NCBI GenBank assembly: GCA_964649215.1
Contig: CAZYOV010000001.1
Coordinates: 8,453-72,452 of the forward strand
Direction of reading: 5' to 3'
Length of the DNA: 64,000 nucleotides
Origin: an uncultured Dehalococcoidia bacterium
GTDB lineage: Bacteria > Chloroflexota > Dehalococcoidia > SM23-28-2 > RBG-16-64-32
Notes under the pieces: model-generated
The model's database searches: none
Told to the model about the DNA's origin: nothing
The model's input: the letters and a program-made list of their open reading frames with translations, nothing else
In this document: in pieces, positions 1-64,000 of the stretch
Position numbering within the stretch: the stretch's first letter is position 1
Layout of the letters: each line of letters begins with the position of its first letter
Translations under genes and position numbers: made by a program

Positions 1-16
1 ATGCGGCAGTGGACAG

Positions 17-175
17 CTAGATCAGGCCCGGTACCAAAAGAGAGCCCAGGCCAACCAACAGGGCGAACGTCACGCCCGCCAGCGCAGCGAGGATCCACGC
101 CGCCCTGGTGAAGCGAAGGGCCAGCGCCATGAGACTGAGGGCACCGCCCAAAGATAGACCAAGGCCAATGGTCAA
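17..175 (-). CDS. Possible small membrane protein (start uncertain, TTG 175 or ATG 130)
   Basis: Minus-strand frame reads ...LALRFTRAAWILAALAGVTFALLVGLGSLLVPGLI* with stop at 17-19. It is hydrophobic and under 60 aa, so not in the ORF track. No clear RBS. Confidence 0.25.
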   Translation of the reverse strand: MTIGLGLSLGGALSLMALALRFTRAAWILAALAGVTFALLVGLGSLLVPGLI

Positions 176-345
176 AATCTGAGGGAAGCATTCTATGCCT
201 TCGCTGCGCTACAACGCCCCATCTGATCGAGACCTCGTTCGACAATACGAAGGGAAAATACTTAATTCTAGGCTGTCCAAATATCGCGGCGTTTGGCAAG
301 CTTTAAGACCGTTGCTCAAATCAATCAAACAGAGGCGCGTATCTG

Positions 346-699
346 ATGCCCAACATGTTCTTGATTGCGGCGTTCTGGGAGGCGGTAATCCTGCTCGTCG
401 TATGGGTTCCTCTCGTCCTGCTCTGGCTGAGCGCCCTGCTTGATCTGTTCTTGCGTCAGCATATGTCGGGAATCGCCCGGGTGCTATGGCTCCTGTTGAT
501 CATCTTCTTGCCCGTCATCGGCGCCATAATCTACTTCATCGTCCGCTCGCGCGACGATATCGACGTCATCATGGCCCCTAACCTCCCTGACTCGCCGCCG
601 GAGGTGGGCTATCAGCTTGAGGCTCTGAGCAAGCTGCGTGATAGGGGTGCGCTGTCCGAGGCTGAGTTCGCGAGTGCGAAGGCGAAGCTCCTTGTCTGA
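346..699 (+). CDS. Small membrane protein: PLDc_N-like TM pair fused to a SHOCT tail
   Basis: 117 aa. TM pair with PLDc_N-type motif (VLWLLLIIFLPVIGAIIYFIVRSR) and a C-terminal SHOCT-like segment (LSKLRDRGALSEAEFASAKAKLL). Confidence 0.75.
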   Translation: MPNMFLIAAFWEAVILLVVWVPLVLLWLSALLDLFLRQHMSGIARVLWLLLIIFLPVIGAIIYFIVRSRDDIDVIMAPNLPDSPPEVGYQLEALSKLRDRGALSEAEFASAKAKLLV

Positions 700-978
700 G
701 TGGCGCAGCCGGCGACCCGAGGCCCGGCCAGCGAATCGCTGTGGGGCATCGGGCGCTCTACGAGAGGGGTGGCCGAGCGGTGGCCGGTTGCACAGCGAAC
801 GCGGGATGGCGGGCTACCGCTGATGTCTGTTAACATATTGGTCTGTTTCGCCAGCGCCGGGAGGCGCCGGTGATGCAATAAACGCTTGCCGAGGCGGGCC
901 ACCTCCGGTTTCACCCTATACCTTCGATGTGCGCCGGTAGCGGTGACCTAAGACCTCACAGGCTGGGGAGGGAGCATC

Positions 979-3627
979 ATGTTTAAGCGCTTTAACGGCA
1001 ACGGCGGATCAAAGATCGCCAGACGAGGACTGAGCGCGGCGGATGACCTGACGAACGCCGTGCTGGCTGCGCTGTCCGATCAAGTCGCCTTCGTCGATCG
1101 GGACGGCAACATCACCGCTGTCAACGAGGCGTGGAAGAGCTTCGACTGCGGGTGCGGCGACCTCGCGCTCCAGCGCTCGGGCGTCGGGTCGAACTACCTT
1201 GAAGTCTGCCGGGCGGCCGAGCAAGCCGGGTCGGGCGGCCTCGAGGGAGCGATTCTCGGCCTTCAGGCAGTGCTCGAGGGATCGAGACCGCATTTCTCAC
1301 TGACCTACGCGTGTCAGTCACCGTCGGGACGGCAGTGGTTCCGGATGACGGTGTCGCCGATCGGGTCGCCACCCGATGGGGCCGTAATCTCGCACACGAA
1401 CGTTGCAGAGCCCACGCTGACCGGCGAAGCGCTGGATGTGGCAGCGATCGCTCCAGCCGAGACCGGCGAGCCTCTTCTTCGTGCCTTCACCGAGCACCTG
1501 GCGAAGACGATTGGAGCGCGCTTCGCGTTCCTGTCGGAGGTAGTTGATCAACGGGCCGGAAGGCTTCGGCTCATCGCCCTCTGGAGCGGCGAGGGGTTCG
1601 AGGAAAGCTTCGAGTACGACGTGGATGGGACGCCGTGCCGGGAGGTAATGCGCGGGGCCATCTGCCTGTTCCCCGCAGACGTACAGGAATATTTCCCCGA
1701 TGACGTCTGGCTCAAGGAGATCGCGGCGGAATGCTATCTAGCGGTCCCACTGTTCAGTTACGCCGGAGACATCATCGGACATCTGGGAGTTATTCACGAC
1801 CAGAGTCTCAACGACGTTTCATTCGCCGAACATGTGGTGCGGGCTGTCGCGGCGCGAGCGAGCGTAGAGCTGGAGCGCGTGCGTCTGGTGCGGACTCTTG
1901 AGAAAAGCGAGAGGACGGCCCGGGCGCTACTGAACGCCCCCGTGGACTCAGCGCTGTTGGTGGAACCCGACGGGACGATCTCTGACCTCAACGAAGTGGC
2001 CGCGATCAGGCTGGGCGTGACCGTGAAAGAGGCTATCGGCAAGAACGTATTTGACCTGTTCCCGCCTGGCGTGGCGGCGACGAGACGGGCCGCGATGGAA
2101 GAGGTCATGACCTCCCGCAGGCCACTGCGGGTGGAGGACGAGCGGGCGGGCATGCACTTTGAAACTTCCGCCTATCCCGTGCTCGATCCGCAGGGGGACG
2201 TCGAGAGAATAGCCGTCTTCGCCAGCAACGTCACGGCGCGACAAATCGCCGAGGAGGCGCTGGTGCAAAGCGAGCGGCGGATACGGCAGGTGACCGAGCA
2301 CATCAGCGAGATGGTCTGGCTAAGCGACCCCGAGAATGGCAAACTCCTGTACGTGAGCCCAGCTTACGAACAGATCTGGGGGCGCAGCTGCCAGAGCCTC
2401 TACGAAAATTTGCAGTCGTGGCTGGAAGCAGTTCACCCCGATGACTTGGAGCGTGTACAGGCGGCGGTGGGCGATGCGGAGCAAGTGTTTGACCTGGAGT
2501 ACCGGATAATCCGTCCAGACGGCGTCGTGCGCTGGGTCTGGGCCCGCAGCTTTCCTGTCCGCGAGGAGCCGGATGGCCGATCACGCCGGGCGGGCGTCGC
2601 CTCCGACATTACGGAGCGCAAGCTGGCGGAGGAGATACTTAGACGTCAAGCTCAACTGCTTGCCAATGTCAATGATGCAGTAGTAGCGTCCGATAGTAAT
2701 TTTATTTGGACATCCTGGAATCCTGCAGCAGAAAGAATGTACGGTTGGAAGGAAGATGAAGTCATCGGCCGACCATCGGGAGAGATACTTCATCCAGAAT
2801 TTATCGGCATCGATGCTGCTGAAGTACTCCGTATTCTGCGCGAAACCGGTCAGTGGCGTGGTGAAGTAATCCAGTACGACAAGGACGGCCGGAAGATGTA
2901 TACCGAGGCAAACGCTTTCGCATTGCGGGACGAGAATGGCGATATCACTGGTTATGTTAGTGCGGATCGCGACATCACGGAGCGCAAGCGGGCGGAGGAG
3001 GCCCTTCGTCAGAGCACCCAGAGGAACGCAACTCTGATAGACGCGATCCCGGACATGATGTTCACGATTGACCGACGGGGTCTCTACGTTGATTTCGTGC
3101 CTGCGAACGGGAGTGAGCCTTATGCCCCACCGGACCAGTTTCTCGGCAGGACGGTGTTTGAGGTGTTGCCGGCATCTCTTGCTCAAGACGTGATGCAGGG
3201 AGTCGAGCTCGCGCTGGAAACCGGCCGCCCCGAACGGCTGGAGTACGAGCTGGAGCTGGACGATGGTAGGCGCCAATATGAAGCCCGGATCCTCAAGTCG
3301 AAGGAAGACGAAGCTCTCGCCATCGTGCGTGATGTCACCGCACAAAAGCGCCAAGAGCGAGAAGAGGAGCTTCGCAGGGTCCGCGACGAGCTGGAAGGCA
3401 GAGTCGAAAAGGAGATGCTCGGCAAGAACCCCTACGGGCTCACCTTCCGTGAGTTCACAGTCCTGCACCTGGCGGCAAACGGCGCAGCCGACAAGGAGAT
3501 AGCGGACCAGCTGGGAATCAGCACCTTCACGGTCAGCAAGCACGTGGCGAACATCCTCGGTAAGATGGCCGCCTCTTCTCGCACCGAGGCCTGCGTCCGC
3601 GCCCTGCGGGAGGGCCTGCTGACCTAG
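979..3627 (+). CDS. Multi-PAS/GAF sensory transcriptional regulator, LuxR/GerE-type HTH
   Basis: 882 aa. N-terminal PAS, a GAF-like region, then further PAS modules separated by DITERK(L/R)AEE linkers. C-terminal LuxR HTH (EIADQLGISTFTVSKHVANILGKM). GGAGGGAG RBS upstream. Confidence 0.85.
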   Translation: MFKRFNGNGGSKIARRGLSAADDLTNAVLAALSDQVAFVDRDGNITAVNEAWKSFDCGCGDLALQRSGVGSNYLEVCRAAEQAGSGGLEGAILGLQAVLEGSRPHFSLTYACQSPSGRQWFRMTVSPIGSPPDGAVISHTNVAEPTLTGEALDVAAIAPAETGEPLLRAFTEHLAKTIGARFAFLSEVVDQRAGRLRLIALWSGEGFEESFEYDVDGTPCREVMRGAICLFPADVQEYFPDDVWLKEIAAECYLAVPLFSYAGDIIGHLGVIHDQSLNDVSFAEHVVRAVAARASVELERVRLVRTLEKSERTARALLNAPVDSALLVEPDGTISDLNEVAAIRLGVTVKEAIGKNVFDLFPPGVAATRRAAMEEVMTSRRPLRVEDERAGMHFETSAYPVLDPQGDVERIAVFASNVTARQIAEEALVQSERRIRQVTEHISEMVWLSDPENGKLLYVSPAYEQIWGRSCQSLYENLQSWLEAVHPDDLERVQAAVGDAEQVFDLEYRIIRPDGVVRWVWARSFPVREEPDGRSRRAGVASDITERKLAEEILRRQAQLLANVNDAVVASDSNFIWTSWNPAAERMYGWKEDEVIGRPSGEILHPEFIGIDAAEVLRILRETGQWRGEVIQYDKDGRKMYTEANAFALRDENGDITGYVSADRDITERKRAEEALRQSTQRNATLIDAIPDMMFTIDRRGLYVDFVPANGSEPYAPPDQFLGRTVFEVLPASLAQDVMQGVELALETGRPERLEYELELDDGRRQYEARILKSKEDEALAIVRDVTAQKRQEREEELRRVRDELEGRVEKEMLGKNPYGLTFREFTVLHLAANGAADKEIADQLGISTFTVSKHVANILGKMAASSRTEACVRALREGLLT

Positions 3628-3678
3628 CCGACCGAGCCGACCGAGGCGGGCCACCTCACGAGCTGAGGAGGTAGCGTC

Positions 3679-6332
3679 ATGTGGAAAGGCTTCAGCGGCA
3701 CCGGCGGATCAAAGACCGCCAGACGTGGACTGAGCGCAACGGATGACCTGACGGACGCCGTGCTGGCTACGCTGTCCGATCACGTCGCCATAGTCGATCG
3801 GGACGGCAACATCATCGCTGTCAACGAGGCGTGGAAGAGCTTCGACTGCGAGTGCGGCGACTCCGCGTTCCACCGCTCGTGTGTCGGGTCGAACTACGTT
3901 GAAGTCTGGCGGGCGGCCGAACAATCCGGAGCGGGTGGTATCGAGGGAGCGATCCTCGGCCTTTGGGCGGTGCTCGAGGGATCGAGACCGCATTTCTCAC
4001 TGACCTACTTGTGTCACTCACCATCGGGACGGCAGTGGTTCCGGATGACGGCATCGCCGATCGGGTCGCCACCCGGTGGGGCCGTAATCTCGCACACGAG
4101 TGTGGCAGAGCCCACGCCGGTCGGCGAACCGCTGCATGCGGCAGCGATCGCTCCAGCGGAGACCGGCGAGCCTCTTCTTCATGTCTTAACCGAGAAACTG
4201 GCGAAGACGATTGGAGCGCGCTTCGCGTTCCTGTCGGAGGTAGTTGATCAACGGGCCGGAAGGCTTCGGCTCATCGCCCTCTGGAGCGGCGAGGGGTTCG
4301 AGGAAGGCTTCGAGTACGATGTGGATGGGACGCCGTGCCAAGAGGTATTGCGCGGGAACGTCGGCCTGTACCCTGCGGACGTGCAGGATTCTTTCCCGGA
4401 TGACGTCTGGCTCAAGGAGATCGCGGCGGAATGCTATCTAGCGGTCCCATTGTTTGGTCACGCCGGAGACGTCATCGGGCATGTGGGCGTGATTCACGAC
4501 CAGAGGCTCGAAGACGTCTCATTCGCCGAACATGTGCTGCGGGCTATCGCGGCGCGAGCGAGCGTAGAGCTGGAGCGCGTCCGTCTGGTGAGGGCTCTGG
4601 AGAAAAGCGAGAGGACGGCCCGAGCCCTCCTGAACGCCCCCGTGGACTCAGCGGTGTTGATGGAACCCGACGGTACGATCACTGACCTCAACGAAGTGGC
4701 CGCGGCCAGGCTGGGTGTAACCACGGAAGAGGCTGTGGGAAAGAACGTATTCGATCTGCTCCCGCCTGAAGTGGCGGCCACGAGACAGGCCGCGATGGAC
4801 AAGGCCATGACCTCCCGCAAGCCGCTGCGGCTGGAGGACGAGCGGGCCGGCATGAACTTTGAGAATTACGTCTATCCCATCCTCGATCTGGAGGGAAATG
4901 TCGATAAAGTAGCCGTTTCGCCAGCAACGTCACGGCGCGAAAGCTGGCGGAGGAGGAGCTGCAACGGAGTGAGAAGAGGTTCAGGTCGCTTGTCGACACC
5001 ATCAATCACGGAGTCGAGGAGATAGATACCTCCGGAGTGATAACGTTCGCTAACGCTGCGCTCCACCGGTTATACGAATATGGCGATGGTCAGCTCCTTG
5101 GAAAGTCCATTCTGGACTTTATCGCATCGGATGCCGAGAGAGAAACGCTAGCCGACTATCTGAAATATTTGGTGAAAGAACAGCCATCTCCTACTCCCTA
5201 CTTGGGACGGAAACGGACCAAGAGTGGAAATGTCATCGATGTCGAAATAGCCTGGGATTACAAGCGGGATGAGCACGGGCAGCCAACCGGATTTGTCGGG
5301 ATCGTTACGGACATCACCGAGCGCAAGCAGGCGGAGGAGGCGCTGCGGGAGAGCGAGGAGCGCTTCCGGGTGGCACTGTTAAATTCGCCTGTAGTCGTCT
5401 TTTGCCAGGACAGCGAGCTTCGCTACAGCTGGATCCACAATCCGGTTCCTGGCTTCAGCGCAGCAGATATCCTGGGCAAGACCGATGAAGACCTGCTTCC
5501 GCCTGAAGAAGCCAGCCGCCTGACGGCGATCAAACGACGAGTGCTGGATTCCGGCGTCAGTACGCGGCAGGAGATACACGCCACAGCCCGCGGAGAGGTA
5601 ATCTTTCACGACCTTACGGTCGAGCCGCTGCGCGACGCCACGGGCACCATAGTGGGGATCACGGGCGCTTCGTTCGATATCACAGAGCGCAAGCGGGCGG
5701 AGGAGGCGCTTCGTCAGAGCACCGAGAAGAACGCAACTCTGATAGGCGCGATCCCGGACATGATGTTCACGCTTGACAGAGGGGGTGTCTACGTTGATTC
5801 CGTGCCTGCTGACGGGCTTGAGCCCTATGCCCCACCAGACCAGTTTCTCGGCAGGACGGTGTTTGAGGTGATGCCGGCATCTCTTGCTCAAGACGTGATG
5901 CGGGGAGTCGAGCTCGCGCTGGACAGCGGCCGCCCGGAGCGGCTCGAGTATGAGCTGGAGCTGGACGATGGGAGGCGCCAATATGAAGCTCGGATCGTCA
6001 AGTCGAAGGAAGACGAAGTTCTCGCCATCGTGCGTGATGTCACAGCACAAAAGCGCCTAGAGCGAGAAGAGGAGCTTCGCAGGATCCGCGACGAGCTGGA
6101 AGGCAGAGTCGAACACCAGATGCTCGGCAAGAACCCCTACGGGCTCACCTTCCGTGAGTTCACAGTCCTGCACCTGGCGGCAAACGGCGCAGCCGACAAG
6201 GAGATAGCGGACCAGCTGGGAATCAGCACCTTCACGGTCAGCAAGCACGTGGCGAACATCCTCGGTAAGATGGCCGCCTCTTCTCGCACAGAGGCCTGCG
6301 TCCGTGCCCTGCGGGAGGGCATGCTGACCTAG
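3679..6332 (+). pseudogene. Tandem paralogue of the PAS/GAF-LuxR regulator, interrupted by a 1-nt deletion (or sequencing error)
   Basis: ORFs 3679-5025 and 5037-6332 are the N- and C-terminal parts of one gene. Copy 1 reads GCCGTCTTCGCC (AVFA) where copy 2 reads GCCGT-TTCGCC at 4912-4922. After the shift the other frame continues FASNVTARKLAEEELQRSEKRF... directly into ORF 5037. Confidence 0.65.
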
Positions 6333-6393
6333 CCGACCGAGCCGCGGCACGGCGGCTGCCGCCTCCTCCCACACCTCCCTCGTAGCCTGCAAG

Positions 6394-6460
6394 TCACTAA
6401 GAATCGGTACGAACGTACTTAGGTTTCCCCATGCGCGGCGGCGGTGAGGACACGGATACT
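6394..6460 (+). promoter_or_regulatory. Conserved bipartite upstream element, copy A
   Basis: TCACTAAGAATCGGTACGAACGTACTTAGGTTTCCCCATGCG-N19-GATACT. Lies 120 nt upstream of CDS 6580. Confidence 0.7.
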
Positions 6461-6579
6461 TGGGGCAGACCCGTGGGCCGTTAGTCCGAATTACGGACAC
6501 GGTGCTCGAACCGGCCAGACGCGCTGGTGTCCGTACGTCTGTGCAAGACGCGGGATAGCGGCGCGGTGCAGCGGACCAT

Positions 6580-7443
6580 ATGAACGAAGGTGACAGGACG
6601 TTGACTCACGGCACTCAGAGGACGGTGACGTATCAGGGCTCTGTAGCGGATACGGAAACTAAGAACGACGACAGGCTTGCCACAATAGTTCAAAACTACG
6701 ACGCGGCGTTCAGGTTCGCCTTCGAGAGTTTCGCTCTGGGCACCACGGACAGCCCCGTACGCGACGGCGAAGTTCTCGAACTCGCACGTCGCGCTGGCAT
6801 CACCAGAGGTAGCCGTGTCCTTGAACCGGGCTCCGGGAGTGGCGGTGTCAGCAGGTTACTGGCCCGCGAGTTGAAGTGCGAGGTGCAGGGCATCGACCTG
6901 ACGCCGTCCCAATTTGAGGAGGCCCAACGACGAGCGGAGGAGGCCGCCCTTCAGGACCTGGTCTCGTGTTCGCTTGGAGATATGGAGTTCTTTGACTACG
7001 AGCAAGAGGCGTATGACGTGGCCATGGACGTGTTTTCTTGGATTCACGTACCCGATTGGCAAAGACTATTTTCGCTGCTACGTGGCGCCTTGAAACCCGG
7101 TGGCAGGATCGTGATGTATGACGCCTTCCTGGCTCCCGCGGCGACAGACGAGACTGCGGCCTCGGTGAGAGACGCGTGGTTGGTGCGGATAGGTGCCGTG
7201 GATGACTGCACAGCGCTGCTTGAGGAGAGCGGATACCGGGTAATCCACACACAGGAATGGGGACGGCAGGTCTTGGACAACTGGAGAGGAGGGCTGGCCA
7301 ATCTAAGGAAGAAAGAAGACGAGTTCATAGGCCGTTTTGGAGAGGATGCGTACAGCTTTTTCGTTGAGACGTCAGCCTGGACAATCGGCGCTTATGAAAG
7401 GGAAGAGCTGACGGCGGCTCAAATAATCGCCGAGAAGACATGA
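6580..7443 (+). CDS. Class I SAM-dependent methyltransferase
   Basis: 287 aa with motif I VLEPGSGSGGVSRLLA and a Rossmann-type methyltransferase pattern. Confidence 0.75.
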   Translation: MNEGDRTLTHGTQRTVTYQGSVADTETKNDDRLATIVQNYDAAFRFAFESFALGTTDSPVRDGEVLELARRAGITRGSRVLEPGSGSGGVSRLLARELKCEVQGIDLTPSQFEEAQRRAEEAALQDLVSCSLGDMEFFDYEQEAYDVAMDVFSWIHVPDWQRLFSLLRGALKPGGRIVMYDAFLAPAATDETAASVRDAWLVRIGAVDDCTALLEESGYRVIHTQEWGRQVLDNWRGGLANLRKKEDEFIGRFGEDAYSFFVETSAWTIGAYEREELTAAQIIAEKT

Positions 7444-7475
7444 CATCGTATCGGAAGACGGAAGGGAGAAAACCA

Positions 7476-7847
7476 ATGTCTGGCAACGCCACAAGGGACC
7501 ATGAGGCCACGCTGCAGGGCCTGGCCACGAATGACCGCACACTCATCACATCACTGCTTGAGATGCAGCTGGAAAACATCGCCGCATCGGGACTGGATCC
7601 GAGGACGCACGCGTTGGTTCGACTAGCCGCCCTCGTGGCGATCGACGCTCCCCCGGCCTCATTCGTCTGGAATGTAGAGATAGCGCTCGAAAGCGGCGTG
7701 AAGCCTGAAGAGATGATCGGGGTACTCGTCGCTTTAGCCCCCACCGTCGGGTTTGCCCGAATCGTAGCTGCCGCCCCGGAGCTTGCCCTGGCGCTGGGTA
7801 TCGACATCGAGGCTTTGGAGGCCGTTAGGGCGGCTGGGGGCTCGTAA
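7476..7847 (+). CDS. Carboxymuconolactone decarboxylase (AhpD-like) family protein
   Basis: CMD-type core DPRTHALVRLAALVAIDAPPASFVWNVEIALESGVKPEEMIGVLVALAPTVG. The ATG at 7476 follows GAAGGGAGA. The ORF-track start at 7440 overlaps the upstream stop. Confidence 0.7.
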   Translation: MSGNATRDHEATLQGLATNDRTLITSLLEMQLENIAASGLDPRTHALVRLAALVAIDAPPASFVWNVEIALESGVKPEEMIGVLVALAPTVGFARIVAAAPELALALGIDIEALEAVRAAGGS

Positions 7848-7947
7848 CCCGAAAACTGCAGGTATTCGTCTCGCGAGCGGCACTACCGGAGAGCATCTTT
7901 TCGCAGACGATCGTACACGTCGTCTGATCAGCGGCAGGAGGTCAAGA

Positions 7948-8205
7948 ATGTTTATGAGGAGAAGGCCACTTCGCAGAGTTGTCGGGGTGGCAGCGGTTGG
8001 AGCAGTGGCTGGAGGCGTCGGCTACTACGCCGGCAAGAAGTCGGGGCAGGCCGAAGAAAGGCAAACTCAACCCTCGGAAAGCGCGCCGTCAGGTGACGAA
8101 GACAAGCTGGAGCAGCTCAAGAAGCTGGGCGAGCTACGGGACGCGGGAACCATAACCGAGCAAGAGTTCGAGCGAGAGAAACAGAAGATATTGGCTGCGG
8201 AGTAA
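7948..8205 (+). CDS. Small single-TM protein with SHOCT domain
   Basis: ATG at 7948 after GGCAGGAGG. TM segment VVGVAAVGAVAGGVGYYAG and SHOCT tail LEQLKKLGELRDAGTITEQEFEREKQKIL. Confidence 0.7.
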   Translation: MFMRRRPLRRVVGVAAVGAVAGGVGYYAGKKSGQAEERQTQPSESAPSGDEDKLEQLKKLGELRDAGTITEQEFEREKQKILAAE

Positions 8206-8218
8206 ATGAGCAGCGCAG

Positions 8219-8285
8219 TCACTAAGAATCGGTACGAACGTACTTAGGTTTCTCCATGCGCGACCGCGCTCGGCACCGTGATACT
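8219..8285 (+). promoter_or_regulatory. Conserved bipartite upstream element, copy B
   Basis: TCACTAAGAATCGGTACGAACGTACTTAGGTTTCTCCATGCG-N19-GATACT. Lies 47 nt upstream of CDS 8332 and is nearly identical to copy A. Confidence 0.7.
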
Positions 8286-8331
8286 TGAGTGAGACAAGTA
8301 TGCAGGTGGCTCACAGAAGGGAGCGTCAGTC

Positions 8332-8838
8332 ATGAGCGAATCGGCCAGTCCCATCAGTTTGATCGCCGCCTTCTACAGGAACGAGACCGACGCGGGTGAA
8401 ATGCTGACACGGCTGAAGCAGATGGACAAGGACGGGACCGTCGATATCATTGACGCTGCTGTGATGGTCAAGGCTGAGGATGGGCGCAAGCTGAAGGTCA
8501 ACGAGACCGCTGAGTTCACCGCCAAAAAGGGCGCCGTACGCGGCGCCCTTGCGGGCGGCGTGCTGGGGATCATCTTCCCACCGGCGATCCTGGCCATGGC
8601 CGCCGTCGGCGCCGCCGCCGGCGCCGCCGTGGGTCACTTCACAGATCAGGGGTTCGATAATAACCTCCTCAAGGAGATCGGCGAGAACCTTCCGCCCGGG
8701 GGCTCCTGCATCGTAGCGGTAGTGGAAGAGACGTGGCTCGCCAAGCTTTCGACCGCGCTTGAGGGCTACGTCGACCTGGCCCGATACGCCCTGGACGCGG
8801 AATCGGCCGCCAAACTGACGGCGTCGCTCGAACGATAG
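8332..8838 (+). CDS. DUF1269-like membrane protein (subtype 2)
   Basis: 168 aa. Two alpha/beta halves flank a Gly/Ala-zipper hairpin (GAVRGALAGGVLGIIFPPAILAMAAVGAAAGAAVGH). Paralogue of 28706 and 52225. Confidence 0.75.
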   Translation: MSESASPISLIAAFYRNETDAGEMLTRLKQMDKDGTVDIIDAAVMVKAEDGRKLKVNETAEFTAKKGAVRGALAGGVLGIIFPPAILAMAAVGAAAGAAVGHFTDQGFDNNLLKEIGENLPPGGSCIVAVVEETWLAKLSTALEGYVDLARYALDAESAAKLTASLER

Positions 8839-8944
8839 TGGTTGGCGCAGCCTCCACGTCTGGCCTCGGCTCCGGATCCGCTGCGGCGGGGCACGCCCTG
8901 AGCCCGGCGGTCGCCCGAGCATTCGAGCGCATGAGAGGTATAGA

Positions 8945-9220
8945 GTGTCGGCACGTCCGCCCCTCCTTTTCGGCCTGATCCTGGTGGGGCTTCTTATGGG
9001 CCTGCAGGCGAGCCTGTGGTCCACGTTCATCTTCCTGGCGGCGGAAGTTTTCTGGGTCTTGCTTCCCGCGTCGGGAGACCGCGGCGTGGCGTTGGAACCG
9101 ATCGAGAGACGCAGGCGCCGAGAGGACGATAGAGCGGAATCCCAGGAGCTGATCCAGCTTCTGGGCGTCGTGGGGCCTGCTTCCGCATTCGTCTTGGGCT
9201 TTCTGCTCGGCGCGCGATGA
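8945..9220 (+). CDS. Hypothetical membrane protein
   Basis: 91 aa with a GTG start after GAGAGG and hydrophobic segments. No recognisable family. Confidence 0.3.
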   Translation: MSARPPLLFGLILVGLLMGLQASLWSTFIFLAAEVFWVLLPASGDRGVALEPIERRRRREDDRAESQELIQLLGVVGPASAFVLGFLLGAR

Positions 9221-9279
9221 CCTTCTCACTCGTTTGTGATGCGATGGCATCGCCGCAGACGCGGCCGTGCGACGGCGAC

Positions 9280-9346
9280 GTAACGAAGAATCATTAGGAA
9301 CCTACCTAAGTTTCCCCATGCGGCGGCCCGCGCGTAAGACCACACT
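9280..9346 (+). promoter_or_regulatory. Conserved bipartite upstream element, copy C
   Basis: GTAACGAAGAATCATTAGGAACCTACCTAAGTTTCCCCATGCG-N18-CACACT. Lies 53 nt upstream of CDS 9399. Confidence 0.65.
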
Positions 9347-9398
9347 GGTCATGGAGGCTCATAGCGTTTGGGCCCCGCGTTAGAAAGGAGCACCCGAA

Positions 9399-9671
9399 AT
9401 GGTAGCGCCAGTATTTCTTTCCACCTTCTGGGACGTCATCTGGGCGGGGTTCATCGTGTTTTTTGTTGTGATCCCCCTCATCATGCTGTGGGTCTTCGCC
9501 CTGGTCGATCTATTCGTTAGGCCCGACATACGGTGGCGGAAGGTCCTGTGGCTGATCTTCATCATCTTCGTTCCTATCTTCGGTGCGATCATCTACCTAC
9601 TCGTCCGACCTCCAGAGGCCGATATCGCACCATACGAAGAACCCGCGAGTGACGCCGTCCCGGACGCCTAG
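9399..9671 (+). CDS. PLDc_N-domain small membrane protein
   Basis: 90 aa with FWDVIWAGFIVFFVVIPLIMLWVFALVDLF...VLWLIFIIFVPIFGAIIYLLVRP. RBS GAAAGGAG. Confidence 0.8.
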   Translation: MVAPVFLSTFWDVIWAGFIVFFVVIPLIMLWVFALVDLFVRPDIRWRKVLWLIFIIFVPIFGAIIYLLVRPPEADIAPYEEPASDAVPDA

Positions 9672-9937
9672 GAACGGGACAGGCGAGAGGGGCTTCCTCG
9701 GACAGGGACGCGTTTCAGCCTGACGGATCGGAGAGTCCCAGGATAGGCACTCGCGCTGCCGGACCACCCTGCCCTGGGCACCCTACGCCGATCCGTGCTG
9801 CGGTTCGAAGATTGGGGGGATAACGTGCGTGCATTGATTGCGGCGACGCTCGTATTGGTTGGAGTGTTGCTCTGGGTCCCGGGCAGTGTCGCGGCGTGGC
9901 AGGAATTGGAAGGTCGTCAGAGTCCCCGGAGGTTGGT

Positions 9938-11365
9938 ATGCGTGGATTCGCAGTCGTAGTTCTGATCATCATCGGCGGGATCTTATCCGTTCCCGGAACC
10001 ATTGGCCTCTGGGTGGAGAGAGAAATAGTTGACGAGGACAACTTCGTGGGGACAGTGAATGAGGCGTTCGAGGACGAGGCTGTCAGGACCGTGCTGGCGG
10101 AACGCCTCACGGACGCGGTGATGGAACGACTGGAGATACGGAGGCGAATAGGCGACGGCCTTGCCGACATACAAAGCCAGCGCCGCGAGGATGCACCAGG
10201 GGATCTGGTGCTGCTGGAGGGGCCTCTGACACTCGCTGCCCGTAACGTGATATTCGAAGTTTCGTTCAGAGTCGTCGATTCAGAGCTCGTCGCGGAGGTG
10301 CGCGACGTTTCGCTGAGAGCTGTGCACCGGGTCGTAACAGCGATCGTCAACAACGACAAGGAGCTCCTCGGCACCGTAGGCGACACTCTCGTGCTCGATC
10401 TCCGGCCGCTGCTGGAGGAGATCGTAAGGGAGATCGGGGGCGACAAGGGCGAAGAGTTGCTCGGTAACCTTGAAAACCTCGATATACCCGAGGACAGAGG
10501 AGTAATCGTCCTGGCGACGAAGTCCGATCTTGAGCCAGTCTGGACCATTGTCCAAGTCTTTGACCGCGGCAATCCCTGGTTGGCTATTGCGGCGGGAGTT
10601 CTGTTAGCCGTAGCTATCGCTATCGCCCGCAGTCGACGAAGGGCGGTGATCGGAGTGGGTATTACGGTCGCCGTGGTAGCCGCGCTAGAGGCCCTGGCCG
10701 TAGCGCAGCCTCTGAGAGAGGTCGCGGTTGACGGGCTTTCCGCGACGGAGTCCGGCCGAACTGCGGCCAAAGTCACCTACGACACCTTGGTTAGGAACTT
10801 TCTGCGCCAGCAGGTCATCGTCATGCTGATAGGGGTGGGGATGGTGGCAGGAGGTTCCCTAGCTATGGACACCGGCCTTCCGAAAGCGATCAGGTCCGCG
10901 TACCGCGGTCAGGCCGACGATCTGGCCGAATGGATCCGCGAGCGCGCATGGGCTCTTCGCATTGCCGGCCTGGGCCTGGGAGGCCTCTTGCTGATCACTT
11001 GGCCCGACCCGTCATCTCGGATGATCGTAACCGTCTTCGTCCTGCTAGCGCTCTATCTGGCCGTACTCACGATCGTCACTAGCGATGCCGCCTGGGCCGT
11101 CGGGATGCGATCACGAGGCGGCGAGCTGTGGGAACGCTACTTCCGTGTAGACGAGGCGACCGTGGCCGGCCCAACTGGGAAACGTACGCTCCCGGGCTGG
11201 GTTGCGGCACGGGCGGCATGGTTCCGCGTCATCGGGATCGCGACCGGGATCATATTCCTCGCCGCCTGGCCGTCAGTCACGTTCGGCCTGGTCGTTGTCA
11301 TAGTTGCCTTGGAGTTCCTCTACCTCGCCGCCATCGACATGATCGTCAATCGCGAATCGGGCTGA
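9938..11365 (+). CDS. Large integral membrane protein, unknown function
   Basis: ATG at 9938 after GGAGG. N-terminal TM, an acidic soluble region, then several C-terminal TM helices. Confidence 0.6.
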   Translation: MRGFAVVVLIIIGGILSVPGTIGLWVEREIVDEDNFVGTVNEAFEDEAVRTVLAERLTDAVMERLEIRRRIGDGLADIQSQRREDAPGDLVLLEGPLTLAARNVIFEVSFRVVDSELVAEVRDVSLRAVHRVVTAIVNNDKELLGTVGDTLVLDLRPLLEEIVREIGGDKGEELLGNLENLDIPEDRGVIVLATKSDLEPVWTIVQVFDRGNPWLAIAAGVLLAVAIAIARSRRRAVIGVGITVAVVAALEALAVAQPLREVAVDGLSATESGRTAAKVTYDTLVRNFLRQQVIVMLIGVGMVAGGSLAMDTGLPKAIRSAYRGQADDLAEWIRERAWALRIAGLGLGGLLLITWPDPSSRMIVTVFVLLALYLAVLTIVTSDAAWAVGMRSRGGELWERYFRVDEATVAGPTGKRTLPGWVAARAAWFRVIGIATGIIFLAAWPSVTFGLVVVIVALEFLYLAAIDMIVNRESG

Positions 11366-11378
11366 GTGGGAGAAGCCG

Positions 11379-12083
11379 ATGCCTGAGGAGCCCTCCTCTC
11401 CGCAGGAAGAACGAAGTGACCAGGACCTGCTGGACGAGATTTTCTCCCGCCTTCCTATGACTGAAGGGAGCTTCGTAGACTTCCTTTCGGCTGTGCTGCT
11501 GTCCGCCGCGGTGGTAGCCTCCGCGTTCAGCGCCTGGCAGGCGTCGCTGTGGAGCGGCGAACAGGCCACCCTGTTCGCAGAAGCCTCCACCGCCCGGCTC
11601 GAATCCAATAGGGAGTCAGGCATCGCCGTCACCAGGCTCAGCTATGATGCGGGCACTTTCGTCGATGCCGCCATAGCGGTCACGGTAGACAACCAGGACG
11701 CACTCGACCTGTTTCGAGAGCGCCTGTTCCGGGACCAGTTCAATGTCTTCGTTGATGAGTGGCTTGAGCTCGATCCGCTCAACAACCCCGACGCTCCCAA
11801 GACCCCGTTCGAGCTTGAAGGAGTCACTGACTCATATTTCGCGGAATCGATTCGGTTGGATGAGATCGCGAACGACAAGTTCAACGTGGGCAAGGAAGCC
11901 AACCGGAACAACGACAACTGGGTCCTTGCCACTGTCATGTTCGCCGGTGTTCTCTTCTTCGCGGGGATATCCACCAAGTTCAAGAGCGCCAGAATCCGGG
12001 CGCTGAGCGTCGCCTTCGCCACAATCGTCCTCGTAGCGGGCGGAGTCTGGCTTCTCAGCATGCCGCGCCTGATCGAGGTGTAG
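11379..12083 (+). CDS. Hypothetical membrane protein
   Basis: 234 aa. One TM near the N-terminus and two near the C-terminus. Follows 9938-11365 after a 13-nt gap. Confidence 0.55.
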   Translation: MPEEPSSPQEERSDQDLLDEIFSRLPMTEGSFVDFLSAVLLSAAVVASAFSAWQASLWSGEQATLFAEASTARLESNRESGIAVTRLSYDAGTFVDAAIAVTVDNQDALDLFRERLFRDQFNVFVDEWLELDPLNNPDAPKTPFELEGVTDSYFAESIRLDEIANDKFNVGKEANRNNDNWVLATVMFAGVLFFAGISTKFKSARIRALSVAFATIVLVAGGVWLLSMPRLIEV

Positions 12084-12176
12084 CTGACTTGGGGGGCTTG
12101 GGCCCTTCCTGTTCCGGCTACGGGTTGTGGCGGCCTCGGAGATCCTGGCGTGCCGCAAGGTTACCAGGAGGATGAC

Positions 12177-12968
12177 GTGAGAGACCTCCAAGGCGTCCGC
12201 GAAGACCAGCTCGCCGGGGGCTTCCTGCCCCTGCTGGCCTTGCTGGTGCTGCTGTTCGTCCTGGCGTTCCTTATCGATGAGTGGACGGCGGGCCGTGTAG
12301 CGCTGAGCTTCCTCTTCTTTGCGGTCTTGGTGACCGCCGTCAAGCTGTCGGTTCGCCGCCGGCGGAGTGTCCTGGTTGTCATGGCTGCGTCGGCCCTGTC
12401 ATGGGCCGCTGTCGTGGTCGACGAGATCTTCGGCGTTGTGGAGATTGGGGCAGCCGGGAGGATCGTGGTGCTGGCGCTGCTTGCGTTCGCGATCGTCTCC
12501 ATCCTTGGGCGCGTCGTCAGGGATGAAAGGGTGACGGTGAACACGGTCTACGGCGCCATATGTGTGTACTTCCTGCTCGTCCTGTTCTGGGCGTTCATCT
12601 TCATCCTGATCGAAGACATAGAGCCAGATTCGTTCTCGGGTATTGGCGGCGCGGGGGAGGAAGTCTCTGATTTTCTCTACTTCAGCATGGTGACGCAGAC
12701 GACTTTGGGGTACGGAGACATCACCCCGGTGTCGGGCTTGCCGCGGTCGCTCGCTGCCCTCGAGGCCTTTTTCGGGCAAGTGTTCTTGGTCGCGACGGTG
12801 GCGCGGTTGGTCGCGCTTCAGGTGGCGTACTCACGTCGGGGGCCGCAGACGTCCACCGGCACGCCACCTGAAGGCCAGGAGGCCATTCGAGGGACAGCGT
12901 CGAAGGGCAGAGCTCACGGCGAGCGGCCCCAGGACTCGGAAGACCGCAATGAGCTAGACGAAAGCTAG
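12177..12968 (+). CDS. Potassium channel family protein
   Basis: K+ selectivity filter FSMVTQTTLGYGDITPV preceded by TM helices. GTG at 12177 lies 5 nt after AGGAGG. The track ORF starts at 12150. Confidence 0.8.
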   Translation: MRDLQGVREDQLAGGFLPLLALLVLLFVLAFLIDEWTAGRVALSFLFFAVLVTAVKLSVRRRRSVLVVMAASALSWAAVVVDEIFGVVEIGAAGRIVVLALLAFAIVSILGRVVRDERVTVNTVYGAICVYFLLVLFWAFIFILIEDIEPDSFSGIGGAGEEVSDFLYFSMVTQTTLGYGDITPVSGLPRSLAALEAFFGQVFLVATVARLVALQVAYSRRGPQTSTGTPPEGQEAIRGTASKGRAHGERPQDSEDRNELDES

Positions 12969-12981
12969 AGGGAGGGCCGAC

Positions 12982-14046
12982 ATGAGTCCTGACGATCAGA
13001 CCGGGCGAGGGCGGATTCGCCAAGGGGACGGCGGTCAGCGCAAGTTCTGGAGCGTGTCGCGTCAGGTTGACCCCAGCGTACGGCGAGAGGTCCTGGGATC
13101 GCTGTTCTTCATCGGACCTAGGCTGCGTCCCTACCTGATTCGCTTCACGGTGCTACTGAGTCTCTCAGTGCTCATCGCGTCGTGGGGCGTACTCGACGAC
13201 TCGACTGCGGTAGTGATCGGCGGCATGCTGATAGCTCCGCTCATGACCCCGGTACTTGGCATTGCGGCCGCCACGGTCATGGCCTGGCCACGGCGACTCG
13301 GGACAGCGGTGCTGCAGGTTGCAATCGCCAGCGCGGGTGCGGTCACGATGGCGTGGCTGGTGGCGCTTTTTTTCCCGGACGGTGTGTACGCGCTGGTGCT
13401 CCCGGGTGAACTGGTGTCCAGGACCGAGCCCACCGTTCTGGATCTCGCTATAGCCCTCGCGGCCGGAGCCGCGGGCGCGTACGTTCTAGTCCACAAGGAG
13501 TCCGTATCTGCGCTGCCGGGAGTCGCAGTGGCGGTGGCGCTCGTGCCGCCGCTGGCGGTGGTCGGGATCTCGTTGGCGTTTGGAAATTACGATGATGCGG
13601 GGGGCGCTACGCTCCTGTATCTCACCAACCTGGCCGGCATCGTTCTGGCGGCGATGGTCGTGTTCGTGCTTACCGGGTTTGTGCCGGAGTTCCAGATCAG
13701 ACGCGGGTTCAAGGAGATCCGCCTCGGATTCGTCGTAGCCGCCATCTCCGTTTTCGTGATCTCGGTTCCGCTTCTCGCGAACTCGCTTCTCATTGTCAAC
13801 GACGCCCGGGATCAGTCTACCGTACGGGCAGAGGTTGAGAAGTGGCTCGGGGACGAGCCGTCGCTGGAAGTCGTGAAATTGGACGTGTCCGGGAATGACG
13901 TAACCGTGAACCTGGTGGGTCCGGAACCGCCGCCGCCGGCCGCCTCTCTGGGAACGGACCTCGCCGGCGCATTGGGCGGTGACGTTAACGTCACGGTCGG
14001 TTGGGTGAAGGAGGTAGAGGAATCGACAGGGCCGCAATCTGAATGA
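12982..14046 (+). CDS. DUF389-family integral membrane protein
   Basis: 354 aa with the DUF389-type motif VVIGGMLIAPLMTPVLGIAAA and multiple TM helices. RBS GAGGGAGGG. Confidence 0.7.
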   Translation: MSPDDQTGRGRIRQGDGGQRKFWSVSRQVDPSVRREVLGSLFFIGPRLRPYLIRFTVLLSLSVLIASWGVLDDSTAVVIGGMLIAPLMTPVLGIAAATVMAWPRRLGTAVLQVAIASAGAVTMAWLVALFFPDGVYALVLPGELVSRTEPTVLDLAIALAAGAAGAYVLVHKESVSALPGVAVAVALVPPLAVVGISLAFGNYDDAGGATLLYLTNLAGIVLAAMVVFVLTGFVPEFQIRRGFKEIRLGFVVAAISVFVISVPLLANSLLIVNDARDQSTVRAEVEKWLGDEPSLEVVKLDVSGNDVTVNLVGPEPPPPAASLGTDLAGALGGDVNVTVGWVKEVEESTGPQSE

Positions 14047-14090
14047 CGGGGCGTGCGGCGACGGGCCCACGCCGATTCGAAGCCTCATCT

Positions 14091-14158
14091 CTACCGAGAA
14101 TTCGGTACGAACGTACTTATCTCTAGCAATGCCCGGAGAGACCGCGGCGGGCTAAAGT
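14091..14158 (+). promoter_or_regulatory. Conserved bipartite upstream element, copy D (upstream of ECF sigma)
   Basis: CTACCGAGAATTCGGTACGAACGTACTTATCTCTAGCAATGCC-N19-TAAAGT. Lies 66 nt upstream of ORF 14224. Confidence 0.65.
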
Positions 14159-14223
14159 TGGACGAGCGGCGGGAAACATCGCTGCCAATAGACGACTGGC
14201 TGGAAGTGGACATCTAGAACGTC

Positions 14224-14859
14224 ATGACACGACTAACCGTGCAAGACAGGGCAGATTCAATGGATAGGACTCGTCATCTGCCGACGTCCAAGCGAGCAGC
14301 CGTCTCAATGACAGAAGGATGCAACGACGAGTCCCAACTGGTGGAGCGCGCTAAGGATATGGAGGAGGACGCCCTCGCCTCGCTCTACTCCATTTACTAC
14401 CCACGGATCTACAACTACGCGTTTTACCAGCTCGGGGACATCCAGGCAGCGGAAGATCTAGCGTCTGACGTTATGCTGAAGGTATTGGAGTCTATCCACG
14501 GGTACCGGTCCAAGGGACCGCCGTTTTCCGCCTGGGTTATCCGCATAGCGCGAAACAAGCTAATCGATCTCCATCGGCGGCGCAAGCGGAATGGAATGGT
14601 GAATCTGTGGGACCCGCCAGTAGCGATTGAATTGGCACCCGAGACTCTGGCGGAGCGGGCCCTTGACCGCGGACAGCTCCAGATCGCCCTAAAGTACCTT
14701 ACCGAAGTTCAGCGGCATGTCATCGTACTCCGGTTCATCGAGGGGTTCGATACTGCCACTGTCGCGCACACCCTGGGCCGAAGCGAGAGCGCCGTCAAGT
14801 CGGCGCAGCGCCGGGCGCTCAGGTCGCTCCGCGCCATCCTCGCGCGGAACGGGCGGTAA
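14224..14859 (+). CDS. ECF-type sigma-70 family RNA polymerase sigma factor
   Basis: Region 2 (IYNYAFYQLGDIQAAEDLASDVMLKVLESIHGY...FSAWVIRIARNKLIDLHRRR) and region 4 (QRHVIVLRFIEGFDTATVAHTLGRSESAVKSAQRRALRSLR). The start could be an internal Met (14260 or 14305). Confidence 0.85.
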   Translation: MTRLTVQDRADSMDRTRHLPTSKRAAVSMTEGCNDESQLVERAKDMEEDALASLYSIYYPRIYNYAFYQLGDIQAAEDLASDVMLKVLESIHGYRSKGPPFSAWVIRIARNKLIDLHRRRKRNGMVNLWDPPVAIELAPETLAERALDRGQLQIALKYLTEVQRHVIVLRFIEGFDTATVAHTLGRSESAVKSAQRRALRSLRAILARNGR

Positions 14860-14931
14860 CGCCGCCAACCGCTTGCTTGACTTCGCCCCCGGCAGTCGCC
14901 GATCCGGCGCCGCACGGCACAGCGGGGATGG

Positions 14932-14999
14932 CTACCGAGAATTCATTAGCAATATAACGATCCTTAGCCATGCGTTGACCTCTTAAGACTCCCGATACT
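14932..14999 (+). promoter_or_regulatory. Conserved bipartite upstream element, copy E (degenerate dyad)
   Basis: CTACCGAGAATTCATTAGCAATATAACGATCCTTAGCCATGCG-N19-GATACT. Lies 170 nt upstream of CDS 15169. Confidence 0.55.
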
Positions 15000-15040
15000 G
15001 GGTGGTAGTCGTAGCGGCCCATATCGAGCGCGGGTCGGTA

Positions 15041-15139
15041 TTGCAACAGGATGAAACCGGTAGAGGAGACCTCAAGGCCAAGGGGATCATCACGAACGAG
15101 GAGTTTGAGGTTAAGAAGAAGCTGTTGATCGGGCTCTAA
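15041..15139 (+). other. Orphan SHOCT-tail mini-ORF or gene fragment
   Basis: The frame ends ...GDLKAKGIITNEEFEVKKKLLIGL* (stop 15137-15139). There is no convincing start or RBS, only TTG at 15041. It is a near-duplicate of the fragment at 16454-16531. Confidence 0.3.
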
Positions 15140-15168
15140 GTGAGCCGTCAACGAGAGGAGGTCTTAGC

Positions 15169-15375
15169 GTGAAGACGATTATCTTAGGTGCTGTGGCATT
15201 GGCTGCGGGGGCCTGGCTAGTGATGCGCCGGCGCCGCCAATCGGAGCGCTCAGAAGAGGGAGAAGGCCCTGCGGACGAGACTGCCACCGGTCAGACGCTC
15301 AGGCCGATAGCGATGTCGAGCCACGGAGAGGAGGAGAGGCTTCCTGGACACACATCTGAAACCAAAGAAGCATGA
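15169..15375 (+). CDS. Small single-TM protein
   Basis: 68 aa, GTG start after GAGAGGAGG. TM IILGAVALAAGAWLVM followed by a charged tail. Confidence 0.45.
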   Translation: MKTIILGAVALAAGAWLVMRRRRQSERSEEGEGPADETATGQTLRPIAMSSHGEEERLPGHTSETKEA

Positions 15376-15417
15376 CAGATACATCGCTAAAGCGAAGATC
15401 GAGAAGGAGGAAGAGCG

Positions 15418-15906
15418 ATGAGCGAACTCGTCGTAGTGGCATTTGACAACGTGTCTGAGGCGGATCAGCTGATGGACAAGCTGGGGAAGCTGCAGAAGGA
15501 GCGCCTTATCACGTTAGATGACGCTGCCGTGGTCGTCCGGAAGCAGGACGGCAACGTGAAGGTCAAGCAGGCCCACAACCTGGTGGGGTCAGGCGCTGTG
15601 GGCGGGGCGTTCTGGGGAATGCTGATCGGCCTTCTGTTCTTGGCGCCCTGGCTCGGCCTCGCCATAGGTGCCGTGTCGGGCGCGCTCGCCGGGAAGCTGA
15701 CAGACGTAGGCATCGATGACAATTTCATCAAGGAGGTCGGCGCCACGATCAAGCCAGGAAACTCGGCCGCCTTCCTGCTGGTACGCGAATCCACGCCCGA
15801 CAAGGTCTTGGACGAGCTGAAGGGATTCAACGGCACCGTTCTGAAGACCTCACTGTCGAAGGAGAACGAGGCCAAGCTGAAGGTCGCCTTCGGCGCAGAG
15901 GAGTAG
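15418..15906 (+). CDS. DUF1269 membrane protein (subtype 1)
   Basis: 162 aa with LVVVAFDN...LITLDDAAVVVRKQDGNVKVKQAHNLVGSGAVGGAFWGMLIGLLF...GIDDNFIKEVGATIKPGNSAAFLLV. RBS GAAGGAGGAAG. Confidence 0.8.
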   Translation: MSELVVVAFDNVSEADQLMDKLGKLQKERLITLDDAAVVVRKQDGNVKVKQAHNLVGSGAVGGAFWGMLIGLLFLAPWLGLAIGAVSGALAGKLTDVGIDDNFIKEVGATIKPGNSAAFLLVRESTPDKVLDELKGFNGTVLKTSLSKENEAKLKVAFGAEE

Positions 15907-15940
15907 CGCGGACTGCCTGCGAGGATATGAGGTACTTACC

Positions 15941-16369
15941 ATGATAATCCGGGTAATAGTGGTCTTGGCCGTGTCCCTAATAGTGGCGGCGGCATGCTCC
16001 GATGATGACAGTAACGGCGACGCCAACGGCACTGCGGTCCCTTCCGTCTGCGATGAGGCGGACACTCTCCAGCAGTCTGTTGACGAACTCGCTCAGCTTG
16101 ACGTCATAGCGGCAGGCACTAACGGGCTGAACGCCGCGGTAGACCAGGTGCGAGTAGACGTCGAGAGCCTCTCGGCGCTGGTTGGCACTGAGGTGGCCCC
16201 CGAAGCGGCCGCCCTCACGGACGCTGTCGAGCAGGCGGACGAAACCTTCTCCACCCTGGAAGACCAAGAGAGCCTGCTCGCCGCCACCGCCGAAGTGGGA
16301 CTCGTCATCGCACAGGTGGCCACTGCAGCCGACGGGCTGAAGGAGGCGCTCTCGTTCGAGTGCGGTTGA
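15941..16369 (+). CDS. Acidic putative lipoprotein
   Basis: 142 aa. Signal plus lipobox (LIVAAAC), Asp/Glu-rich helical body, C-terminal Cys (FECG). Paralogue of 35572. Confidence 0.6.
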   Translation: MIIRVIVVLAVSLIVAAACSDDDSNGDANGTAVPSVCDEADTLQQSVDELAQLDVIAAGTNGLNAAVDQVRVDVESLSALVGTEVAPEAAALTDAVEQADETFSTLEDQESLLAATAEVGLVIAQVATAADGLKEALSFECG

Positions 16370-16453
16370 GCAAAACATCTCGGCAGAATTCCGCCACACT
16401 TGCAGCCCTGGACGGCCCGTTCGTATCCCAGGCCTTCGTCAGAGCGTGTATCG

Positions 16454-16531
16454 CAGACGGAGCTCAAGGCCAAGGGGATCATTGCGGACGACGAGTTCGA
16501 GGCGACATCGAAGCAGATCCTGGGGATATAG
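16454..16531 (+). other. Orphan SHOCT-tail fragment
   Basis: Reads QTELKAKGIIADDEFEATSKQILGI* with no in-frame start and no TM upstream. It shares CTCAAGGCCAAGGGGATCAT with 15071-15090. Confidence 0.3.
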
Positions 16532-16566
16532 CCCAGCAAGTCAACTAGCGGATAAGGAGGAAGCCC

Positions 16567-18924
16567 ATGCCCGAGTTGAACGAGTACAAGCCCGCGACCG
16601 CGTTCACCGGCGTCATCGGACGGACGTACGACCAATCCGAGCCGGCGTGGCCGGAACCGCTCCGCGCCAAAGAGGGCGCACCCAACGTACTGTTTTTCAT
16701 CCTAGACGATACTGGCTTCGGCCAGCTCGGCTGCTACGGCAGCCCGATCGACACGCCGAACCTGGACGCGCTCGCGGCGAACGGTCTCCTGTACAACAAC
16801 ATGCACACGACGGCCCTCTGCTCGCCGACGCGGACGTGCGTGCTGACGGGGCGGAATCATCACTCGAACGGCATGGCTGCTATCACGGAAGTCTCCACCG
16901 GATACCCCGGCTACAACGGCAACATCCCGTTCGAGAACGGGTTTCTGTCGGAGATGCTGCATCAGCACGGCTACAGCACGTACGCCGCCGGTAAGTGGCA
17001 CCTGACGCCGGCGGACCAGATATCCGCCGCGGGCCCTTACGACCGCTGGCCGCTCGGCCGCGGCTTCGAGCGCTACTACGGCTTTCTCAGCGGCGACACG
17101 CACCAGTACTATCCCGATCTGACGTACGACAACCATCGTGTCGAGCCACCGAAGACGCCGGAGGAAGGCTACCACCTGACTGAAGACCTGGCCGACAGGA
17201 CGATCTCTTTCATCGCCGACTCCAAACAGGTCGCGCCTAACAAGCCTTTCTTCTTCTATTTCGCCACAGGAGCGATGCATGCGCCACACCACGTGCCGAA
17301 AGAGTGGGCCGACCGCTACGCCGGCAAGTTTGACGATGGGTGGGAAGCCTATCGAGAGAAAACGTTCGCCAGGCAGAAGGAGCTGGGCATCGTCCCGCAG
17401 GATGCAGAGCTGTCCCGACACGACCCAGATGTGAAGCCGTGGGACGACTGCTCAGTGGAAGAGAAGAAGCTCTACGCGAGGATGATGGAGGTCTACGCGG
17501 GCTTCCTGGAGCACACGGATCACCAGTTCGGCAGGATCCTCGACTTCCTTAGGGCGATGGGCGAGCTGGACAACACGCTCATCATGGTGATCTCCGACAA
17601 CGGCGCGAGTTCCGAGGGCGGGCCGGAAGGTTCTGTGAACGAGAACCTCTTCTTCAACTTCGTGCCGGAGTCGCTTGAGGAGAACCTCGCGGCGATCGAC
17701 GAACTGGGCGGTCCGAAACACTTCAACCACTATCCGTGGGGCTGGACCTGGGCAGGCAACACGCCCTTCCGCCGCTGGAAGCGCGAGACCTATCGCGGCG
17801 GCATCAGCGACCCGTTCATCGTCCACTGGCCCCAAGGGATCAAGGCGAAGGGCGAAGTTCGCACCCAGTACGCCCATGCCACCGACCTGGTGCCCACGGT
17901 GCTGGAGGCTCTTGGCCTCGAACCGCCCACCATGATCAAGGGCGTCGCCCAATCTCCGATCGAAGGTGTGAGCCTTGCTCATACGTTTGACGATGCAAAT
18001 GCTCCCACTAAGCACGGTACCCAGTACTTCGAAATGATGGGCCACCGCTCGATCTACCACGATGGCTGGCGGGCGGTCTGCCCCTGGCCGGGCACGTCGT
18101 TCAGCGAATCCGGCAGGACGTTCGGAACGCCGATCCCGGCCGAAACGCTGACCGAGCTCGACGCGAACGACTGGGAGCTCTACCACGTCGCCGAGGACTT
18201 CGCCGAGAACCATGACATCGCAGCCGACAACCGGCCACGCCTGATCGAGATGATCGCGCAGTGGTATGTGGAGGCTGGCAAGTACAACGTGCTGCCGGTC
18301 GATGGTCGCGGGCAGCAACGCTTCGCCGACCCGCGACCACAGATAACCAGCGCACGCAGCAGCTACACGTACTACCCGGGTACGCAGGAGGTGCCGGTCA
18401 ACGCCGCTGCCCCAATCATCAACCGCCCCCACAGCATTACGGTAGACGTGGAGGTGCCGTCAGGTGGCGCACAGGGTGTGCTGATCTCACAGGGCGGCAT
18501 TGACGGCGGCTACACCCTCTTCGTAAAGGACGGCAAGCTTCAGTACGTCTATAGCTATGTCGCCCGAACCTTCTACCACGTTGAGTCGAACGTCGACGTC
18601 CCCGAAGGCCGTCATCAGCTGCGGTATGAATTCGAGGTCACTGGCGAGCCGGACATTCTGAAAGGCAAAGGGGCGGCGGGCCGCGGCCAGCTCTATATAG
18701 ACGGAGAGCTCGTCGGCCAGGTCGATATGCCCGTAACGAACCCGATAATGCTCGGACTCGCCAGCGGCGTGGCCGTCGGCGCGGACGCCGGCGCCCCCGT
18801 GACCGACGAGTACGAGCCGCCGTTTGAGTTCACCGGCACAATCCACAAGGTGGTCATCGACGTGAGTGGCGAACTTATTAGGGACACGGAGGCCGAGATG
18901 CGTGCCATCATGGCCCGGCAGTAG
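16567..18924 (+). CDS. Arylsulfatase, long AtsA-like form (Cys-type, CSPTR)
   Basis: 785 aa. Sulfatase signature FILDDTGFGQLGCYG...[17 protein letters not shown] (Cys codon 16819-16821), plus a ~250-aa C-terminal extension. RBS AAGGAGGAAG. Confidence 0.9.
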   Translation: MPELNEYKPATAFTGVIGRTYDQSEPAWPEPLRAKEGAPNVLFFILDDTGFGQLGCYGSPIDTPNLDALAANGLLYNNMHTTALCSPTRTCVLTGRNHHSNGMAAITEVSTGYPGYNGNIPFENGFLSEMLHQHGYSTYAAGKWHLTPADQISAAGPYDRWPLGRGFERYYGFLSGDTHQYYPDLTYDNHRVEPPKTPEEGYHLTEDLADRTISFIADSKQVAPNKPFFFYFATGAMHAPHHVPKEWADRYAGKFDDGWEAYREKTFARQKELGIVPQDAELSRHDPDVKPWDDCSVEEKKLYARMMEVYAGFLEHTDHQFGRILDFLRAMGELDNTLIMVISDNGASSEGGPEGSVNENLFFNFVPESLEENLAAIDELGGPKHFNHYPWGWTWAGNTPFRRWKRETYRGGISDPFIVHWPQGIKAKGEVRTQYAHATDLVPTVLEALGLEPPTMIKGVAQSPIEGVSLAHTFDDANAPTKHGTQYFEMMGHRSIYHDGWRAVCPWPGTSFSESGRTFGTPIPAETLTELDANDWELYHVAEDFAENHDIAADNRPRLIEMIAQWYVEAGKYNVLPVDGRGQQRFADPRPQITSARSSYTYYPGTQEVPVNAAAPIINRPHSITVDVEVPSGGAQGVLISQGGIDGGYTLFVKDGKLQYVYSYVARTFYHVESNVDVPEGRHQLRYEFEVTGEPDILKGKGAAGRGQLYIDGELVGQVDMPVTNPIMLGLASGVAVGADAGAPVTDEYEPPFEFTGTIHKVVIDVSGELIRDTEAEMRAIMARQ

Positions 18925-19004
18925 GACGCACGGAGACAAGCATGACAGCAGACAAGCCGGCAAAGGGGGCTGGGCGCGATCTGTAAGAGCGAAGGAGAAG
19001 CGTC

Positions 19005-19493
19005 ATGAGCGATCTGGTTGTGGTGGCCTTCGACAATGAAACCGATGCCGAGAAGCTGCAGGCCGAAATGAAGCGGCTGCAGAAGGAGCACCTCGTGACG
19101 CTTGAGGACGCCGCCGTCGTGGTCAGGAAGGCGGACGGCAAAGTCAAAGTCAAGCAATCAACCAGCCTGGTGGGTGCGGGCGCGCTCGGCGGGGCCTTCT
19201 GGGGCCTGCTGATCGGCCTGGTGCTCAGGGTAATGTGGTGGGGCCTTGCGGTTGGCATCGTGCTTGGCGCCCTCCGAGGCAAGTTCAAGGACATCGGCGT
19301 CGATGACAAATTCATCAAAGAGGTTGGCGAGACGATTCAGCCGGGCAACTCCGCGATCTTCCTGCTGATACGAGAGTCCACACCGGACAGGCTGATTGAC
19401 GAGCTGAAGGGGTACCGGGGCACGGTGTTGAAGACCTCGCTGTCGAAGGACGATGAGGCGAGGCTCCGCGCCGCATTTGGCGCGGAGGCCTAG
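19005..19493 (+). CDS. DUF1269 membrane protein (subtype 1)
   Basis: 162 aa, a close paralogue of 15418-15906 (LVVVAFDNETDAEKL...GVDDKFIKEVGETIQPGNSAIFLLI). Confidence 0.8.
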   Translation: MSDLVVVAFDNETDAEKLQAEMKRLQKEHLVTLEDAAVVVRKADGKVKVKQSTSLVGAGALGGAFWGLLIGLVLRVMWWGLAVGIVLGALRGKFKDIGVDDKFIKEVGETIQPGNSAIFLLIRESTPDRLIDELKGYRGTVLKTSLSKDDEARLRAAFGAEA

Positions 19494-19532
19494 GGTGGGT
19501 GGTCCGTCCGCCACCAGAGACGGAGGTGCAGA

Positions 19533-21176
19533 ATGAGAAACAGCCAGAGGCAGCCGAACATCCTGTTCATCCTGGTCGACCAGGAGCGGTACTTCAAGGA
19601 GCACCCGAAGGAGCTGGAGATACCGGGGCGGCGACGCCTTTTGGATATGGGCGTCACCTTTACCAACCACTATATCGCTTCCAGCGTTTGCACCGCTTCA
19701 CGCTCCGTCGTCTACACCGGCCAGCACATGCCTGTGACCGGCATGTTCGACAACGTCAACTTCCCGTTCGTACCCTCGCTGACGACCAACCTGCCAACGA
19801 TCGGGACGATGATGCGGCAGCTCGGCTACTACACCGCATATAAGGGCAAGTGGCATCTGGCCAGTGAGCTCGAGCCAGACCCGGAGCGCGACCACAACTA
19901 CGTCAATGACATGGAGAAGTACGGGTTCTCGGACTGGAATCCGGCTGGAGACATTATTGGCGACCCGTGGGACGGGTTCATCCGTGACAACGGCTCGCTG
20001 GCTGGAGCGCTCCAATGGCTGCGCACGAAGGGGTTGCAACTGCGCGGCGAGGGAAGGCCATGGTTTCTATCGGTGGACTTGGTGAACCCACACGACATCA
20101 TGTACTTCAACACCGACCTACCCGGCGAGAAGGTCCAAGACACCGGCGCCCTCATGATGGAGCTAAGGCGGGCGCCTGATACTCCCAGCTACAGCCAGAC
20201 GTACGACGGCGTTGTCCCGGATAACTGGACGCAGGCCCTCGACGAGGAGGGCCGGCCGGCGCTGCACGGCGAAGCAATGGAAGCGACTGCTCACGCCCTG
20301 GGGCGCATCCCGTCGGAGCAAGAACGCTGGCAGAGGTTCAACGACTACTACCTCAACTGCATGAAAGAGGTCGACCGTAAGATTGACCGGCTCATCGAGG
20401 AGGTCGATGATCTCGGGCTCCTCGACCAAACGGTCATCATCTTCACCTCTGATCACGGCGAAATGGGTGGTGCTCATGGCTTGAGGAGCAAAACGGGAAA
20501 CGCCTATGAAGAGACCGTTCACGTTCCCCTGATTGTGTACACCCCCGGCGGACCGGCCGGCGTGAGCTGCGACGCGGTAACCTCGCACGTGGACCTCGCC
20601 CCGACACTGCTGGGCCTGTCCGGCGCGAACCCCAGCGCCGTCGAGGGCATCGCTCAAGCCCTACCTGGCAGGGACTTCAGCGAGCTGACAAGGAATCCGA
20701 AGGATGCGACAGCCAGCTCCGTGCGGTCGGGGTTGCTCTTCGCCTACAGCATGGCTCTAACCCTGGACGCCAACTTCCTCGCGAAGATGGTAGAGATGAA
20801 GCAGCAAGGCAAGGACCCCGCGGAGATCAAGGCATCGGGAGTCAAGCCGGACCTGACGAAGCGAGGCTTCATGCGCACCTACTTCGACGGGCGGTACAAA
20901 TTCTCTCGCTATTTCGCGCCGAGCCAGCACAACCAGCCGCGGACGGCGGACGAGCTGTATGAATGGAACGAGGTGGAGCTGTTCGACCTGACGGATGACC
21001 CGAAAGAGATGATCAACCTGGCAGCTCAGGGGAAGGATTACCGACATTTGGTAGAAGAGCTCAGCGGGAAGCTGAACCACATGATCTCAACGGAAATTGG
21101 GGCAGCCGACGATGGACGATACCTTCCTAATGTACCGGGCATGAGCTGGGCAGTGACCGAGTTCAAGAACATCTAG
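19533..21176 (+). CDS. Sulfatase (Cys-type, CTASR variant)
   Basis: 547 aa with NILFILVDQERY...SVCTASRSVVYTGQH and downstream TSDHGEMGGAHG typical of sulfatases. Confidence 0.85.
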   Translation: MRNSQRQPNILFILVDQERYFKEHPKELEIPGRRRLLDMGVTFTNHYIASSVCTASRSVVYTGQHMPVTGMFDNVNFPFVPSLTTNLPTIGTMMRQLGYYTAYKGKWHLASELEPDPERDHNYVNDMEKYGFSDWNPAGDIIGDPWDGFIRDNGSLAGALQWLRTKGLQLRGEGRPWFLSVDLVNPHDIMYFNTDLPGEKVQDTGALMMELRRAPDTPSYSQTYDGVVPDNWTQALDEEGRPALHGEAMEATAHALGRIPSEQERWQRFNDYYLNCMKEVDRKIDRLIEEVDDLGLLDQTVIIFTSDHGEMGGAHGLRSKTGNAYEETVHVPLIVYTPGGPAGVSCDAVTSHVDLAPTLLGLSGANPSAVEGIAQALPGRDFSELTRNPKDATASSVRSGLLFAYSMALTLDANFLAKMVEMKQQGKDPAEIKASGVKPDLTKRGFMRTYFDGRYKFSRYFAPSQHNQPRTADELYEWNEVELFDLTDDPKEMINLAAQGKDYRHLVEELSGKLNHMISTEIGAADDGRYLPNVPGMSWAVTEFKNI

Positions 21177-21250
21177 GGTATGGCCTGGTCCAACTCCCGT
21201 CTAGGTCCGGCGCCGGAAATGAAGCGAGCGATTCAGAAAGGAGAAAGGCA

Positions 21251-21730
21251 ATGACCGCTGAAGACCGACAGAGTTCGACGCCTGAAGAGGCGAACGTTGA
21301 GCGCAAAGAAATCCAGGCCTTGTTTGTGCAGACGGCCAAGAGTGTTGTATTCGAGAATGGGAGGCTGACGCTGAATGGCCTGGCCCCAACAACGCTGTAC
21401 TTCTCGGATCGTCCCGACCGGGTCGTCGGCCACATCACGTCCGATGAGTTCCTGGATGCCTGGGACGAAGGCGAGGACAGCTTCGCCGACGACCCACCGA
21501 ATGCAGCGCTTTCCGTCTTCAGCCATGACGGCGACGAGATCCACGACATCGTCGTAGTGCTGAAAGACCCGGGCCTCAAGGGCGATGTGATGACTTATAA
21601 CGTCGAGGTCCTGGATGGCGAGATGCCGGCCTCAGGTGGCCCAAGCTCGCTGTTCATCGATGTGATTGGCCGTCCGCTGACTCCCGTATCCGTCGCCGGC
21701 GCTCGCAGGCGGCGGCGACGAAGAAGATAG
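21251..21730 (+). CDS. Hypothetical protein with C-terminal octa-arginine tail
   Basis: 159 aa, RBS AAAGGAGAAAGG. No family recognised. Ends ...VSVAGARRRRRRRR*. Confidence 0.55.
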   Translation: MTAEDRQSSTPEEANVERKEIQALFVQTAKSVVFENGRLTLNGLAPTTLYFSDRPDRVVGHITSDEFLDAWDEGEDSFADDPPNAALSVFSHDGDEIHDIVVVLKDPGLKGDVMTYNVEVLDGEMPASGGPSSLFIDVIGRPLTPVSVAGARRRRRRRR

Positions 21731-21819
21731 AGAGAACGGCTGGATGGAAATCAGCAAAGCGGCCGGCACGGAAGACACGCTCTAAGAAAAAGAAGCAGGT
21801 TAACGAAGGGAGACATTCT

Positions 21820-22074
21820 GTGGTTCGAGCACTCGTCCTTCTGGCATTGATCGGCGCGGCGTGGTATGCGGTTACCCGGATCATGGCGCAACCGAAAGGC
21901 TCCTTCAGAGAGCGTGCTACTCGGGCCGCAGCATCCGTCCGCGAGCACGGCCCAGCCGCGATTCAAGACGTTGCCTACGGCATCGAAAAGGCGGGCGAAG
22001 CGGCGGAAGCGGAGGCTAAGACACTCCGCCAGCGCAAAGCCTCCGAGACGGAAGGGGCTTCAGACGCTGACTAA
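21820..22074 (+). CDS. Small single-TM protein, weakly YtxH-like
   Basis: 84 aa, GTG start after GGGAGA. N-terminal TM VRALVLLALIGAAWYAV followed by QPKGSFRERATRAAASVRE. Confidence 0.4.
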   Translation: MVRALVLLALIGAAWYAVTRIMAQPKGSFRERATRAAASVREHGPAAIQDVAYGIEKAGEAAEAEAKTLRQRKASETEGASDAD

Positions 22075-22135
22075 GGGGCAAGAATCGTATCTGGAGCGAG
22101 CGATCATGGCACGACAGTAGGCAGGAGGCAGTCGA

Positions 22136-24499
22136 ATGGCAGTCGTAGAGTATCCACAAGGAGCAAGCTTCCCCGGCAAGATCGGGCGCACGGCTGAGGA
22201 ATCCACGCCCGCGTGGCCCCAACCTATACGCGCCCAGGAGGGCGCGCCCAATATCCTGTTCTTCATCCTTGACGACGTCGGTTACGGGCAGCTCTCATGC
22301 TTCGGTGGGCTGGTGGAGACGCCGAACATCGACCGGGTGGCGGCGAACGGCCTCCGCTACGCGAACATGCATACCACGGCGCTCTGCTCACCCACGCGGT
22401 CGTGTGTGCTGACCGGGCGCAATCACCACTCTAACGGCGTTGCCTCCATCATGGAGACCGCAACCGGCTACCCCGGCTACGACGCCCGTATGCCGTTCGA
22501 GAACGGCATGCTGCCCGAAATGCTCCTCCCCCACGGCTACAACACGTTCTGCATTGGGAAGTGGCATCTGTCGCCGTCGGAGGACAACACTGCCGCCGGC
22601 CCCTTCCACCGCTGGCCGATGGGGCGCGGCTTTGAGCGCTTCTACGGCTTCCTGGGCGGCGAGACCAACCAGTGGTACCCCGACCTGACCGAGGATAACC
22701 GCTCGGCCCCACAGCCGAAGCCGCCGCAAGAGGGCTACCACCTCAACATCGACCTGGCCGATAAGGCCATCAAGATGGTTCTTGACGCCCACGTTAACGC
22801 GCCGGAGAAGCCCTTCTTCCTCTATTACGCTACCGGCGCCGCGCACGCGCCGCACCACGTCGAGAAGGAGTGGATTGACAAGTACAAGGGCAAGTTTGAC
22901 GCCGGCTGGGACTCGTACCGCGAGCAGGTTTTTCAGCGCCAGAAGGAGATAGGGTTGTTGCCCGCTGACGCGCAACTGGCGGAACGCGACCCGGACGTGC
23001 CGGTGTGGGACACGCTGTCGCCTGACGAAAGACGCCTCTACTCTCGTTTCATGGAGGTCTACGCCGGCTTCCTTTCGCAGACGGATTTTCACTTTGGACG
23101 CATCCTCGACACTCTGGAAGAGATCGGCGAGCTGAATAACACGCTCATCATGGTCCTGTCCGACAACGGCGCTTCCGCCGAAGGTGGGCCGGTCGGCTCG
23201 GTCAACGAGATGTTCTTCTTCAACAACATCCCGGAAAAGTTCGACGACAACCTGGCACAGATCGACGAGCTGGGTGGAACGAAGAGCTACAACCATTACC
23301 CCTGGGGCTGGACCTGGGCCGGCAACGCGCCCTTCCGCCGCTGGAAGCGGGAGACCTACCGCGGTGGCTCTACCGACCCCTTCATCGTCGCCTGGCCGAA
23401 CGGCATCAAGGCTCGGGGCGAGGTGCGCCAGCAGTACGCCCACGCCGTTGATATGGTGCCCACCGTCCTTGACGCACTGGGCATCGAAGCGCCCCCGGCG
23501 ATCCGAGGCATAGCCCAATCCCCGCTGGAAGGCGTGAGCTTCGCCCACACTTTCGACGCGCCTGACGCGCATACCCAGCACGTTACGCAGTACTTCGAGA
23601 TGTTCGCTCATCGCGCCATCGACCATGACGGCTGGCGAGCGGTCTGCCCCTGGCCCGGCGTCAACTTCACCGAAGCCGCCAAGAAGGGCCGTCAGTTTGG
23701 CTCTCCCGTCCCGCCGGAAGTCCTGGACGAATTGGAGACCAGCGCCTGGGAGCTGTACCACATCGCCGAAGACCCAACCGAGTCCCGCGATGTGGCCGCC
23801 CAGCACCCGGCGAAGCTGCGCGAGCTGATCTCGCTCTGGTGGACGGAGGCTGGCAAGTACAAGGTCCTTCCCCTTGACGGCGATGTCAAAACGCGCATGG
23901 TCGTCGAGCGTCCTCAGACGTCAAGACCGCGGACTCGCTTCACGTACTACCCGGGGCTTTCGGTCATTCCGACACCCGCGACGCCTAAGATCTTGAATCG
24001 CCCGCACAGCATCGAAGCGGACGTGGAGATCCCGACAGGCGGGGCGGAAGGTGTTCTGCTCGCCCAGGGCGGCGCCGCCGGCGGCTTCGTCCTCTACGTC
24101 AAAGACGGGCGGCTGCGCTACGCCCACAATTACGTCGGGAAGGAGATATTCGAGGTCGAGGCGCAGGCGGAACTGCCCGCGGGACGGCGCAGTCTGCGCT
24201 TCGAATTCGAGCCGACCGGCCAGCCGGACTTCGCCAACGGTAAGGGAGCCCCGGGGCGCTTGCAGCTTTACATCGATGGCACGCTTGTCGGGAGCACGGA
24301 CGCGCCGCACACCACCCCTCTCACATTCGAGCTGGAGGGGCTCTCCTGCGGATACGACTTTGGGGCGCCGGTGCTGGAACGCGTCTACCAGCCGCCGTTC
24401 ACCTTCACCGGCACCATCCATAGCGTGACCGTGGACGTCGCCGGCGAGCTGATCGAGGACGACGAGGCGACGTTGCGCCGCATGATGGCCCAGCAGTAG
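22136..24499 (+). CDS. Arylsulfatase, long AtsA-like form (Cys-type, CSPTR)
   Basis: 787 aa, collinear paralogue of 16567-18924 ([17 protein letters not shown]). Confidence 0.9.
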
Positions 24500-24542
24500 C
24501 GGCCCAGCATGCAAAGCGATTAGCTTGGGCGGAGAGCGCACA

Positions 24543-25889
24543 ATGACGATGCTGACCATGCCCGAAGGCGCGCCCCCCGCGTTCCATCTCCTCGCCAAGC
24601 CGACGGGGGCGGTCTGCAACCTTGACTGCAAGTACTGCTTCTATCTGTCCAAGGAGAGGCTCTACCCCGGCAGCCGCTTTCGCATGGCTGACGACCTGCT
24701 CGAGACCTACATCCGGCAACTCATCGAATCGCACCGAACCCCGGAGGTGACTGTCGCCTGGCAGGGCGGCGAGCCCACGCTGATGGGTCTGGACTTCTTC
24801 AAGCTGTCCCTGGAGTACGCCGAGAAGTGCAAGCGGCCGGGCCAGCGCGTCGTGCATACGATGCAGACCAATGGGACGAGGTTGGACGACGAATGGTGCG
24901 CCTTTCTCAATGAGCACGAGTTTCTCGTAGGTCTCAGCGTGGACGGGCCCAGGGGGGAGCATGACGTCTACCGTGTGAACAGGGGCGGCACGGGCACCTT
25001 TGATGAGGTGATGCGCGGCTGGAGCATGCTCAAGAAGCACGGCGTAAACTTCAACATTCTAGGCACCGTCCACGCGGCCAATGCCGACCATCCCCGGGAA
25101 GTGTACCGGTTCTTTCGCGACGAGCTCGAGGCCGCCTTCATCCAGTTCATCCCAATCGTGGAACGGATCAATGCGGACGGAAGCACGCTGTTGCAGGAGG
25201 GCGACACCGTCACCGGCCGCTCGGTTAAGGCGGAACAGTACGGCCGGTTTCTTGTCGAGGTCTTCGAGGAGTGGGTGCGTCGGGACGTTGGCGAGGTCTA
25301 CGTGCAAATGTTCGATGTCGCTCTCGCCAACTGGGTCGGCGCGCCGCCGGGCGTGTGCGTCTTCTCGGAGACGTGCGGCCAAGCGCTGGCCCTGGAACAC
25401 ACCGGCGACCCGTATTCATGCGACCATTTCGTGGAGCCGAAACACCTCCTGGGCAACATCAAACAGACGCACATGATTGAGCTGGTCGCGTCGGATCAGC
25501 AGCGCCGCTTTGGGCAGGACAAGCGGGACACTCTGCCCCGCTACTGTCGGGAATGCGAAGTGCGCTTCGCCTGTCACGGCGGCTGCCCCAAGAACCGATT
25601 CAACGACACGCCGGACGGCGAACGCGGGCTGAACTACTTGTGTGCCGGGTACAAGCTGTTCTTCAACCACGTAGACCGGCCGATGCGCATGATGGCGGAT
25701 CTGCTGCGCCAAGGACGGGCGCCGGCGGAGATCATGGCCTCCTACGCCGCCAAGGATCGAGAGAGGGATGACCGGTTCGCCGATGTGGGGCGCAACGAGC
25801 CGTGCCCCTGCGGCTGCGGGCGCAAGTACAAGAAGTGCCATGGCGCCAGCGTCGTCGCCGCATGGGCTGGCGATAAGAAGGAGTCCTGA
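24543..25889 (+). CDS. Anaerobic sulfatase-maturating radical-SAM enzyme (anSME) with C-terminal SEC-C motif
   Basis: Radical-SAM cluster motif [10 protein letters not shown] and SPASM-like Cys clusters (CDHF..., [18 protein letters not shown]). The extra tail [17 protein letters not shown] matches the SEC-C metal-binding motif. ATG at 24543 follows GGAGAG. Confidence 0.85.
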
Positions 25890-26560
25890 TGGGCAGTGTG
25901 ATCGGAGAGATCCTGCCTCTTGCCATCGGCGTGGCGATCAGCCTCGTCCCCATAATCGCCGTGATCATCATGCTCTTCACCCCGAAGGCCACGACGAACA
26001 GCGTCGCCTTCCTCCTCGGCTGGCTGCTGGGCCTCATCGTGGTCGGCAGCATCGTGCTGCTCGCCGGCGACGTCGCCTCGGACGACTCGGGGGAGTCCAC
26101 GGTCTCCGGGGTGGTGAAGCTGGCTCTCGGATTGCTGTTCTTGGCTCTCGCCGCCCGGAACTGGCGGTCGCGGCCCAAGGCGGGTGAGGAGCCGGAGATG
26201 CCGGCGTGGATGGCCACCATCGACCAGTTCGGCGCTGGGAAGTCCGCAGGGATCGGTGCGCTGCTGTCGGGGGTAAACCCCAAGAACCTCGCCCTCACCG
26301 CCGCCGGCGCCGCCACAATCGCCGCCGCCGGGCTCACCACCGGCGAGCAGATCGGCGCCTTCGCCGTCTTCGTGACCATCGCCAGCGTCACCGTGGCGGC
26401 TCCGGTGATTCTCTACCTGATCATGGGGGACCGAGTGCAGGGCGGCCTGAACAGTCTGAAGGAGTGGCTCATAGCTAACAACAACACGGTCATGGCCGTC
26501 CTGCTCGTCGTGTTCGGCGCCAAGCTGCTCGGGGACGCGATCAGCATCCTCAGCGGTTGA
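25889..26560 (+). CDS. GAP/Sap-like (sulfolipid-addressing-protein family) membrane protein
   Basis: 223 aa, about 6 TM. N-terminus IGEILPLAIGVAISLVPIIAVIIMLFTPK...AFLLGWLLGL. Its start overlaps the anSME stop (TGATG). Confidence 0.6.
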   Translation: MGSVIGEILPLAIGVAISLVPIIAVIIMLFTPKATTNSVAFLLGWLLGLIVVGSIVLLAGDVASDDSGESTVSGVVKLALGLLFLALAARNWRSRPKAGEEPEMPAWMATIDQFGAGKSAGIGALLSGVNPKNLALTAAGAATIAAAGLTTGEQIGAFAVFVTIASVTVAAPVILYLIMGDRVQGGLNSLKEWLIANNNTVMAVLLVVFGAKLLGDAISILSG

Positions 26561-26668
26561 CCCCATGCAGGGAAAGACGCTGGCTCGGCAGATGCAAGCG
26601 ATAGTAGTGCCGCCGCACGGGACACTGACGGCATGCGCCGAGCCTCCTTCGATAGAGGCTGAAGAGCC

Positions 26669-27130
26669 ATGATAATCGCGGGCATCGCGTCACTGCTGGG
26701 GGCCCCAATATGGATCGTCGTCACGCTCGTGGCTCTTCTGTTCTGGCGCAGTCGGTGGGTTAAGCGCCGGCCCGGCTCGTTCAAGTGCGCCGTTCGCCGC
26801 GCTCCCGATGATGTCGCTGATACGATCGTCGACGTCCCCTCTAAATTCAAGCTGGGATACGGCCTGTGGGTGAGTAACGTGTTCATCTGGGAAAGAGGAA
26901 GGGCCACGTTCAGAGACTTCCTTCTGCCAGTGGACGGGATCGATGAGGGAGGCGTGCGCAGAGCAAAGCCGAAGGAGGTGAAAGGCCTCGGAGATGAACC
27001 GGTCATCGCAACCCTGGTTGTCGGATCCGCGGCCGGGGTGGAGGTGGCTGCGCGGGCCGAGGACCGTGACATCGCGTTGGGCCCGTTCCGCAAGCGGGCC
27101 GCCGAGGAAATGGAAGGGAGGACACAATGA
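26669..27130 (+). CDS. DUF2550-like membrane-anchored protein
   Basis: 153 aa. N-terminal TM, then FKCAVRR...LWVSNVFIWERGRATFRDFLLPV, resembling actinobacterial DUF2550. 4-nt overlap with the next gene. Confidence 0.45.
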   Translation: MIIAGIASLLGAPIWIVVTLVALLFWRSRWVKRRPGSFKCAVRRAPDDVADTIVDVPSKFKLGYGLWVSNVFIWERGRATFRDFLLPVDGIDEGGVRRAKPKEVKGLGDEPVIATLVVGSAAGVEVAARAEDRDIALGPFRKRAAEEMEGRTQ

Positions 27131-28113
27131 CCGACAGACCCGCGAAGGAGCCCACTCACGAGGGGGAGCCGCACGAAGCCGCCTGCTGCGCGGCGAGCAG
27201 GTCGAGCGAGCGGGCCCTGGAAGGAGTGGCGGAAGCCGTTTCTCTGACAGCCGCCAGCGCCTCCACCGACGGGATGATACTGATTCCCGGCGGCAAGTTC
27301 CTGATGGGCACTGCCGATGACGTCAGCTACCCGGCCGACGGCGAGGGGCCGGTTCGCGAGGTCATGCTGCGTGGGTTCTGGATCGACGCGATAGCTGTCT
27401 CGAATGAGCGCTTCGCCGCGTTCGTAGACGACACAAGCCACATCACTGACGCGGAGCGGTTCGAGTGGTCCTTCGTTTTTGCCGGCCTGCTTCCCCCCGA
27501 TTGCACGGACACCAGAGGCATCGCAGCGGCACCCTGGTGGCGGCAGGTGTTCGGCGCTGACTGGCGCCACCCAGAAGGGCCGAACTCCAACATCAGCGAG
27601 CGCTCGGACCATCCAGTCGTTCATGTGTCCTGGAACGACGCATTAGGGTACTGCACCTGGGCGGGAATGCGCCTGCCCACCGAGGCGGAATGGGAGTACG
27701 CCGCCCGCGGAGGCCTGGAGCAGAAGCGCTACCCCTGGGGCGATGACCGCGAACCCCACGGCCAGCACCGAATGAACGTCTGGCAGGGAGAGTTCCCTAA
27801 CCAGAACACGGTTGATGACGGGTACTTCGGCACCGCACCGGTGAGTGCCTTTGATCCCAATGGCTATGGCCTATTCAACATGTCCGGGAACGTCTGGGAG
27901 TGGTGCTCGGACTGGTTTAGCCCAACCCATCATGCGAACGGCTCGCGCGAAAACCCCGCAGGGCCTCCGTCTGGAGACGCGAAGGTGATTCGAGGCGGCT
28001 CGTACCTGTGCCATGACTCCTACTGCAACCGATATCGAGTGGCGGCCCGAACGCGCAACACACCTGACAGCTCCACCGGCAATATGGGCTTCCGCTGCGC
28101 AAGGGACGCCTGA
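27127..28113 (+). CDS. Formylglycine-generating enzyme (FGE/SUMF1 family)
   Basis: 328 aa with MILIPGGKFLMGT...HPVVHVSWNDALGYCTWAGMRLPTEAEWEYAARGG...RGGSYLCHDSYCNRYRVAARTRNTPDSSTGNMGFRCA. Confidence 0.9.
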   Translation: MTDRPAKEPTHEGEPHEAACCAASRSSERALEGVAEAVSLTAASASTDGMILIPGGKFLMGTADDVSYPADGEGPVREVMLRGFWIDAIAVSNERFAAFVDDTSHITDAERFEWSFVFAGLLPPDCTDTRGIAAAPWWRQVFGADWRHPEGPNSNISERSDHPVVHVSWNDALGYCTWAGMRLPTEAEWEYAARGGLEQKRYPWGDDREPHGQHRMNVWQGEFPNQNTVDDGYFGTAPVSAFDPNGYGLFNMSGNVWEWCSDWFSPTHHANGSRENPAGPPSGDAKVIRGGSYLCHDSYCNRYRVAARTRNTPDSSTGNMGFRCARDA

Positions 28114-28270
28114 CCTAGATATCGCAATCACTAGACCTCGAACCTTTTACGCCTGGCACCCCAACCACTCGTAGCGACGTTCGACGCAGCGCCCGAAACC
28201 GTGATTTCATTCGCCTCGCGGAATTCCCTGCCTGCCAGGCCTATCTGCGGCCACCGGCCAGCGAGGGGCA

Positions 28271-28338
28271 CTACCAAGAAATGATTACAAATGTACTTAT
28301 GATTCGCGATGGCCCGCGTCTCATCTTGGCCCATCATT
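28271..28338 (+). promoter_or_regulatory. Conserved bipartite upstream element, copy F
   Basis: CTACCAAGAAATGATTACAAATGTACTTATGATTCGCGATGGC-N18-CATCAT. Lies ~51 nt upstream of CDS 28389. Confidence 0.6.
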
Positions 28339-28388
28339 TGAACCATCGGTAAGCCAGTATTCCCTATCTGGGGAAAGGAGTATTCGAC

Positions 28389-28625
28389 GTGTTTTATCTT
28401 TCGACGTTCTGGGACGTCCTCTGGGCCTCGTTCCTCTTCTTCTTCATATTTGTCCCACTCATCATGTTGTGGGTCTTCGCCCTGGTGGACCTGTTCAGAC
28501 GGAAAGGCATGTCCGTGATCGTTCGAGTCCTATGGCTGCTATTCATCATCTTCGTGCCCATCATTGGACCGCTGATCTATCTGCTGGTCCGGCCGGCTGA
28601 TGAGGAAGTCGAATACCGCTACTAG
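28389..28625 (+). CDS. PLDc_N-domain small membrane protein
   Basis: 78 aa, a close paralogue of 9399-9671 (FWDVLWASFLFFFIFVPLIMLWVFALVDLF...VLWLLFIIFVPIIGPLIYLLVRP). Confidence 0.8.
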   Translation: MFYLSTFWDVLWASFLFFFIFVPLIMLWVFALVDLFRRKGMSVIVRVLWLLFIIFVPIIGPLIYLLVRPADEEVEYRY

Positions 28626-28705
28626 CTATTCGCCCGATCTGGGGGCTCGTCGCTGGAAGACGGACCCCGCTGAAACGGCGTCCCACACCTGATCGGAGCA
28701 GTCCA

Positions 28706-29206
28706 ATGAGCAAGCCAGACGAACCGGTTGTCGTCATGGTGGCGGTCTACACCACCGAGATAGACGGCGACCTCACGCTCGCCACGCTGAACCAGTGGAA
28801 GAAAGACGGCAAGATCGAGGTCATCGACGCCGCTGTGATGGTCAGGGAGGGGACCTCTGGAAGCTTCGAGATCAAGGTGCCCGGCGAACCCACCGCCAAG
28901 AGGGGCGCCAAGCGTGGCGCCATCGCGGGTGGGGTTCTCGGGGCTATCTTCCCGCCCTCAATCCTCGCGCTGTCGGCGGCTGGCGCCGTCGCCGGTGCGG
29001 TCGTGGGGCACTTCCGGGACCATGGCCTGGACACCGACGTCCTGAAAGCGATCGGGGACAGGGTGCCACGAGGAGGCTCCGCCATCGTGGCGGTGATCGA
29101 AAAGCCTTGGGTGGATCAGTTCGCCAAGATCGTCAAGGGCTACGGCGAGCTCACCAGCTACGCGCTTGACCCGGAAGCCGCGGCGCGGCTTATCGGTAAG
29201 CAGTGA
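28706..29206 (+). CDS. DUF1269-like membrane protein (subtype 2)
   Basis: 166 aa, paralogue of 8332-8838 (GAKRGAIAGGVLGAIFPPSILALSAAGAVAGAVVGH). Confidence 0.75.
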   Translation: MSKPDEPVVVMVAVYTTEIDGDLTLATLNQWKKDGKIEVIDAAVMVREGTSGSFEIKVPGEPTAKRGAKRGAIAGGVLGAIFPPSILALSAAGAVAGAVVGHFRDHGLDTDVLKAIGDRVPRGGSAIVAVIEKPWVDQFAKIVKGYGELTSYALDPEAAARLIGKQ

Positions 29207-29372
29207 TCACAACCGCGGGCTGGCATCTGTCCCAGGTCAAGTAGCGACTACTGCGGTACTTCGCCTGCGCGGCCCTGGGCGGGGCGTTGACGCCGTGTGG
29301 GTGTCCCGAACCTGGGCCGGCGCAGGTACCCGGAGACGCTGATCTAGGGTCTCCGGACTCACAGAAGGAGGC

Positions 29373-30524
29373 ATGGACATGGAAACGGCAGACGTTACGA
29401 GGCAGAAGATCGAGAAGGGAACGAACCCGAAGGGGGAGCAGGACTATCGCGACCACTACTTCCCCAAGACCGAGCAGCTGGGCGAAAACGAGATGCGCGT
29501 CACCGCGCTGGGTACGGGCATGCCGAACCAGCGTCCCGCCCAGGCTTCGGCGTCGTGGCTCGTCGAACTTGGAAACGGCGACACCTTCTTCTTTGACATC
29601 GGGACGGGCTGCATGTCCCGCTTCGCCTCTCTTAGCGTCTCCTACAACCGCGCGCATCGAGTGTTCCTCAGCCACCTTCATGCCGATCACTGCGGAGACC
29701 TCGCCGCACTGTGGCTCGGAGGATGGGTGGCCAACCGAATGGTGCCCCTACAGGTGTGGGGGCCGACCGGCAAGGAGGAACGCCTCGGTACGCGGCACTT
29801 CATCGAGCATCAGAAGGCTTCCTATGCCTGGGATGTAGAGGGCCGCCGCATGTCGGGCCTCCCGCCGGCGGGCGGCGACATCGAGGTCCACGAGTTCGAC
29901 TACTCGAAGGTGCAGGAGATCTACAACGAGAACGGGGTCAAGGTGATCTCGTTCCCAGCCATTCACATCCACGACGGCCCGGTCAGCTTCCGCCTTGAGT
30001 GGAACGGCCTCGTCTTCGTCTATTCCGGTGACACGCATCCCAACAGGTGGTTCATTGAGAACAGTCAGAACGCTGACCTGCTGATTCACGAATCGTTCGT
30101 CACGGTCGACGCGCTGGTTGAGAAGCAGGGATTTCCGCGGGAGCTCGCCGTCAAGGTCGGGACGCAGATACACACGTCGCCGGCGCACTGCGGCGAGGTC
30201 TTCGCCCAGACCAAGCCTCGGCTCGCCGTCGCCTATCACTTCTTCAACGACTGGGACACGACCCACGACGTCTGGGACGAGCTGCGGTCGACCTACCAAG
30301 GGCCGCTGATCCTGGCGAACGACTACATGGTCTTCAATGTGACCAAGGAGTACGTGAAGGCTCGCATGGCGGTTGCGCCGGAGGACGTCTGGCCGCCGGA
30401 GAGCGCGGCGGAGGCGGCCGAGCGACCGGAGGTGATGCAGTTCGGCGGGCGCGGCGTGAAGTCGCACCGGGAGATCGTAGAGATGTCGGACTGGCTGCGG
30501 GAGGGCGACCTGCAGTTCGACTAG
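29373..30524 (+). CDS. MBL-fold metallo-hydrolase
   Basis: 383 aa with metallo-beta-lactamase motif FLSHLHADHCGDL. RBS GAAGGAGG; ATG at 29373 or 29379. Confidence 0.75.
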   Translation: MDMETADVTRQKIEKGTNPKGEQDYRDHYFPKTEQLGENEMRVTALGTGMPNQRPAQASASWLVELGNGDTFFFDIGTGCMSRFASLSVSYNRAHRVFLSHLHADHCGDLAALWLGGWVANRMVPLQVWGPTGKEERLGTRHFIEHQKASYAWDVEGRRMSGLPPAGGDIEVHEFDYSKVQEIYNENGVKVISFPAIHIHDGPVSFRLEWNGLVFVYSGDTHPNRWFIENSQNADLLIHESFVTVDALVEKQGFPRELAVKVGTQIHTSPAHCGEVFAQTKPRLAVAYHFFNDWDTTHDVWDELRSTYQGPLILANDYMVFNVTKEYVKARMAVAPEDVWPPESAAEAAERPEVMQFGGRGVKSHREIVEMSDWLREGDLQFD

Positions 30525-30767
30525 CACCGGAATCGGGATCGTCAACGGGTGGACCAGTGAGCCGGCACAGACGAGATCCCATTCATAGAGAGCCGTTAGC
30601 AGATCATGAGCAAGCAGATGCTCGCCCCAAACATTCCATCCGCCTCGCCGGTTCCAGGGTTGGACTGCCTCTAGGTATTAGCCCCAGCAGATCGGAGCCG
30701 CAATATAAGCGCCCAAGCTGAGCAGCAAGCAGAGCCCGCCGGCCTGCGAGGGCTTGCCTACCGGCAC

Positions 30768-32465
30768 ATGCCCATACTGGAGTGGCTGCCCGCGTATCAG
30801 CTTTCCTGGCTGCGCTTCGATGCCATCGCCGGGCTGACTGTCTGGGCGCTGCTCATTCCAGAGGCGATGGCGTATGCGACGCTGGCGGGCGTGCCCCCCG
30901 AGGCGGGGCTGTATACCGCGATAACCCCTCTGCTTCTATACGCCGTGTTCGGCACCTCCCGCCAACTCTCCGTCGGGCCCAGCTCCACGGTCGCCATCCT
31001 GTCGGCGGCCACGATAGCCCCCCTGGCAAGCGACACCGATGACTTCATCGTGCTGACGGCGGCCCTCGCCATCATCGTCGGGGTGATCCTCATCGTGGCC
31101 GGCATCGCCCGCATGGGCTGGGTATCCAATTTCATGGCGGAACCGGTCCTCAAAGGTTTCATCATCGGACTTGCCCTGATCGTCGCCCTGGGGCAGGCGG
31201 ACAAGCTGTTTGGGGTCGAGGCGGGGGGGGACAATTTCTTCCTGGAGCTCTGGGACCTCGTGTCCAGTGTTGGCGACTTCCATCTTGAGACCGCCGTGAT
31301 CGGCGCGATCTCGCTCGCCGTGCTGTTCGGGCTCGGGCGGTTCGTGCCAAAAGCGCCCGGCGCCCTGATCACCGTAGTGCTCGGAATAGTGCTCGTCTCG
31401 ATCTTCGACCTCGATGACGAGGGTGTGCACATCGTCGGCGACATCCCGTCCGGATTGCCGCCGTTCGGCCTCCCCGACGGGATCAGCCTGGAGGACATCC
31501 GCGACCTCCTGCCGGGGGCGTTCGGCATTGTGCTGGTCGGTTACGCCGAGTCAATCGCAATCGCTCAGAAGTACGCGACAAAGTACAAATATGACGTCGA
31601 CCCCAATCAGGAACTGATCGCCCTGGGGCTGTCCAACGCCGGCGCAGGCTTGAGCCAGGGCTTCGTCGTGGACGGAAGCCTGTCGAAGACGGCGGCGAGC
31701 GACGAGGCGGGCGTGAAGACGCAGATGTCGTCGCTCATCAACTTCGTCCTTGTCCTCGTCACCATCGCCGCTCTCACGCCCCTCTTCCACAACCTCCCCG
31801 AGGCGACATTGGGTGCGGTCGTAATACACGCCGTATGGCATCTGATCGACTTCAAGAAACTCAAGGGGTTCTACGACGTCAGCAAGGGGGATTTCGCGCT
31901 GGCCCTGACCAGTCTTCTCGGCGTGCTCATCCTCGATATGCTGCCGGGGCTGATCATAGCCGTCGTGGCGTCCCTGCTCCTGATCATCTACAGGGCGAGC
32001 CACCCGGCAATTCCCGTACTCGGGAAGTTCCTCGCCGAGGAAACCTACGGCAACGTCGAGGAGCACCCGCTGAATGAGACGTTTCCCGGACTAGTGATCT
32101 TCCGCTTCGACGCCGAGCTTTTCTTCGCCAACTCTCAGAAGTTCCGTGACCGGGTGCGAGAGCTGGTAAAGACGGCCGATCCGCCCGCGATAGCGGTTCT
32201 CGCCGACTTCGAGGCCGTCTATGACCTCGACATAACCGCAGCGGACATGCTGAAGGAGCTTGCGTCTGAGCTAGCCGGCGAAGAGATTGAGTTGTTCTTT
32301 GCCCGGGTCAAGACGCCGGTGCGAGACATGATGCGCGGGTCCGGCGTTGACGACGCCGTCGGCCCCGACCACTTCTACGAATCGGTCCACGCCGGTGTGG
32401 ACGACTACCTTCGACGTCACCCCGAGGCCAGAGAAGGAGACCGACCGGCCACCCGAGACACCTAG
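30768..32465 (+). CDS. SulP-family anion (sulfate) permease with STAS domain
   Basis: 565 aa with SulP core (AGVPPEAGLYTAITPLLLYAVFGTSRQLSVGPSS) and a C-terminal STAS. Homology to the neighbour continues 21 codons upstream of this ATG (see findings). Confidence 0.9.
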   Translation: MPILEWLPAYQLSWLRFDAIAGLTVWALLIPEAMAYATLAGVPPEAGLYTAITPLLLYAVFGTSRQLSVGPSSTVAILSAATIAPLASDTDDFIVLTAALAIIVGVILIVAGIARMGWVSNFMAEPVLKGFIIGLALIVALGQADKLFGVEAGGDNFFLELWDLVSSVGDFHLETAVIGAISLAVLFGLGRFVPKAPGALITVVLGIVLVSIFDLDDEGVHIVGDIPSGLPPFGLPDGISLEDIRDLLPGAFGIVLVGYAESIAIAQKYATKYKYDVDPNQELIALGLSNAGAGLSQGFVVDGSLSKTAASDEAGVKTQMSSLINFVLVLVTIAALTPLFHNLPEATLGAVVIHAVWHLIDFKKLKGFYDVSKGDFALALTSLLGVLILDMLPGLIIAVVASLLLIIYRASHPAIPVLGKFLAEETYGNVEEHPLNETFPGLVIFRFDAELFFANSQKFRDRVRELVKTADPPAIAVLADFEAVYDLDITAADMLKELASELAGEEIELFFARVKTPVRDMMRGSGVDDAVGPDHFYESVHAGVDDYLRRHPEAREGDRPATRDT

Positions 32466-32490
32466 GCTGTGAGCCTTCAGACGAAGCGAC

Positions 32491-34269
32491 ATGAGCGCAC
32501 AGGCTGAGCCGCAGCAAAAGAGAACCCGGCTCCGGGAGCTCGCCGACCGGTACGTGCCGATACTGGAGTGGCTGCCCCGGTACCAGCGCAGGTGGCTCCG
32601 CCCGGACGCCATCTCCGCCCTCGCAGTCTGGGCCGTACTCGTACCTCAGGCGATAGCGTACGCCTCACTGGCCGGCCTTCCGCCAGAAGCCGGGCTTGCC
32701 GCCGCCGCACTTCCGCTTCTCCTTTATGCTGCGCTGGGGACAACCCGCCAGCTAACGGTGGGCCCAGGCTCTACCATAGCTATTTTGGTAGCCGCTACGG
32801 TTGGCCCCCTTGCGGCCGGTGACGGCTCCAGCTACGCCGCGCTTGCCGCTACCCTGGCCCTGCTTGTCGGCGGCATTCTCATCGCCGCTGGCGTGGCGCG
32901 CTTGGGCCGAATCTCGGACTTCTTCGCGAAGCCTGTTCTCGCCGGGTTCGTCGGCGGCCTGGCGGTGGTGATCGCCGTAGGTCAGGCTCCCAAGCTGTTC
33001 GGGATCGAGGGGGGTGGGGACAACTTCTTCGAGGAGCTCTGGAACCTTGGAAAGGATCTGCCCGACACGAATCCTGAAACGCTCGCCGTCAGCGCCGGCT
33101 CCTTCCTCTTACTCTACGCTGTATCGCGCTTGGCGCCGTCCGCTCCGGCGGCGCTTATCACGGTCATCGTGGCGATCGGGATCGTCGCAATTCTAGACCT
33201 GGGCGAACGGGGCGTAGCGGTGGTAGGCGAAATCCCGAGGGGGCTACCGACGCCAGCGATCCCGCGGATTGGTCTGGGGGACATCTCCAACCTCCTGCCA
33301 GGAGCCGTAGGTATAGCCGTCATCGCGCTCGCGGAATCGAGCGCCACCGCTCGCTCCCTGGCTGCCAAGCACAAGTACGAGATCGACGCCGACCAGGAGC
33401 TCATCGCTCTGGGGGCGTCGAACCTCGGCGCCGGGCTCTTCCAGGGCTTCGCGGTAGACGCCTCCCTGTCGCGAAGCGCCATCGCCGATGAAGCTGGCAT
33501 AAAAACGCAGGTCTCGAGCCTCATAGCCTTCGCTCTAGTCCTCATCACGGCTGTAGCGCTGGCGCCGCTGTTTCGGAACCTCGCAGATGCCACTCTGGCA
33601 GCCCTCATTATAATTTCGGTGGTCAATCTGATAAGTATCGATGAGTTCCGCCGGCTCTACGGGCTCGACAAGGTGGACTTCGGGCTCGCAGTCATCAGCC
33701 TGTTGGGGGTCCTCATATTCGGCATTCTCCCAGGCCTCGCCGTGGCTATATTGGCGGCGCTGTCGGCGCTTGTCTACCGGGGATACCGGCCGCACACTGC
33801 GGTCCTGGGTAGGGTCACCGGCGAGGAGGACGAGGACTTCGGGTTCCGGGACGTCGAGCGGCATCCTCAGGCAGAAACGTACCCCGGTCTGGTCATCTTC
33901 CGCTTCGACACCGAGCTCTTCTTCGCCAACGCCAACCACTTTCGAGATCAGATCCGAGAGGTCGTGAGAGAAGCCCAGCCTCCGGCGAGGGCGATCCTCG
34001 TCGATGCGGGTGCCATTTCGCACATCGATACGACCGGCACGGACATGCTCGCCGAGCTCGTGTCCGAATTAACGGAGTCCAATGTGGAGTTGCTACTCGC
34101 CCGGGTAAAGGGACCGGTGCGGGACATTTTGCGTCGCTCGGGACTTGAGGACGCCTTCGGAGGCGACCGCATCTACCCGACGGTCCGTGCCGGAGTCGCC
34201 GCCTACCTTGCGCGGCACGGGGGTGCGGAGGAGTCGACCGATCGGCCGACCGACGACAGCGAGACCTGA
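32491..34269 (+). CDS. SulP-family anion (sulfate) permease with STAS domain
   Basis: 592 aa, tandem paralogue of 30768-32465. Confidence 0.9.
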   Translation: MSAQAEPQQKRTRLRELADRYVPILEWLPRYQRRWLRPDAISALAVWAVLVPQAIAYASLAGLPPEAGLAAAALPLLLYAALGTTRQLTVGPGSTIAILVAATVGPLAAGDGSSYAALAATLALLVGGILIAAGVARLGRISDFFAKPVLAGFVGGLAVVIAVGQAPKLFGIEGGGDNFFEELWNLGKDLPDTNPETLAVSAGSFLLLYAVSRLAPSAPAALITVIVAIGIVAILDLGERGVAVVGEIPRGLPTPAIPRIGLGDISNLLPGAVGIAVIALAESSATARSLAAKHKYEIDADQELIALGASNLGAGLFQGFAVDASLSRSAIADEAGIKTQVSSLIAFALVLITAVALAPLFRNLADATLAALIIISVVNLISIDEFRRLYGLDKVDFGLAVISLLGVLIFGILPGLAVAILAALSALVYRGYRPHTAVLGRVTGEEDEDFGFRDVERHPQAETYPGLVIFRFDTELFFANANHFRDQIREVVREAQPPARAILVDAGAISHIDTTGTDMLAELVSELTESNVELLLARVKGPVRDILRRSGLEDAFGGDRIYPTVRAGVAAYLARHGGAEESTDRPTDDSET

Positions 34270-34403
34270 TCCCTCACTAGCAAGAAAGGAATGCCGGTGC
34301 TCAACCGATGTCACTCAGAGATCAGATGGAACGCAAGGGATGCTTTGTCACCCTGCCCTGACGGCACAAGCGATACACAGCGGCATATGCAAAGGAGGAC
34401 ACT

Positions 34404-34736
34404 ATGCGCGCACTGCTAATCATGTTCCTGGTCGTCGCGATCCTGACCCCGGGGCTCCTGCTAGGGATCCTCGTCAGCCCGTGGTTCTTCTTCATCCTTT
34501 TCCTGCTGCTATTGGCGACGGCAGTGCCTTTCCTTGTCCCGAAGAGCGAAACGACACAAACGCGAGCAGGACGTCAGCACAGGGAGGACGAGGGTACGCT
34601 GCTAATATGGATTCTGGTTGTCCCAGCCATACTGATCAGCGTCCCGGTGCTCATCGCGGCTCTTCTGTACAGCCCGGCTTTCGTTCTCATCGTCCTCGTC
34701 CTGATGGCGCCGTTGCTGTGGGTGGCTTTCCAATGA
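34404..34736 (+). CDS. Hypothetical membrane protein
   Basis: 110 aa, 4 hydrophobic segments, RBS AAAGGAGGA. Confidence 0.5.
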   Translation: MRALLIMFLVVAILTPGLLLGILVSPWFFFILFLLLLATAVPFLVPKSETTQTRAGRQHREDEGTLLIWILVVPAILISVPVLIAALLYSPAFVLIVLVLMAPLLWVAFQ

Positions 34737-34830
34737 GCGGATCGGGCTCCGTGTAAAGGAGGACGTGTCAGGTACTCGCGAATTCTGGTCTGGCACCACC
34801 CCCTCCGATATCTGTGAGCTGACCACACCG

Positions 34831-34898
34831 ATAACGAGAAATCGTTAGCAACGTACTTATGTTTTGCCATGCGCCAAGAAGCTAAGGCGCAGCATACT
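34831..34898 (+). promoter_or_regulatory. Conserved bipartite upstream element, copy G
   Basis: ATAACGAGAAATCGTTAGCAACGTACTTATGTTTTGCCATGCG-N19-CATACT. Lies 118 nt upstream of the ATG at 35016. Confidence 0.65.
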
Positions 34899-35015
34899 TT
34901 GGGGGAGCGTCCCTCTAGCGCGGGTCGGAGAGGTTCTCATCGACGGGACGCGATTGCAGCCTCGCCTGCGCGTGCGATCGATTGGCGTCAACCAGGGCAT
35001 CAGGGAGGAGATGTA

Positions 35016-35315
35016 ATGCACGCGAGATTCGCACTGGCCGCTCGACGTGGAGGAACTTTCGGCACCAGACTGCAGCGGGTGCTCGGGGCGTTCTGGCGGA
35101 GCCTCGGGGCCAGCAGAGACAGCCGTGAGGCCGCTGGTCAGATCGTGCAGGTAGGCTCATGCCGACCTGTTCGCTTCGGACCCCTCACCGGGAGACAGGC
35201 CTATTCATGGTATGTGTTCCAGCAACGGCTGAACTGGGAACGAGGTGGCGTCCGCGCGGCCTGGTCCGTACACGACACCGCACCGGTAAGGAGGTGCTCG
35301 CCCTGGGAGAACTAG
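35016..35315 (+). CDS. Hypothetical basic protein
   Basis: ATG at 35016 lies 5 nt after GGGAGGAG, and a start-stop ATGTAA at 35011-35016 overlaps it. 99 aa, no family recognised, GC3 only moderate. Confidence 0.35.
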   Translation: MHARFALAARRGGTFGTRLQRVLGAFWRSLGASRDSREAAGQIVQVGSCRPVRFGPLTGRQAYSWYVFQQRLNWERGGVRAAWSVHDTAPVRRCSPWEN

Positions 35316-35466
35316 CGCCACAGTCTGCGGTTGAGTGGGCTTCAGCTTAGGATGCGTCTGTCGTAGACGAAGACTGTGGGCCGTTGGATCGCTTTCCGGT
35401 GCGTGAGACAAGCAGATCAAACAAGTGCATACGTTTTCCCTCCGAGACTGCCATCAGGCGGGGCAA

Positions 35467-35534
35467 CTACTGATAAATCGTAATGAACGTACATAAATTT
35501 TGCCATGTGCTCGCCGATGGGGTCGGTGCACACT
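35467..35534 (+). promoter_or_regulatory. Conserved bipartite upstream element, copy H
   Basis: CTACTGATAAATCGTAATGAACGTACATAAATTTTGCCATGTG-N19-CACACT. Lies 38 nt upstream of CDS 35572. Confidence 0.65.
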
Positions 35535-35571
35535 AATGGGGAACCAGTAGAAGAGTGCAGATAGGAGGAGA

Positions 35572-36003
35572 ATGACAATGCTCAACAAGTGGACATTCCT
35601 GGGACTGGGGCTACTAATCGCGATTGTGGCTGTCGTCTCATATGCCTGTGGCGACGACGAGCCGTCGGAGGCGGAGGCTGTGGCGCAACTTTGTGCGGAC
35701 CTGAATACGCTTCAGTCCGCGGACGCAGCGTTTGACAACATCGCTGCTGACAGTACTGTTGACGAGCTCGACGACGCGAAAGCTGCCTACAGCGATGCTC
35801 TCGATGACGTTGTCTCTTCGGCGCAGGATGTTACGGACATCAGGACACAGGACATCGAGGATGCCTACGACGACCTGGATCAGGCGATCAGCGATATCTC
35901 CGGCGACGCCACTATCGTAGAGGGCCTCGTCTCTATCGAGCCTCAACTGGCCGCCGTCGACGCCGCATACGCTTCGGCGTTCTCGAGCTTGGACTGCCCC
36001 TAG
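35572..36003 (+). CDS. Acidic putative lipoprotein
   Basis: 143 aa. Signal plus lipobox (VSYAC), Asp-rich helical body, C-terminal Cys (LDCP). Paralogue of 15941-16369. RBS TAGGAGGAGA. Confidence 0.6.
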   Translation: MTMLNKWTFLGLGLLIAIVAVVSYACGDDEPSEAEAVAQLCADLNTLQSADAAFDNIAADSTVDELDDAKAAYSDALDDVVSSAQDVTDIRTQDIEDAYDDLDQAISDISGDATIVEGLVSIEPQLAAVDAAYASAFSSLDCP

Positions 36004-36023
36004 GGCCGTATGACCTCCCTTTG

Positions 36024-36060
36024 CTGCAGTCGCCGTCGCTGTCGGCGACGGCGACTGCAG
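36024..36060 (+). terminator. Perfect 16-bp stem hairpin downstream of the lipoprotein gene
   Basis: CTGCAGTCGCCGTCGC-TGTCG-GCGACGGCGACTGCAG, 20 nt after the stop at 36003. It has no U-tract, so it is either a terminator or an RNA-stabilising hairpin. Confidence 0.45.
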
Positions 36061-36209
36061 ATTAAGAGGGAGGCTGGGGTAGTGGCCATGGCGCCTCAAG
36101 GCAAGCGCGACGTGGGGTCGCTGCAAGCTCCATCTAAATTAGCTCTCGTAGGCACCATGATGATGAAACGTGAGGACAGGGCGCAGTCAAGTCGGGTAGG
36201 AGAACTGGC

Positions 36210-36365
36210 GTGCTCCTAGTCCTGGCCATCTTCTTTGGAGTGATGTCAGCGATCGCCGGGATGTACGGTTTTGCCAGTTTCGCCACCGTTACCGGCCGCA
36301 TCGCCAGGGTGCTATTCCTCGTCTTTCTGGTCGCCTTTGTCGTCGTCGTCGTGTTGCAGGTCTGA
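36210..36365 (+). CDS. DUF1328-like small membrane protein (51 aa, not in ORF track)
   Basis: GTG at 36210 after AGGAG. Translation MLLVLAIFFGVMSAIAGMYGFASFATVTGRIARVLFLVFLVAFVVVVVLQV fits the YtjA/DUF1328 pattern (GF..A....IA+.LF..FLV.F). Confidence 0.55.
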   Translation: MLLVLAIFFGVMSAIAGMYGFASFATVTGRIARVLFLVFLVAFVVVVVLQV

Positions 36366-36574
36366 TGACATCGGGAGAGCGGATCGCGGTCGGGTTCCTG
36401 ACCCTCATCATTATCGCAAGCTGTCTACTCTTGATCGCGATTGGCCTGGAAGAACGTCATACGGCGGTCGCCGACTTCGGGGCCGCCTCGGCCATCTGGA
36501 CTCCGGTCGCAGTCGCCTGCTATCTGACGCTCGGCAGGCCCGGCGGCCAGGCGCGAGGACGTCCGCAAGGATAG
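36365..36574 (+). CDS. Small two-TM membrane protein
   Basis: 69 aa. Its ATG overlaps the preceding stop (TGATG), suggesting translational coupling. Confidence 0.4.
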   Translation: MTSGERIAVGFLTLIIIASCLLLIAIGLEERHTAVADFGAASAIWTPVAVACYLTLGRPGGQARGRPQG

Positions 36575-36598
36575 CCCGGCGGGACGATAACCGCTGCC

Positions 36599-36757
36599 AT
36601 GATACTGATCCTCCTGGTCGTCTTTGGGGTTCTGGCCGCCGCCACCGGGGCGTTCGGCTTCTTCTTTGCTGCGGCCGCCCTGGCTGTGCTGGCGAGGCGG
36701 GCGTTCTCCCTCTTTTTTTTGGCTTTCGCTGTCCTCTTTGTGTTGTGGCTGCTGTAG
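36599..36757 (+). CDS. DUF1328-like small membrane protein (52 aa, not in ORF track)
   Basis: Translation MILILLVVFGVLAAATGAFGFFFAAAALAVLARRAFSLFFLAFAVLFVLWLL. Weak RBS. Confidence 0.4.
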   Translation: MILILLVVFGVLAAATGAFGFFFAAAALAVLARRAFSLFFLAFAVLFVLWLL

Positions 36758-36810
36758 CAGGTACCGCACCCGCCAGCGAGCGAGCGTTAGACGCCCGCCA
36801 AGTCGTCCTC

Positions 36811-36948
36811 GTCAGGGTCCGTTTCGCCTCGCTGTTGAAACCGCTCGCGTATGACGCGAATAGTCTCGCTACCGCGTTGCGGGGCGGCCAGCAAGCCAAG
36901 ACTTGTGCCCAACGCCATGCCAAGCATCAGACCAATGACAAACCGCAT
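36811..36948 (-). CDS. YtxH-like small membrane protein (45 aa, not in ORF track)
   Basis: Minus strand AGGAGGCAGAAT-ATG gives MRFVIGLMLGMALGTSLGLLAAPQRGSETIRVIRER..., fitting the YtxH pattern G..LG..LL.AP..G.ET. A 1-nt indel relative to the 47593 copy changes the C-terminal tail. Confidence 0.5.
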
Positions 36949-36998
36949 ATTCTGCCTCCTAGCTGCACTCCAATCGGTTCACGGCGGGAGCCAGATCG

Positions 36999-37066
36999 AG
37001 TATCTCAGACCGCAACAGACCCACGCAGTGCAGAGACTAGGTACATTCGTAATGATTTCTCGTTAC
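36999..37066 (-). promoter_or_regulatory. Conserved bipartite upstream element, copy J
   Basis: Minus strand GTAACGAGAAATCATTACGAATGTACCTAGTCTCTGCACTGCG-N19-GATACT. Lies 51 nt upstream of the ATG at 36948. Confidence 0.65.
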
Positions 37067-37256
37067 TTCTCACGAACCGGGTCAGCACTACAATCGCTGA
37101 GGGCACAACGTGACGGTGAGCCGCTTCGGCCGGCGAGTCGGGCTGCGGGTTGCGCGTCTCTAGGGCGCGCTCCCCGTATTTGGCAAGGCCCGAAAGTCGG
37201 TCATCGCGAACGACGGACCTTTGATCAACTTGCGACCGTATCCGGAAGGAGATATC

Positions 37257-38291
37257 GTGACCCAAGAAGCAAACCAGACGCGACGACGGCTCGCCCGCCG
37301 GCACTTCATCGGCGGAGGGTTCGCCACGCTGGCGCTGGCGGGAGCTGGCCTTGGACTAGCTGCCTGTGGCGATGACAACGAAAACGCCGCTGCTACGGCA
37401 GCGGCTTCCCCGACACCGGCCGCGGGATTCGCTCCCGGCCCGAAGCCGGAAGGCAAGGTCGCTAGCGCCCGGGATGCGACCCTGCCCCCACTTCAGCCTT
37501 CTCCCCTTCAGCTCACCTATCGGGCCACCGACGCCACGGTCGAGATAGCCGCCGGCGTTCGCTACAACGCCTGGACCTTCGAGGACACCGTCCCGGCGCC
37601 TGTTCTCCACGTAAAGCAGGGCGATACGGTGCAGTTCACCTTAGTCAATGAGGCCAGCGCAGGCCATTCCATCGACTTCCATGCCGCACGCACCCCCTGG
37701 GACAAGAACTACATAACGATAGTGCCCGGAGATTCCTTGAGTTTCGACTGGACGGCGGATTTCCCCGGCGTGTACGTCTACCACTGTGGCACTGCGCCGG
37801 TCCTCCATCACATCGCCAACGGAATGTACGGTGTGATCGTTGTGGATCCGGAGACGCCTCTACCACCGGCACGCGAATACTGGCTTATGCAGAGCGAGTT
37901 CTATGCCAAGGCCGGGGAGGGCGATACCTGGGACGGGGACATGGATAAAATGCTGGCTCCGAGGCCGGACATCCTTGCCTTCAACGGTGTCGCATTTCAG
38001 TATCGAGACAACCCCTTGCCCGCTTCTGCCGGAGAGAAAATCCGGCTCTATGTAGCTAACATTGGTCCCACCCTGTTCTCCGCGTTCCACGTCATCGGCG
38101 CTCTTTTCGACGTCGCCTACGTGGACGGCAACCCCGCCAACCCTCTGGTAGGATTACAGACCCACACGATACCGCCTGGCGGCGGCGCCACCTTCGAACT
38201 CACCATACCGGACCCGGGACTCTACCCTATAGTCACCCACACCTTCGCCTACACAGAGCTGGGCGCGGTAGGCTTGCTGGAGGTGACCTAG
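37257..38291 (+). CDS. nirK: Copper-containing nitrite reductase (NirK-like), Tat-lipoprotein signal
   Basis: GTG at 37257 after GGAAGGAGA. Tat motif RRRLARRHF plus lipobox LGLAAC. Cu-site motifs HSIDFHAA and YVYHCGTAPVLHHIANGMYG. Confidence 0.8.
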   Translation: MTQEANQTRRRLARRHFIGGGFATLALAGAGLGLAACGDDNENAAATAAASPTPAAGFAPGPKPEGKVASARDATLPPLQPSPLQLTYRATDATVEIAAGVRYNAWTFEDTVPAPVLHVKQGDTVQFTLVNEASAGHSIDFHAARTPWDKNYITIVPGDSLSFDWTADFPGVYVYHCGTAPVLHHIANGMYGVIVVDPETPLPPAREYWLMQSEFYAKAGEGDTWDGDMDKMLAPRPDILAFNGVAFQYRDNPLPASAGEKIRLYVANIGPTLFSAFHVIGALFDVAYVDGNPANPLVGLQTHTIPPGGGATFELTIPDPGLYPIVTHTFAYTELGAVGLLEVT

Positions 38292-38376
38292 TCGGAGTGG
38301 ACGGGATCGATGAAAGGACGAGTGCGCAGGAAAGGGCGCTGCCTCATTAGACGTACCTCTTCAACGGGGGAAGGCG

Positions 38377-38443
38377 CTACCTAGCAATCGTTACGAATGT
38401 ACTTAGTCTCTGCCATGTGCCCGGCTCACTCGCGTATGAAAAT
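38377..38443 (+). promoter_or_regulatory. Conserved bipartite upstream element, copy I
   Basis: CTACCTAGCAATCGTTACGAATGTACTTAGTCTCTGCCATGTG-N18-GAAAAT. Lies 47 nt upstream of CDS 38490. Confidence 0.65.
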
Positions 38444-38489
38444 GGAGCAAGCTAACTGATGAGTCATACCTCAAGAGGGAGCGCTTGCC

Positions 38490-39980
38490 ATGAGTAACGA
38501 CAAGAAGCCAAACATCCTCGTGCTCTGGGGCGACGACATCGGCCTCACTAACCTCAGCTGTTACGGCGATGGCGTCATGGGCTATCGGACGCCGAATATC
38601 GACCGCCTCGCTGAGGAGGGAATACGCTTCACGGACTACTACGGGGAGCAAAGCTGCACCGCAGGCCGCTCGGCGTTCATTACAGGCCAGAGCGTCTTCC
38701 GAACGGGCCTCAGCAAAGTGGGAATGCCAGGTGCCGACTTGGGACTGAGCGCCGAGGACCCGACGATCGCTGAACTCCTCAAACCACTGGGCTACGCAAC
38801 AGGCCAGTTCGGCAAAAACCACCTCGGTGACAAGGACGAGTTCCTACCCAGCAACCACGGATTCGACGAGTTCTTCGGGAACCTCTACCACCTCAACGCC
38901 GAGGAGGAGCCAGAGCTGCCGGACTACCCGACAGAGAAGGACTTTCCGGACTTCCGGAAGAACTTCGGCCCACGAGGAGTCATACGGAGCTACGCCGACG
39001 GCCGGATCGAGGACACGGGACCTCTCACCAAGAAGCGCATGGAGACCTGCGATGACGAGTTCCGAGATGCGGCGCTGGATTTCATCGACCGGAAGACGAG
39101 CGAAGGAACTCCCTGGTTCCTTTGGCTCAACACCACGCACATGCATCTCCGGACTCACCCCAAGCCTGAAAGCGTCGGCCAAGCCGGCCGCTGGCAGTCC
39201 GAGTACCACGACACGATGATAGACCACGACAAAGTCATTGGCGCCCTGCTGGACAAGCTGGATGAGCTGGGCATCGCGGACAACACGATCGTCATGTACA
39301 GCACGGACAACGGGCCGCACGCCAATAGCTGGCCCGACGGCGCGACGACGTCGTTCCGTAGCGAGAAGGATACGAACTGGGAGGGCGCTTTCCGCGTGCC
39401 GGCGATGATCCGCTGGCCGGGACACATCCCGGCCGGCGTGGTCACGAACGACATCGTCAGCGCCATGGACATGCTCCCGACCTTCCTCGCCGCGGCCGGG
39501 GAGCCCGACATTAAGGAGAAGCTCCTCACGGGCCACCAGGCGGGCAGCAAGACGTTCAAGGTCCACCTCGATGGGTACAACATGCTCCCGTTCCTGACGA
39601 AGGAAGGAGAGCGCAGCCCCCGCGTCGAGTTCTTCTACTTCTCGGACGATGGCGACGTGGTCGCGCTCCGTTACGATAACTGGAAGCTCGTCTTCATGGA
39701 GCAGCGCGCGCGAGGCACGCTGGGGTTATGGGCAGAGCCGTTCACGACGCTGCGCCTACCGAAATTATTCAACCTGCGCACTGATCCGTTCGAATTCGCC
39801 GACATCACATCGAATACCTACTGGGACTGGGTGATCGACCACGTATTCCTGATGGTGCCCGCACAGACCCTTGTCGGCGAATTTCTTGCCAGCTTCAAGG
39901 AGTTCCCGCCACGCCAGAAAGCCGCCAGCTTCACGATCGACCAAGTGATGGAAAAGCTGACTCAAGGCATCAGCTCCTAA
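38490..39980 (+). CDS. Arylsulfatase (Cys-type, CTAGR variant)
   Basis: 496 aa with NILVLWGDDIGLTNLSCYG...QSCTAGRSAFITGQ...STDNGPH. Confidence 0.9.
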   Translation: MSNDKKPNILVLWGDDIGLTNLSCYGDGVMGYRTPNIDRLAEEGIRFTDYYGEQSCTAGRSAFITGQSVFRTGLSKVGMPGADLGLSAEDPTIAELLKPLGYATGQFGKNHLGDKDEFLPSNHGFDEFFGNLYHLNAEEEPELPDYPTEKDFPDFRKNFGPRGVIRSYADGRIEDTGPLTKKRMETCDDEFRDAALDFIDRKTSEGTPWFLWLNTTHMHLRTHPKPESVGQAGRWQSEYHDTMIDHDKVIGALLDKLDELGIADNTIVMYSTDNGPHANSWPDGATTSFRSEKDTNWEGAFRVPAMIRWPGHIPAGVVTNDIVSAMDMLPTFLAAAGEPDIKEKLLTGHQAGSKTFKVHLDGYNMLPFLTKEGERSPRVEFFYFSDDGDVVALRYDNWKLVFMEQRARGTLGLWAEPFTTLRLPKLFNLRTDPFEFADITSNTYWDWVIDHVFLMVPAQTLVGEFLASFKEFPPRQKAASFTIDQVMEKLTQGISS

Positions 39981-39996
39981 TAGGAAGCGGGACTGG

Positions 39997-40980
39997 ATGG
40001 AGCAGACCATGGAGGAGGCGCCGTCAAGAGCACCGTATCCCGACATGGTCTGGATCCCAGGCGGCACCTTTCGCATGGGCTCTAATGACCACTACACGGA
40101 GGAGGCCCCCGTCCACAGCGTGGCCGTCGACGGCTTCTGGATGGACCGCACCACGGTGACGAATAGGGACTTTCAGAAGTTCGTGGACGCGACTGGGTAC
40201 GTAACGGTCGCTGAGCGGTCACCAAACCCGGAGGACCATCCCGGCGCGCCAGCTGAGAACCTGGTGGCGGGCTCGCTCGCGTTCAGGAAGACGCCCGGCC
40301 CTGTAGATCTTCGCCACCTGAGCCAGTGGTGGGTCTGGACTCCTGGCGCGAGCTGGCGTCATCCTGAGGGTCCGCAAAGCTCTATCGCTGGTCGGATGGG
40401 TCACCCGGTCGTGCATGTCGCCTGCGATGACGCACAGGCCTACGCGATCTGGACGGGGAAGGCCTTAGCTACCGAAGCGGAGTGGGAGCGCGCCGCCCGA
40501 GGCGGGCTGGAAGGCGCTGAGTTCGTCTGGGGTGATGAGCGGGTACCGGACGGCAAGCCTCCGGCCAACTGGTGGCAGGGCGAGTTTCCCTGGCAGAACA
40601 GCTTGGACGACGGGTTCGAGGGCTCCGCGCCGGTGGGCTCTTTTCCGCCGAACGGGTTCGGCCTCTACGACATGGCCGGCAACGTGTGGGAGTGGACGAG
40701 CGGCTGGTACACGACCCGGCATCCAGAGGACGCCGATGACCCGTGCTGCGTGCCGAGCAATCCGCGAGGGGGAATGGAGGACGAGAGCTACGACCCAGCG
40801 CAACCACAGTTCAAGATTCCCCGGAAGGTGATCAAGGGTGGCTCGTTCCTCTGCGCCGACAACTATTGCCAGCGGTACAGACCGGCGGCGCGGCGCCCGC
40901 AGATGATCGACACCGGCATGAGCCACATCGGCTTTCGATGTATCGTTCGGCCGGACTCGGCAGCCGATGTCTCGCGCTGA
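39997..40980 (+). CDS. Formylglycine-generating enzyme (FGE/SUMF1 family)
   Basis: 327 aa, paralogue of 27127-28113 (MVWIPGGTFRMGS...KGGSFLCADNYCQRYRPAARRPQMIDTGMSHIGFRC). Starts 17 nt after the sulfatase stop. Confidence 0.9.
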   Translation: MEQTMEEAPSRAPYPDMVWIPGGTFRMGSNDHYTEEAPVHSVAVDGFWMDRTTVTNRDFQKFVDATGYVTVAERSPNPEDHPGAPAENLVAGSLAFRKTPGPVDLRHLSQWWVWTPGASWRHPEGPQSSIAGRMGHPVVHVACDDAQAYAIWTGKALATEAEWERAARGGLEGAEFVWGDERVPDGKPPANWWQGEFPWQNSLDDGFEGSAPVGSFPPNGFGLYDMAGNVWEWTSGWYTTRHPEDADDPCCVPSNPRGGMEDESYDPAQPQFKIPRKVIKGGSFLCADNYCQRYRPAARRPQMIDTGMSHIGFRCIVRPDSAADVSR

Positions 40981-41169
40981 CCCGCTCGCTTCTTGTCGCG
41001 AAGGCTCCACGCGCTCGGCGATTCTCAGCTTCCTCGACCGCGCGAATGAAATCCCGGCGGAGCGTCGAGTCGCCGTATTCGATAACGACGGAACGCTGTG
41101 GTCGCCGGACGGCGTCCTTCACTTCGGACGCTAACGTCGTACAATCTGCGAGCCTGTAGGGAGAGCGCA

Positions 41170-41715
41170 ATGAAGTTGACATGGACGATCGCGACCCTCA
41201 TGTTCATTGTGCTCGCCGCCTGTACATCAGAGGGGACGAAGCACCACAATAAGGGTGTCGAGTTGGCGGAACAGGGGCGGTGGGAAGAGGCTATCGTCGA
41301 GTTCGACAAGGCCATAGAACTGGACGGAGATCCCCTGAGCTACATGGCGCGAGGAATCACTTATGGAGCGTTGGATGATTTCGATCGGGCACTTGCCGAT
41401 CTCGATAGGGCCATCGAACTGGATTCCGGATGGGGCGAAGCTTATCGCGAGCGCGGGGCCGCCTATGCGCTAGCGGGCGACACCGAGCAGGCCCGGGCAG
41501 ACCTTCAGATGGCACTGTCTCTTGTCAACGATGACCAGGCGAGGGCCGAGATCAAGGTGTTGATCGAAGCGGTGGGTGGCGAACTGCCGGAAGGTGAGCT
41601 TTCTCCCAAGCGTTGTGCGGAGCTGTCCACCGAGAATCCGGGTGGAATAATCGTCTTCGAAGGCGATCTGACCGTTGAGGAAAAGATTGAGTGCGGGCGC
41701 CTGCTCTCTCAGTGA
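41170..41715 (+). CDS. TPR-repeat lipoprotein
   Basis: MKLTWTIATLMFIVLAAC signal/lipobox followed by three TPR-like repeats (AIVEFDKAIELD..., ALADLDRAIELD...). Confidence 0.7.
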   Translation: MKLTWTIATLMFIVLAACTSEGTKHHNKGVELAEQGRWEEAIVEFDKAIELDGDPLSYMARGITYGALDDFDRALADLDRAIELDSGWGEAYRERGAAYALAGDTEQARADLQMALSLVNDDQARAEIKVLIEAVGGELPEGELSPKRCAELSTENPGGIIVFEGDLTVEEKIECGRLLSQ

Positions 41716-41752
41716 CGGTGTAGAGTGAGCTAGCCCAGCCCGAGGCGACCGA

Positions 41753-42247
41753 TCATCGCGGCCTGCGCGAGCGCTTAGCCTGGCGCGGACGGGCGAGCAC
41801 CTTGAGCGCCGTCTTCAGCCGACTCATCTCGTATCGCCGTTTCTCGGTGATCTTCTTGCGATGACGCCTCGCTGTACTCAGCTCCGACTCCCTGTCACGG
41901 ACGTCCTCGTTGGCTTCGTCGATCTCCTTCTGAAGGCGCTCCATCAGGATGGGAATCGCCCGCTTCAGGCCGTCAAACGGGTCGTCGCAGTCGGCCGCTT
42001 TGGCGCTCGCCGGCGCCTCTTCCCGCGAGCGTCTGTTGCAGACCCAGTCTCGGGGCACGGTCTGCACGCTTTCGGGGTCGTCATCCAACCGCACCTCCGC
42101 CATCTGGCCTTGCCAGGAGACTAGATGGGCGGCCTTCCCCGTCTGCTCGTCGGGCGACGCCACCCATATGGCGTTGCCGGGCCCGACCGTGCCCTCTAGG
42201 CGTGTCTGCCTCACAACCTTAGCCTTACCAGCCATCGCGTTCTCCAC
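41753..42247 (-). CDS. Hypothetical protein with basic coiled-coil C-terminus
   Basis: 164 aa, no family recognised. The alternative ATG at 42235 has a better RBS. Confidence 0.45.
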   Translation of the reverse strand: MENAMAGKAKVVRQTRLEGTVGPGNAIWVASPDEQTGKAAHLVSWQGQMAEVRLDDDPESVQTVPRDWVCNRRSREEAPASAKAADCDDPFDGLKRAIPILMERLQKEIDEANEDVRDRESELSTARRHRKKITEKRRYEMSRLKTALKVLARPRQAKRSRRPR

Positions 42248-42405
42248 CAGAGTGGCGCAGGATCTCGCCTCCGGGCAAGGCCAACCCTACGCGCATACAA
42301 GCTCTACCGCCCTTCCCTAGAGCTAATGTTTGGACCGCCGAGCAGTGGGCCAGTGCCCAGCCACCGCCTCCAAACTTCATCCCACTGCCCGGCGGGAAAG
42401 CTGGG

Positions 42406-42729
42406 TTATTGATGCTCCTCCCTATCCACGGAGCTGTCCCTATCGACCAGTTGCGCCAAGACCCGGCGCAGCGAGTAACCCGTAATAGTGGGATGGAGAA
42501 AGGGGGCATCCAGATTGACGGTGTAGTGATTGCGGCGTCCACTCTTCTTTACGTACACCATGCCCGCCCGCCGGAGGTCTCCTATGGCTCCCCAGACCGA
42601 GCGCCGAGTTAAGTAAAGGGCGTCGGCGATATCGCTGGCGGTGCACTCCGGATTGGCAGCGATGTGGAATAACACGGTGCCGCGACTCGAAGTAATAATC
42701 CACTGTTGGCCATTTCTAGACGTATCCAT
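42406..42729 (-). CDS. Winged-helix (MarR/ArsR-like) DNA-binding protein
   Basis: 107 aa with TVLFHIAANPECTASDIADALYLTRRSVWGAIGDLRRAGMVYVKKSGRRNHYTV. RBS GGAGGA. Confidence 0.6.
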   Translation of the reverse strand: MDTSRNGQQWIITSSRGTVLFHIAANPECTASDIADALYLTRRSVWGAIGDLRRAGMVYVKKSGRRNHYTVNLDAPFLHPTITGYSLRRVLAQLVDRDSSVDREEHQ

Positions 42730-43536
42730 CAGGCTCTCATCCTCCAGGGAGCATCAGCACGGTGACTGCGACGGCCCCGGAGCGCGACCAACGATCGAAA
42801 ATCAGCACCGCCGCTATGCCGCATCGACGTTCCGTTCCTCTTGTGCTCCGCCGACCTGTTTGCTCCGCGCGATGCGGCGCTTGACATGCGGGGAGGCTGC
42901 GGGAGTCCACGAAGGCCTCATGAACAGGGCATGGGTGAAACCGGTTGACAGCGCCTGTCCGCCCGGCGACACCTCGAGAAGCAACAATATGCAGATTGGG
43001 CACAGACACGGTCTGATCATTCGAACCTCACTCCATGGCGGCGATATCTTTTCGCCGAGAACAGGTCCTGACATGTGTCCCCTCCCACGCTTGTCGGATC
43101 GCCTCTCGACGGTCGCGGATGGCAGAAGGCATGAAAGACGATGTGGGGACCGGGTCGGAGTTCTGCTTGCCGTACCCGGTCCCCGGACCGAGGCTGCGCA
43201 GGGGGCAGCGACAGCCTCGACACATCTCGGGGAACGAATATCTTCCCCCGTTGAGATGCCAATATTGGGTGAGACGCCATCCCGCTGGAACGTCGCGGCG
43301 GGTGAGCCGGCGGGGATCTTCCCCTGGTGGCCGAAGCTGGAGTCTGGACGATCGATCAACATAGATGGCCGCTATCTCGTTCGTGAATTTGACTTCGCCT
43401 TCAGACTACGCCGCTGGCTAACCCCTTCCAAGCCCCAGACGATTCAATTCGCCTGGCTCATCTGACCCATCTCCGCCATAGCTCGTTCGCACCACTGAGA
43501 AGCCCGCTGGCATATGAGACGACAGTAATAAGAAGG

Positions 43537-43560
43537 GCGCCCGAAAGCCGATGGGGGCGC
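43537..43560 (-). terminator. Putative intrinsic terminator of the two-component operon
   Basis: Minus strand GCGCCC-N12-GGGCGC followed by CCTTCTTATTACT, about 50 nt after the stop at 43609. Confidence 0.4.
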
Positions 43561-43608
43561 AGGATTCAGTAATATGAGGTGCGGTTGCGGGGAGCGGTTG
43601 GGCCGGCC

Positions 43609-44262
43609 TTAATCTAGAAGCCCGAGCCTGGCCGCGTATGCGGCCGCCCCAGCCCGTCGGGAGAGCCCGAGCTTGCTGAGGATGTGGGCCACATGATTGC
43701 GGGCCGTATGCTCGCTGATGAAGAGCGCCTCCGCTATCTCCTTGTTGGTGTGCCCATCGGCGACGAGTCGCAGGACTTCCTTCTCCCTAACGGAAAGCGG
43801 ATCGTCGGCCTCGGGGTGGGCCGACGATAGCTCCACCAGCTTCTGGAGCACCGGCTCCGTGACCGAGGTGTCGAGCAGGGACTCGCCTCGACCGACGGTA
43901 TGGAGGGCTTCGATGAGACGACCGCGGCCCACGTTCTTGATGAGGTAGCCGGAGGCGCCGGCGAGGAGGGCCGCAAGCACGGTTTCCCGTTCGCTATAGG
44001 AGGAGAACATGAGCACTCGGGTATCGGGTAGAGAGCTCCGAATCTCGCGGCAGGCTTGGACACCACCTGTGTCCTCGCCTTCCCCAAGACGCACGTCCAA
44101 GAGCACGACATCCGGCTTCAGAGCGATTGCCCTCTCTACAGCCTCCTCCGCTCCGCCAGCCTCCCCCACCACTTCAATCGTGTCGTCACCGTCCAGCACG
44201 GCTCGAAGACCAGCTCGAACTACCTCATGGTCATCGACCACCAGCACCCTCAGCGCCATCAC
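43609..44262 (-). CDS. NarL/FixJ-family response regulator (REC plus LuxR HTH)
   Basis: 217 aa with VLVVDDHEVVRAGL...DVVLLDVRL and EKEVLRLVADGHTNKEIAEALFISEHTARNHVAHILSKLG. Confidence 0.9.
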   Translation of the reverse strand: MMALRVLVVDDHEVVRAGLRAVLDGDDTIEVVGEAGGAEEAVERAIALKPDVVLLDVRLGEGEDTGGVQACREIRSSLPDTRVLMFSSYSERETVLAALLAGASGYLIKNVGRGRLIEALHTVGRGESLLDTSVTEPVLQKLVELSSAHPEADDPLSVREKEVLRLVADGHTNKEIAEALFISEHTARNHVAHILSKLGLSRRAGAAAYAARLGLLD

Positions 44263-45536
44263 GCCTCTCCCGTCGGCAGAACCGCCGTTACGCTAGTCCC
44301 CTGGCCCGGAACGCTCTCTACGATCAACTCTCCTCCAATCTCCTCAGCTCGCTGCCGGATGTTGAGCAGTCCCCGGCCAGACCCACCATCGTCAACGAAG
44401 CCGACACCGTCGTCGCACACCTCCAGGCGGACGAGACGGTCATCAAAGACCAGCCGAATGCCGATTCTGGACGCTCCGGCATGGCGGTAGGCGTTCGCCA
44501 GCGCCTCCTGGGCGATGCGGTACATCGCTGTCTTCGTGGCGGCTGGCAGCCCCGGCTCCTCACCAAGCACCGTCAGCCGCACCTCAAGCCCCGAGACCGC
44601 CGTAAATTCGCGCACCTGGCTCTTCAGCGACTCTGCCAGGCTCGCGTCGCCCCTGAGCAGGGGCTTGAGGTCGAATATGTAGTGCCGCACCTCTAGCAGG
44701 GTCTGCTTGGCCAGAGTTACGAGGCGTGCCAGCCGACGACCCAGATCGGGCTCACCTGGCGCCATCTCGGCCGCTGTCTCGAGGTTCAACGACAGCATAT
44801 AGATCGACTGGGCGACGCCGTCGTGGATCTCCCTCGCGAGGCGGCCGCGCTCCTGCTCGGCGACCAGACGCTCGCGCTCCTCCTGAAGCTGGACGCTCTC
44901 TTCCAGCGCCTGTTGCGCGCGCTCTCGCTCCTCGGCCAGCTCTCGGTTTAGCCAGCCGAAGAACTGGACCACGAACGCTACCAGGAACGGTATCGCCACA
45001 AACACCACAAAGTTGTTGAGTTCGTCGCTCAGCCAAGGCCCGTCCACGCCTTCCCCAGCCGTTGCCAGAATGACGACGTAGGCTCCGACAAATCCCAGTG
45101 CCAGCATGAGGTTGCCCCGCAGGCTCAGGATGGACGACGGGACCAGCAGCGCAGAGACCGCATACAGGTAATAGGGACTATCCCATCCTCCACTCTGAAA
45201 GACGATGACGAGAGCGAGGGCGACATCGACCAGACTCAACGCTAGGATGTCACTGACCTGACCGCCCTGGAGTTCGACCAGTGGCCTTAGCGCAGGCCTG
45301 AAAAGCGGCACGTAGAGAGTAACGGCCGCGGTCTGGGCAAACGCCAGGAGCAGAAGCGCGGGCTCGCGCGCGACATTGACCTCCGGCAGGATGTCGAGGA
45401 AGACGATGATGACCGCGACGCCCCATGCAGCCCAGCGAAGCGAAAACAAGAACAGCACGATACGAGTGGGCCGTTCTTGCCGCCACCACCGGCGCAGTGG
45501 CGCTACCGGGGAGGTGGGGGCGCGGTCGCTAGTCAC
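44259..45536 (-). CDS. Membrane sensor histidine kinase (HisKA_3/NarX-DesK type)
   Basis: 425 aa. About 5 N-terminal TM helices, H-box LAREIHDGVAQSIY and an HATPase_c domain. 4-nt overlap with the regulator gene. Confidence 0.85.
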   Translation of the reverse strand: MTSDRAPTSPVAPLRRWWRQERPTRIVLFLFSLRWAAWGVAVIIVFLDILPEVNVAREPALLLLAFAQTAAVTLYVPLFRPALRPLVELQGGQVSDILALSLVDVALALVIVFQSGGWDSPYYLYAVSALLVPSSILSLRGNLMLALGFVGAYVVILATAGEGVDGPWLSDELNNFVVFVAIPFLVAFVVQFFGWLNRELAEERERAQQALEESVQLQEERERLVAEQERGRLAREIHDGVAQSIYMLSLNLETAAEMAPGEPDLGRRLARLVTLAKQTLLEVRHYIFDLKPLLRGDASLAESLKSQVREFTAVSGLEVRLTVLGEEPGLPAATKTAMYRIAQEALANAYRHAGASRIGIRLVFDDRLVRLEVCDDGVGFVDDGGSGRGLLNIRQRAEEIGGELIVESVPGQGTSVTAVLPTGEA

Positions 45537-45631
45537 GAGGTCTTCCGTTGTGGCACCATAACGCTGGCCTAAGCGGGTGTCACGACCAGAACGAGCGGCG
45601 CGTCACTCCCGTGCACGATGCCGTCCCGCTG

Positions 45632-46093
45632 TTAGCTCCTGACTCCTGCAAGAAGCCGCTCCCTGTGCAGGTATTTGAAGGGGAGCCAGCCCTTCAGGCT
45701 TCCACGCTCCCAGAAAACCCTAACCCACTGCTCGCCATTGACCGTCGTCGGGCCTTCGACTATCTGAACCTTGGCGCCGGTCTTGAGTGCGCCCAGGGTC
45801 CACCCACCAGGTCCGGGGGTCTGCGTGACCCTGACGCCGGCCCGAGCATCCACGACCGTCAGTTCCGAGACGGGGTACGCCGACTGAGGTGAATCTCCTC
45901 CGTCTCCTCGCGATACGGCGAGGGCTGCAACGAGCGCTAGCGCGAGTGAGATCGCCAACGCGCCGACCAGGAGTAACGACCCGGAGATCCCTGAACGGAG
46001 GGATTTGGTCCTCAGGAGGGAACCGCCGGCTGGTGAGGGCGATGGGTCAGCACCACCAATTCCATCTGCTCTCGTCCCGGAAACGATCTGCAT
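45632..46093 (-). CDS. Membrane-anchored SH3-like domain protein
   Basis: 153 aa. One TM and a C-terminal SH3b-like segment (LKTGAKVQIVEGPTTVNGEQWVRVFWERGSLKGWLPFKYL). Confidence 0.5.
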   Translation of the reverse strand: MQIVSGTRADGIGGADPSPSPAGGSLLRTKSLRSGISGSLLLVGALAISLALALVAALAVSRGDGGDSPQSAYPVSELTVVDARAGVRVTQTPGPGGWTLGALKTGAKVQIVEGPTTVNGEQWVRVFWERGSLKGWLPFKYLHRERLLAGVRS

Positions 46094-46335
46094 TCTACCC
46101 TCGCGAACCCTGGCGGCTGTTGACCTCGAAGCCGTCTGTCCACCAGGGCTGTCGCGACAACGGCGGCTGCGGCCGGTGTCCCCGCAGGCGGCACTCCCAG
46201 GGCATCACGACACGACGTGTCCAGCGGCCACTCATCAAGTGTGTCAGTTCGCAGATGGTCTGCCACAGGCGAGGATTAGTGATATTCCTACTTATTGTTC
46301 GGTAGCAGAACAGTCGGAGGGCCATTATTAGAGGA

Positions 46336-46356
46336 GGCGACGCGGCCGACGCCGCC
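46336..46356 (-). terminator. Putative terminator hairpin after the DHDPS-like gene
   Basis: Minus strand GGCGGCGU-CGGCC-GCGUCGCC (8 bp including 2 wobbles) followed by UCCUCUAAUAAU. Confidence 0.35.
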
Positions 46357-46395
46357 CCCTTTGAGCTCAAACCGAGCGTCTGCTTGCTTTTGTCC

Positions 46396-47448
46396 CTAAA
46401 CTCCGATGGGGCTTGTTGCCACACCTCCACGCTGCTGCAGCGGATATGGCTTCAAGTCGGATTTCGACCTCGGAGCTGTCCCTGCTTCCAGCATCTTGAC
46501 GCGTTCCCTCAGCCAGGACTCTTCCTCTGGGGTCATGTTGAGCAACGGCGTCCTCACCCGGTGACTGCTGATCACGCCCTTTAGCTCAAACCAATACTTC
46601 CAGAAGGCTACGACGTAGACACCCTGGCGGTAGTTGTGCCAGAAAAAATCGTTCAGCAGCTGCCGTCCTGGCTCCATCTCGTTGTATTTGGCCAGGCCCT
46701 CTTCCCACTTGCCGGCCATGATCAAATCAGTGTAATCGCGAAGCGGGGTGTAGCTCGGCGTCTGCAGAAGCCAGTTGTGCCAGGCGCAGCACAGGGTCGG
46801 ATTCTTCATGATCCGCATCTCGTAGGGCCAGTGATCTTCCAGCGGATTGCTGACCCAAATTTCGTAGTTGGCTTCCCGCTCGGCTTCCCAACACCACATC
46901 TGGTCGGGCCGCCCATCTTTCACCCCGCAAATGTTGGGGATCTCACGCGAAAGCCGGCCAAGGGTCTGCGCCGTTACGAGTTTAGATAGGGGGCTGTCGT
47001 AAAAGACCGCGCCGATGTCGAAATGATCGCACACGTGGTGCCACCATTCTTCAACAGACTGTTCGGTGGAGGCCTGGAAGTAGGGTGAGAGGATCGCCAC
47101 CAGATCGGCCCCCTTCTCTTCAGCGTGCCGACAGAGATCGATCACGTCGGCCGCACAATGGTGCGCAGTCTGAACGATCACTTCGATCTCCCCCTGGGCC
47201 TCGTCGATCACTATCTCAGCGACCTTCTTGCGCTCATCCTGGGTGAGTGAATAGAACTCGCCAACATTCCCTAAGATGAAAATCGCATCGTTTTTCGTGT
47301 CAATCACATACCTGACTTCAGCTCTCAAGTCCTTCTCATGGATCTGCAGGTCATCGTCGAAGGGTGTCGGAATGGTGGCAACCAGACCGCCATGGCCGAG
47401 CGTATCCAGCGACCATTTCTTTGCTTCTTTCTTGCCTCCGTACTTCAT
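46396..47448 (-). CDS. Dihydrodipicolinate synthase/N-acetylneuraminate lyase family aldolase
   Basis: ATG at 47448 after GGGAGGAGAAAC. DapA-family pattern (VATIPTPFDDD...FILGNVGEFYSLTQDERKKV...ADLVAILSPYF). Confidence 0.7.
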   Translation of the reverse strand: MKYGGKKEAKKWSLDTLGHGGLVATIPTPFDDDLQIHEKDLRAEVRYVIDTKNDAIFILGNVGEFYSLTQDERKKVAEIVIDEAQGEIEVIVQTAHHCAADVIDLCRHAEEKGADLVAILSPYFQASTEQSVEEWWHHVCDHFDIGAVFYDSPLSKLVTAQTLGRLSREIPNICGVKDGRPDQMWCWEAEREANYEIWVSNPLEDHWPYEMRIMKNPTLCCAWHNWLLQTPSYTPLRDYTDLIMAGKWEEGLAKYNEMEPGRQLLNDFFWHNYRQGVYVVAFWKYWFELKGVISSHRVRTPLLNMTPEEESWLRERVKMLEAGTAPRSKSDLKPYPLQQRGGVATSPIGV

Positions 47449-47592
47449 GTTTCTCCTCCCTTTCGCTAAGTCAGTCCCGTCGGCTCTTCGTTGGTACTCC
47501 ACGGTCATCTTCCGCCGGTCGTGTGCGGACGCCGAGGCTGCACTGTGGACTAATCCTCTGCTGCGATCTCCTCCTCCTTAGAGCCCGCCAAG

Positions 47593-47739
47593 TCATCCCT
47601 CGTCAGGGTCCGTTTCGCGTCGCTGCTGAAGCCGCTCGCGTATGACCCGAATGGTCTCGCTGCCGCGTTGCGGGGCGGCCGGCGAGCCAAGACTTGCGCC
47701 CAACGCCATGCCAAGCATCAGACCAATGACGAACCGCAT
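47593..47739 (-). CDS. YtxH-like small membrane protein (48 aa, not in ORF track)
   Basis: AGGAGGCAGATT-ATG gives MRFVIGLMLGMALGASLGSPAAPQRGSETIRVIRERLQQRRETDPDEG*. The plus-strand track ORF 47642-47866 is its antisense shadow. Confidence 0.55.
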   Translation of the reverse strand: MRFVIGLMLGMALGASLGSPAAPQRGSETIRVIRERLQQRRETDPDEG

Positions 47740-47787
47740 AATCTGCCTCCTAGCTGCACCCCATCGTTCACGGCGGGAGCCAGATAG

Positions 47788-47855
47788 AGTATCTCAGGCC
47801 GCGACGGCCCCGCGCATTGCAGAAACTAGGTACGTTCGTAACGATTTCTCGTTAC
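47788..47855 (-). promoter_or_regulatory. Conserved bipartite upstream element, copy K (closest to consensus)
   Basis: Minus strand GTAACGAGAAATCGTTACGAACGTACCTAGTTTCTGCAATGCG-N19-GATACT. Lies 49 nt upstream of the ATG at 47739. Confidence 0.7.
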
Positions 47856-47906
47856 CTCTCATGTAGCGGAGTAGGGTGAGAAACGATAGAGCTCGGTGGC
47901 CGCGTG

Positions 47907-50015
47907 TCAGGCGTTTCGAGGGGGCACATCGGGGTTCTTCCGCGCCTTCAAATCGGAGTACAGCAGCGTTGAGGCCGTGAATGCGAACGGGAGAAGCATC
48001 AACGCGTACAAAGCCGCGTTCACCGTGTAGACCATATCGGTAACTGGCGGCGAAGCGAACAGAAGAAGAGTCATGGCTATGATCGGGCCCGGCAGTACGA
48101 CCACGATTATGATGGCGGTCAAAATTGCGAAGGTACGCCACCAGTTGCCCCTGACAGCCTCAGCGCTGGCGCTCAGCGACTCCTTCGCATTGCGGTCATC
48201 AAGCACTACCGCCTGTCCTACGAACCCCCAGGCGACGATCCGGTGGATCGCCCAAGGCGTCCCAATGATGGTGAAGGCGAGGACGACAATGTGGAACAGG
48301 GAGCGGAGGTTCGCACCCAGCAGCGTCCACAACCGGAGCAAGACGACACGGTAAGCGTCCCTGAAGCTGGCCCTCCGGCCGGCATCGATCTCCCCAAGCG
48401 CAGCGAAGATCGCGCCGCCCAAGATGATGGCGCTGAAGAGGGCCTGCGCGCCTCCCAAGGAGAACACCAGCAGCGACGTGGCCCCTTGGCTGGGTATGTG
48501 GTCATCGAGGCGAAGTTGTGCCTGAACGGCCGTGGCGGCGATGCCCAGTGGGATGAAGACGACCCCGATGGGCACGAACACTCGTAGATTTCTCAGATAC
48601 ATGATGGCAGCGTCTCTCCCAATCTGGCTCAACGCGCGCCGTCGCTGGAGCAGCCCCTTCCTCGGCGGCGCATCTGCCTCCACGGGCGCGCCACCGAATA
48701 CCCGCCTGGGTACACCCACTACCAAGAATCCGACAGTGGCCAGGAAGAAGAGCCCCATGGCCGCGCCAACCGGCGCCGGCCACTGCACCATCGCGTTCAA
48801 AAGGGACGAGCCGAAGCCGATGATCGCACAGATCGGCCCCAAGGGATCGATCCCTATAGCCTCGCCTTCGGGGATCTTCTCGCTGTAACTGCGGAGATCC
48901 TGCTCCCAGGTGAACGGCTTCTCCCATTTCTCCTTTTGCGCCGGCCCCGTCGGGCCGTCAAAGTGCTTACCCTGCAACTCGCCCCAGCGGCCCTCGAATT
49001 CGATCCAAGCGAAAGGGCTGTCAGCATCGGTCACCTCGGGAGGCACCAGCTGTGCCTCGAGCGGCACTCGCCTCAGCGGATCCGACGAGCCCTCACATCC
49101 GAACCCGGCGCCTTCACGGGCCACTCCTATGTAAATCCCCGGCTGGAAATAGTTGGCGTGCGACCCCCTGGCGACATAGACGGCCGGTCGACCCTCCTCC
49201 TTCTTCACCTTCCCTTCATCCCAGTCGGCGATTTCGCCCCCCTCGTGCTGCGACAACGCCACCCGAACAGGCTCTTGCTGCAACGCCTCGCTGGCTGAAC
49301 CGGCGTCGAAGGCGAGCTGGATCATCTCCCAGTCGCCCTCGTGAGTGTTGTTCCAGTCGTTGAAGTAGTAGAAGAACCAGTACTGCAGGGCGAACCCATC
49401 GAATCCTGGTTCCGTCTGGATATGAGCGTAGGCCACAGGTGGATTGCCGGCCTTCACCTCCTGGTAGTCCCGATCGTACGTGCAGCCCGGCCGCCTTGGG
49501 TTGCCCGGGAAGTCAAGAAAGAAGCCGATGTCTTTGTCGAAGACGTCTTGCGCACCAGGCCCCTCCGTCACGACCGGCTCGTCTGGGGCGTCCTCCCTGA
49601 GCGTCACTTCTGCGTTGTCCAGGACAATCTCGACCGGCGCCGGGTCGAACGGATCGCCATCACTATCGCACTCCTCGTCTTGCAGTCCGAGATAGACGAT
49701 GGGAGCGTACTTGGCGACGAGCTGCTCTTCGTCTGTTTGCTGTCGGAGCTCTCCAAGCCCTGGAACGCCTGGCGCGTGGTCCGCGCGCCCAGATTCCGCG
49801 CTCACAGCGCCACCGTCCGAAACAGCGAGGAGTAGCAACGCTGCAAACGCGCAGGCGTACAGGGTGAGGCGAAGAAGAGTCACTCGGTTACAGCTGCATA
49901 GGTCTTCATTTGCGTCAAGGCACCTCTGGTCCTCTCGGCCCGTCTGCCGCTCGGGCTGTCGCGGCGCAGGCGAGGTACTGACCGGCGAGTACGCGGAGCT
50001 CTCGCTCGAGGTCAC
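47907..50015 (-). CDS. Large secreted-domain plus polytopic membrane protein (Vps62-like HEGDWE motif)
   Basis: 702-aa ORF. The N-terminal half has YWFFYYFNDWNNTHEGDWEMIQL, reminiscent of Vps62-type domains. The C-terminal half has about 8 TM helices. The start is uncertain: ATG at 50015 overlaps the upstream gene by 100 nt, and GTG at 49883 lacks an RBS. Confidence 0.55.
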   Translation of the reverse strand: MTSSESSAYSPVSTSPAPRQPERQTGREDQRCLDANEDLCSCNRVTLLRLTLYACAFAALLLLAVSDGGAVSAESGRADHAPGVPGLGELRQQTDEEQLVAKYAPIVYLGLQDEECDSDGDPFDPAPVEIVLDNAEVTLREDAPDEPVVTEGPGAQDVFDKDIGFFLDFPGNPRRPGCTYDRDYQEVKAGNPPVAYAHIQTEPGFDGFALQYWFFYYFNDWNNTHEGDWEMIQLAFDAGSASEALQQEPVRVALSQHEGGEIADWDEGKVKKEEGRPAVYVARGSHANYFQPGIYIGVAREGAGFGCEGSSDPLRRVPLEAQLVPPEVTDADSPFAWIEFEGRWGELQGKHFDGPTGPAQKEKWEKPFTWEQDLRSYSEKIPEGEAIGIDPLGPICAIIGFGSSLLNAMVQWPAPVGAAMGLFFLATVGFLVVGVPRRVFGGAPVEADAPPRKGLLQRRRALSQIGRDAAIMYLRNLRVFVPIGVVFIPLGIAATAVQAQLRLDDHIPSQGATSLLVFSLGGAQALFSAIILGGAIFAALGEIDAGRRASFRDAYRVVLLRLWTLLGANLRSLFHIVVLAFTIIGTPWAIHRIVAWGFVGQAVVLDDRNAKESLSASAEAVRGNWWRTFAILTAIIIVVVLPGPIIAMTLLLFASPPVTDMVYTVNAALYALMLLPFAFTASTLLYSDLKARKNPDVPPRNA

Positions 50016-50268
50016 TACCGGAAATCTGGCCGATCAGCGCCTGGCCGACAAGTCTCATCAGGCGCGTTAGCTCATTGGGGCATCGGTCGATGCGGTCCAA
50101 CAGGCTGTCCGCCAGCTCGTCGATACGCCCATCCTGGATCCCCTGGGCAACGTCTCCGTCCCCGTCTCCCGAATCGAAAACGGCATAGCCGATACCAAAC
50201 GCCCCAGCGGCGACAGCCGCGGTGTACACAACGATCAGCAGGGCCTTTACGGGAGCACTCAGCGCCAT
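49915..50268 (-). CDS. Hypothetical single-TM protein
   Basis: ATG at 50268 lies 6 nt after GGGAGG. TM ALLIVVYTAAVAAGAFGIGYAV followed by an acidic soluble part. Confidence 0.4.
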   Translation of the reverse strand: MALSAPVKALLIVVYTAAVAAGAFGIGYAVFDSGDGDGDVAQGIQDGRIDELADSLLDRIDRCPNELTRLMRLVGQALIGQISGSDLERELRVLAGQYLACAATARAADGPRGPEVP

Positions 50269-50355
50269 CTGTCGACCTCCCAACATCGCAGCTGCTCAGC
50301 AGCCGGGCATGAGGGTTCATCCCCGTAGCCAGGTGGCGCTGGGGCGGCGACACGC

Positions 50356-50577
50356 TCAGCCGAGCAGCTTCGTCTTCTGCCTGGCGAACTCCTCGTCGGT
50401 GATGACCCCCTCATTGCGAAGGTCGGCCAGCTTCCTGAGCTCAACCACTCGAACAATCGCAGAAAAGTTGCTCCACATGACCAGTTGAACTAGCGGCGTG
50501 AGCAATAACAGCAGGAGCGGTACGACAACGAAGAATATGATCATGACCGACCAGAAGGTCGAGAGGTCAAGGAACAT
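50356..50577 (-). CDS. Small membrane protein with SHOCT domain
   Basis: 73 aa. TM FWSVMIIFFVVVPLLLLLLTPLV and SHOCT tail LRKLADLRNEGVITDEEFARQKTKLLG. RBS TAGGAGGA. Confidence 0.7.
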   Translation of the reverse strand: MFLDLSTFWSVMIIFFVVVPLLLLLLTPLVQLVMWSNFSAIVRVVELRKLADLRNEGVITDEEFARQKTKLLG

Positions 50578-50635
50578 TTGCTAGCGTCCTCCTATCTCCC
50601 TTCGCGTTGGCAGTGCCGCAGCCAACTCTCCATCG

Positions 50636-50702
50636 AGTGTGCCACCCTCGTAATGTCTTCGCATGGCAGAGGCTAATGATTTTCGTACCTATTTCTAGGT
50701 AG
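50636..50702 (-). promoter_or_regulatory. Conserved bipartite upstream element, copy L
   Basis: Minus strand CTACCTAGAAATAGGTACGAAAATCATTAGCCTCTGCCATGCG-N18-CACACT. Lies 59 nt upstream of the ATG at 50577. Confidence 0.65.
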
Positions 50703-50736
50703 GCAGCTTGACACCTTCTGCCCGGCTGGCCGAAGG

Positions 50737-52122
50737 TCACCTACGAGAGGGCGAATCACCGTGATCCTCCCCAGCGGACGGTTGGTCGCCGAGAAGCCTG
50801 GCGCCGCGCGGCTGCTTGATCTTGGTTTCCGGATCGCCGGTGATGAGGCGCACCCGTCGGTCCGCGAAGAAATAGTTCCGAATCCACGAAAGAAATACGA
50901 ACACTTTCGCTTGGAATCCCACCAGGAGCAAAACGTGCAGGCCGCCCCACGCCAACCAGCCGAGAAATCCACCCAGTTCGATCTTGCCGACGGACACGAC
51001 GGCCCGCCCCCGGCCGATCGTGGCCGTGGAGCCCTTGTCCTTGTAGCTGAACGCCGGCCTGTCCCGCGGGCCGACCCCCTGGAGGCCTCGACGAATGATC
51101 CCGGCCACGAACCGGCCGGCCTGGATCGCGCCCTGGGCGACGCCCGGGACTGGTTCGCCCGTCCTGGAGTCGACGACGTGCGCCGCGTCGCCGATGACGA
51201 ACACATCGGGGTAGCCGGGAATCGACATGTCGGATCCGACGATGACGCGGCCTGCCCGATCAAGCTCGATGCCCAGCGTCTTGGCGATCGGCTGGCCCTG
51301 TACGCCCGCGGCCCAGAATACGTTCTCGGCGAGCACGCGGCGCTCGCCTATCACGACTCCATCAGCGCCAGCTGAAGTTACGCGCGTATTGAGCCATACC
51401 TCAACCCCCATCTCTTCCAGATCGCGCCGCGCTAGCTCGCTCATCGCCTCCGGCATGGCCGCGAGCAGCCGTCCCGATCCCTGCATCAGGATCACGCGGG
51501 CAGTGCTGGTATCGACGAATCGGAAGTCCTTCGGAATCGAGCGCGAGGCTGTCTCCATGATCGCGCCGGCAAGCTCAACGCCCGTCGGTCCGCCCCCTAC
51601 CACAATGAACGTCAACTTGGCCCGGCGAGACGCGTCGTCCGCCTCCCACTCCGCTTCCTCGAAGGCCAGCAGTACGCGCCTGCGAATTTCGATCGCGTCG
51701 TCTAGTGTCTTTAGGCCGGGCGCGAACTCCTGATACTCGGGGTGCCCAAAGTAGGACTGCGTTGCACCAGTTGCCAGCACGAGATAGTCGTAGCGGGCCT
51801 CAGCTCGAGGGCCTCTGACAAGTTTGGCCTGGAGGTCAACACCCGTGACTCTCGCCAAGACAACCTGCACGTTCTTCTGACCTCGAAGAATCTTGCGGAG
51901 GGGCGCGGCCACATCAGACGGAGCGAGCTCGGCGGTGGCCACCTGGTAGAGAAGCGGCTGAAATAGGTGGTAGTTGTGGTGGTCTACCAGCGTAATGTCC
52001 ACTGGCGCGCGCCTAAGACCACGGACGACCTCCAGCCCGCCGAAGCCACCTCCGACGACGATAACCCTCGGTCGCTCTCCAGCCTCCGCGGCGTTCCGCT
52101 CAGGCACGGCCGACCCTACCAT
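50737..52122 (-). CDS. ndh: Type II NADH dehydrogenase (NDH-2)
   Basis: 461 aa. Two dinucleotide folds (RVIVVGGGFGGLEV, TFIVVGGGPTGVELAG) and a typical NDH-2 C-terminal membrane-association region. Confidence 0.9.
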   Translation of the reverse strand: MVGSAVPERNAAEAGERPRVIVVGGGFGGLEVVRGLRRAPVDITLVDHHNYHLFQPLLYQVATAELAPSDVAAPLRKILRGQKNVQVVLARVTGVDLQAKLVRGPRAEARYDYLVLATGATQSYFGHPEYQEFAPGLKTLDDAIEIRRRVLLAFEEAEWEADDASRRAKLTFIVVGGGPTGVELAGAIMETASRSIPKDFRFVDTSTARVILMQGSGRLLAAMPEAMSELARRDLEEMGVEVWLNTRVTSAGADGVVIGERRVLAENVFWAAGVQGQPIAKTLGIELDRAGRVIVGSDMSIPGYPDVFVIGDAAHVVDSRTGEPVPGVAQGAIQAGRFVAGIIRRGLQGVGPRDRPAFSYKDKGSTATIGRGRAVVSVGKIELGGFLGWLAWGGLHVLLLVGFQAKVFVFLSWIRNYFFADRRVRLITGDPETKIKQPRGARLLGDQPSAGEDHGDSPSRR

Positions 52123-52150
52123 CTGAAAGGCTGACCATCTTTACCGACCT

Positions 52151-52203
52151 CCTAAGAGACGGTGACGACCCTCTTGATGCCGGCACGCATCGATACTCTT
52201 AGG
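52151..52203 (-). promoter_or_regulatory. Nested inverted repeat in the ndh leader that includes part of the only strong SD
   Basis: Minus strand CCTAAGAG...GATGC-GTGCCG-GCATC...CTCTTAGG-AGG. The 3' arm overlaps the SD (T)AGGAGG. Confidence 0.3.
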
Positions 52204-52224
52204 GTGTCAGGCTCGGGAGTCGGT

Positions 52225-52752
52225 TCAGGCGTCATCGGCTCCTCGGTTAGCGTCGCCGGTTGCGGCTGCGTCCTCGATCTGCGCGGCTTCTTTCGCGCTG
52301 AAACCGTGTCGGAGGAATTTTCCCGGGTAAGTCTCCATGGTCTCCACGATCAGCTCCACAAACTGCGGCGCGGCCAGCGCCACCACGGCGGCGTTCCCCG
52401 GCTTCAGGCTGCTGCCAAGATCCTTCATCGCTCCGGTCTTGATGCCCGTGTCACGCAGCCTGCCCCAGGCACCGCCAATCAGCCCGCCGGCGAGCGCCGA
52501 GGCGATCAGGCTAGGCGGGAAGAACAGGCCCATGACGCCGGCGATCACGGCGCCGCGCCGGGCGCCCTTGCCTGTGGTGACTTCCCGCGTCTCCTTGATG
52601 TGCAGCTTACCGTCAGCGTCCTTCGTCACCATCGCCGCGTCGGCCAGTGTGATGGTGGAGGCGCGATGCATCCTCTGGAGCGCGTCGAGGATTGTCTTGG
52701 CGGCGTCCTCATCCTTATAGATGGAGGCCATTAGCTCAAGCTGGTTGCCCAT
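52225..52752 (-). CDS. DUF1269-like membrane protein (subtype 2)
   Basis: 175 aa with MASIYKDEDAAKTILDAL...GARRGAVIAGVMGLFFPPSLIASALAGGLIGGAWG. RBS TAGGAG. Confidence 0.75.
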   Translation of the reverse strand: MGNQLELMASIYKDEDAAKTILDALQRMHRASTITLADAAMVTKDADGKLHIKETREVTTGKGARRGAVIAGVMGLFFPPSLIASALAGGLIGGAWGRLRDTGIKTGAMKDLGSSLKPGNAAVVALAAPQFVELIVETMETYPGKFLRHGFSAKEAAQIEDAAATGDANRGADDA

Positions 52753-52871
52753 GACGATGCTCCTATCCGGGTGAATTCGATCTTGTGAACGTGCCTAATC
52801 TTGACGGGTGCGGGGCCGCCAGCTTACGCTGTCGTGCTGACCTACCCCCATGAACACCACAAACACAATAG

Positions 52872-52939
52872 ATTGTCGCGTGCCGTAGGAGCCTGGCACA
52901 CGGCAGAGATTAGGTATTCCCGTAACGATTTCTCAGTAG
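52872..52939 (-). promoter_or_regulatory. Conserved bipartite upstream element, copy M
   Basis: Minus strand CTACTGAGAAATCGTTACGGGAATACCTAATCTCTGCCGTGTG-N19-GACAAT. Lies 120 nt upstream of the ATG at 52752. Confidence 0.6.
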
Positions 52940-53256
52940 GAATTGCTGCCGTACCCCGCGGCGCCGCCTAGGCACGTACAGCGCGCGAACCGAGCGCGGA
53001 GGATCGAGAGGCTGCCGCCCAGCCAGGCGCACAATCGCGTTCCCTACCGCCGTCTCGTCACGTCGTCGGGTTTCACGTTCTCCGACCCGTTCTGAAGCGG
53101 GCCCGGCACTCTGGTTGGGTCCTGCGCTAACAGGGGGAGCGCCCGGGCACGGCGGGCATGGCTTCGGGGCCGATTCCGCTGAACAGCTCAGTGAACCAGT
53201 CCTCCACCGTGTGGGTCACCCAGAAACGTGCGCTATGCTCGTCGGCGTCACGCGGT

Positions 53257-53478
53257 TCAGCTCTTTGGTGCCGATTCCACTAGCGGCTCCCCGACCAGCC
53301 ACTCGGCTCCCTCCGTCAGGTCGCCGCCGCACCAGATGCAGCCGAAGCTGGCGTCCGTCCAAGTCGCCTTCTCGAGGAGGTGGTTGGGGTCGCACACCCA
53401 GACCTCGTAGCGGCACTGACACTCCCGGCTGCAGAAGGCGTGGAGCTCGCCCTTCCAGTCACACCAGATGACGATCAT
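53257..53478 (-). CDS. Small Cys-rich hypothetical protein
   Basis: 73 aa with 7 Cys (WCDW...FCSRECQC...VC...GCIWCGG). RBS AGAGGTG. Last gene of the 56892-53257 string. Confidence 0.35.
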   Translation of the reverse strand: MIVIWCDWKGELHAFCSRECQCRYEVWVCDPNHLLEKATWTDASFGCIWCGGDLTEGAEWLVGEPLVESAPKS

Positions 53479-53490
53479 CAGCCAGCACCT

Positions 53491-53757
53491 CTATCGGAAC
53501 CCAACGGGTGTGTCTCTGGGATCCCGGCGGGCTCGTTCGAACTCGTCGTGGCCGATCTCCCCACTTGCGTATCGCTGCTCAGCGAGCTGAGGCGGGCCAG
53601 CTCGGACCCCATTAATCCGACCCCGCAGGTCGGCTAGGGTCGAGAGAAGCAGATAGACGACCGTGACCCAGAAGATGGACCAGAGGACGCCGCCGATGAC
53701 GATCCACCAGTCCACTGGGGGAAGTGCTCTCCATTCCATTTTGTGTTCCTCTTTCAC
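53491..53757 (-). CDS. Small membrane protein with SHOCT-like tail
   Basis: One TM (WWIVIGGVLWSIFWVTVVYLLL) and the tail LAEQRYASGEIGHDEFERARRD. The GTG start shares 1 nt with the upstream stop. Paralogue of 57933. Confidence 0.6.
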   Translation of the reverse strand: MKEEHKMEWRALPPVDWWIVIGGVLWSIFWVTVVYLLLSTLADLRGRINGVRAGPPQLAEQRYASGEIGHDEFERARRDPRDTPVGFR

Positions 53758-53942
53758 TACGCCGCTCTGTTAGGCCAGATCCCGGCCTCCACCTTCACGG
53801 TGGCCAGCGCGCTTGTGAGCGGCAGCTCTTCCTCGGCGCGAAGGATGTAGCCGCATTGGAGACAGCCGACGTACTGCCCGTAGATGTCGGACTGCCGAAG
53901 CAGGTCCCCGTGGCAGCGGGGGCAGGCCTTTAACCACATCAT
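53757..53942 (-). CDS. Small zinc-ribbon protein
   Basis: ATG at 53942 lies 1 nt after the REC gene stop, with GGAG upstream. Reads MMWLKACPRCHGDLLRQSDIYGQYVGCLQCGY, i.e. CxxC...CxxC. Confidence 0.5.
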   Translation of the reverse strand: MMWLKACPRCHGDLLRQSDIYGQYVGCLQCGYILRAEEELPLTSALATVKVEAGIWPNRAA

Positions 53943-53943
53943 T

Positions 53944-54417
53944 TCATCGCTCCTTCCTGTGCGAAACGCGCACCGATCGGGGTCTTCCATGTGTGTTTCT
54001 TCGTCTCTGCTGACCGCCCTTGCTTTCAGACAGAAGTGCCGCCAGCATCCTGATGAGGTCCCAGGGGTCGAAGGGCTTGCCCAGGAAATGAGTGCCAAGA
54101 GGTCCGTACCGGCTGGTCGCCTCGTCACGGTCGAGGGCAGATATGACCACCCAGACAGGGCGATCGAGCTCGTTGGCCCGGCGGAGCCGGTCGATGACCG
54201 CTTTGCCGAGGCCGTCCGACAAGCCGAGGTCGAGGACCACCGCGTCGGTGGCTCCTTGGCCCTTGAGGATGTTCAACGCCTCTGCGCCGGCGGCTACCAC
54301 AGCGATATCAAACCCGGCGGCACCCAGGGAGAATCGGAGCATCTTGGCTATAGCCGGGTCGTCCTCAACCACCAGGACCCTCGGTGGCCGGTCGCGGACC
54401 GTCTGCTTGGCGCTCAT
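53944..54417 (-). CDS. Stand-alone receiver (REC) domain response regulator
   Basis: 157 aa with RVLVVEDDPAIAKMLRFSL...DAVVLDLGLSDG...FLGKPF. RBS GGAGGTGAG. Confidence 0.8.
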   Translation of the reverse strand: MSAKQTVRDRPPRVLVVEDDPAIAKMLRFSLGAAGFDIAVVAAGAEALNILKGQGATDAVVLDLGLSDGLGKAVIDRLRRANELDRPVWVVISALDRDEATSRYGPLGTHFLGKPFDPWDLIRMLAALLSESKGGQQRRRNTHGRPRSVRVSHRKER

Positions 54418-54567
54418 CTCACCTCCAACGGTAGAGGCGGGAAGTGCAAAGCACGTGAACGTCCAGGGTGGGTGGCGTCAAAGAAGCGTGAACGCCCGAG
54501 GTCAGAGAGAAGTGCTAGCGGGGCCCGCGGTCAAAAAGTTGGCTTCTACCCCGGGGACGAGAAGCCC

Positions 54568-56892
54568 CTAGGACCGGGGCTTCGGCATGCGGTAGCCGAC
54601 CTGCGGCTCCGTCAAGATGAATTTGGGGTGTCTTGCGTCGTCACCCAGTTTTCTGCGCAGGTTGCGAATGAAGGAACGGAGCAGACCGGTCTCGCCTGAG
54701 TATTCGGACCCCCAGACGCGTTGAAGTATCTGGTCGTGGGTGAGGACCCGGCCTGCGTGGGTCGCCAGTTCATACAACAGCTTGTACTCGGTAGCAGAAA
54801 GGGAGACCGTCTGGTTTCCCACGGTGACGCCCCGCTCCGCGAAGTTGATGGTCAGGTCATCCAGCACGAAGGGTGCCCGCGCCTCCAACACGTCGGGCAG
54901 CAGTCGCCTCCGGAGGACCGCCTCTATTCGAGCCAGCAGGTCCGCGGGCGAGAAGGGCTTCGTGATGTAGTCGTCGGCCCCCATCTTTAGGGCGCGGACC
55001 GTGTCCGCTTCCTTGTCGCTGGCCGTGAGAAAGATGACCGGCACCCCGGAGAGCTCCCGGATCCGCTTCAGCAGCTCGAACCCATCGGTGCCGGGGAGAA
55101 TGAGGTCCAGCAGGATCAGGTCCGGCTCCTCCGTCTCCACCAGCTCGACCACGTTGGACGGGTCACTGGTCACGATAGGCTGATATCCTGCCTCGTCCAG
55201 CGACCGCTGGAGGTAGCGGAGGATCTGAGGTTCGTCATCCACCGCCAGGATCCGAGTCCGCTCGCCGGCCCGGCTGACCTTCCCCAGGTGCGCCGTCCTG
55301 CGCGCAGTCTCCGATAGCGAGGCAGCGCTCGTCTCCGCCACCGGTAAGGTGAAGCTGAACGTAGCCCCGCGACCCTCGCCGGGGCTCTCGGCCCAGATGC
55401 GCCCACCGTGGGCCTCTACAATCCCCTTAGAGATGGCGAGTCCCAGGCCGGTGCCCGAAAGCCCAGTCTCCTCGTGCACGCGCGAGAACTTCGTGAATAG
55501 GTGAGGCTGCTTCTCTTCGGCTATCCCCCGGCCGTGATCCCGGACGTGTATCGTCATTTCAGTGGCATCCTGCTCCACCTCTATGTTTATCGGCGCCGTT
55601 GGTGGCGAGAGTTTGGACGCGTTACTCAGGAGATTCGATAGGACCCGAGTGATTCTGCGCCGGTCCGCCTTGACCGCGGGAAGGTCGTCCTGCAGATTCA
55701 GTTGGAGCTCCTGGGGGCTGCCGCTGCGGACGAAGGTGGTCTGGACCTCCTCAATGACCGCGCGCAGATCCATCGCCTCTGGGTTGACCGATAGGGAGCC
55801 GGCCTCGATTCGGGTCATGTCCAGTAGGTTGTCCACCATGTCCCGAAGCCGGTCGGCCTGCTCGTCGATGATCTGAAACAGCTCCTGCGACTGCGCAGCA
55901 TCGAGGGGCTCCCGGGCGCCCAGCGCCATCGCCGCCGACCCCTTGATTGCCGTCAGGGGCGTCTTTAGCTCGTGGCTCACCAGGCCCAGGAACTCGCTTC
56001 GGAGCCTTTCGATCTCCTCCAGCGGCGTGATGTCTTGGATAACCACTATAGCCCCCACTATCTGATCAGTTGCGGAATATACAGGGGCGGCGTTAACGAG
56101 GGTAGGCACGTTACGTCCGTCTGGCAACTCGAAGATGATCTCCTCAGCCTGCACGATTTCACCCTCGCGCAGCGCGCGTTGGAGAGGAAGCTCCTCTGGC
56201 CTGTACACACTCCCGTCTGGCCGCTGATACACTGCCGCCTGCTCATAGCGTTCCAGCCGGTCGTCCGGCTGGGATGTGAGGCCAAGTATGCGCTCCGCCT
56301 CCCGGTTTACGACGAGGACGCGACCGCCAGCGTCCGCCACGAAGATACCCGCAGGAGACGCGTCCACCAGAGTCGCAAGACGCCGTCGCTCCTCCTCAAC
56401 CGCATCTTCGGCCCGCTTGCGCTTGGTGATATCGGTGGCGATGCCACAGACAGCGTAGGGAGCCCCCGCAGAATCGTGGAGCGGGAACTTAAGCGAGATG
56501 TACGTGTGCACTCCGTCGTCCTGAGGGACAAGCTCCTCCCACTCCAAAGCCGTTCCTGTTCGGAGTACCTCTTGGTCGTTGGCGCGGAATGCGTCAGCCA
56601 CCTCCTTCGGGAAGATGTCGTGGTCGGTCCTGCCTTCGACCTGCTCTCTGCTAACGTGGAATAGGGTTTCGTAGCGACGGTTTACGAGAAGATACCGACC
56701 CTGAGTGTCTTTGACGAAGATGACGGCCGTGGTGTTGTCCAGAATGGCGCGGAGCTGTTCATCTTTCTTAAGGGCCTCTTCGGCCCGCTTGGGCTCGCTG
56801 ATCGCGACCTCGCCCTCAGCGCGCGCGGACCTCTCGCGACGCCTTTTGCGTTCGCTGCTTGTTCCTCTAGTAGTTCGCTTGTCGCTGCTCAC
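54568..56892 (-). CDS. Single-polypeptide two-component protein: PAS-PAS-HisKA-HATPase-REC-OmpR/PhoB wHTH
   Basis: 774 aa, no TM. Two PAS modules, H-box SEFLGLVSHELKTPLTAIKG, an ATPase domain (GTGLGLAISKGIVEAHGGRIW), REC (RILAVDDEPQILRYL...DLILLDLILPGTDG) and a C-terminal winged helix (LSATEYKLLYELATHAGRVLTHDQILQRVWG...VGYRM). Confidence 0.85.
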   Translation of the reverse strand: MSSDKRTTRGTSSERKRRRERSARAEGEVAISEPKRAEEALKKDEQLRAILDNTTAVIFVKDTQGRYLLVNRRYETLFHVSREQVEGRTDHDIFPKEVADAFRANDQEVLRTGTALEWEELVPQDDGVHTYISLKFPLHDSAGAPYAVCGIATDITKRKRAEDAVEEERRRLATLVDASPAGIFVADAGGRVLVVNREAERILGLTSQPDDRLERYEQAAVYQRPDGSVYRPEELPLQRALREGEIVQAEEIIFELPDGRNVPTLVNAAPVYSATDQIVGAIVVIQDITPLEEIERLRSEFLGLVSHELKTPLTAIKGSAAMALGAREPLDAAQSQELFQIIDEQADRLRDMVDNLLDMTRIEAGSLSVNPEAMDLRAVIEEVQTTFVRSGSPQELQLNLQDDLPAVKADRRRITRVLSNLLSNASKLSPPTAPINIEVEQDATEMTIHVRDHGRGIAEEKQPHLFTKFSRVHEETGLSGTGLGLAISKGIVEAHGGRIWAESPGEGRGATFSFTLPVAETSAASLSETARRTAHLGKVSRAGERTRILAVDDEPQILRYLQRSLDEAGYQPIVTSDPSNVVELVETEEPDLILLDLILPGTDGFELLKRIRELSGVPVIFLTASDKEADTVRALKMGADDYITKPFSPADLLARIEAVLRRRLLPDVLEARAPFVLDDLTINFAERGVTVGNQTVSLSATEYKLLYELATHAGRVLTHDQILQRVWGSEYSGETGLLRSFIRNLRRKLGDDARHPKFILTEPQVGYRMPKPRS

Positions 56893-57098
56893 GTGCTTCT
56901 TCCAGAGTACTCAAAGTGTTGCATGCGTCGCGCCGGAGGGGCAACCGATTCTGGTCAAGCGTTCGACGTCCTGTCAATCGGCCGCTGACCGTTCGATTAT
57001 AGCAACCAGAGACGAGCTCGGATTGGTTTGCATCCTCCTCGCGGCGCCTCTCTAACCTGTGTGCGAGTCCCGATTCCCACGTGCACATTCACGAGTTC

Positions 57099-57173
57099 TT
57101 GACGTCCGGCGCTTCGGAGTTGACATCGGATGCACAGGGCACCTCTAGGATGGCTCCTGATGGTGACGTTCGG
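57099..57173 (+). promoter_or_regulatory. Three phased direct repeats (T/G)TGAC(G/A)T(C/T)(C)GG in the divergent intergenic region
   Basis: TTGACGTCCGG at 57099, TTGACATCGG at 57120, GTGACGTTCGG at 57163. TGAC cores at 57100, 57121 and 57164, i.e. 21-nt and 43-nt spacing. Confidence 0.3.
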
Positions 57174-57228
57174 TAAGCAGGTCTGGCCCGGTTTGGGGCC
57201 TGCATCGAAAAGTTGAAGGAGCATCGAT

Positions 57229-57906
57229 ATGACCGTCCCTCCGGAAACGAAGCCGAAAGAAGGCCTCGCCACGCAGCGGCGCTATGATCGACAGGCCGCC
57301 TTATACGATCTGATAGAGGTCCCCGTTGAGCTCGTGGTGTTCAAGAGACTCCGCCGGAGGCTCTGGTCTGATGTCCGGGGAGCCCTAGTCTTAGAGATCG
57401 GCGTAGGCACCGGAAAGAATGTGCCCCACTATCGGGAGGACACACGCGCTGTGGCCGTCGACATCAGCCCCCGCATGCTACGGCGCGCGGCCGGCCGGGC
57501 CCGGCACCTGGAGCAGAGCGTGGATCTCATCCTGGCCGACGCACAGCACCTCCCCTTCCGCGACAACGCCTTCGACACTGCAGTCGCCACGTTTGTGTTT
57601 TGCTCCGTCCCAGACCCCATCTCTGGCCTTAAGGAGGTGCGACGGGTCGTTCAAGACGGTGGGACCGTCCACCTGCTGGAACACGTGCGTGCGGGCGGCC
57701 CCGCTATTGGAAGCCTGATGGACCTGGCGAATCCCATAGCGGTTCGGCTCTCGGGGGCAAACATCAATCGAGACACGGTATCCAACGTAGAGAAGGCGGG
57801 CATAGCTCTCGATGCGGTCGATTCCCACGGTTTCGGGATTCTCAAGCTAATCAGTGGAACCGTTCGACATGGGCCATGGGGCCAGAACCAACGGAAACCA
57901 CTATGA
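57229..57906 (+). CDS. Class I SAM-dependent methyltransferase (type 11-like)
   Basis: 225 aa with VLEIGVGTGKNVPHY...DISPRML...FDTAVATFVFCSVPDP. RBS GAAGGAG. Confidence 0.8.
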   Translation: MTVPPETKPKEGLATQRRYDRQAALYDLIEVPVELVVFKRLRRRLWSDVRGALVLEIGVGTGKNVPHYREDTRAVAVDISPRMLRRAAGRARHLEQSVDLILADAQHLPFRDNAFDTAVATFVFCSVPDPISGLKEVRRVVQDGGTVHLLEHVRAGGPAIGSLMDLANPIAVRLSGANINRDTVSNVEKAGIALDAVDSHGFGILKLISGTVRHGPWGQNQRKPL

Positions 57907-57932
57907 ACCACTATCACAGGAGGTGATGAGAG

Positions 57933-58190
57933 ATGTGGCACGTAGATCATGACACCGGCTGGTGGATGATATGGGGTGGGCTGATGATGATCCTCTTCTG
58001 GGGGGCCATAATAGGCTTCATCGTGTGGGCGATCCAGGCCCTGACCAGAAGGGAGTCCAGCCAGACGCAGCGCTCTCAGCCTGGCGCTCCTCAGCCCGCA
58101 GCCCTAGATATCGCCGAGGAGCGGTACGCCCGGGGCGATATCACTCGCGAGGAGTTCGAGCAGATCAAGAGGGACCTGGCGGGGTCGTGA
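57933..58190 (+). CDS. Small membrane protein with SHOCT domain
   Basis: 85 aa. TM WWMIWGGLMMILFWGAIIGFIVWAI and tail LDIAEERYARGDITREEFEQIKRDL. RBS GGAGGTGATGAG. Confidence 0.7.
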   Translation: MWHVDHDTGWWMIWGGLMMILFWGAIIGFIVWAIQALTRRESSQTQRSQPGAPQPAALDIAEERYARGDITREEFEQIKRDLAGS

Positions 58191-58280
58191 TGACTCCCCA
58201 GACACCCCGAACTTCTTTTACAATCCCAGTAGGTAGATAGTAGACTATTCTCTCACCGGGACGAAAGGAGGCGGACCACA

Positions 58281-58808
58281 ATGAAGGAGACTACCTACAC
58301 AGTGACAGCGCTGGGGCGGACGTTCGAGTTCACGCACGCTGATACAGTCCTGCCGTTTCTGACGCTTGCCGGCCGATTGGTCATGGGATTCTTTCTGATC
58401 TGGTCGGGATTCGACAAGCTGATCACTGACTTTTCCGCAGGCGGCTTCCTTGCCAACGCTAGTAAGGGGCCGCTGAAGGATATATTCGTCGACATGGGCA
58501 CCAACCAGACTGCGATCGACGTCATCGACCCGCTGGTGATCTGGGGTCAGATCCTGATCGGCTTCTCTTTGATCCTGGGGTTGTTCACGCGAGTAGGCGC
58601 GTTTTTCGGGGCGCTTATGATGCTGATGTTCTATCTGGCAGAGCTGTGGCCGGAGCACCACCCTTTCATAGATGATCGTTTCATCTACGTCGGTATTTTA
58701 GCCTTGCTGGGAGCCCTGGGCGCCGGCCGCATCCTCGGCATTGACTCCTACCTCGAGCAGACTGAGACGGTGAAGAAGATGCCGTGGCTGAAGTACCTGC
58801 TGGGTTAG
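58281..58808 (+). CDS. DoxX-family membrane protein
   Basis: 175 aa with LTLAGRLVMGFFLIWSGFDKL and 4 TM helices. RBS AAAGGAGG. Confidence 0.7.
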   Translation: MKETTYTVTALGRTFEFTHADTVLPFLTLAGRLVMGFFLIWSGFDKLITDFSAGGFLANASKGPLKDIFVDMGTNQTAIDVIDPLVIWGQILIGFSLILGLFTRVGAFFGALMMLMFYLAELWPEHHPFIDDRFIYVGILALLGALGAGRILGIDSYLEQTETVKKMPWLKYLLG

Positions 58809-58917
58809 AGGATCGTCCCTCTGCAGTGGGAGGCGGCACAGGTTGAATACTCATACAGCGGACACGCCCAGCCACTGGTACAATTGTGCCCGCTCGTGTG
58901 GAAGGTAGACGTCTAGC

Positions 58918-60096
58918 ATGCTCTACGATGTCATCGTGGTGGGAGCCGGGCCGGCCGGCAGCACCGCTGCTCGCCTCTTGGCCCAGCGGGGGGCCTCCGT
59001 CCTCCTGCTGGACCGCGCCCGCTTCCCCCGCGACAAGCCCTGCGGCGGCGGCGTCACCATTCGCGCCGCCGCCTACCTGGACCTGGACCTTTCGCCGGTC
59101 ATCGAGCGCACCGTTTATGGCGCCCGCTTCTTCCTCGGCCTCGGTCCCGCCTTCGACCGCTGGTACCGGCAGCCCTGGACCTACATGACGCAGCGCTGTC
59201 GCCTGGACAGTTTCCTGGCCGAGGCGGCCTGTGAGGCCGGCAGCGATTTCCACGACGGCGAGGCGGTGCGCGCGGTGGAGGTAGAAGACGGTCAGGTCAC
59301 CCTGCGCAGCCGGGGTGGGGCCTACCGGGCCCGCACCCTCATCGCCGCAGACGGGTCCAACGGGGTCAGTAGCCGCAGCGTCGGCCTGCGGCCCCAGTTC
59401 GAGGAGGCAGTGGCCCTGGAGGGCAACCTCCCCTTCTCGCCGGACGTCCCAGCTCAGTGGCGGGAACTGATCGCCCTGGACCTCAGTGGGTGGACCGGCG
59501 GATACGGCTGGGTCTTCCCCAAGGGAGACCACCTGAACCTGGGCGTCGGCGTCTGGAGGTACGTCGCCCTCACCCTGCGGCCCAAGCTGGCCGACCTCTG
59601 CCGCCGCTACGGCTTCGACGCCGCCAAGCTGGAGAACCTGCGCGGCCACCACCTGCCCATGCGCGTCCCCGGCTCCCCGGTGGCCAAGGGACCGCTGCTG
59701 GCAGTGGGCGACGCCGCCGGACTCATCGACCCCCTCACTGGCGAGGGCATCCACATGGCCTTCCTCAGCGCCGGCCTGGCCGCCGACTCTATCATGGCCT
59801 ATCTGGCTGGGGAGGCCGCCGACCTGTCGCCCTATCAGAGAGCTGTGGAGCGTCGCCTGCAGCCGGAGCTGACAGCATCCCGCAAGCTCCAGGAGCTGTT
59901 CCACTATGCACCGCCACTCTACTTGGCCCTGCTGCGCCATAGCCGGCGCTTCTGGTGCGCCTTCTGCCAACTGATCCGCGGCGAAACCACCTACCAGGGG
60001 CTTTTGCGCAAGGTTGGCCCGTTGCGGCCGCTGCTGGTCTACTCGGCCGGTTTGGCCCATCGGCGACGGGTATCGAAGCATGCCCGCCTGCGTTAA
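58918..60096 (+). CDS. Geranylgeranyl-reductase-family FAD-dependent oxidoreductase
   Basis: 392 aa with YDVIVVGAGPAGSTAARLLAQRGASVLLLDRARFPRDKPCGGGV and ...LLAVGDAAGLIDPLTGEGI. Confidence 0.8.
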   Translation: MLYDVIVVGAGPAGSTAARLLAQRGASVLLLDRARFPRDKPCGGGVTIRAAAYLDLDLSPVIERTVYGARFFLGLGPAFDRWYRQPWTYMTQRCRLDSFLAEAACEAGSDFHDGEAVRAVEVEDGQVTLRSRGGAYRARTLIAADGSNGVSSRSVGLRPQFEEAVALEGNLPFSPDVPAQWRELIALDLSGWTGGYGWVFPKGDHLNLGVGVWRYVALTLRPKLADLCRRYGFDAAKLENLRGHHLPMRVPGSPVAKGPLLAVGDAAGLIDPLTGEGIHMAFLSAGLAADSIMAYLAGEAADLSPYQRAVERRLQPELTASRKLQELFHYAPPLYLALLRHSRRFWCAFCQLIRGETTYQGLLRKVGPLRPLLVYSAGLAHRRRVSKHARLR

Positions 60097-60170
60097 GATT
60101 TTCGTTCGCAATGGCCTTCCATCCCGCTCAGCCGTATTATTGTTCACACTAGAGATGAGAGGCATGTGTC

Positions 60171-62885
60171 GTGCTCGCTGACGTCCTAGTCGTCGTAGGG
60201 GCCATCGGCCTGGCCGGCTTCCTCACCTGGTTCTTCTTCGGCAAGCGCGCCGCCGCAGAGGCGACCGTGACCGGCGGCGTCCAGGAAGTAACCGTGGTCG
60301 TCCAGGGCGGCTACTCGCCGAACGTCATCCGCGCCCGCAAGGGTGTTCCCCTCCGAATCAACTTCGACCGCCGCGAGGGGACAGACTGCACCTCACGTGT
60401 AATCTTCCCGGACCTTAAGGTCAGCAAGAGCCTACCGGCCTTCGCCACGACCACTCTGGAGCTGGTCCCCGAGGAGGCGGGGGAGTTCGGTTTCAGCTGT
60501 CATATGAGCATGGTCCACGGCAAGCTCATCGTCACCGAGAACGGGGCGGAGACAGAGGAAGAATCCTCTCTGCCCCCGGATGGCGCTGGGGCGGTCTTCA
60601 GCCATCAGGAGAAGCAACCGCCGGACGACCCTACGCCGCAGCCGGACAGGGCGCCGGCGGAGGCCGAGATCGCCATCTTCGGCGGCGGCGTAACCTGCCC
60701 CACCTGCGTGGTGAACATCGAGCGCGCGCTGGACAGGCTGCCAGGCGTGGAGGGCGTCGACGTGAACTTCGCCGCCGAAAGGGTCAAAGTGGCCTACAAC
60801 CCGGGCCAGGTCAAGCCCGAAGCGCTGGTGCGAGAGGTGGAGAGCACCGGCTACCGGGCGCAGCTACGCGAGGAAGAGGCTCCGCCTCAAGATGTGGCCG
60901 ACCGTGAGGCCGAGGCCCGACGCCGCGAGATCGATGACCTCACCCGCCGCGTCGCCCTGGGAGCCCTCCTCTCCGTCATCGTCTTTGTCGGCAGTTTCCC
61001 CGAGTGGTTCGGCTTCCTGCCGAATGTGATGAGCGAGTTCTGGTTCCTCTTCCTCTTGGCCGCCCCCGCCTACCTCTGGGTCGGCTGGCCCATCCACCGC
61101 TCCACCTGGGCCTCCCTGCGGAACCGTACCGCGGACATGAACACCCTCATCACAGTTGGCACAACCGCCGCGATGGCCTACAGCGTAGTCGCCACCTTCT
61201 TCGATGAACTGCTGCCGGAAGACCAAGTCCAAGTCTACTACGACACCGCCGCCGTAATCATCACCCTCATCCTCCTGGGGCGCCTTCTCGAGGCGCGGGC
61301 CAAGGGCCAGGCGGGCGCGGCCATCAAGAAGCTGATGGGCCTACAGGCGAAGACCGCCCGCGTGGTGCGCGACGGTGGGGAGGAAGACATCCCCGTGGAA
61401 GAGGTGCAGGTGGACGACGTGATCCTCGTCCGGCCGGGGGAGAAGGTGCCGGTGGACGGGATCATCGTCGAGGGGCGGTCCACCCTGGACGAATCGATGG
61501 TGACCGGCGAGAGCATCCCCACTACCAAGGGCGAGGGGGAAGAGGTCATCGGCGCGACGATCAACAAGACCGGGGCCTTCAAGTTCCGTGCCGCCAAGGT
61601 AGGCAGGGACACCATGCTCTCCCAGATCATCCAGTTGGTGGAGCAGGCGCAGGGCTCCAAGGCACCCATTCAGCGCGTGGCCGACCGGGTCACCAGCTAC
61701 TTCGTACCGGCGGTCATCCTCGTCGCCATCGCCACATTCGTAGGCTGGTACCTGGGCGCCCCCGAGACCGCTCTCACTCTGGCCCTTGTAGCGACCGTGT
61801 CCGTCCTCATTATCGCCTGCCCCTGCGCCCTGGGTCTGGCTACCCCTACGTCCATCATGGTGGCGACAGGCAAGGGGGCGGAGCGAGGCATCCTGATCAA
61901 GAGCGCGGAGGCGCTGGAGATGGCGCACCGCATGCAGGCCATAATACTGGACAAGACCGGCACCATCACCCGAGGCGAGCCGTCCCTGACGGACGTCATC
62001 GTCGCCGAGGATGTGCCGGAAGAGACGCTCCTGCGACTGGTCGCCTCGGCCGAGCGGGGCTCCGAGCACCCCCTGGCGCAGGCCATCGTAAAGGGGGCGC
62101 AAGAACGGCAGATACAACTTGTCGAGCCGCAGGACTTTAACGCCATCCCCGGCCACGGCATTGAGGTGAGCGTCGACGGCCGCACCGTGTTGGCAGGCAA
62201 CCGCAAGCTCATGACGGATCGCGGGATATCCATGGATGGGCTGAGCGAGCGGAGCGCAGTCCTGGCCGACGAGGGGAAGACGCCGATGTACGTGGCCGTG
62301 GACGGTCGGGCTGCCGGCATCGTGGCGGTCGCGGACACCATCAAGGAAACTTCGGCGGCGGCCGTGGCCGAGCTCAAACAGATGGGCGTGGAGGTGGCGA
62401 TGCTCACCGGCGACAACCGGCGCACGGCCGAGGCGATGGCGAGGCAGGTCGGAATCGAGCGAGTCCTGGCGGAGGTGCTGCCGGAGGAGAAGGCCAACGA
62501 GGTGAAGAAGCTTCAGAAGGGAGGAAAGCTGGTGGGGATGGTGGGTGACGGGATCAACGATGCCCCGGCCCTGGCTCAGGCGGACGTAGGGCTCGCCATC
62601 GGATCAGGGACGGACGTGGCGATGGAGGCGGCGGACATCACCCTGGTCAGCGGAGACCTGATGGGTATCGTGACTGCCTTGCGCCTCAGCCGAGCCACCA
62701 TGCGCAACATCCGTCAGAACCTCTTCTTCGCCTTCGCCTACAACACCGCTGGTATTCCGGTTGCGGCGGGTGTGCTCTATCCTATCATCGGCGCCCTGCT
62801 GAACCCCGCTATCGCCGCCGTGGCCATGGCCGCGAGTTCGCTGTCGGTGCTCAGCAACTCGCTGCGCCTCACCCGCTTTCGATAA
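60171..62885 (+). CDS. copA: Copper-translocating P1B-type ATPase with N-terminal cupredoxin-like and HMA domains
   Basis: 904 aa. N-terminal TM plus cupredoxin-like domain (QEVTVVVQGGYSPNVIRARKG...FSCHMSMVHGKL), HMA GGVTCPTCV, CPC motif IIACPCALGLATP, DKTGTIT and GDGINDAPAL. Confidence 0.9.
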   Translation: MLADVLVVVGAIGLAGFLTWFFFGKRAAAEATVTGGVQEVTVVVQGGYSPNVIRARKGVPLRINFDRREGTDCTSRVIFPDLKVSKSLPAFATTTLELVPEEAGEFGFSCHMSMVHGKLIVTENGAETEEESSLPPDGAGAVFSHQEKQPPDDPTPQPDRAPAEAEIAIFGGGVTCPTCVVNIERALDRLPGVEGVDVNFAAERVKVAYNPGQVKPEALVREVESTGYRAQLREEEAPPQDVADREAEARRREIDDLTRRVALGALLSVIVFVGSFPEWFGFLPNVMSEFWFLFLLAAPAYLWVGWPIHRSTWASLRNRTADMNTLITVGTTAAMAYSVVATFFDELLPEDQVQVYYDTAAVIITLILLGRLLEARAKGQAGAAIKKLMGLQAKTARVVRDGGEEDIPVEEVQVDDVILVRPGEKVPVDGIIVEGRSTLDESMVTGESIPTTKGEGEEVIGATINKTGAFKFRAAKVGRDTMLSQIIQLVEQAQGSKAPIQRVADRVTSYFVPAVILVAIATFVGWYLGAPETALTLALVATVSVLIIACPCALGLATPTSIMVATGKGAERGILIKSAEALEMAHRMQAIILDKTGTITRGEPSLTDVIVAEDVPEETLLRLVASAERGSEHPLAQAIVKGAQERQIQLVEPQDFNAIPGHGIEVSVDGRTVLAGNRKLMTDRGISMDGLSERSAVLADEGKTPMYVAVDGRAAGIVAVADTIKETSAAAVAELKQMGVEVAMLTGDNRRTAEAMARQVGIERVLAEVLPEEKANEVKKLQKGGKLVGMVGDGINDAPALAQADVGLAIGSGTDVAMEAADITLVSGDLMGIVTALRLSRATMRNIRQNLFFAFAYNTAGIPVAAGVLYPIIGALLNPAIAAVAMAASSLSVLSNSLRLTRFR

Positions 62886-62984
62886 CAGAGAACGCCGTGA
62901 GTGACCCGCTCGACGACTTGGGGCTCCTACTCGAGCCGGCACGGCCCAAAGGTAGAATAGCACTCGAGCGACAGGAGAGAAACG

Positions 62985-64000
62985 ATGTTACAGCTCGTCG
63001 ACGTGGGAAAGAAGACCCTGGAGAAGTACGAAGGCGTCATCGGCAAGGAGAAGTTGGACGAACTTCGTCAACTGGCTTCTCCTCTCCGAGGCGCGCGCGT
63101 CGCGCACATCAACGCGACTGTATACGGCGGCGGAGTGTCCGAGCTGCTCCGCTCCGTCGTCCCTCTTTACCGGGCTCTCGACGTCAAGGCTGACTGGCTG
63201 GTGATACCTGGGGAGCCCGGCTTCTTCGAGGTAACCAAAGGGTTCCACAACGCCCTCCAGGGAGCCGCCTTCGATCTCACGGACGAAGTCAAGGAGACCT
63301 ACCTAAGCCACAATCAGAGGACCGCCGATCTCCTGGAGCGGCAGTACGACTACGTAGTCGTGCACGATCCTCAGCCCGCGCCCCTGAGAAAGCTACATGG
63401 GCGGGACAACGCCCGCTGGGTCTGGCGCTGCCACATCGACACCTCGGAGCCCAACCCGGAAGTCCTCGCCTTCCTCCAGCCGTTTCTAGCCGAGTACGAT
63501 GCCCTCGTCTTCACCATGGATAGCTTCGTGCCCGCGGTCCTTCGCGATGAGCGCATCGTAATTGTCCCGCCGGCTATCGACCCCCTGAGTCCCAAGAACA
63601 TGTCCGCTCCCATGGACCTGTGCAGCCGGATCGTTGAATGGACAGGGGTCAACCTGGATGAGCTGCTCATCACTCAGATCTCTCGCTTCGACCCCTGGAA
63701 GGATCCCATAGGTGTCATCGAGGTCTACCGCCGGGTTCGGGAAGAGGCGCCCGGCACCCAGCTCGCCCTCCTGGGCCAGATGGCCCTGGACGATCCCGAG
63801 GGCTGGGATATGTACCAGGCCATCCTTGACGAGGCTGGGGGCGACCCCGACATCCACGTCCTTACCAACTTCACCGGCATCGGCAACATGGAGGTCAACG
63901 CCTTCCAGTGCTGCTCCAGCGTTGTGCTACAGAAGTCGCTGCGCGAGGGCTTCGGCCTGGTGGTCTCTGAGGCGTTGTGGAAGGGAACGCCGGTAGTGGC
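62985..64000 (+). CDS. GT4 glycosyltransferase, trehalose synthase (TreT)-like; 3' end outside the window
   Basis: Open frame from the ATG at 62985 (after AGGAGAGAAAC) to the window edge, absent from the ORF track because it has no stop. Reads MLQLVDVGKKTLEKYEGVIGKEKLDELRQL...HINATVYGGGVSELL...ITQISRFDPWKDPIGVI...SLREGFGLVVSEALWKGTPVV. Confidence 0.7.
   Translation, partial: MLQLVDVGKKTLEKYEGVIGKEKLDELRQLASPLRGARVAHINATVYGGGVSELLRSVVPLYRALDVKADWLVIPGEPGFFEVTKGFHNALQGAAFDLTDEVKETYLSHNQRTADLLERQYDYVVVHDPQPAPLRKLHGRDNARWVWRCHIDTSEPNPEVLAFLQPFLAEYDALVFTMDSFVPAVLRDERIVIVPPAIDPLSPKNMSAPMDLCSRIVEWTGVNLDELLITQISRFDPWKDPIGVIEVYRRVREEAPGTQLALLGQMALDDPEGWDMYQAILDEAGGDPDIHVLTNFTGIGNMEVNAFQCCSSVVLQKSLREGFGLVVSEALWKGTPVV

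Follow-up and report, generated by a model that had tools for sequence, protein, structure and literature searches.

A repeated activator-type promoter predicted upstream of small membrane-protein and sulfatase genes in an uncultured Chloroflexota lineage

Introduction

To our knowledge, how uncultured Chloroflexota control transcription is still almost entirely undescribed. The closest described systems come from other bacteria. The regulator NarL recognises heptamers with the consensus TACYYMT, and the DosR/DevR dormancy regulon of Mycobacterium gathers dozens of small stress genes under an autoregulated NarL-family regulator that recognises a 20-bp palindrome. In cyanobacteria, NtcA class II promoters consist of GTA-N8-TAC followed after about 22 nt by TAN3T, with no -35 consensus. 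The NarL output domain binds as a dimer to inverted heptamers 2 bp apart (7-2-7), as in the engineered site TACCCCT-AA-AGGGGTA, and activating 7-2-7 sites are found at about -40 to -49 (PMC4549865). PAS-LuxR regulators of Streptomyces bind a 16-bp palindrome, CTVGGGAWWTCCCBAG, in the -35 region (PMC9774167).

The present analysis concerns an element repeated in a 64-kb stretch of Chloroflexota DNA, called here the window. It is probable, judging from sequence comparison, that each copy is a complete activator-dependent promoter and that the copies together define one regulon of an uncultured marine Chloroflexota lineage, driven by a PAS-LuxR protein. This regulon would be previously undescribed and would work by an ordinary mechanism; it would comprise at least 14 operons encoding small membrane 'stress' proteins and sulfatases.

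Copies of the element in the window

The original prediction listed 13 copies of a long block, a spacer of unrelated sequence and a hexamer. A nhmmer profile built from these copies recovers all of them (E = 1e-18 to 4e-11), and sequence and alignment agree on their coordinates and strands. The same profile reveals a diverged 14th copy at 46238-46305 on the minus strand (E = 1.4e-4), found again on rescan. A 26-nt core with at most 3 mismatches has 5 matches in the window and 0 in 100 shuffles. If the block is taken to start one base upstream (at 6393 and 8218), the copies at 6394 and 8219 need no deletion; in the copy at 28271, the hexamer ends at 28337. From the end of GCCATGCG to the hexamer, the spacer is 19 nt in 9 of the 13 copies and 18 nt in 4, as had been claimed; the A at hexamer position 2 and the T at position 6 are likewise invariant among the 13. 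The copies and the genes behind them are the following.

Copy 1, 6393-6460, plus strand: block 6393-6435, spacer, hexamer GATACT at 6455-6460; genes for a methyltransferase (6580), CMD (7440) and a SHOCT protein (7783)
Copy 2, 8218-8285, plus strand: hexamer GATACT; DUF1269 gene, 8332-8838
Copy 3, 9280-9346, plus strand: short spacer, hexamer CACACT; PLDc_N gene, 9399-9671, with the co-directional genes to 14046 (K+-channel-like 12150, DUF389 12982) as probable further targets
Copy 4, 14091-14158, plus strand: hexamer TAAAGT; ECF-type sigma factor gene, 14224-14859 (plus strand), which makes this factor a regulon member
Copy 5, 14932-14999, plus strand: hexamer GATACT; start of a 13-kb string of co-directional genes, with a SHOCT mini-ORF (15002), 15169, DUF1269 (15418 and 19005), sulfatases (16567, 19533, 22136), radical-SAM/SPASM (24525), SfLAP (25889) and FGE (27127)
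Copy 6, 28271-28337, plus strand: short spacer, hexamer CATCAT; genes for PLDc_N (28389) and DUF1269 (28706), and probably for an MBL-fold protein (29373) and SulP-STAS permeases (30768 and 32491)
Copy 7, 34831-34898, plus strand: hexamer CATACT; no convincing ORF in the next ~570 nt
Copy 8, 35467-35534, plus strand: hexamer CACACT; genes for an acidic lipoprotein-like protein (35572) and DUF1328 (36210)
Copy 9, 36999-37066, minus strand: hexamer GATACT; YtxH-like gene, 53 aa, start 36948
Copy 10, 38377-38443, plus strand: short spacer, hexamer GAAAAT; genes for a sulfatase (38490) and FGE (39997)
Copy 11, 47788-47855, minus strand: closest to consensus, hexamer GATACT; YtxH-like gene, 48 aa, start 47739
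Copy 12, 50636-50702, minus strand: short spacer, hexamer CACACT; SHOCT gene, 50356-50577
Copy 13, 52872-52939, minus strand: hexamer GACAAT; DUF1269 gene, 52225-52752, and probably a pyridine-nucleotide disulphide oxidoreductase gene, 50737-52122
Copy 14, 46238-46305, minus strand: new, diverged, hexamer CACACT; genes for a membrane protein (start 46093, sub-threshold SH3_3 match), a HisKA_3 kinase (44259-45536) and a NarL-type response regulator (43609-44262)

None of the 14 copies lies within a credible gene, although a rough GC3-based call makes about 85% of the window coding. This agrees with the intergenic location announced for the first 13; the probability of such a placement by chance is about 0.15^14. 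The idea that every copy aims at the adjacent gene holds with one exception, since a start codon lies 37-144 nt downstream of each copy except the one at 34831 (copy 7), which has no clear ORF behind it. The orthologous promoter of this copy in a relative (L018) precedes the gene of a DUF1254/DUF1214 protein. Copy 11 and its gene are a duplicate, 90% identical, of the copy 9 unit. In copy 14, which is conserved in another relative (L024), the GCCATG box is one base short and the spacer makes up for the loss. Most gene labels proposed at first pass Pfam thresholds (DUF1269, PLDc_N, SHOCT, CMD, methyltransferase, ECF sigma, sulfatase, FGE and DUF1328); both YtxH matches stay under the cut-off.

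Conservation in relatives

The window, a related Chloroflexota MAG, 30 metagenome contigs and more distant relatives, in which the element is diverged, provide 65 distinct copies, many of them mutually orthologous, so that counts over this set overstate independence. The element is kept 5' of orthologous genes down to about 60% protein identity. The orthologous genes found behind it in the MAG, the metagenome contigs and the distant relatives encode DUF1269, PLDc_N, YtxH-like and SHOCT proteins. No matching description was found in Rfam or in the literature searched, in line with the initial view of the element as undescribed.

Anatomy of the 43-nt block

The element is numbered from the first base of the block and covers 68 bases. 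The block, whose consensus is CTAACGAGAAATCGTTAC, contains three TAMCKAK heptamers: H1 at 2-8, forward (TAMCKAG), H2 at 11-17, inverted (ATCGKTA) and H3 at 24-30, forward (TACYTAG). They emerge from an unbiased scan of every 7-nt segment on both strands, where the closest relatives of segment 2-8 are 11-17 inverted and 24-30 forward (r = 0.79 each; next 0.53). The mean PWM scores of the three heptamers are 7.0-9.2 versus -12.4 +/- 4.2 over all segments. H1 and H2 form a 16-bp dyad with 7-2-7 spacing. Repeated heptamers are a trait of the arrays bound by GerE-type regulators, in which a high-affinity pair is inverted with a gap of 2 bp, the geometry of the 2-8/11-17 pair.

Segment 33-39, inverted, comes 12th among the 256, with a score of +0.6 for the distant set. 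It is possibly a fourth, degenerate heptamer that, if counted, may complete another 7-2-7 site; the distance between the two sites would be 22 bp, or two helical turns. Positions 36-43 hold a conserved box, GCCATGCG here and GCGACGCG in relatives, whose conservation reaches deeper than that of some heptamer positions; a fourth degenerate half-site would explain this only partly. The spacer that follows is G+C-rich and has no conserved sequence. The dyads would be the symmetry of a predicted protein site and not hairpins. The suggestion that the long upstream block is an operator or activator site is compatible with this anatomy and can be refined to three, possibly four, NarL-like heptamers.

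A position-locked hexamer without a TTGACA-like -35

In 64 of the 65 distinct copies, a NANNNT sequence begins at element position 62 or 63; at other offsets its frequency is about 3%. The putative -10 hexamer, SAYACT at 62/63-67/68, has the A at position 2 and the T at position 6 that characterise the -10 of group 1-3 sigma factors of the sigma-70 family. Its first base is G or C in 61 of the 65 copies and T in 4, an unusual feature in a housekeeping -10 and one that could point to an alternative sigma factor. With spacers of 16-19 nt, the best match to a TTGACA-like -35 does not exceed 3/6 in 60/65 copies, and a simple sigma-70 consensus scan does not call these sites. Because GCCATGCG is unlike TTGACA and becomes GCGACGCG in relatives, the promoter is probably activator-dependent and devoid of a true -35.

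Within 200 nt downstream, 55 of 61 copies are followed by an ORF of 40 aa or more with its start codon and Shine-Dalgarno sequence, the modal distance being 36-60 nt; in the antisense control, the same signals follow 23/57 and show no mode. Gene starts at this distance are compatible with a transcription start 5-9 nt past the -10. The promoter reading of the original prediction is strengthened by the locked hexamer, the sense genes and the orthologous conservation; what had been taken for a -35-like sequence is better described as a box at the -35 position that does not resemble TTGACA.

Candidate regulators and proposed mechanism

Besides the ECF sigma factor behind copy 4, the window encodes the following candidates.

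979-3627, plus strand: candidate regulator of 882 aa, a multi-PAS protein whose C-terminal HTH is of the GerE (LuxR/NarL) type
3679-6332, plus strand: tandem duplicate of this PAS-LuxR gene, in two ORFs, 3679-5025 (PAS only) and 5037-6332 (PAS and GerE)
43609-45536, minus strand: alternative candidate, NarL-type response regulator (REC and GerE) with HisKA_3 kinase, behind copy 14

The duplicate ends 61 nt before copy 1. The second trait of GerE-regulator arrays, a linked gene for a GerE-domain regulator (here a candidate one), is also found: a PAS...GerE gene adjoins the element in the window and in eight loci of relatives. Gene and element are co-directional in the window and in L001, L019 and L030, and divergent in five of the six distant loci (L040, L041, L045, L042 and L043); at the distant locus L044, which has the element, there is no PAS-LuxR gene within 10 kb. 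The multi-PAS/LuxR proteins span 357 to 882 aa, and their HTH is nearest to the DNA-binding domains of LiaR, VraR, DevR and NarL. No obvious correlated change was found between recognition helices and half-sites.

Transcription starting about 7 nt past the hexamer would place the dyad centres near -65.5 and -43.5. The heptamers would be occupied by dimers of a GerE-type (NarL/LuxR) helix-turn-helix regulator, most likely the one-component multi-PAS/LuxR protein whose gene adjoins the element. This regulator may recruit RNA polymerase to a promoter with a usable -10 and no -35, and the regulon would be turned on by whatever signal the PAS domains sense. Its predicted members are small membrane proteins (DUF1269, PLDc_N, SHOCT, YtxH-like, DUF1328, DUF389, channel-like) together with sulfatases, their maturases and sulfate permeases, the ECF sigma factor and the two-component system.

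A more ambitious version is a minor possibility: a general stress (or dormancy) system specific to this Chloroflexota lineage, in which a multi-PAS/LuxR sensor and a non-housekeeping sigma factor reading SAYACT plus GCCATGCG would control dozens of operons. If this were true, the system would be built unlike sigma-B, sigma-S, EcfG/PhyR or DosR, and its operons would bring small membrane 'stress' proteins together with genes for sulfatases and sulfate transport.

Alternative explanations

The alternatives are taken in order of decreasing probability. The element could be a class of promoters read by a dedicated alternative sigma factor, either a group-2/3 stress sigma or ECF 14224, with or without an upstream activator, for which GCCATGCG/GCGACGCG would be the -35 and SAYACT the -10. 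Box 36-43 indeed lies at the -35 position and keeps N19 to the hexamer even where the heptamers are lost (L043), the G or C that opens the hexamer is unlike TATAAT, and the ECF gene has the element upstream, like autoregulated sigma genes. However, this explanation, which we judge unlikely, leaves three position-specific heptamers over 30 bp upstream unaccounted for, and no group-2/3 sigma gene is visible within the window. It is also unlikely that ECF 14224 itself reads the element, as the invariant A2 and T6 are known to mark group 1-3 sigma factors and not an ECF -10. The ECF-like GTAAC-N16-CGTAC of the block holds in just 5/65 copies: an ECF promoter (AAC in the -35, CGT in the -10, 16-17 bp apart) was tried and rejected, AAC at 3-5 occurring in 17/65, CGT at 22-24 in 12/65 and both in 5/65.

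Keeping the same anatomy, the binder could instead be the NarL-type response regulator 43609-44262 with its kinase 44259-45536, in a DosR-like autoregulated two-component regulon. The diverged copy 46238-46305 precedes this operon, as positive autoregulation predicts, the GerE HTH has MadR, MctR and NarL as best NCBIfam matches, and 7-2-7 heptamers are bound by NarL-family proteins (PMC4549865). Yet this copy is the weakest in the window, and the fetched loci of relatives (about 20 kb each) contain no homologue of the response regulator, whereas the PAS-LuxR gene lies beside the element in nine loci; the proposal is quite doubtful.

Repression in place of activation would require that a protein covering -75 to -32 bars RNA polymerase until a signal frees the site. 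The conserved block does reach right to the -35 position, and NarL-family proteins can repress, as at frdA (PMC4549865). Nevertheless, there is no recognisable -35 to occlude, the clearest sites, near -65 and -48, are upstream of the usual repressor positions, and in no copy does the element extend over the -10 or the start site. A repressor operator is very unlikely.

It is extremely improbable that the element is a structured RNA, whether a small RNA or a regulator in the 5'-UTR, or a DNA repeat that forms hairpins. Single copies look like hairpins (TAACGA-GAAA-TCGTTA), some pairs of copies display apparent compensating changes and several spacers contain G+C-rich inverted repeats. Nevertheless, Rfam has no match at the gathering score and, even at E <= 1, nothing on the element. 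RNAalifold, applied to 42 copies, predicts 0 pairs, and dyad 1 is paired in 70% of cells versus 74% in shuffled alignments (498/500 shuffles equal or better); dyad 2 is marginal. The spacer-centred segment 36-64 has a mean folding-energy z of -0.35, and the DNA upstream of the block has no conserved sequence that could serve as a promoter and is often too short for one. A mobile or selfish repeat (MITE/REP-like) landing in intergenic DNA can practically be set aside in spite of the high copy density (14 in 64 kb), because orientation and distance to genes are strict, copies stand 5' of orthologous genes in the MAG, metagenome contigs and distant relatives, the flanks are unrelated to one another in alignment with neither terminal inverted repeats nor flanking duplications found, and the copies within genes or in random orientation that had been named as signs of REP/MITE behaviour are not seen in the window.

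Significance

The proposed mechanism is conventional. The element is a high-information marker (about 40 bits) for tracing the whole regulon in MAGs and metagenomes, and it links this regulon to a candidate sensor-regulator. It groups little-understood families (DUF1269, PLDc_N, SHOCT, YtxH-like, DUF1328, DUF389, DUF1622 and DUF1254/1214) that would share a predicted signal with sulfatases, maturases and sulfate permeases, which gives a testable hint of their functions. Furthermore, heptamers at a fixed distance from a -10, without a -35, could offer a clean system for studies of LuxR-type activation.

Comparison with known systems

The NarL/NarP sites at activated E. coli promoters resemble the element in having inverted 7-nt half-sites 2 bp apart and extra single heptamers nearby. 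They are bound by a GerE-type HTH dimer, and the same is predicted for the element. The NarL heptamer TACYYMT and the half-site TAMCKAK resemble each other but are not identical. Activating NarL sites lie at about -44, whereas the clear dyad of the element is near -65, and NarL is a phosphorylated response regulator, whereas a PAS one-component protein is likely here. Unlike in NarL targets, the whole promoter keeps one stereotyped form throughout the predicted regulon, its spacing to the -10 included.

PimM, PteF and other Streptomyces regulators belong to the same protein class as the candidates, with a PAS sensor and a LuxR-type HTH, and are activators. Their operator is, and the element contains, a 16-bp palindrome-like 7-2-7 site tied to the -35 region of target promoters. 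However, the sequence of the PimM-type operator is unrelated: CTAACGAGAAATCGTTAC shares the 16-bp 7-2-7 geometry but not CTVGGGAWWTCCCBAG, and its clear dyad is near -65, so this operator was rejected as an identity for the element. The element is also a longer array, of three or four half-sites. Unlike the Streptomyces proteins, the candidates have several PAS domains, within their 357 to 882 aa, and come from another phylum. Streptomyces PAS-LuxR proteins target polyketide clusters, whereas the genes behind the element encode membrane or stress proteins and sulfatases.

Like the regulon predicted here, the DosR/DevR regulon combines a GerE-type regulator (a candidate one here), many small proteins of unknown function and a long conserved box fixed upstream of the -10. 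Its motif differs from the element, and DosR is a response regulator. NtcA promoters share with the element an activator site (predicted here), a spacer of constant length but free sequence, a TAnnnT-type -10 and the lack of a -35 consensus. NtcA belongs to the CRP/FNR family, as opposed to GerE, and recognises a single dyad, a much shorter site than the heptamer array of the element.

Copies of the element in the window

The element is a module of about 68 nt, consisting of a 43-nt block (position 1 being its first base), a spacer of free sequence and a -10-like hexamer. Sequence print and alignment confirm the thirteen copies of the original prediction, all of them present and with correct coordinates and strands (named by their starts: 6393, 8218, 9280, 14091, 14932, 28271, 34831, 35467, 36999, 38377, 47788, 50636 and 52872). 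A profile HMM built from these copies finds 13/13 again (E = 1e-18 to 4e-11) and also detects a fourteenth, diverged copy, 46238-46305(-), with E = 1.4e-4, which was confirmed by a broader model. The 26-nt core, searched with at most 3 mismatches, has five matches in the window and none in 100 shuffles. The predicted spacer lengths (19 nt in 9 copies, 18 nt in 4) hold, as does the invariance of A2 and T6 of the hexamer among the window copies.

The copies had also been described as intergenic and pointing at genes. None lies in a credible gene, though about 85% of the window is coding (a rough GC3-based call, the gene calls being crude), and a start codon is found 37-144 nt downstream of every copy except copy 34831. 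The approximately 570 nt behind this latter (34899-35466) hold no convincing ORF, and an Rfam search of them gave no match. In metagenome contig L018 its orthologue, at 5737, drives the gene of a 522-aa DUF1254/DUF1214 protein; this gene has probably been lost from the window, unless the window encodes a small unrecognised product there. Concerning the predicted gene labels, Pfam supports DUF1269, PLDc_N, SHOCT, CMD, methyltransferase, ECF sigma, sulfatases, FGE and DUF1328, while the YtxH matches fall under the cut-off.

A 12-mer, AGCGCGGGTCGG, is common to the leaders behind copies 14932 and 34831 (14999-15060 and 34899-34935); AGCGCGGGTCGG is not kept in the L018 orthologue. Furthermore, the promoter and a YtxH-like mini-gene occur together twice (36780-37080 and 47580-47870) with 90% nucleotide identity over 281 nt, a sign that the whole promoter-gene unit was duplicated recently.

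Occurrence in relatives

When 185,579 species genomes were scanned with a degenerate pattern, only one relevant genome was hit, the Chloroflexota MAG JADFRV01 (isolate B8D1T2), in which three loci, 78-95% identical to parts of the window, carry nine copies; the other six hits behave as chance matches. The collection scanned includes a relative of 88-95% nucleotide identity rather than the window's own genome. The metagenome scan gave 30 contigs with the element, most of them with several copies. Distant relatives were sought with the DUF1269 protein encoded by 8332-8838, and six long contigs (L040-L045) with homologues 55-67% identical were fetched. Diverged copies lie upstream of orthologous DUF1269, PLDc_N and other genes in L040, L041, L042, L044 and L045, and L043 carries a truncated version. 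The near set and the first three distant loci together provide 65 distinct copies, many of which are mutually orthologous and thus not 65 independent samples.

The element thus belongs to a Chloroflexota lineage, in which it is conserved and stable in position, and is neither a peculiarity of one genome nor a mobile repeat.

Contig L013 has a weak copy (1199-1269(-), E = 8e-5) ahead of an MBL-fold gene 92% identical to window 29373-30524, and no copy is detectable in window 29207-29372, ahead of the MBL-fold gene 29373. Close relatives have therefore gained or lost copies of the promoter.

Anatomy of the block

The information profile reveals seven invariant positions in the block (T2, A7, A10, T12, A17, T24, G41) and five near-invariant ones (A25, C26, T28, A29, T40). 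When all 7-nt windows of the block, on both strands, were compared with window 2-8, the closest were 11-17 (inverted) and 24-30 (forward), each with r = 0.79, the next best reaching 0.53. In the same way, a PWM of the three heptamers gives means of 7.0-9.2 at 2-8, 11-17 and 24-30 against -12.4 +/- 4.2 over 256 windows. The block thus reads as an array of heptamers with the consensus TAMCKAK. H1 (2-8) and H2 (11-17) together make up a 7-2-7 dyad of 16 bp, and H3 (24-30) repeats the orientation of H1 at a distance of 22 bp downstream. A partner of H3 in a second 7-2-7 dyad would stand exactly at the inverted window 33-39; this window ranks 12/256 and has a score of +0.6 in the distant set (TCGCTAG, TCCTGAG), which makes a fourth half-site there (H4) possible but weak. 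Box 36-43 is GCCATGCG, replaced in distant relatives by GCGACGCG, AGGACGCG or GTGATGCC. The spacer that follows has no conserved sequence, and its G+C content is 68%, compared with 38% for block positions 1-35 and 62% for the genome. An 11-bp periodic direct repeat of the OmpR/PhoB/SARP kind was rejected, the block having no consistent period.

Readings of the element as an RNA structure do not survive either. Rfam gave no family at the gathering score, nor any hit on the element at E <= 1, and RNAalifold predicted zero pairs on the alignment of copies. A hairpin or riboswitch TAACGA-GAAA-TCGTTA seemed to have compensating changes, which fail when counted on 42-50 copies: among 42 copies, 70.2% of the dyad 1 cells are paired versus 73.9% in column shuffles, 498/500 shuffles being as good or better, and dyad 2 is marginal. 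Several spacers contain G+C-rich inverted repeats, which are accounted for by composition (mean folding z = -0.35).

Features of the proposed promoter

NANNNT starts at position 62/63 in 64/65 copies, compared with about 3% at other offsets. The commonest hexamers are GATACT (21 of the 65 copies), CACACT (11), CATCAT (5) and CATACT (4), and the first base is G or C in 61/65. In 55/61 copies the 200 nt downstream contain a Shine-Dalgarno sequence, a start codon and an ORF of 40 aa or more, the distances peaking tightly at 36-60 nt; the antisense control gives 23/57 and no mode. Aligning the invariant TG (40-41) with that of TTGACA leads to a canonical spacer of 17-18 bp. However, ATGCGC matches TTGACA at no more than 3/6 positions in 60/65 copies and the T is lost in relatives, so the promoter is regarded as lacking a true -35. 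A scan with the standard sigma-70 consensus did not call the element sites.

Involvement of a non-housekeeping sigma factor would agree with the -10 having an unusual first base and with the deep conservation of box 36-43; it is a real possibility, though a less likely one. An ECF promoter within the block (GTAAC-N16-CGTAC or GAAC-N16-ATGCG) was rejected, the key bases not being conserved and the first reading fitting only 5/65 copies. Sigma-54, sigma-32-like and SigB-like readings, made by eye, misfit in spacing or conservation, and none explains the locked NANNNT.

Candidate regulators

The window encodes the following regulators.

979-3627, + strand: several PAS domains and a C-terminal GerE (LuxR/NarL-type) HTH, from domain search; candidate regulator
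3679-5025 and 5037-6332, + strand: tandem duplicate of the PAS-LuxR gene, split into two ORFs and ending 61 nt before the first copy
14224, + strand: ECF sigma factor, behind copy 4
43609-45536, - strand: NarL-type response regulator and HisKA_3 kinase, behind the weak fourteenth copy
53944-54417: lone receiver gene, adjoining the next gene
54568-56892, - strand: fusion of a kinase with a response regulator, a single protein of 774 aa (PAS, HisKA, HATPase, receiver, OmpR-type DNA-binding domain)
Elsewhere in the window: MarR protein, another regulator

The PAS-LuxR duplicates share 80% amino acid identity in their N-terminal part and 68% in their C-terminal part, the last 110 aa being 94.5% identical. 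The split copy is either a pseudogene or a naturally split pair of sensor and DNA-binding protein. An orthologous PAS...GerE gene adjoins the element co-directionally in three related contigs (L001, L019, L030). Among the distant loci, such genes are divergent from the DUF1269 gene, with two each in L040, L041 and L045 and one each in L042 and L043, L044 being the sole distant locus with none within 10 kb. This linkage, kept while orientation changes, is good comparative evidence of a functional tie between the PAS-LuxR gene and the element. Among solved DNA-binding domains, those of LiaR, VraR, DevR and NarL resemble the HTH most. We infer from these observations that the PAS-LuxR protein would be the regulator of the element; binding by the NarL-type response regulator of the window instead is a lesser rival. 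Comparison of the recognition helix with the half-sites across relatives found no obviously correlated change.

The divergent PAS-LuxR/DUF1269 intergenic region of L040 (9813-9951) contains two tandem blocks 72 bp apart. The upstream one lacks a -10-like hexamer and may act in the autoregulation of the divergent regulator gene or as an additional site for the regulator.

Proposed mechanism

If transcription starts about 7 nt after the hexamer, element position p would correspond to about p-75. The H1/H2 dyad would then be centred near -65.5, H3 would lie at about -51 to -45, and a putative H3/H4 dyad would be centred near -43.5, at a distance of two helical turns from H1/H2. The PAS domains would sense a signal and PAS-LuxR dimers would occupy the heptamer sites, recruiting RNA polymerase to a promoter with a -10 but without a -35; the proximal site could contact sigma region 4 or the alpha subunit, in the manner of class II activators. 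Such activation would explain why the spacer is fixed in length but free in sequence, why TTGACA is missing, why the orientation is strict and why conservation breaks off abruptly on the 5' side. Repression rather than activation is a lesser rival.

Genes behind the element and significance

The genes behind the element in the window are as follows.

Small membrane proteins: DUF1269 x4 (directly or as second gene), PLDc_N x2, SHOCT x3-4, YtxH-like x2, DUF1328
13-kb string: three sulfatases, radical-SAM/SPASM maturase with a C-terminal SEC-C motif (24525), SfLAP-family protein (25889), FGE (27127)
Second sulfatase-FGE pair (FGE 39997)
Remaining genes: methyltransferase-CMD operon, ECF sigma factor, two-component system, oxidoreductase

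A DUF389 protein with a channel-like protein and two SulP-STAS permeases are probably served as well. Relatives add DUF1622, DUF1254/DUF1214, Abhydrolase_9 and an acidic membrane protein, and in the distant loci these families are again grouped around the PAS-LuxR gene. The family names suggest a 'stress' role for the regulon. A lineage-specific general stress system, combining the PAS-LuxR sensor with a dedicated sigma factor, is conceivable, if rather doubtful.

Both sulfatase maturation systems are found side by side (16567-28113 and 38490-40980), with DUF1269 genes interleaved with the sulfatases. The cluster also contains large ORFs of 702, 489 and 234 aa (47907-50015(-), 9896-12083(+)), for which Pfam and NCBIfam gave no family or only a faint Vps62 match; their homologues recur beside the element in L040, L041 and L045 (genes of 689-711 aa).

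Literature searches on DUF1269 regulons, on promoter motifs of Chloroflexi and on the motif strings returned nothing relevant, and none of the papers covered describes the motif. Since neither a paper nor an Rfam family was found, the regulon and its promoter class are regarded as undescribed. The element would help to annotate uncultured Chloroflexota and to connect many DUF families to one signal.

Comparison with known systems

The NarL heptamer is TACYYMT, which the half-site TAMCKAK resembles, a likeness to be taken as a lead only. As for binding geometry, the NarL output domain binds as a dimer to inverted heptamers 2 bp apart, and 7-2-7 NarL sites that activate are found from about -40 to -49 (PMC4549865). 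The operator bound by Streptomyces PAS-LuxR activators, situated in the -35 region, is a palindrome of 16 bp (PMC9774167) and is itself 7-2-7, like the H1/H2 dyad. Both systems support the fit of a GerE-type regulator to the heptamers. The element is unusually clean and information-rich but conceptually unsurprising, its kind being well known: an activator-dependent promoter with NarL/LuxR-type heptamers that marks a regulon.

Follow-up and report, generated by a model that had tools for sequence, protein, structure and literature searches.

Inverted repeats in a recurrent 42-bp block of an uncultured Dehalococcoidia bacterium probably form a DNA operator upstream of promoters

Introduction

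A short AT-rich block recurs in a 64,000-nucleotide stretch of DNA from an uncultured Dehalococcoidia bacterium (the window, the whole of which was analysed here), and the 5′ part of each copy carries inverted repeats. A preliminary description of these repeats noted that copies K, G, D and L are each perfectly self-complementary with different sequences, and left two models standing: a structured RNA in the 5′ leader of the downstream transcript, or an operator read as DNA by a protein. Are the repeats conserved for pairing in RNA, or as protein half-sites in DNA, and in the latter case which protein would bind them? We addressed these questions with the copies of the block in the window and in related loci, their pairing statistics, their position relative to the predicted promoters and the genes that accompany them.

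Results

A 42-bp block recurs at fixed orientation upstream of genes

An nhmmer search of the window, with a profile built from the five closest matches, returned exactly 13 strong copies of the block (A to M) and a weak 14th (Table 1), where the chance expectation is none (shuffled sequence yields 0). All 14 copies are intergenic, lie upstream of a gene and have the same orientation as that gene. Downstream of the copies lie genes for DUF1269 proteins, small PLDc_N, SHOCT and YtxH-like membrane proteins, a methyltransferase, a sulfatase and an ECF sigma factor.

Relatives of the block were retrieved with a degenerate pattern in which both dyads were left as N and only positions outside the dyads were fixed. 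The pattern matched 4 loci in species-representative genomes, all in two Chloroflexota MAGs (B8D1T2 and B80T3L11), and 33 metagenome contigs, yielding 37 related loci in total. A profile scan of these loci and the window found 96 copies; 79 are distinct, and 77 have complete flanks. A good number sit in flanks that the degenerate pattern had not selected. The copies align without gaps, and the tests described below used 73–77 distinct copies. Information content is high only in alignment columns 6–49, which correspond to the block, and in an A-N-A-N-T signature 19 bp further 3′. Past column 49 it falls to background over 18 GC-rich positions and then peaks again at A69, A71 and T73. The G+C content of the block is 38%, as compared to 63–70% in its flanks and 62% in the genome.

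Table 1. Positions of the block copies, of the elements of copy K and of the associated genes in the window.
Feature	Position	Strand	Remarks
Candidate cognate regulator	979..3627	+	882 aa; several PAS domains and a LuxR/GerE-type DNA-binding domain
Second PAS-LuxR paralogue	3679..6332	+	split in two frames (3679-5025, 5037-6332); copy A lies 62 nt past its stop codon
Copy A	6394..6435	+	62 nt past the PAS-LuxR genes; upstream of methyltransferase gene
Copy B	8219..8260	+	upstream of DUF1269 gene (8332-8838)
Copy C	9281..9322	+	upstream of small PLDc_N membrane protein gene (9399-9671)
Copy D	14092..14133	+	90 nt upstream of ECF sigma factor gene (14224-14859)
ECF sigma factor gene	14224..14859	+	BldN-like (below family cut-off); preceded by copy D
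Copy E	14933..14974	+	directly past the sigma factor gene
Copy F	28272..28313	+	upstream of PLDc_N (28389-28625) and DUF1269 (28706-29206) genes
Copy G	34832..34873	+	profile match
Copy H	35468..35509	+	upstream of gene for 143-aa secreted or lipoprotein-like protein (35572-36003)
Copy I	37024..37065	-	paralogue of K; upstream of second small YtxH-like gene
Copy J	38378..38419	+	upstream of sulfatase gene (38490-39980)
Weak 14th copy	46263..46304	-	upstream of gene for 153-aa protein of unknown function (45635-46093); conserved in locus L022
Gene downstream of copy K	47593..47739	-	48-aa protein with weak YtxH-like match; GGAGG ribosome-binding site before it
Predicted transcription start, copy K	47781	-	G; 7 nt past the hexamer; inferred
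−10-like hexamer, copy K	47788..47793	-	GATACT; conserved in fixed frame
CAATGCG(C) box, copy K	47812..47819	-	CCATGCG in most copies; −35 region
Copy K block	47813..47854	-	42 bp, AT-rich, TAACGAGAAATCGTTACGAACGTACCTAGTTTCTGCAATGCG; about −73 to −32 of the predicted promoter
Half-site 3, copy K	47827..47832	-	forward, TACCTA; with half-site 2 forms the second dyad, tail-to-tail, 6-bp spacer
Half-site 2, copy K	47839..47844	-	reverse, TCGTTA; right arm of first repeat; with half-site 1 forms the 16-bp frame T-N4-A-N4-T-N4-A
Half-site 1, copy K	47849..47854	-	forward, TAACGA; left arm of first inverted repeat
Copy L	50660..50701	-	upstream of small SHOCT-domain membrane protein gene (50356-50577)
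Copy M	52897..52938	-	upstream of DUF1269 gene (52225-52752)

The inverted repeats resolve into three half-sites

On the minus strand, copy K reads GTAACGA-GAAA-TCGTTAC from 47855 to 47838 and, overlapping it, TACGAACGTA from 47840 to 47831 (TACG-AA-CGTA). We recovered the arms that the preliminary description quoted for G, D, L and K, the variants of the second dyad that it gave for A–D, F and I–K, and its 11-bp centre-to-centre spacing of the two dyads. Only its tally of stem perfection differed slightly from ours: it ranked J, C and H as near-perfect, whereas in our recount this rank falls to I and C (5/6 pairs), with 4/6 pairs in J and M and 3/6 plus one G·T in H.

The consensus of the first repeat is TAACGA-N4-TCGTTA, with T1, A6, T11 and A16 invariant; the T and A that end half-site 1 are present in 77/77 copies. 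A half-site matrix made from both arms (T-A-[A/C]-[C/T]-[G/T]-A) found exactly one further site, in forward orientation at columns 29–34 (TACTTA/TACCTA). This third half-site has a mean score of 7.4 bits versus 9.0 and 9.6 at the arms, and the score is below −1 at every other offset. By column, the layout is forward 7–12, reverse 17–22 and forward 29–34. The second dyad makes more sense as the place where half-sites 2 and 3 meet tail to tail than as a 4-2-4 site of its own; it reaches the invariant T17 and A34, and the extended form likewise lacks covariation. A fourth, inverted half-site at columns 39–44, which would make a second full 16-bp site over the −35 region, was rejected with a matrix score of −10. 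Inspection of the block by eye revealed no convincing direct repeats of 10, 11 or 13 bp, the OmpR/PhoB type. The half-site model leaves a conserved stretch between −45 and −32 (…TCTGCCATGCG) unaccounted for, which may be a non-canonical −35 element or an additional protein contact.

The two arms vary independently

Paired changes in the arms had been interpreted as a sign of selection on base pairing. With 73–77 distinct copies they do not rise above chance, and a statistical covariation check on this larger alignment, by shuffling and by MI-APC, yielded no supported covariation. Of the cells in stem 1 (7 pairs), 68.3% pair, as compared to 71.7±1.3% after shuffling of the 3′ letters, and 500/500 shuffles reach the observed level; 25 cells are changed on both sides where 34 are expected, and the covariation score of 0.085 is below the expected 0.116. 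Dyad 2 shows 71.2% pairing versus 69.4% when shuffled, which is not significant (59/500 shuffles reach it). Perfect 6/6 stems occur in 16/77 copies (21%), as compared to 12.5±2.8 when whole arms are re-dealt (P=0.14). MI-APC places the stem-1 column pairs at ranks 459–960 of 1035, in the lower half, and RNAalifold on the block alignment (74 sequences) returned 0 pairs and no consensus structure. The covariation nulls hold after thinning to 46, 33 or 27 representatives.

The loop is no better conserved as an RNA motif: GNRA loops are found in 35/77 copies (45%), and the others include AGAA (18), GAAT (6) and TAAA (3). The CCAT/ATGG pairings that had been pointed out in L, H and G are correct as sequences, but ATGG 3′ of the hexamer occurs in 10/77 copies versus 8 and 5 in control windows, which is background. 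Scans against Rfam 15 gave no match, either for the whole window at gathering scores or for the surroundings of copy K at E≤1. One alternative long-range helix, between columns 10–14 and 31–35, beat all 500 shuffles on the full set. It was dropped: the signal came from the large A/B-type orthologue family (P=0.05–0.15 with 33 or 27 representatives), and a one-column slide scores equally high, indicating a family effect.

Comparison within orthologous groups showed 11 one-sided changes of stem pairs and a single two-sided change, which was not compensatory. The orthologues of K itself read TCATTA, which places a C·A mismatch in the stem. The commonest arm class, TCACTA/TCGGTA (14 copies), forms 3/6 pairs and is yet retained among orthologues, across genomes whose neighbouring proteins are 50–84% identical; TAACGA/TAGGTA is another non-complementary combination that is stably kept among orthologues. 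One-sided changes and stable non-complementary arms therefore argue that what is selected is each arm's own sequence and not its pairing with the other arm. The dyad symmetry of the consensus is nevertheless real: stem 1 pairs at 68% in register versus 24–38% with the partner slid by 1–3 columns, and dyad 2 at 71% versus 18–33%, with slid values between 18 and 39% overall. A dyad-symmetric consensus with independently varying arms is what half-sites read by a protein would show.

The dyads lie upstream of the predicted transcription start

The best −10-like hexamer starts at columns 67–69 (±1 nt), 19±1 bp 3′ of the block, in 72/77 copies. The most frequent variants are GATACT (28), CACACT (13) and CATACT (5). 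In the fixed frame, A is found at position 2 in 60/77 copies and T at position 6 in 58/77. The spacer between block and hexamer is non-conserved and GC-rich, and no −10-like signature appears at any offset in the 95 nt upstream of the block. The predicted start column is G in 38/77 copies. The predicted 5′UTR of copy K runs for ∼42 nt to the ATG at 47739, and those of the window copies for about 30–110 nt, ending at a GGAGG-type ribosome-binding site.

With the hexamer set as −12 to −7, the block extends from −73 to −32, the centres of the first and second dyads fall at −65.5 and −54.5, and the CCATGCG box occupies −38 to −32. The half-sites fall at −73 to −68 (forward), −63 to −58 (reverse) and −51 to −46 (forward), so that the dyads extend from about −73 to −46. 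Since the distance to the hexamer is fixed in 72/77 copies and nothing comparable is found upstream, transcription is predicted to start ∼50 nt downstream of the dyads, which would leave them outside the transcript. The preliminary description had made the RNA model depend on the dyads being transcribed, and on this prediction the model would fail.

The T and G of the CCATGCG box are present in 74/77 copies. The box may be a weak −35 element (ATGCGC, 18-bp spacer) or the −35 element of another sigma factor. Judged against a sigma-70 promoter, with TAnnnT at −10 and a TTGACA-like −35 at a spacing of 16–18 bp, A2 and T6 of the hexamer are well kept, position 1 is mostly G or C, and the −35 candidate ATGCGC retains only TG; a strict sigma-70 consensus scan does not call a promoter 3′ of the block. 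The hexamer mostly lacks the first-position T that is usual in housekeeping −10 elements and the −35 is poor (aTGcgc), and the assignment of a sigma factor is therefore uncertain. Spacings of the sigma-B, sigma-F and sigma-28 types were set aside by reasoning only, as their distances do not fit. The strict scan did report a promoter-like match upstream of copy K (47910–47883). If it were real, the K block would lie in a leader RNA; the match is not conserved in the other copies and we attribute it to chance.

Multi-PAS LuxR-type regulators accompany the block

The two PAS-LuxR genes at the left end of the window (Table 1) have orthologues (50–84% identity) in the loci retrieved with the element; in at least 12 of these, the gene ends 50–75 nt before a copy of the block. 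These proteins have about 760–1010 aa, 3–5 PAS domains and a GerE helix-turn-helix. For a check free of this selection, we searched by the PAS-LuxR protein itself, which gave about a dozen orthologue clusters, and fetched contigs for six. A copy of the block adjoins the PAS-LuxR gene in 6/6, in five directly downstream of it and before a DUF1269 gene, and in one divergently upstream. The linkage could also reflect no more than gene order conserved in a narrow clade. Among solved structures, LiaR and VraR (E=1e-10) are nearest to the regulator's DNA-binding domain, followed by GerE, DosR and NarL.

The ECF sigma factor gene was found in 8 related loci, and D-type copies lie upstream of its orthologues in L019, L027, L030 and L034, placing the element upstream of the sigma factor's own gene. 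Other regulators encoded in the window are a NarL-type response regulator (43609–44262) and a hybrid kinase with an OmpR-type output (54568–56892).

Discussion

The inverted repeats are very probably a DNA operator upstream of promoters rather than an RNA structure, and the neighbouring LuxR-type regulator is their likely binder. Of the two models offered at the outset, the operator is favoured by the symmetry, the rigid spacing and the linked LuxR-type gene, and the structured leader RNA is disfavoured by the absence of covariation. The copies combine a symmetric consensus of ∼16–20 bp with independent half-sites, a fixed position relative to the predicted promoter, and a GerE-domain regulator encoded alongside. 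We propose that the repeats form the upstream half of a 42-bp cis-regulatory block held at a fixed distance before a promoter, and that half-sites 1 and 2 provide the type of 16-bp frame to which NarL/LuxR (GerE) helix-turn-helix domains bind as dimers. The multi-PAS one-component regulator at 979–3627, together with its paralogue, is the most likely binder, as a dimer or as a higher oligomer such as a tetramer. Bound to half-sites on one helix face, upstream of the weak −35, it would bring in RNA polymerase. The signal perceived by the PAS domains might in this way switch on the ECF sigma factor and the island of small proteins of membrane and stress type.

The leader RNA model, in which the block would be transcribed and a GNRA-capped hairpin, together with the CCAU/AUGG pairings, would act as a cis-regulatory RNA, draws its support from a minority of copies. 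K, G, D and L could form perfect 6–7-bp hairpins of differing sequence, three with a GAAA loop and D with GAAT, much as known GNRA-capped leader hairpins do; the minimum-free-energy fold of K includes the hairpin, and the single promoter-like match upstream of K would place it in a transcript. Set against this, stem 1 pairs at or below the shuffled expectation and dyad 2 not significantly above it, the fold z-score is only −1.47, neither covariation nor a consensus fold emerges, 55% of the loops are not GNRA, perfect stems are no more frequent than re-dealt arms would give, the orthologues of K itself break the stem, ATGG is at background frequency, Rfam has no match, and the sole conserved promoter signal lies downstream of the dyads. 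We therefore regard a leader RNA as very unlikely. Even less credible is a dispersed repeat of the REP or MITE kind that has no regulatory role, or a DNA cruciform, although there are many copies with short inverted repeats: every copy is intergenic, co-oriented with the downstream gene and at a fixed distance from the −10-like hexamer, and orthologous positions are conserved across genomes with 50–84% identical proteins. Stable cruciform extrusion would need longer and more perfect arms than these, which have 6–7 bp and are perfect in only 21% of copies.

Two further readings keep the block in DNA and change its partner. The block could be mainly the promoter of the co-located ECF sigma factor (14224–14859), its sub-blocks serving as −35 and −10 elements of an autoregulated, sigma-driven regulon that would need no LuxR-type activator. 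ECF sigma factors recognise AAC at −35 and CGT at −10, 16–17 bp apart, and positive autoregulation is one of their hallmarks (PMC8103513). Like such autoregulated promoters, the element precedes the ECF gene, as copy D in the window and also in the related loci that hold its upstream region, and the regulon consists of small envelope and stress proteins. Copy K reads GTAAC-N16-CGTAC, and a non-canonical −35/−10 pair could consist of CCATGCG and the odd hexamer, which has G or C at position 1. Across the copies, however, AAC (columns 8–10) is found in 28/77, CGT (columns 27–29) in 19/77 and both in only 6/77, a conserved region of 42 bp far exceeds the contacts of a sigma factor, and an A-N3-T hexamer is typical of housekeeping-type −10 elements. 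We consider this reading improbable; it would leave the RNA model no better off, and a LuxR-type site added upstream would be consistent with it. It is a little harder still to argue that the dyads are the operator of a different protein or of a repressor, be it the NarL-type regulator, the hybrid kinase or an unlinked factor. The first two are encoded in the window, the NarL-type response regulator is also present with its kinase in two loci that carry the element (L010 and L012), and sequence alone does not distinguish activation from repression. The linkage is far weaker, with 2 loci versus at least 12 for PAS-LuxR plus the 6/6 retrieved by protein, and the block has no direct repeats of the kind that OmpR-type proteins bind. 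Centres at about −65 and −54, in front of a weak −35, are what one would typically expect of activator sites.

With the PAS-LuxR proteins as the preferred binders, the block can tentatively be described as the signature of an undescribed regulon of uncultured marine Chloroflexota. PAS-LuxR might act on a three-half-site operator (−73 to −46) and an unusual CCATGCG −35 box to switch on the ECF sigma factor and an island of dozens of small proteins of membrane and stress type, forming a two-tier cascade from PAS-LuxR to ECF; we hold this wider picture to be possible, at somewhat under even odds. The regulon motif is new and the kind of mechanism familiar, and the motif is so far confined to a narrow uncultured Chloroflexota lineage. 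As mechanisms of this kind are well known, the general significance is modest. The 42-bp motif, with one named candidate for the regulator and one for the sigma factor, offers a precise, testable handle on how this lineage co-regulates a densely packed island of small membrane proteins whose function is unknown (DUF1269, PLDc_N, SHOCT and YtxH-like). The analysis is also cautionary: a few paralogous copies, each perfectly palindromic with a different sequence, can mimic covariation, and independently varying half-sites of a protein operator yield such copies by chance. The compensatory substitutions behind the initial interest in the element were lost in the larger sample.

By analogy with characterised systems, the element would work like an operator array of the NarL/LuxR family before an activator-dependent promoter, and it belongs to neither the PimM nor the LiaR box family. 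Literature searches found no paper on the core 12-mer and nothing usable on DUF1269 stress promoters or a BldN consensus. PimM, PteF and other PAS-LuxR regulators of Streptomyces bind the 16-bp palindrome CTVGGGAWWTCCCBAG in the −35 region (PMC9774167). As in that group, the system described here couples a PAS sensor with a LuxR helix-turn-helix, has a 16-bp palindrome-like site near the core promoter and places the regulator gene beside its targets. The Streptomyces regulators have ∼190 aa and one PAS domain, unlike the proteins of 760–1010 aa with 3–5 PAS domains considered here. The consensus TAACGAGAAATCGTTA shares only its length and A/T centre with the PimM-type box, the full dyad is centred near −65 and not on the −35 region, and the targets are stress-type membrane proteins instead of polyketide genes.

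The site read by LiaR, T(X)4C(X)4G(X)4A, is a 16-bp frame in which bases 1, 6, 11 and 16 are fixed, and the LiaR tetramer has a footprint of about 43 bp in front of envelope-stress operons (PMC4482077). The block differs from this site in its fixed inner bases, which are A and T in place of C and G, in its candidate regulator, a one-component multi-PAS protein rather than a phosphorylated response regulator, and in its host, a Chloroflexota lineage rather than Firmicutes; binding to the block is a prediction. The frame itself, with fixed bases at positions 1, 6, 11 and 16, is that of the LiaR/VraR (NarL/FixJ) operator, and the 42 conserved bp match the length protected by LiaR, which implies more than one dimer. 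As for LiaR, the block lies upstream of predicted promoters of small envelope-stress genes, and the DNA-binding domain of the linked regulator is closest to those of LiaR and VraR.

Predicted transcription start and reading frames

G is enriched at column 80 of the alignment of 77 block copies (38/77; position 47781 in copy K), exactly 7 nt 3' of the −10-like hexamer, in line with a purine transcription start there. A mechanical ORF list includes a 148-aa frame, 34869-35315 (+), beginning at the ATG within the CCATGCG box, the 3' end of the block, of copy G. The 34869 start is very likely an artefact, and the true gene start downstream of this copy is probably later, at 35016.

Additional and paired block copies

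The block, a 42-bp predicted operator, has a 14th, degenerate copy at 46263-46304 (-) (E=5e-4), with ACACACTT in the hexamer region. The downstream gene encodes a 153-aa protein without a family match, and the arrangement of copy and gene is also kept in the related locus L022. Five other related loci carry blocks in back-to-back pairs, 105-215 bp apart, that would drive divergent genes, and the candidate regulator could act on both promoters of such a pair simultaneously.

Copies I and K precede small YtxH-like paralogues of 53 and 48 aa, at 36948 and 47739 (-), respectively. The leaders and blocks of the two genes are almost identical, as if promoter and gene had recently been duplicated together.

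Positions of paired blocks in related loci and of sulfatase-associated genes in the window
Feature	Locus	Position	Remark
Back-to-back block pair	L005	1299- / 1512+	
Back-to-back block pair	L021	878- / 1089+	
Back-to-back block pair	L025	1540- / 1670+	
Back-to-back block pair	L033	5282- / 5387+	
Back-to-back block pair	L017	1727- / 1903+	
Sulfatase	Window	16567-18924	
Sulfatase	Window	19533-21176	
Sulfatase	Window	22136-24499	
Sulfatase	Window	38490-39980	copy J upstream
Radical-SAM/SPASM maturase	Window	24525-25889	
FGE-type maturase	Window	27127-28113	
FGE-type maturase	Window	39997-40980	
Two SulP sulfate permeases	Window	30768-34269	between two sulfatase stretches

The candidate regulator and its neighborhood

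Adjacent frames 3679-5025 and 5037-6332 (+) align with the N-terminal and C-terminal parts, respectively, of undivided orthologues of PAS-LuxR, the multi-PAS LuxR/GerE-type candidate regulator. Together they are a tandem paralogue of the gene at 979-3627, interrupted by a frameshift or stop; the gene may be a pseudogene or truly split, or the break may be an error of the assembly. Gene order in window 346-14046 is kept in the related locus L042 (PLDc_N/SHOCT, PAS-LuxR, DUF1269, PLDc_N, a ~475-490-aa unknown, a 234-aa unknown, an ion channel and DUF389), though the PAS-LuxR of L042 is only 51% identical. Compared with L042, the window has additional genes, inserted downstream of copy A, for a methyltransferase, a CMD-family protein and the second PAS-LuxR paralogue.

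Sulfatase, signaling and copper genes

The window contains a dense sulfatase island (16567-28113 and 38490-40980), and just one of its four sulfatases has a block copy upstream. A single 774-aa protein (54568-56892, -) combines two PAS, HisKA, HATPase, receiver and OmpR-type DNA-binding domains, an entire two-component pathway in one fused polypeptide; a stand-alone receiver-domain protein (53944-54417) adjoins it. The P-type ATPase at 60171-62885 (+), which has an N-terminal cupredoxin-like domain and an HMA domain, and the multicopper oxidase at 37221-38291 (+) are copper-handling genes at the island's edge.
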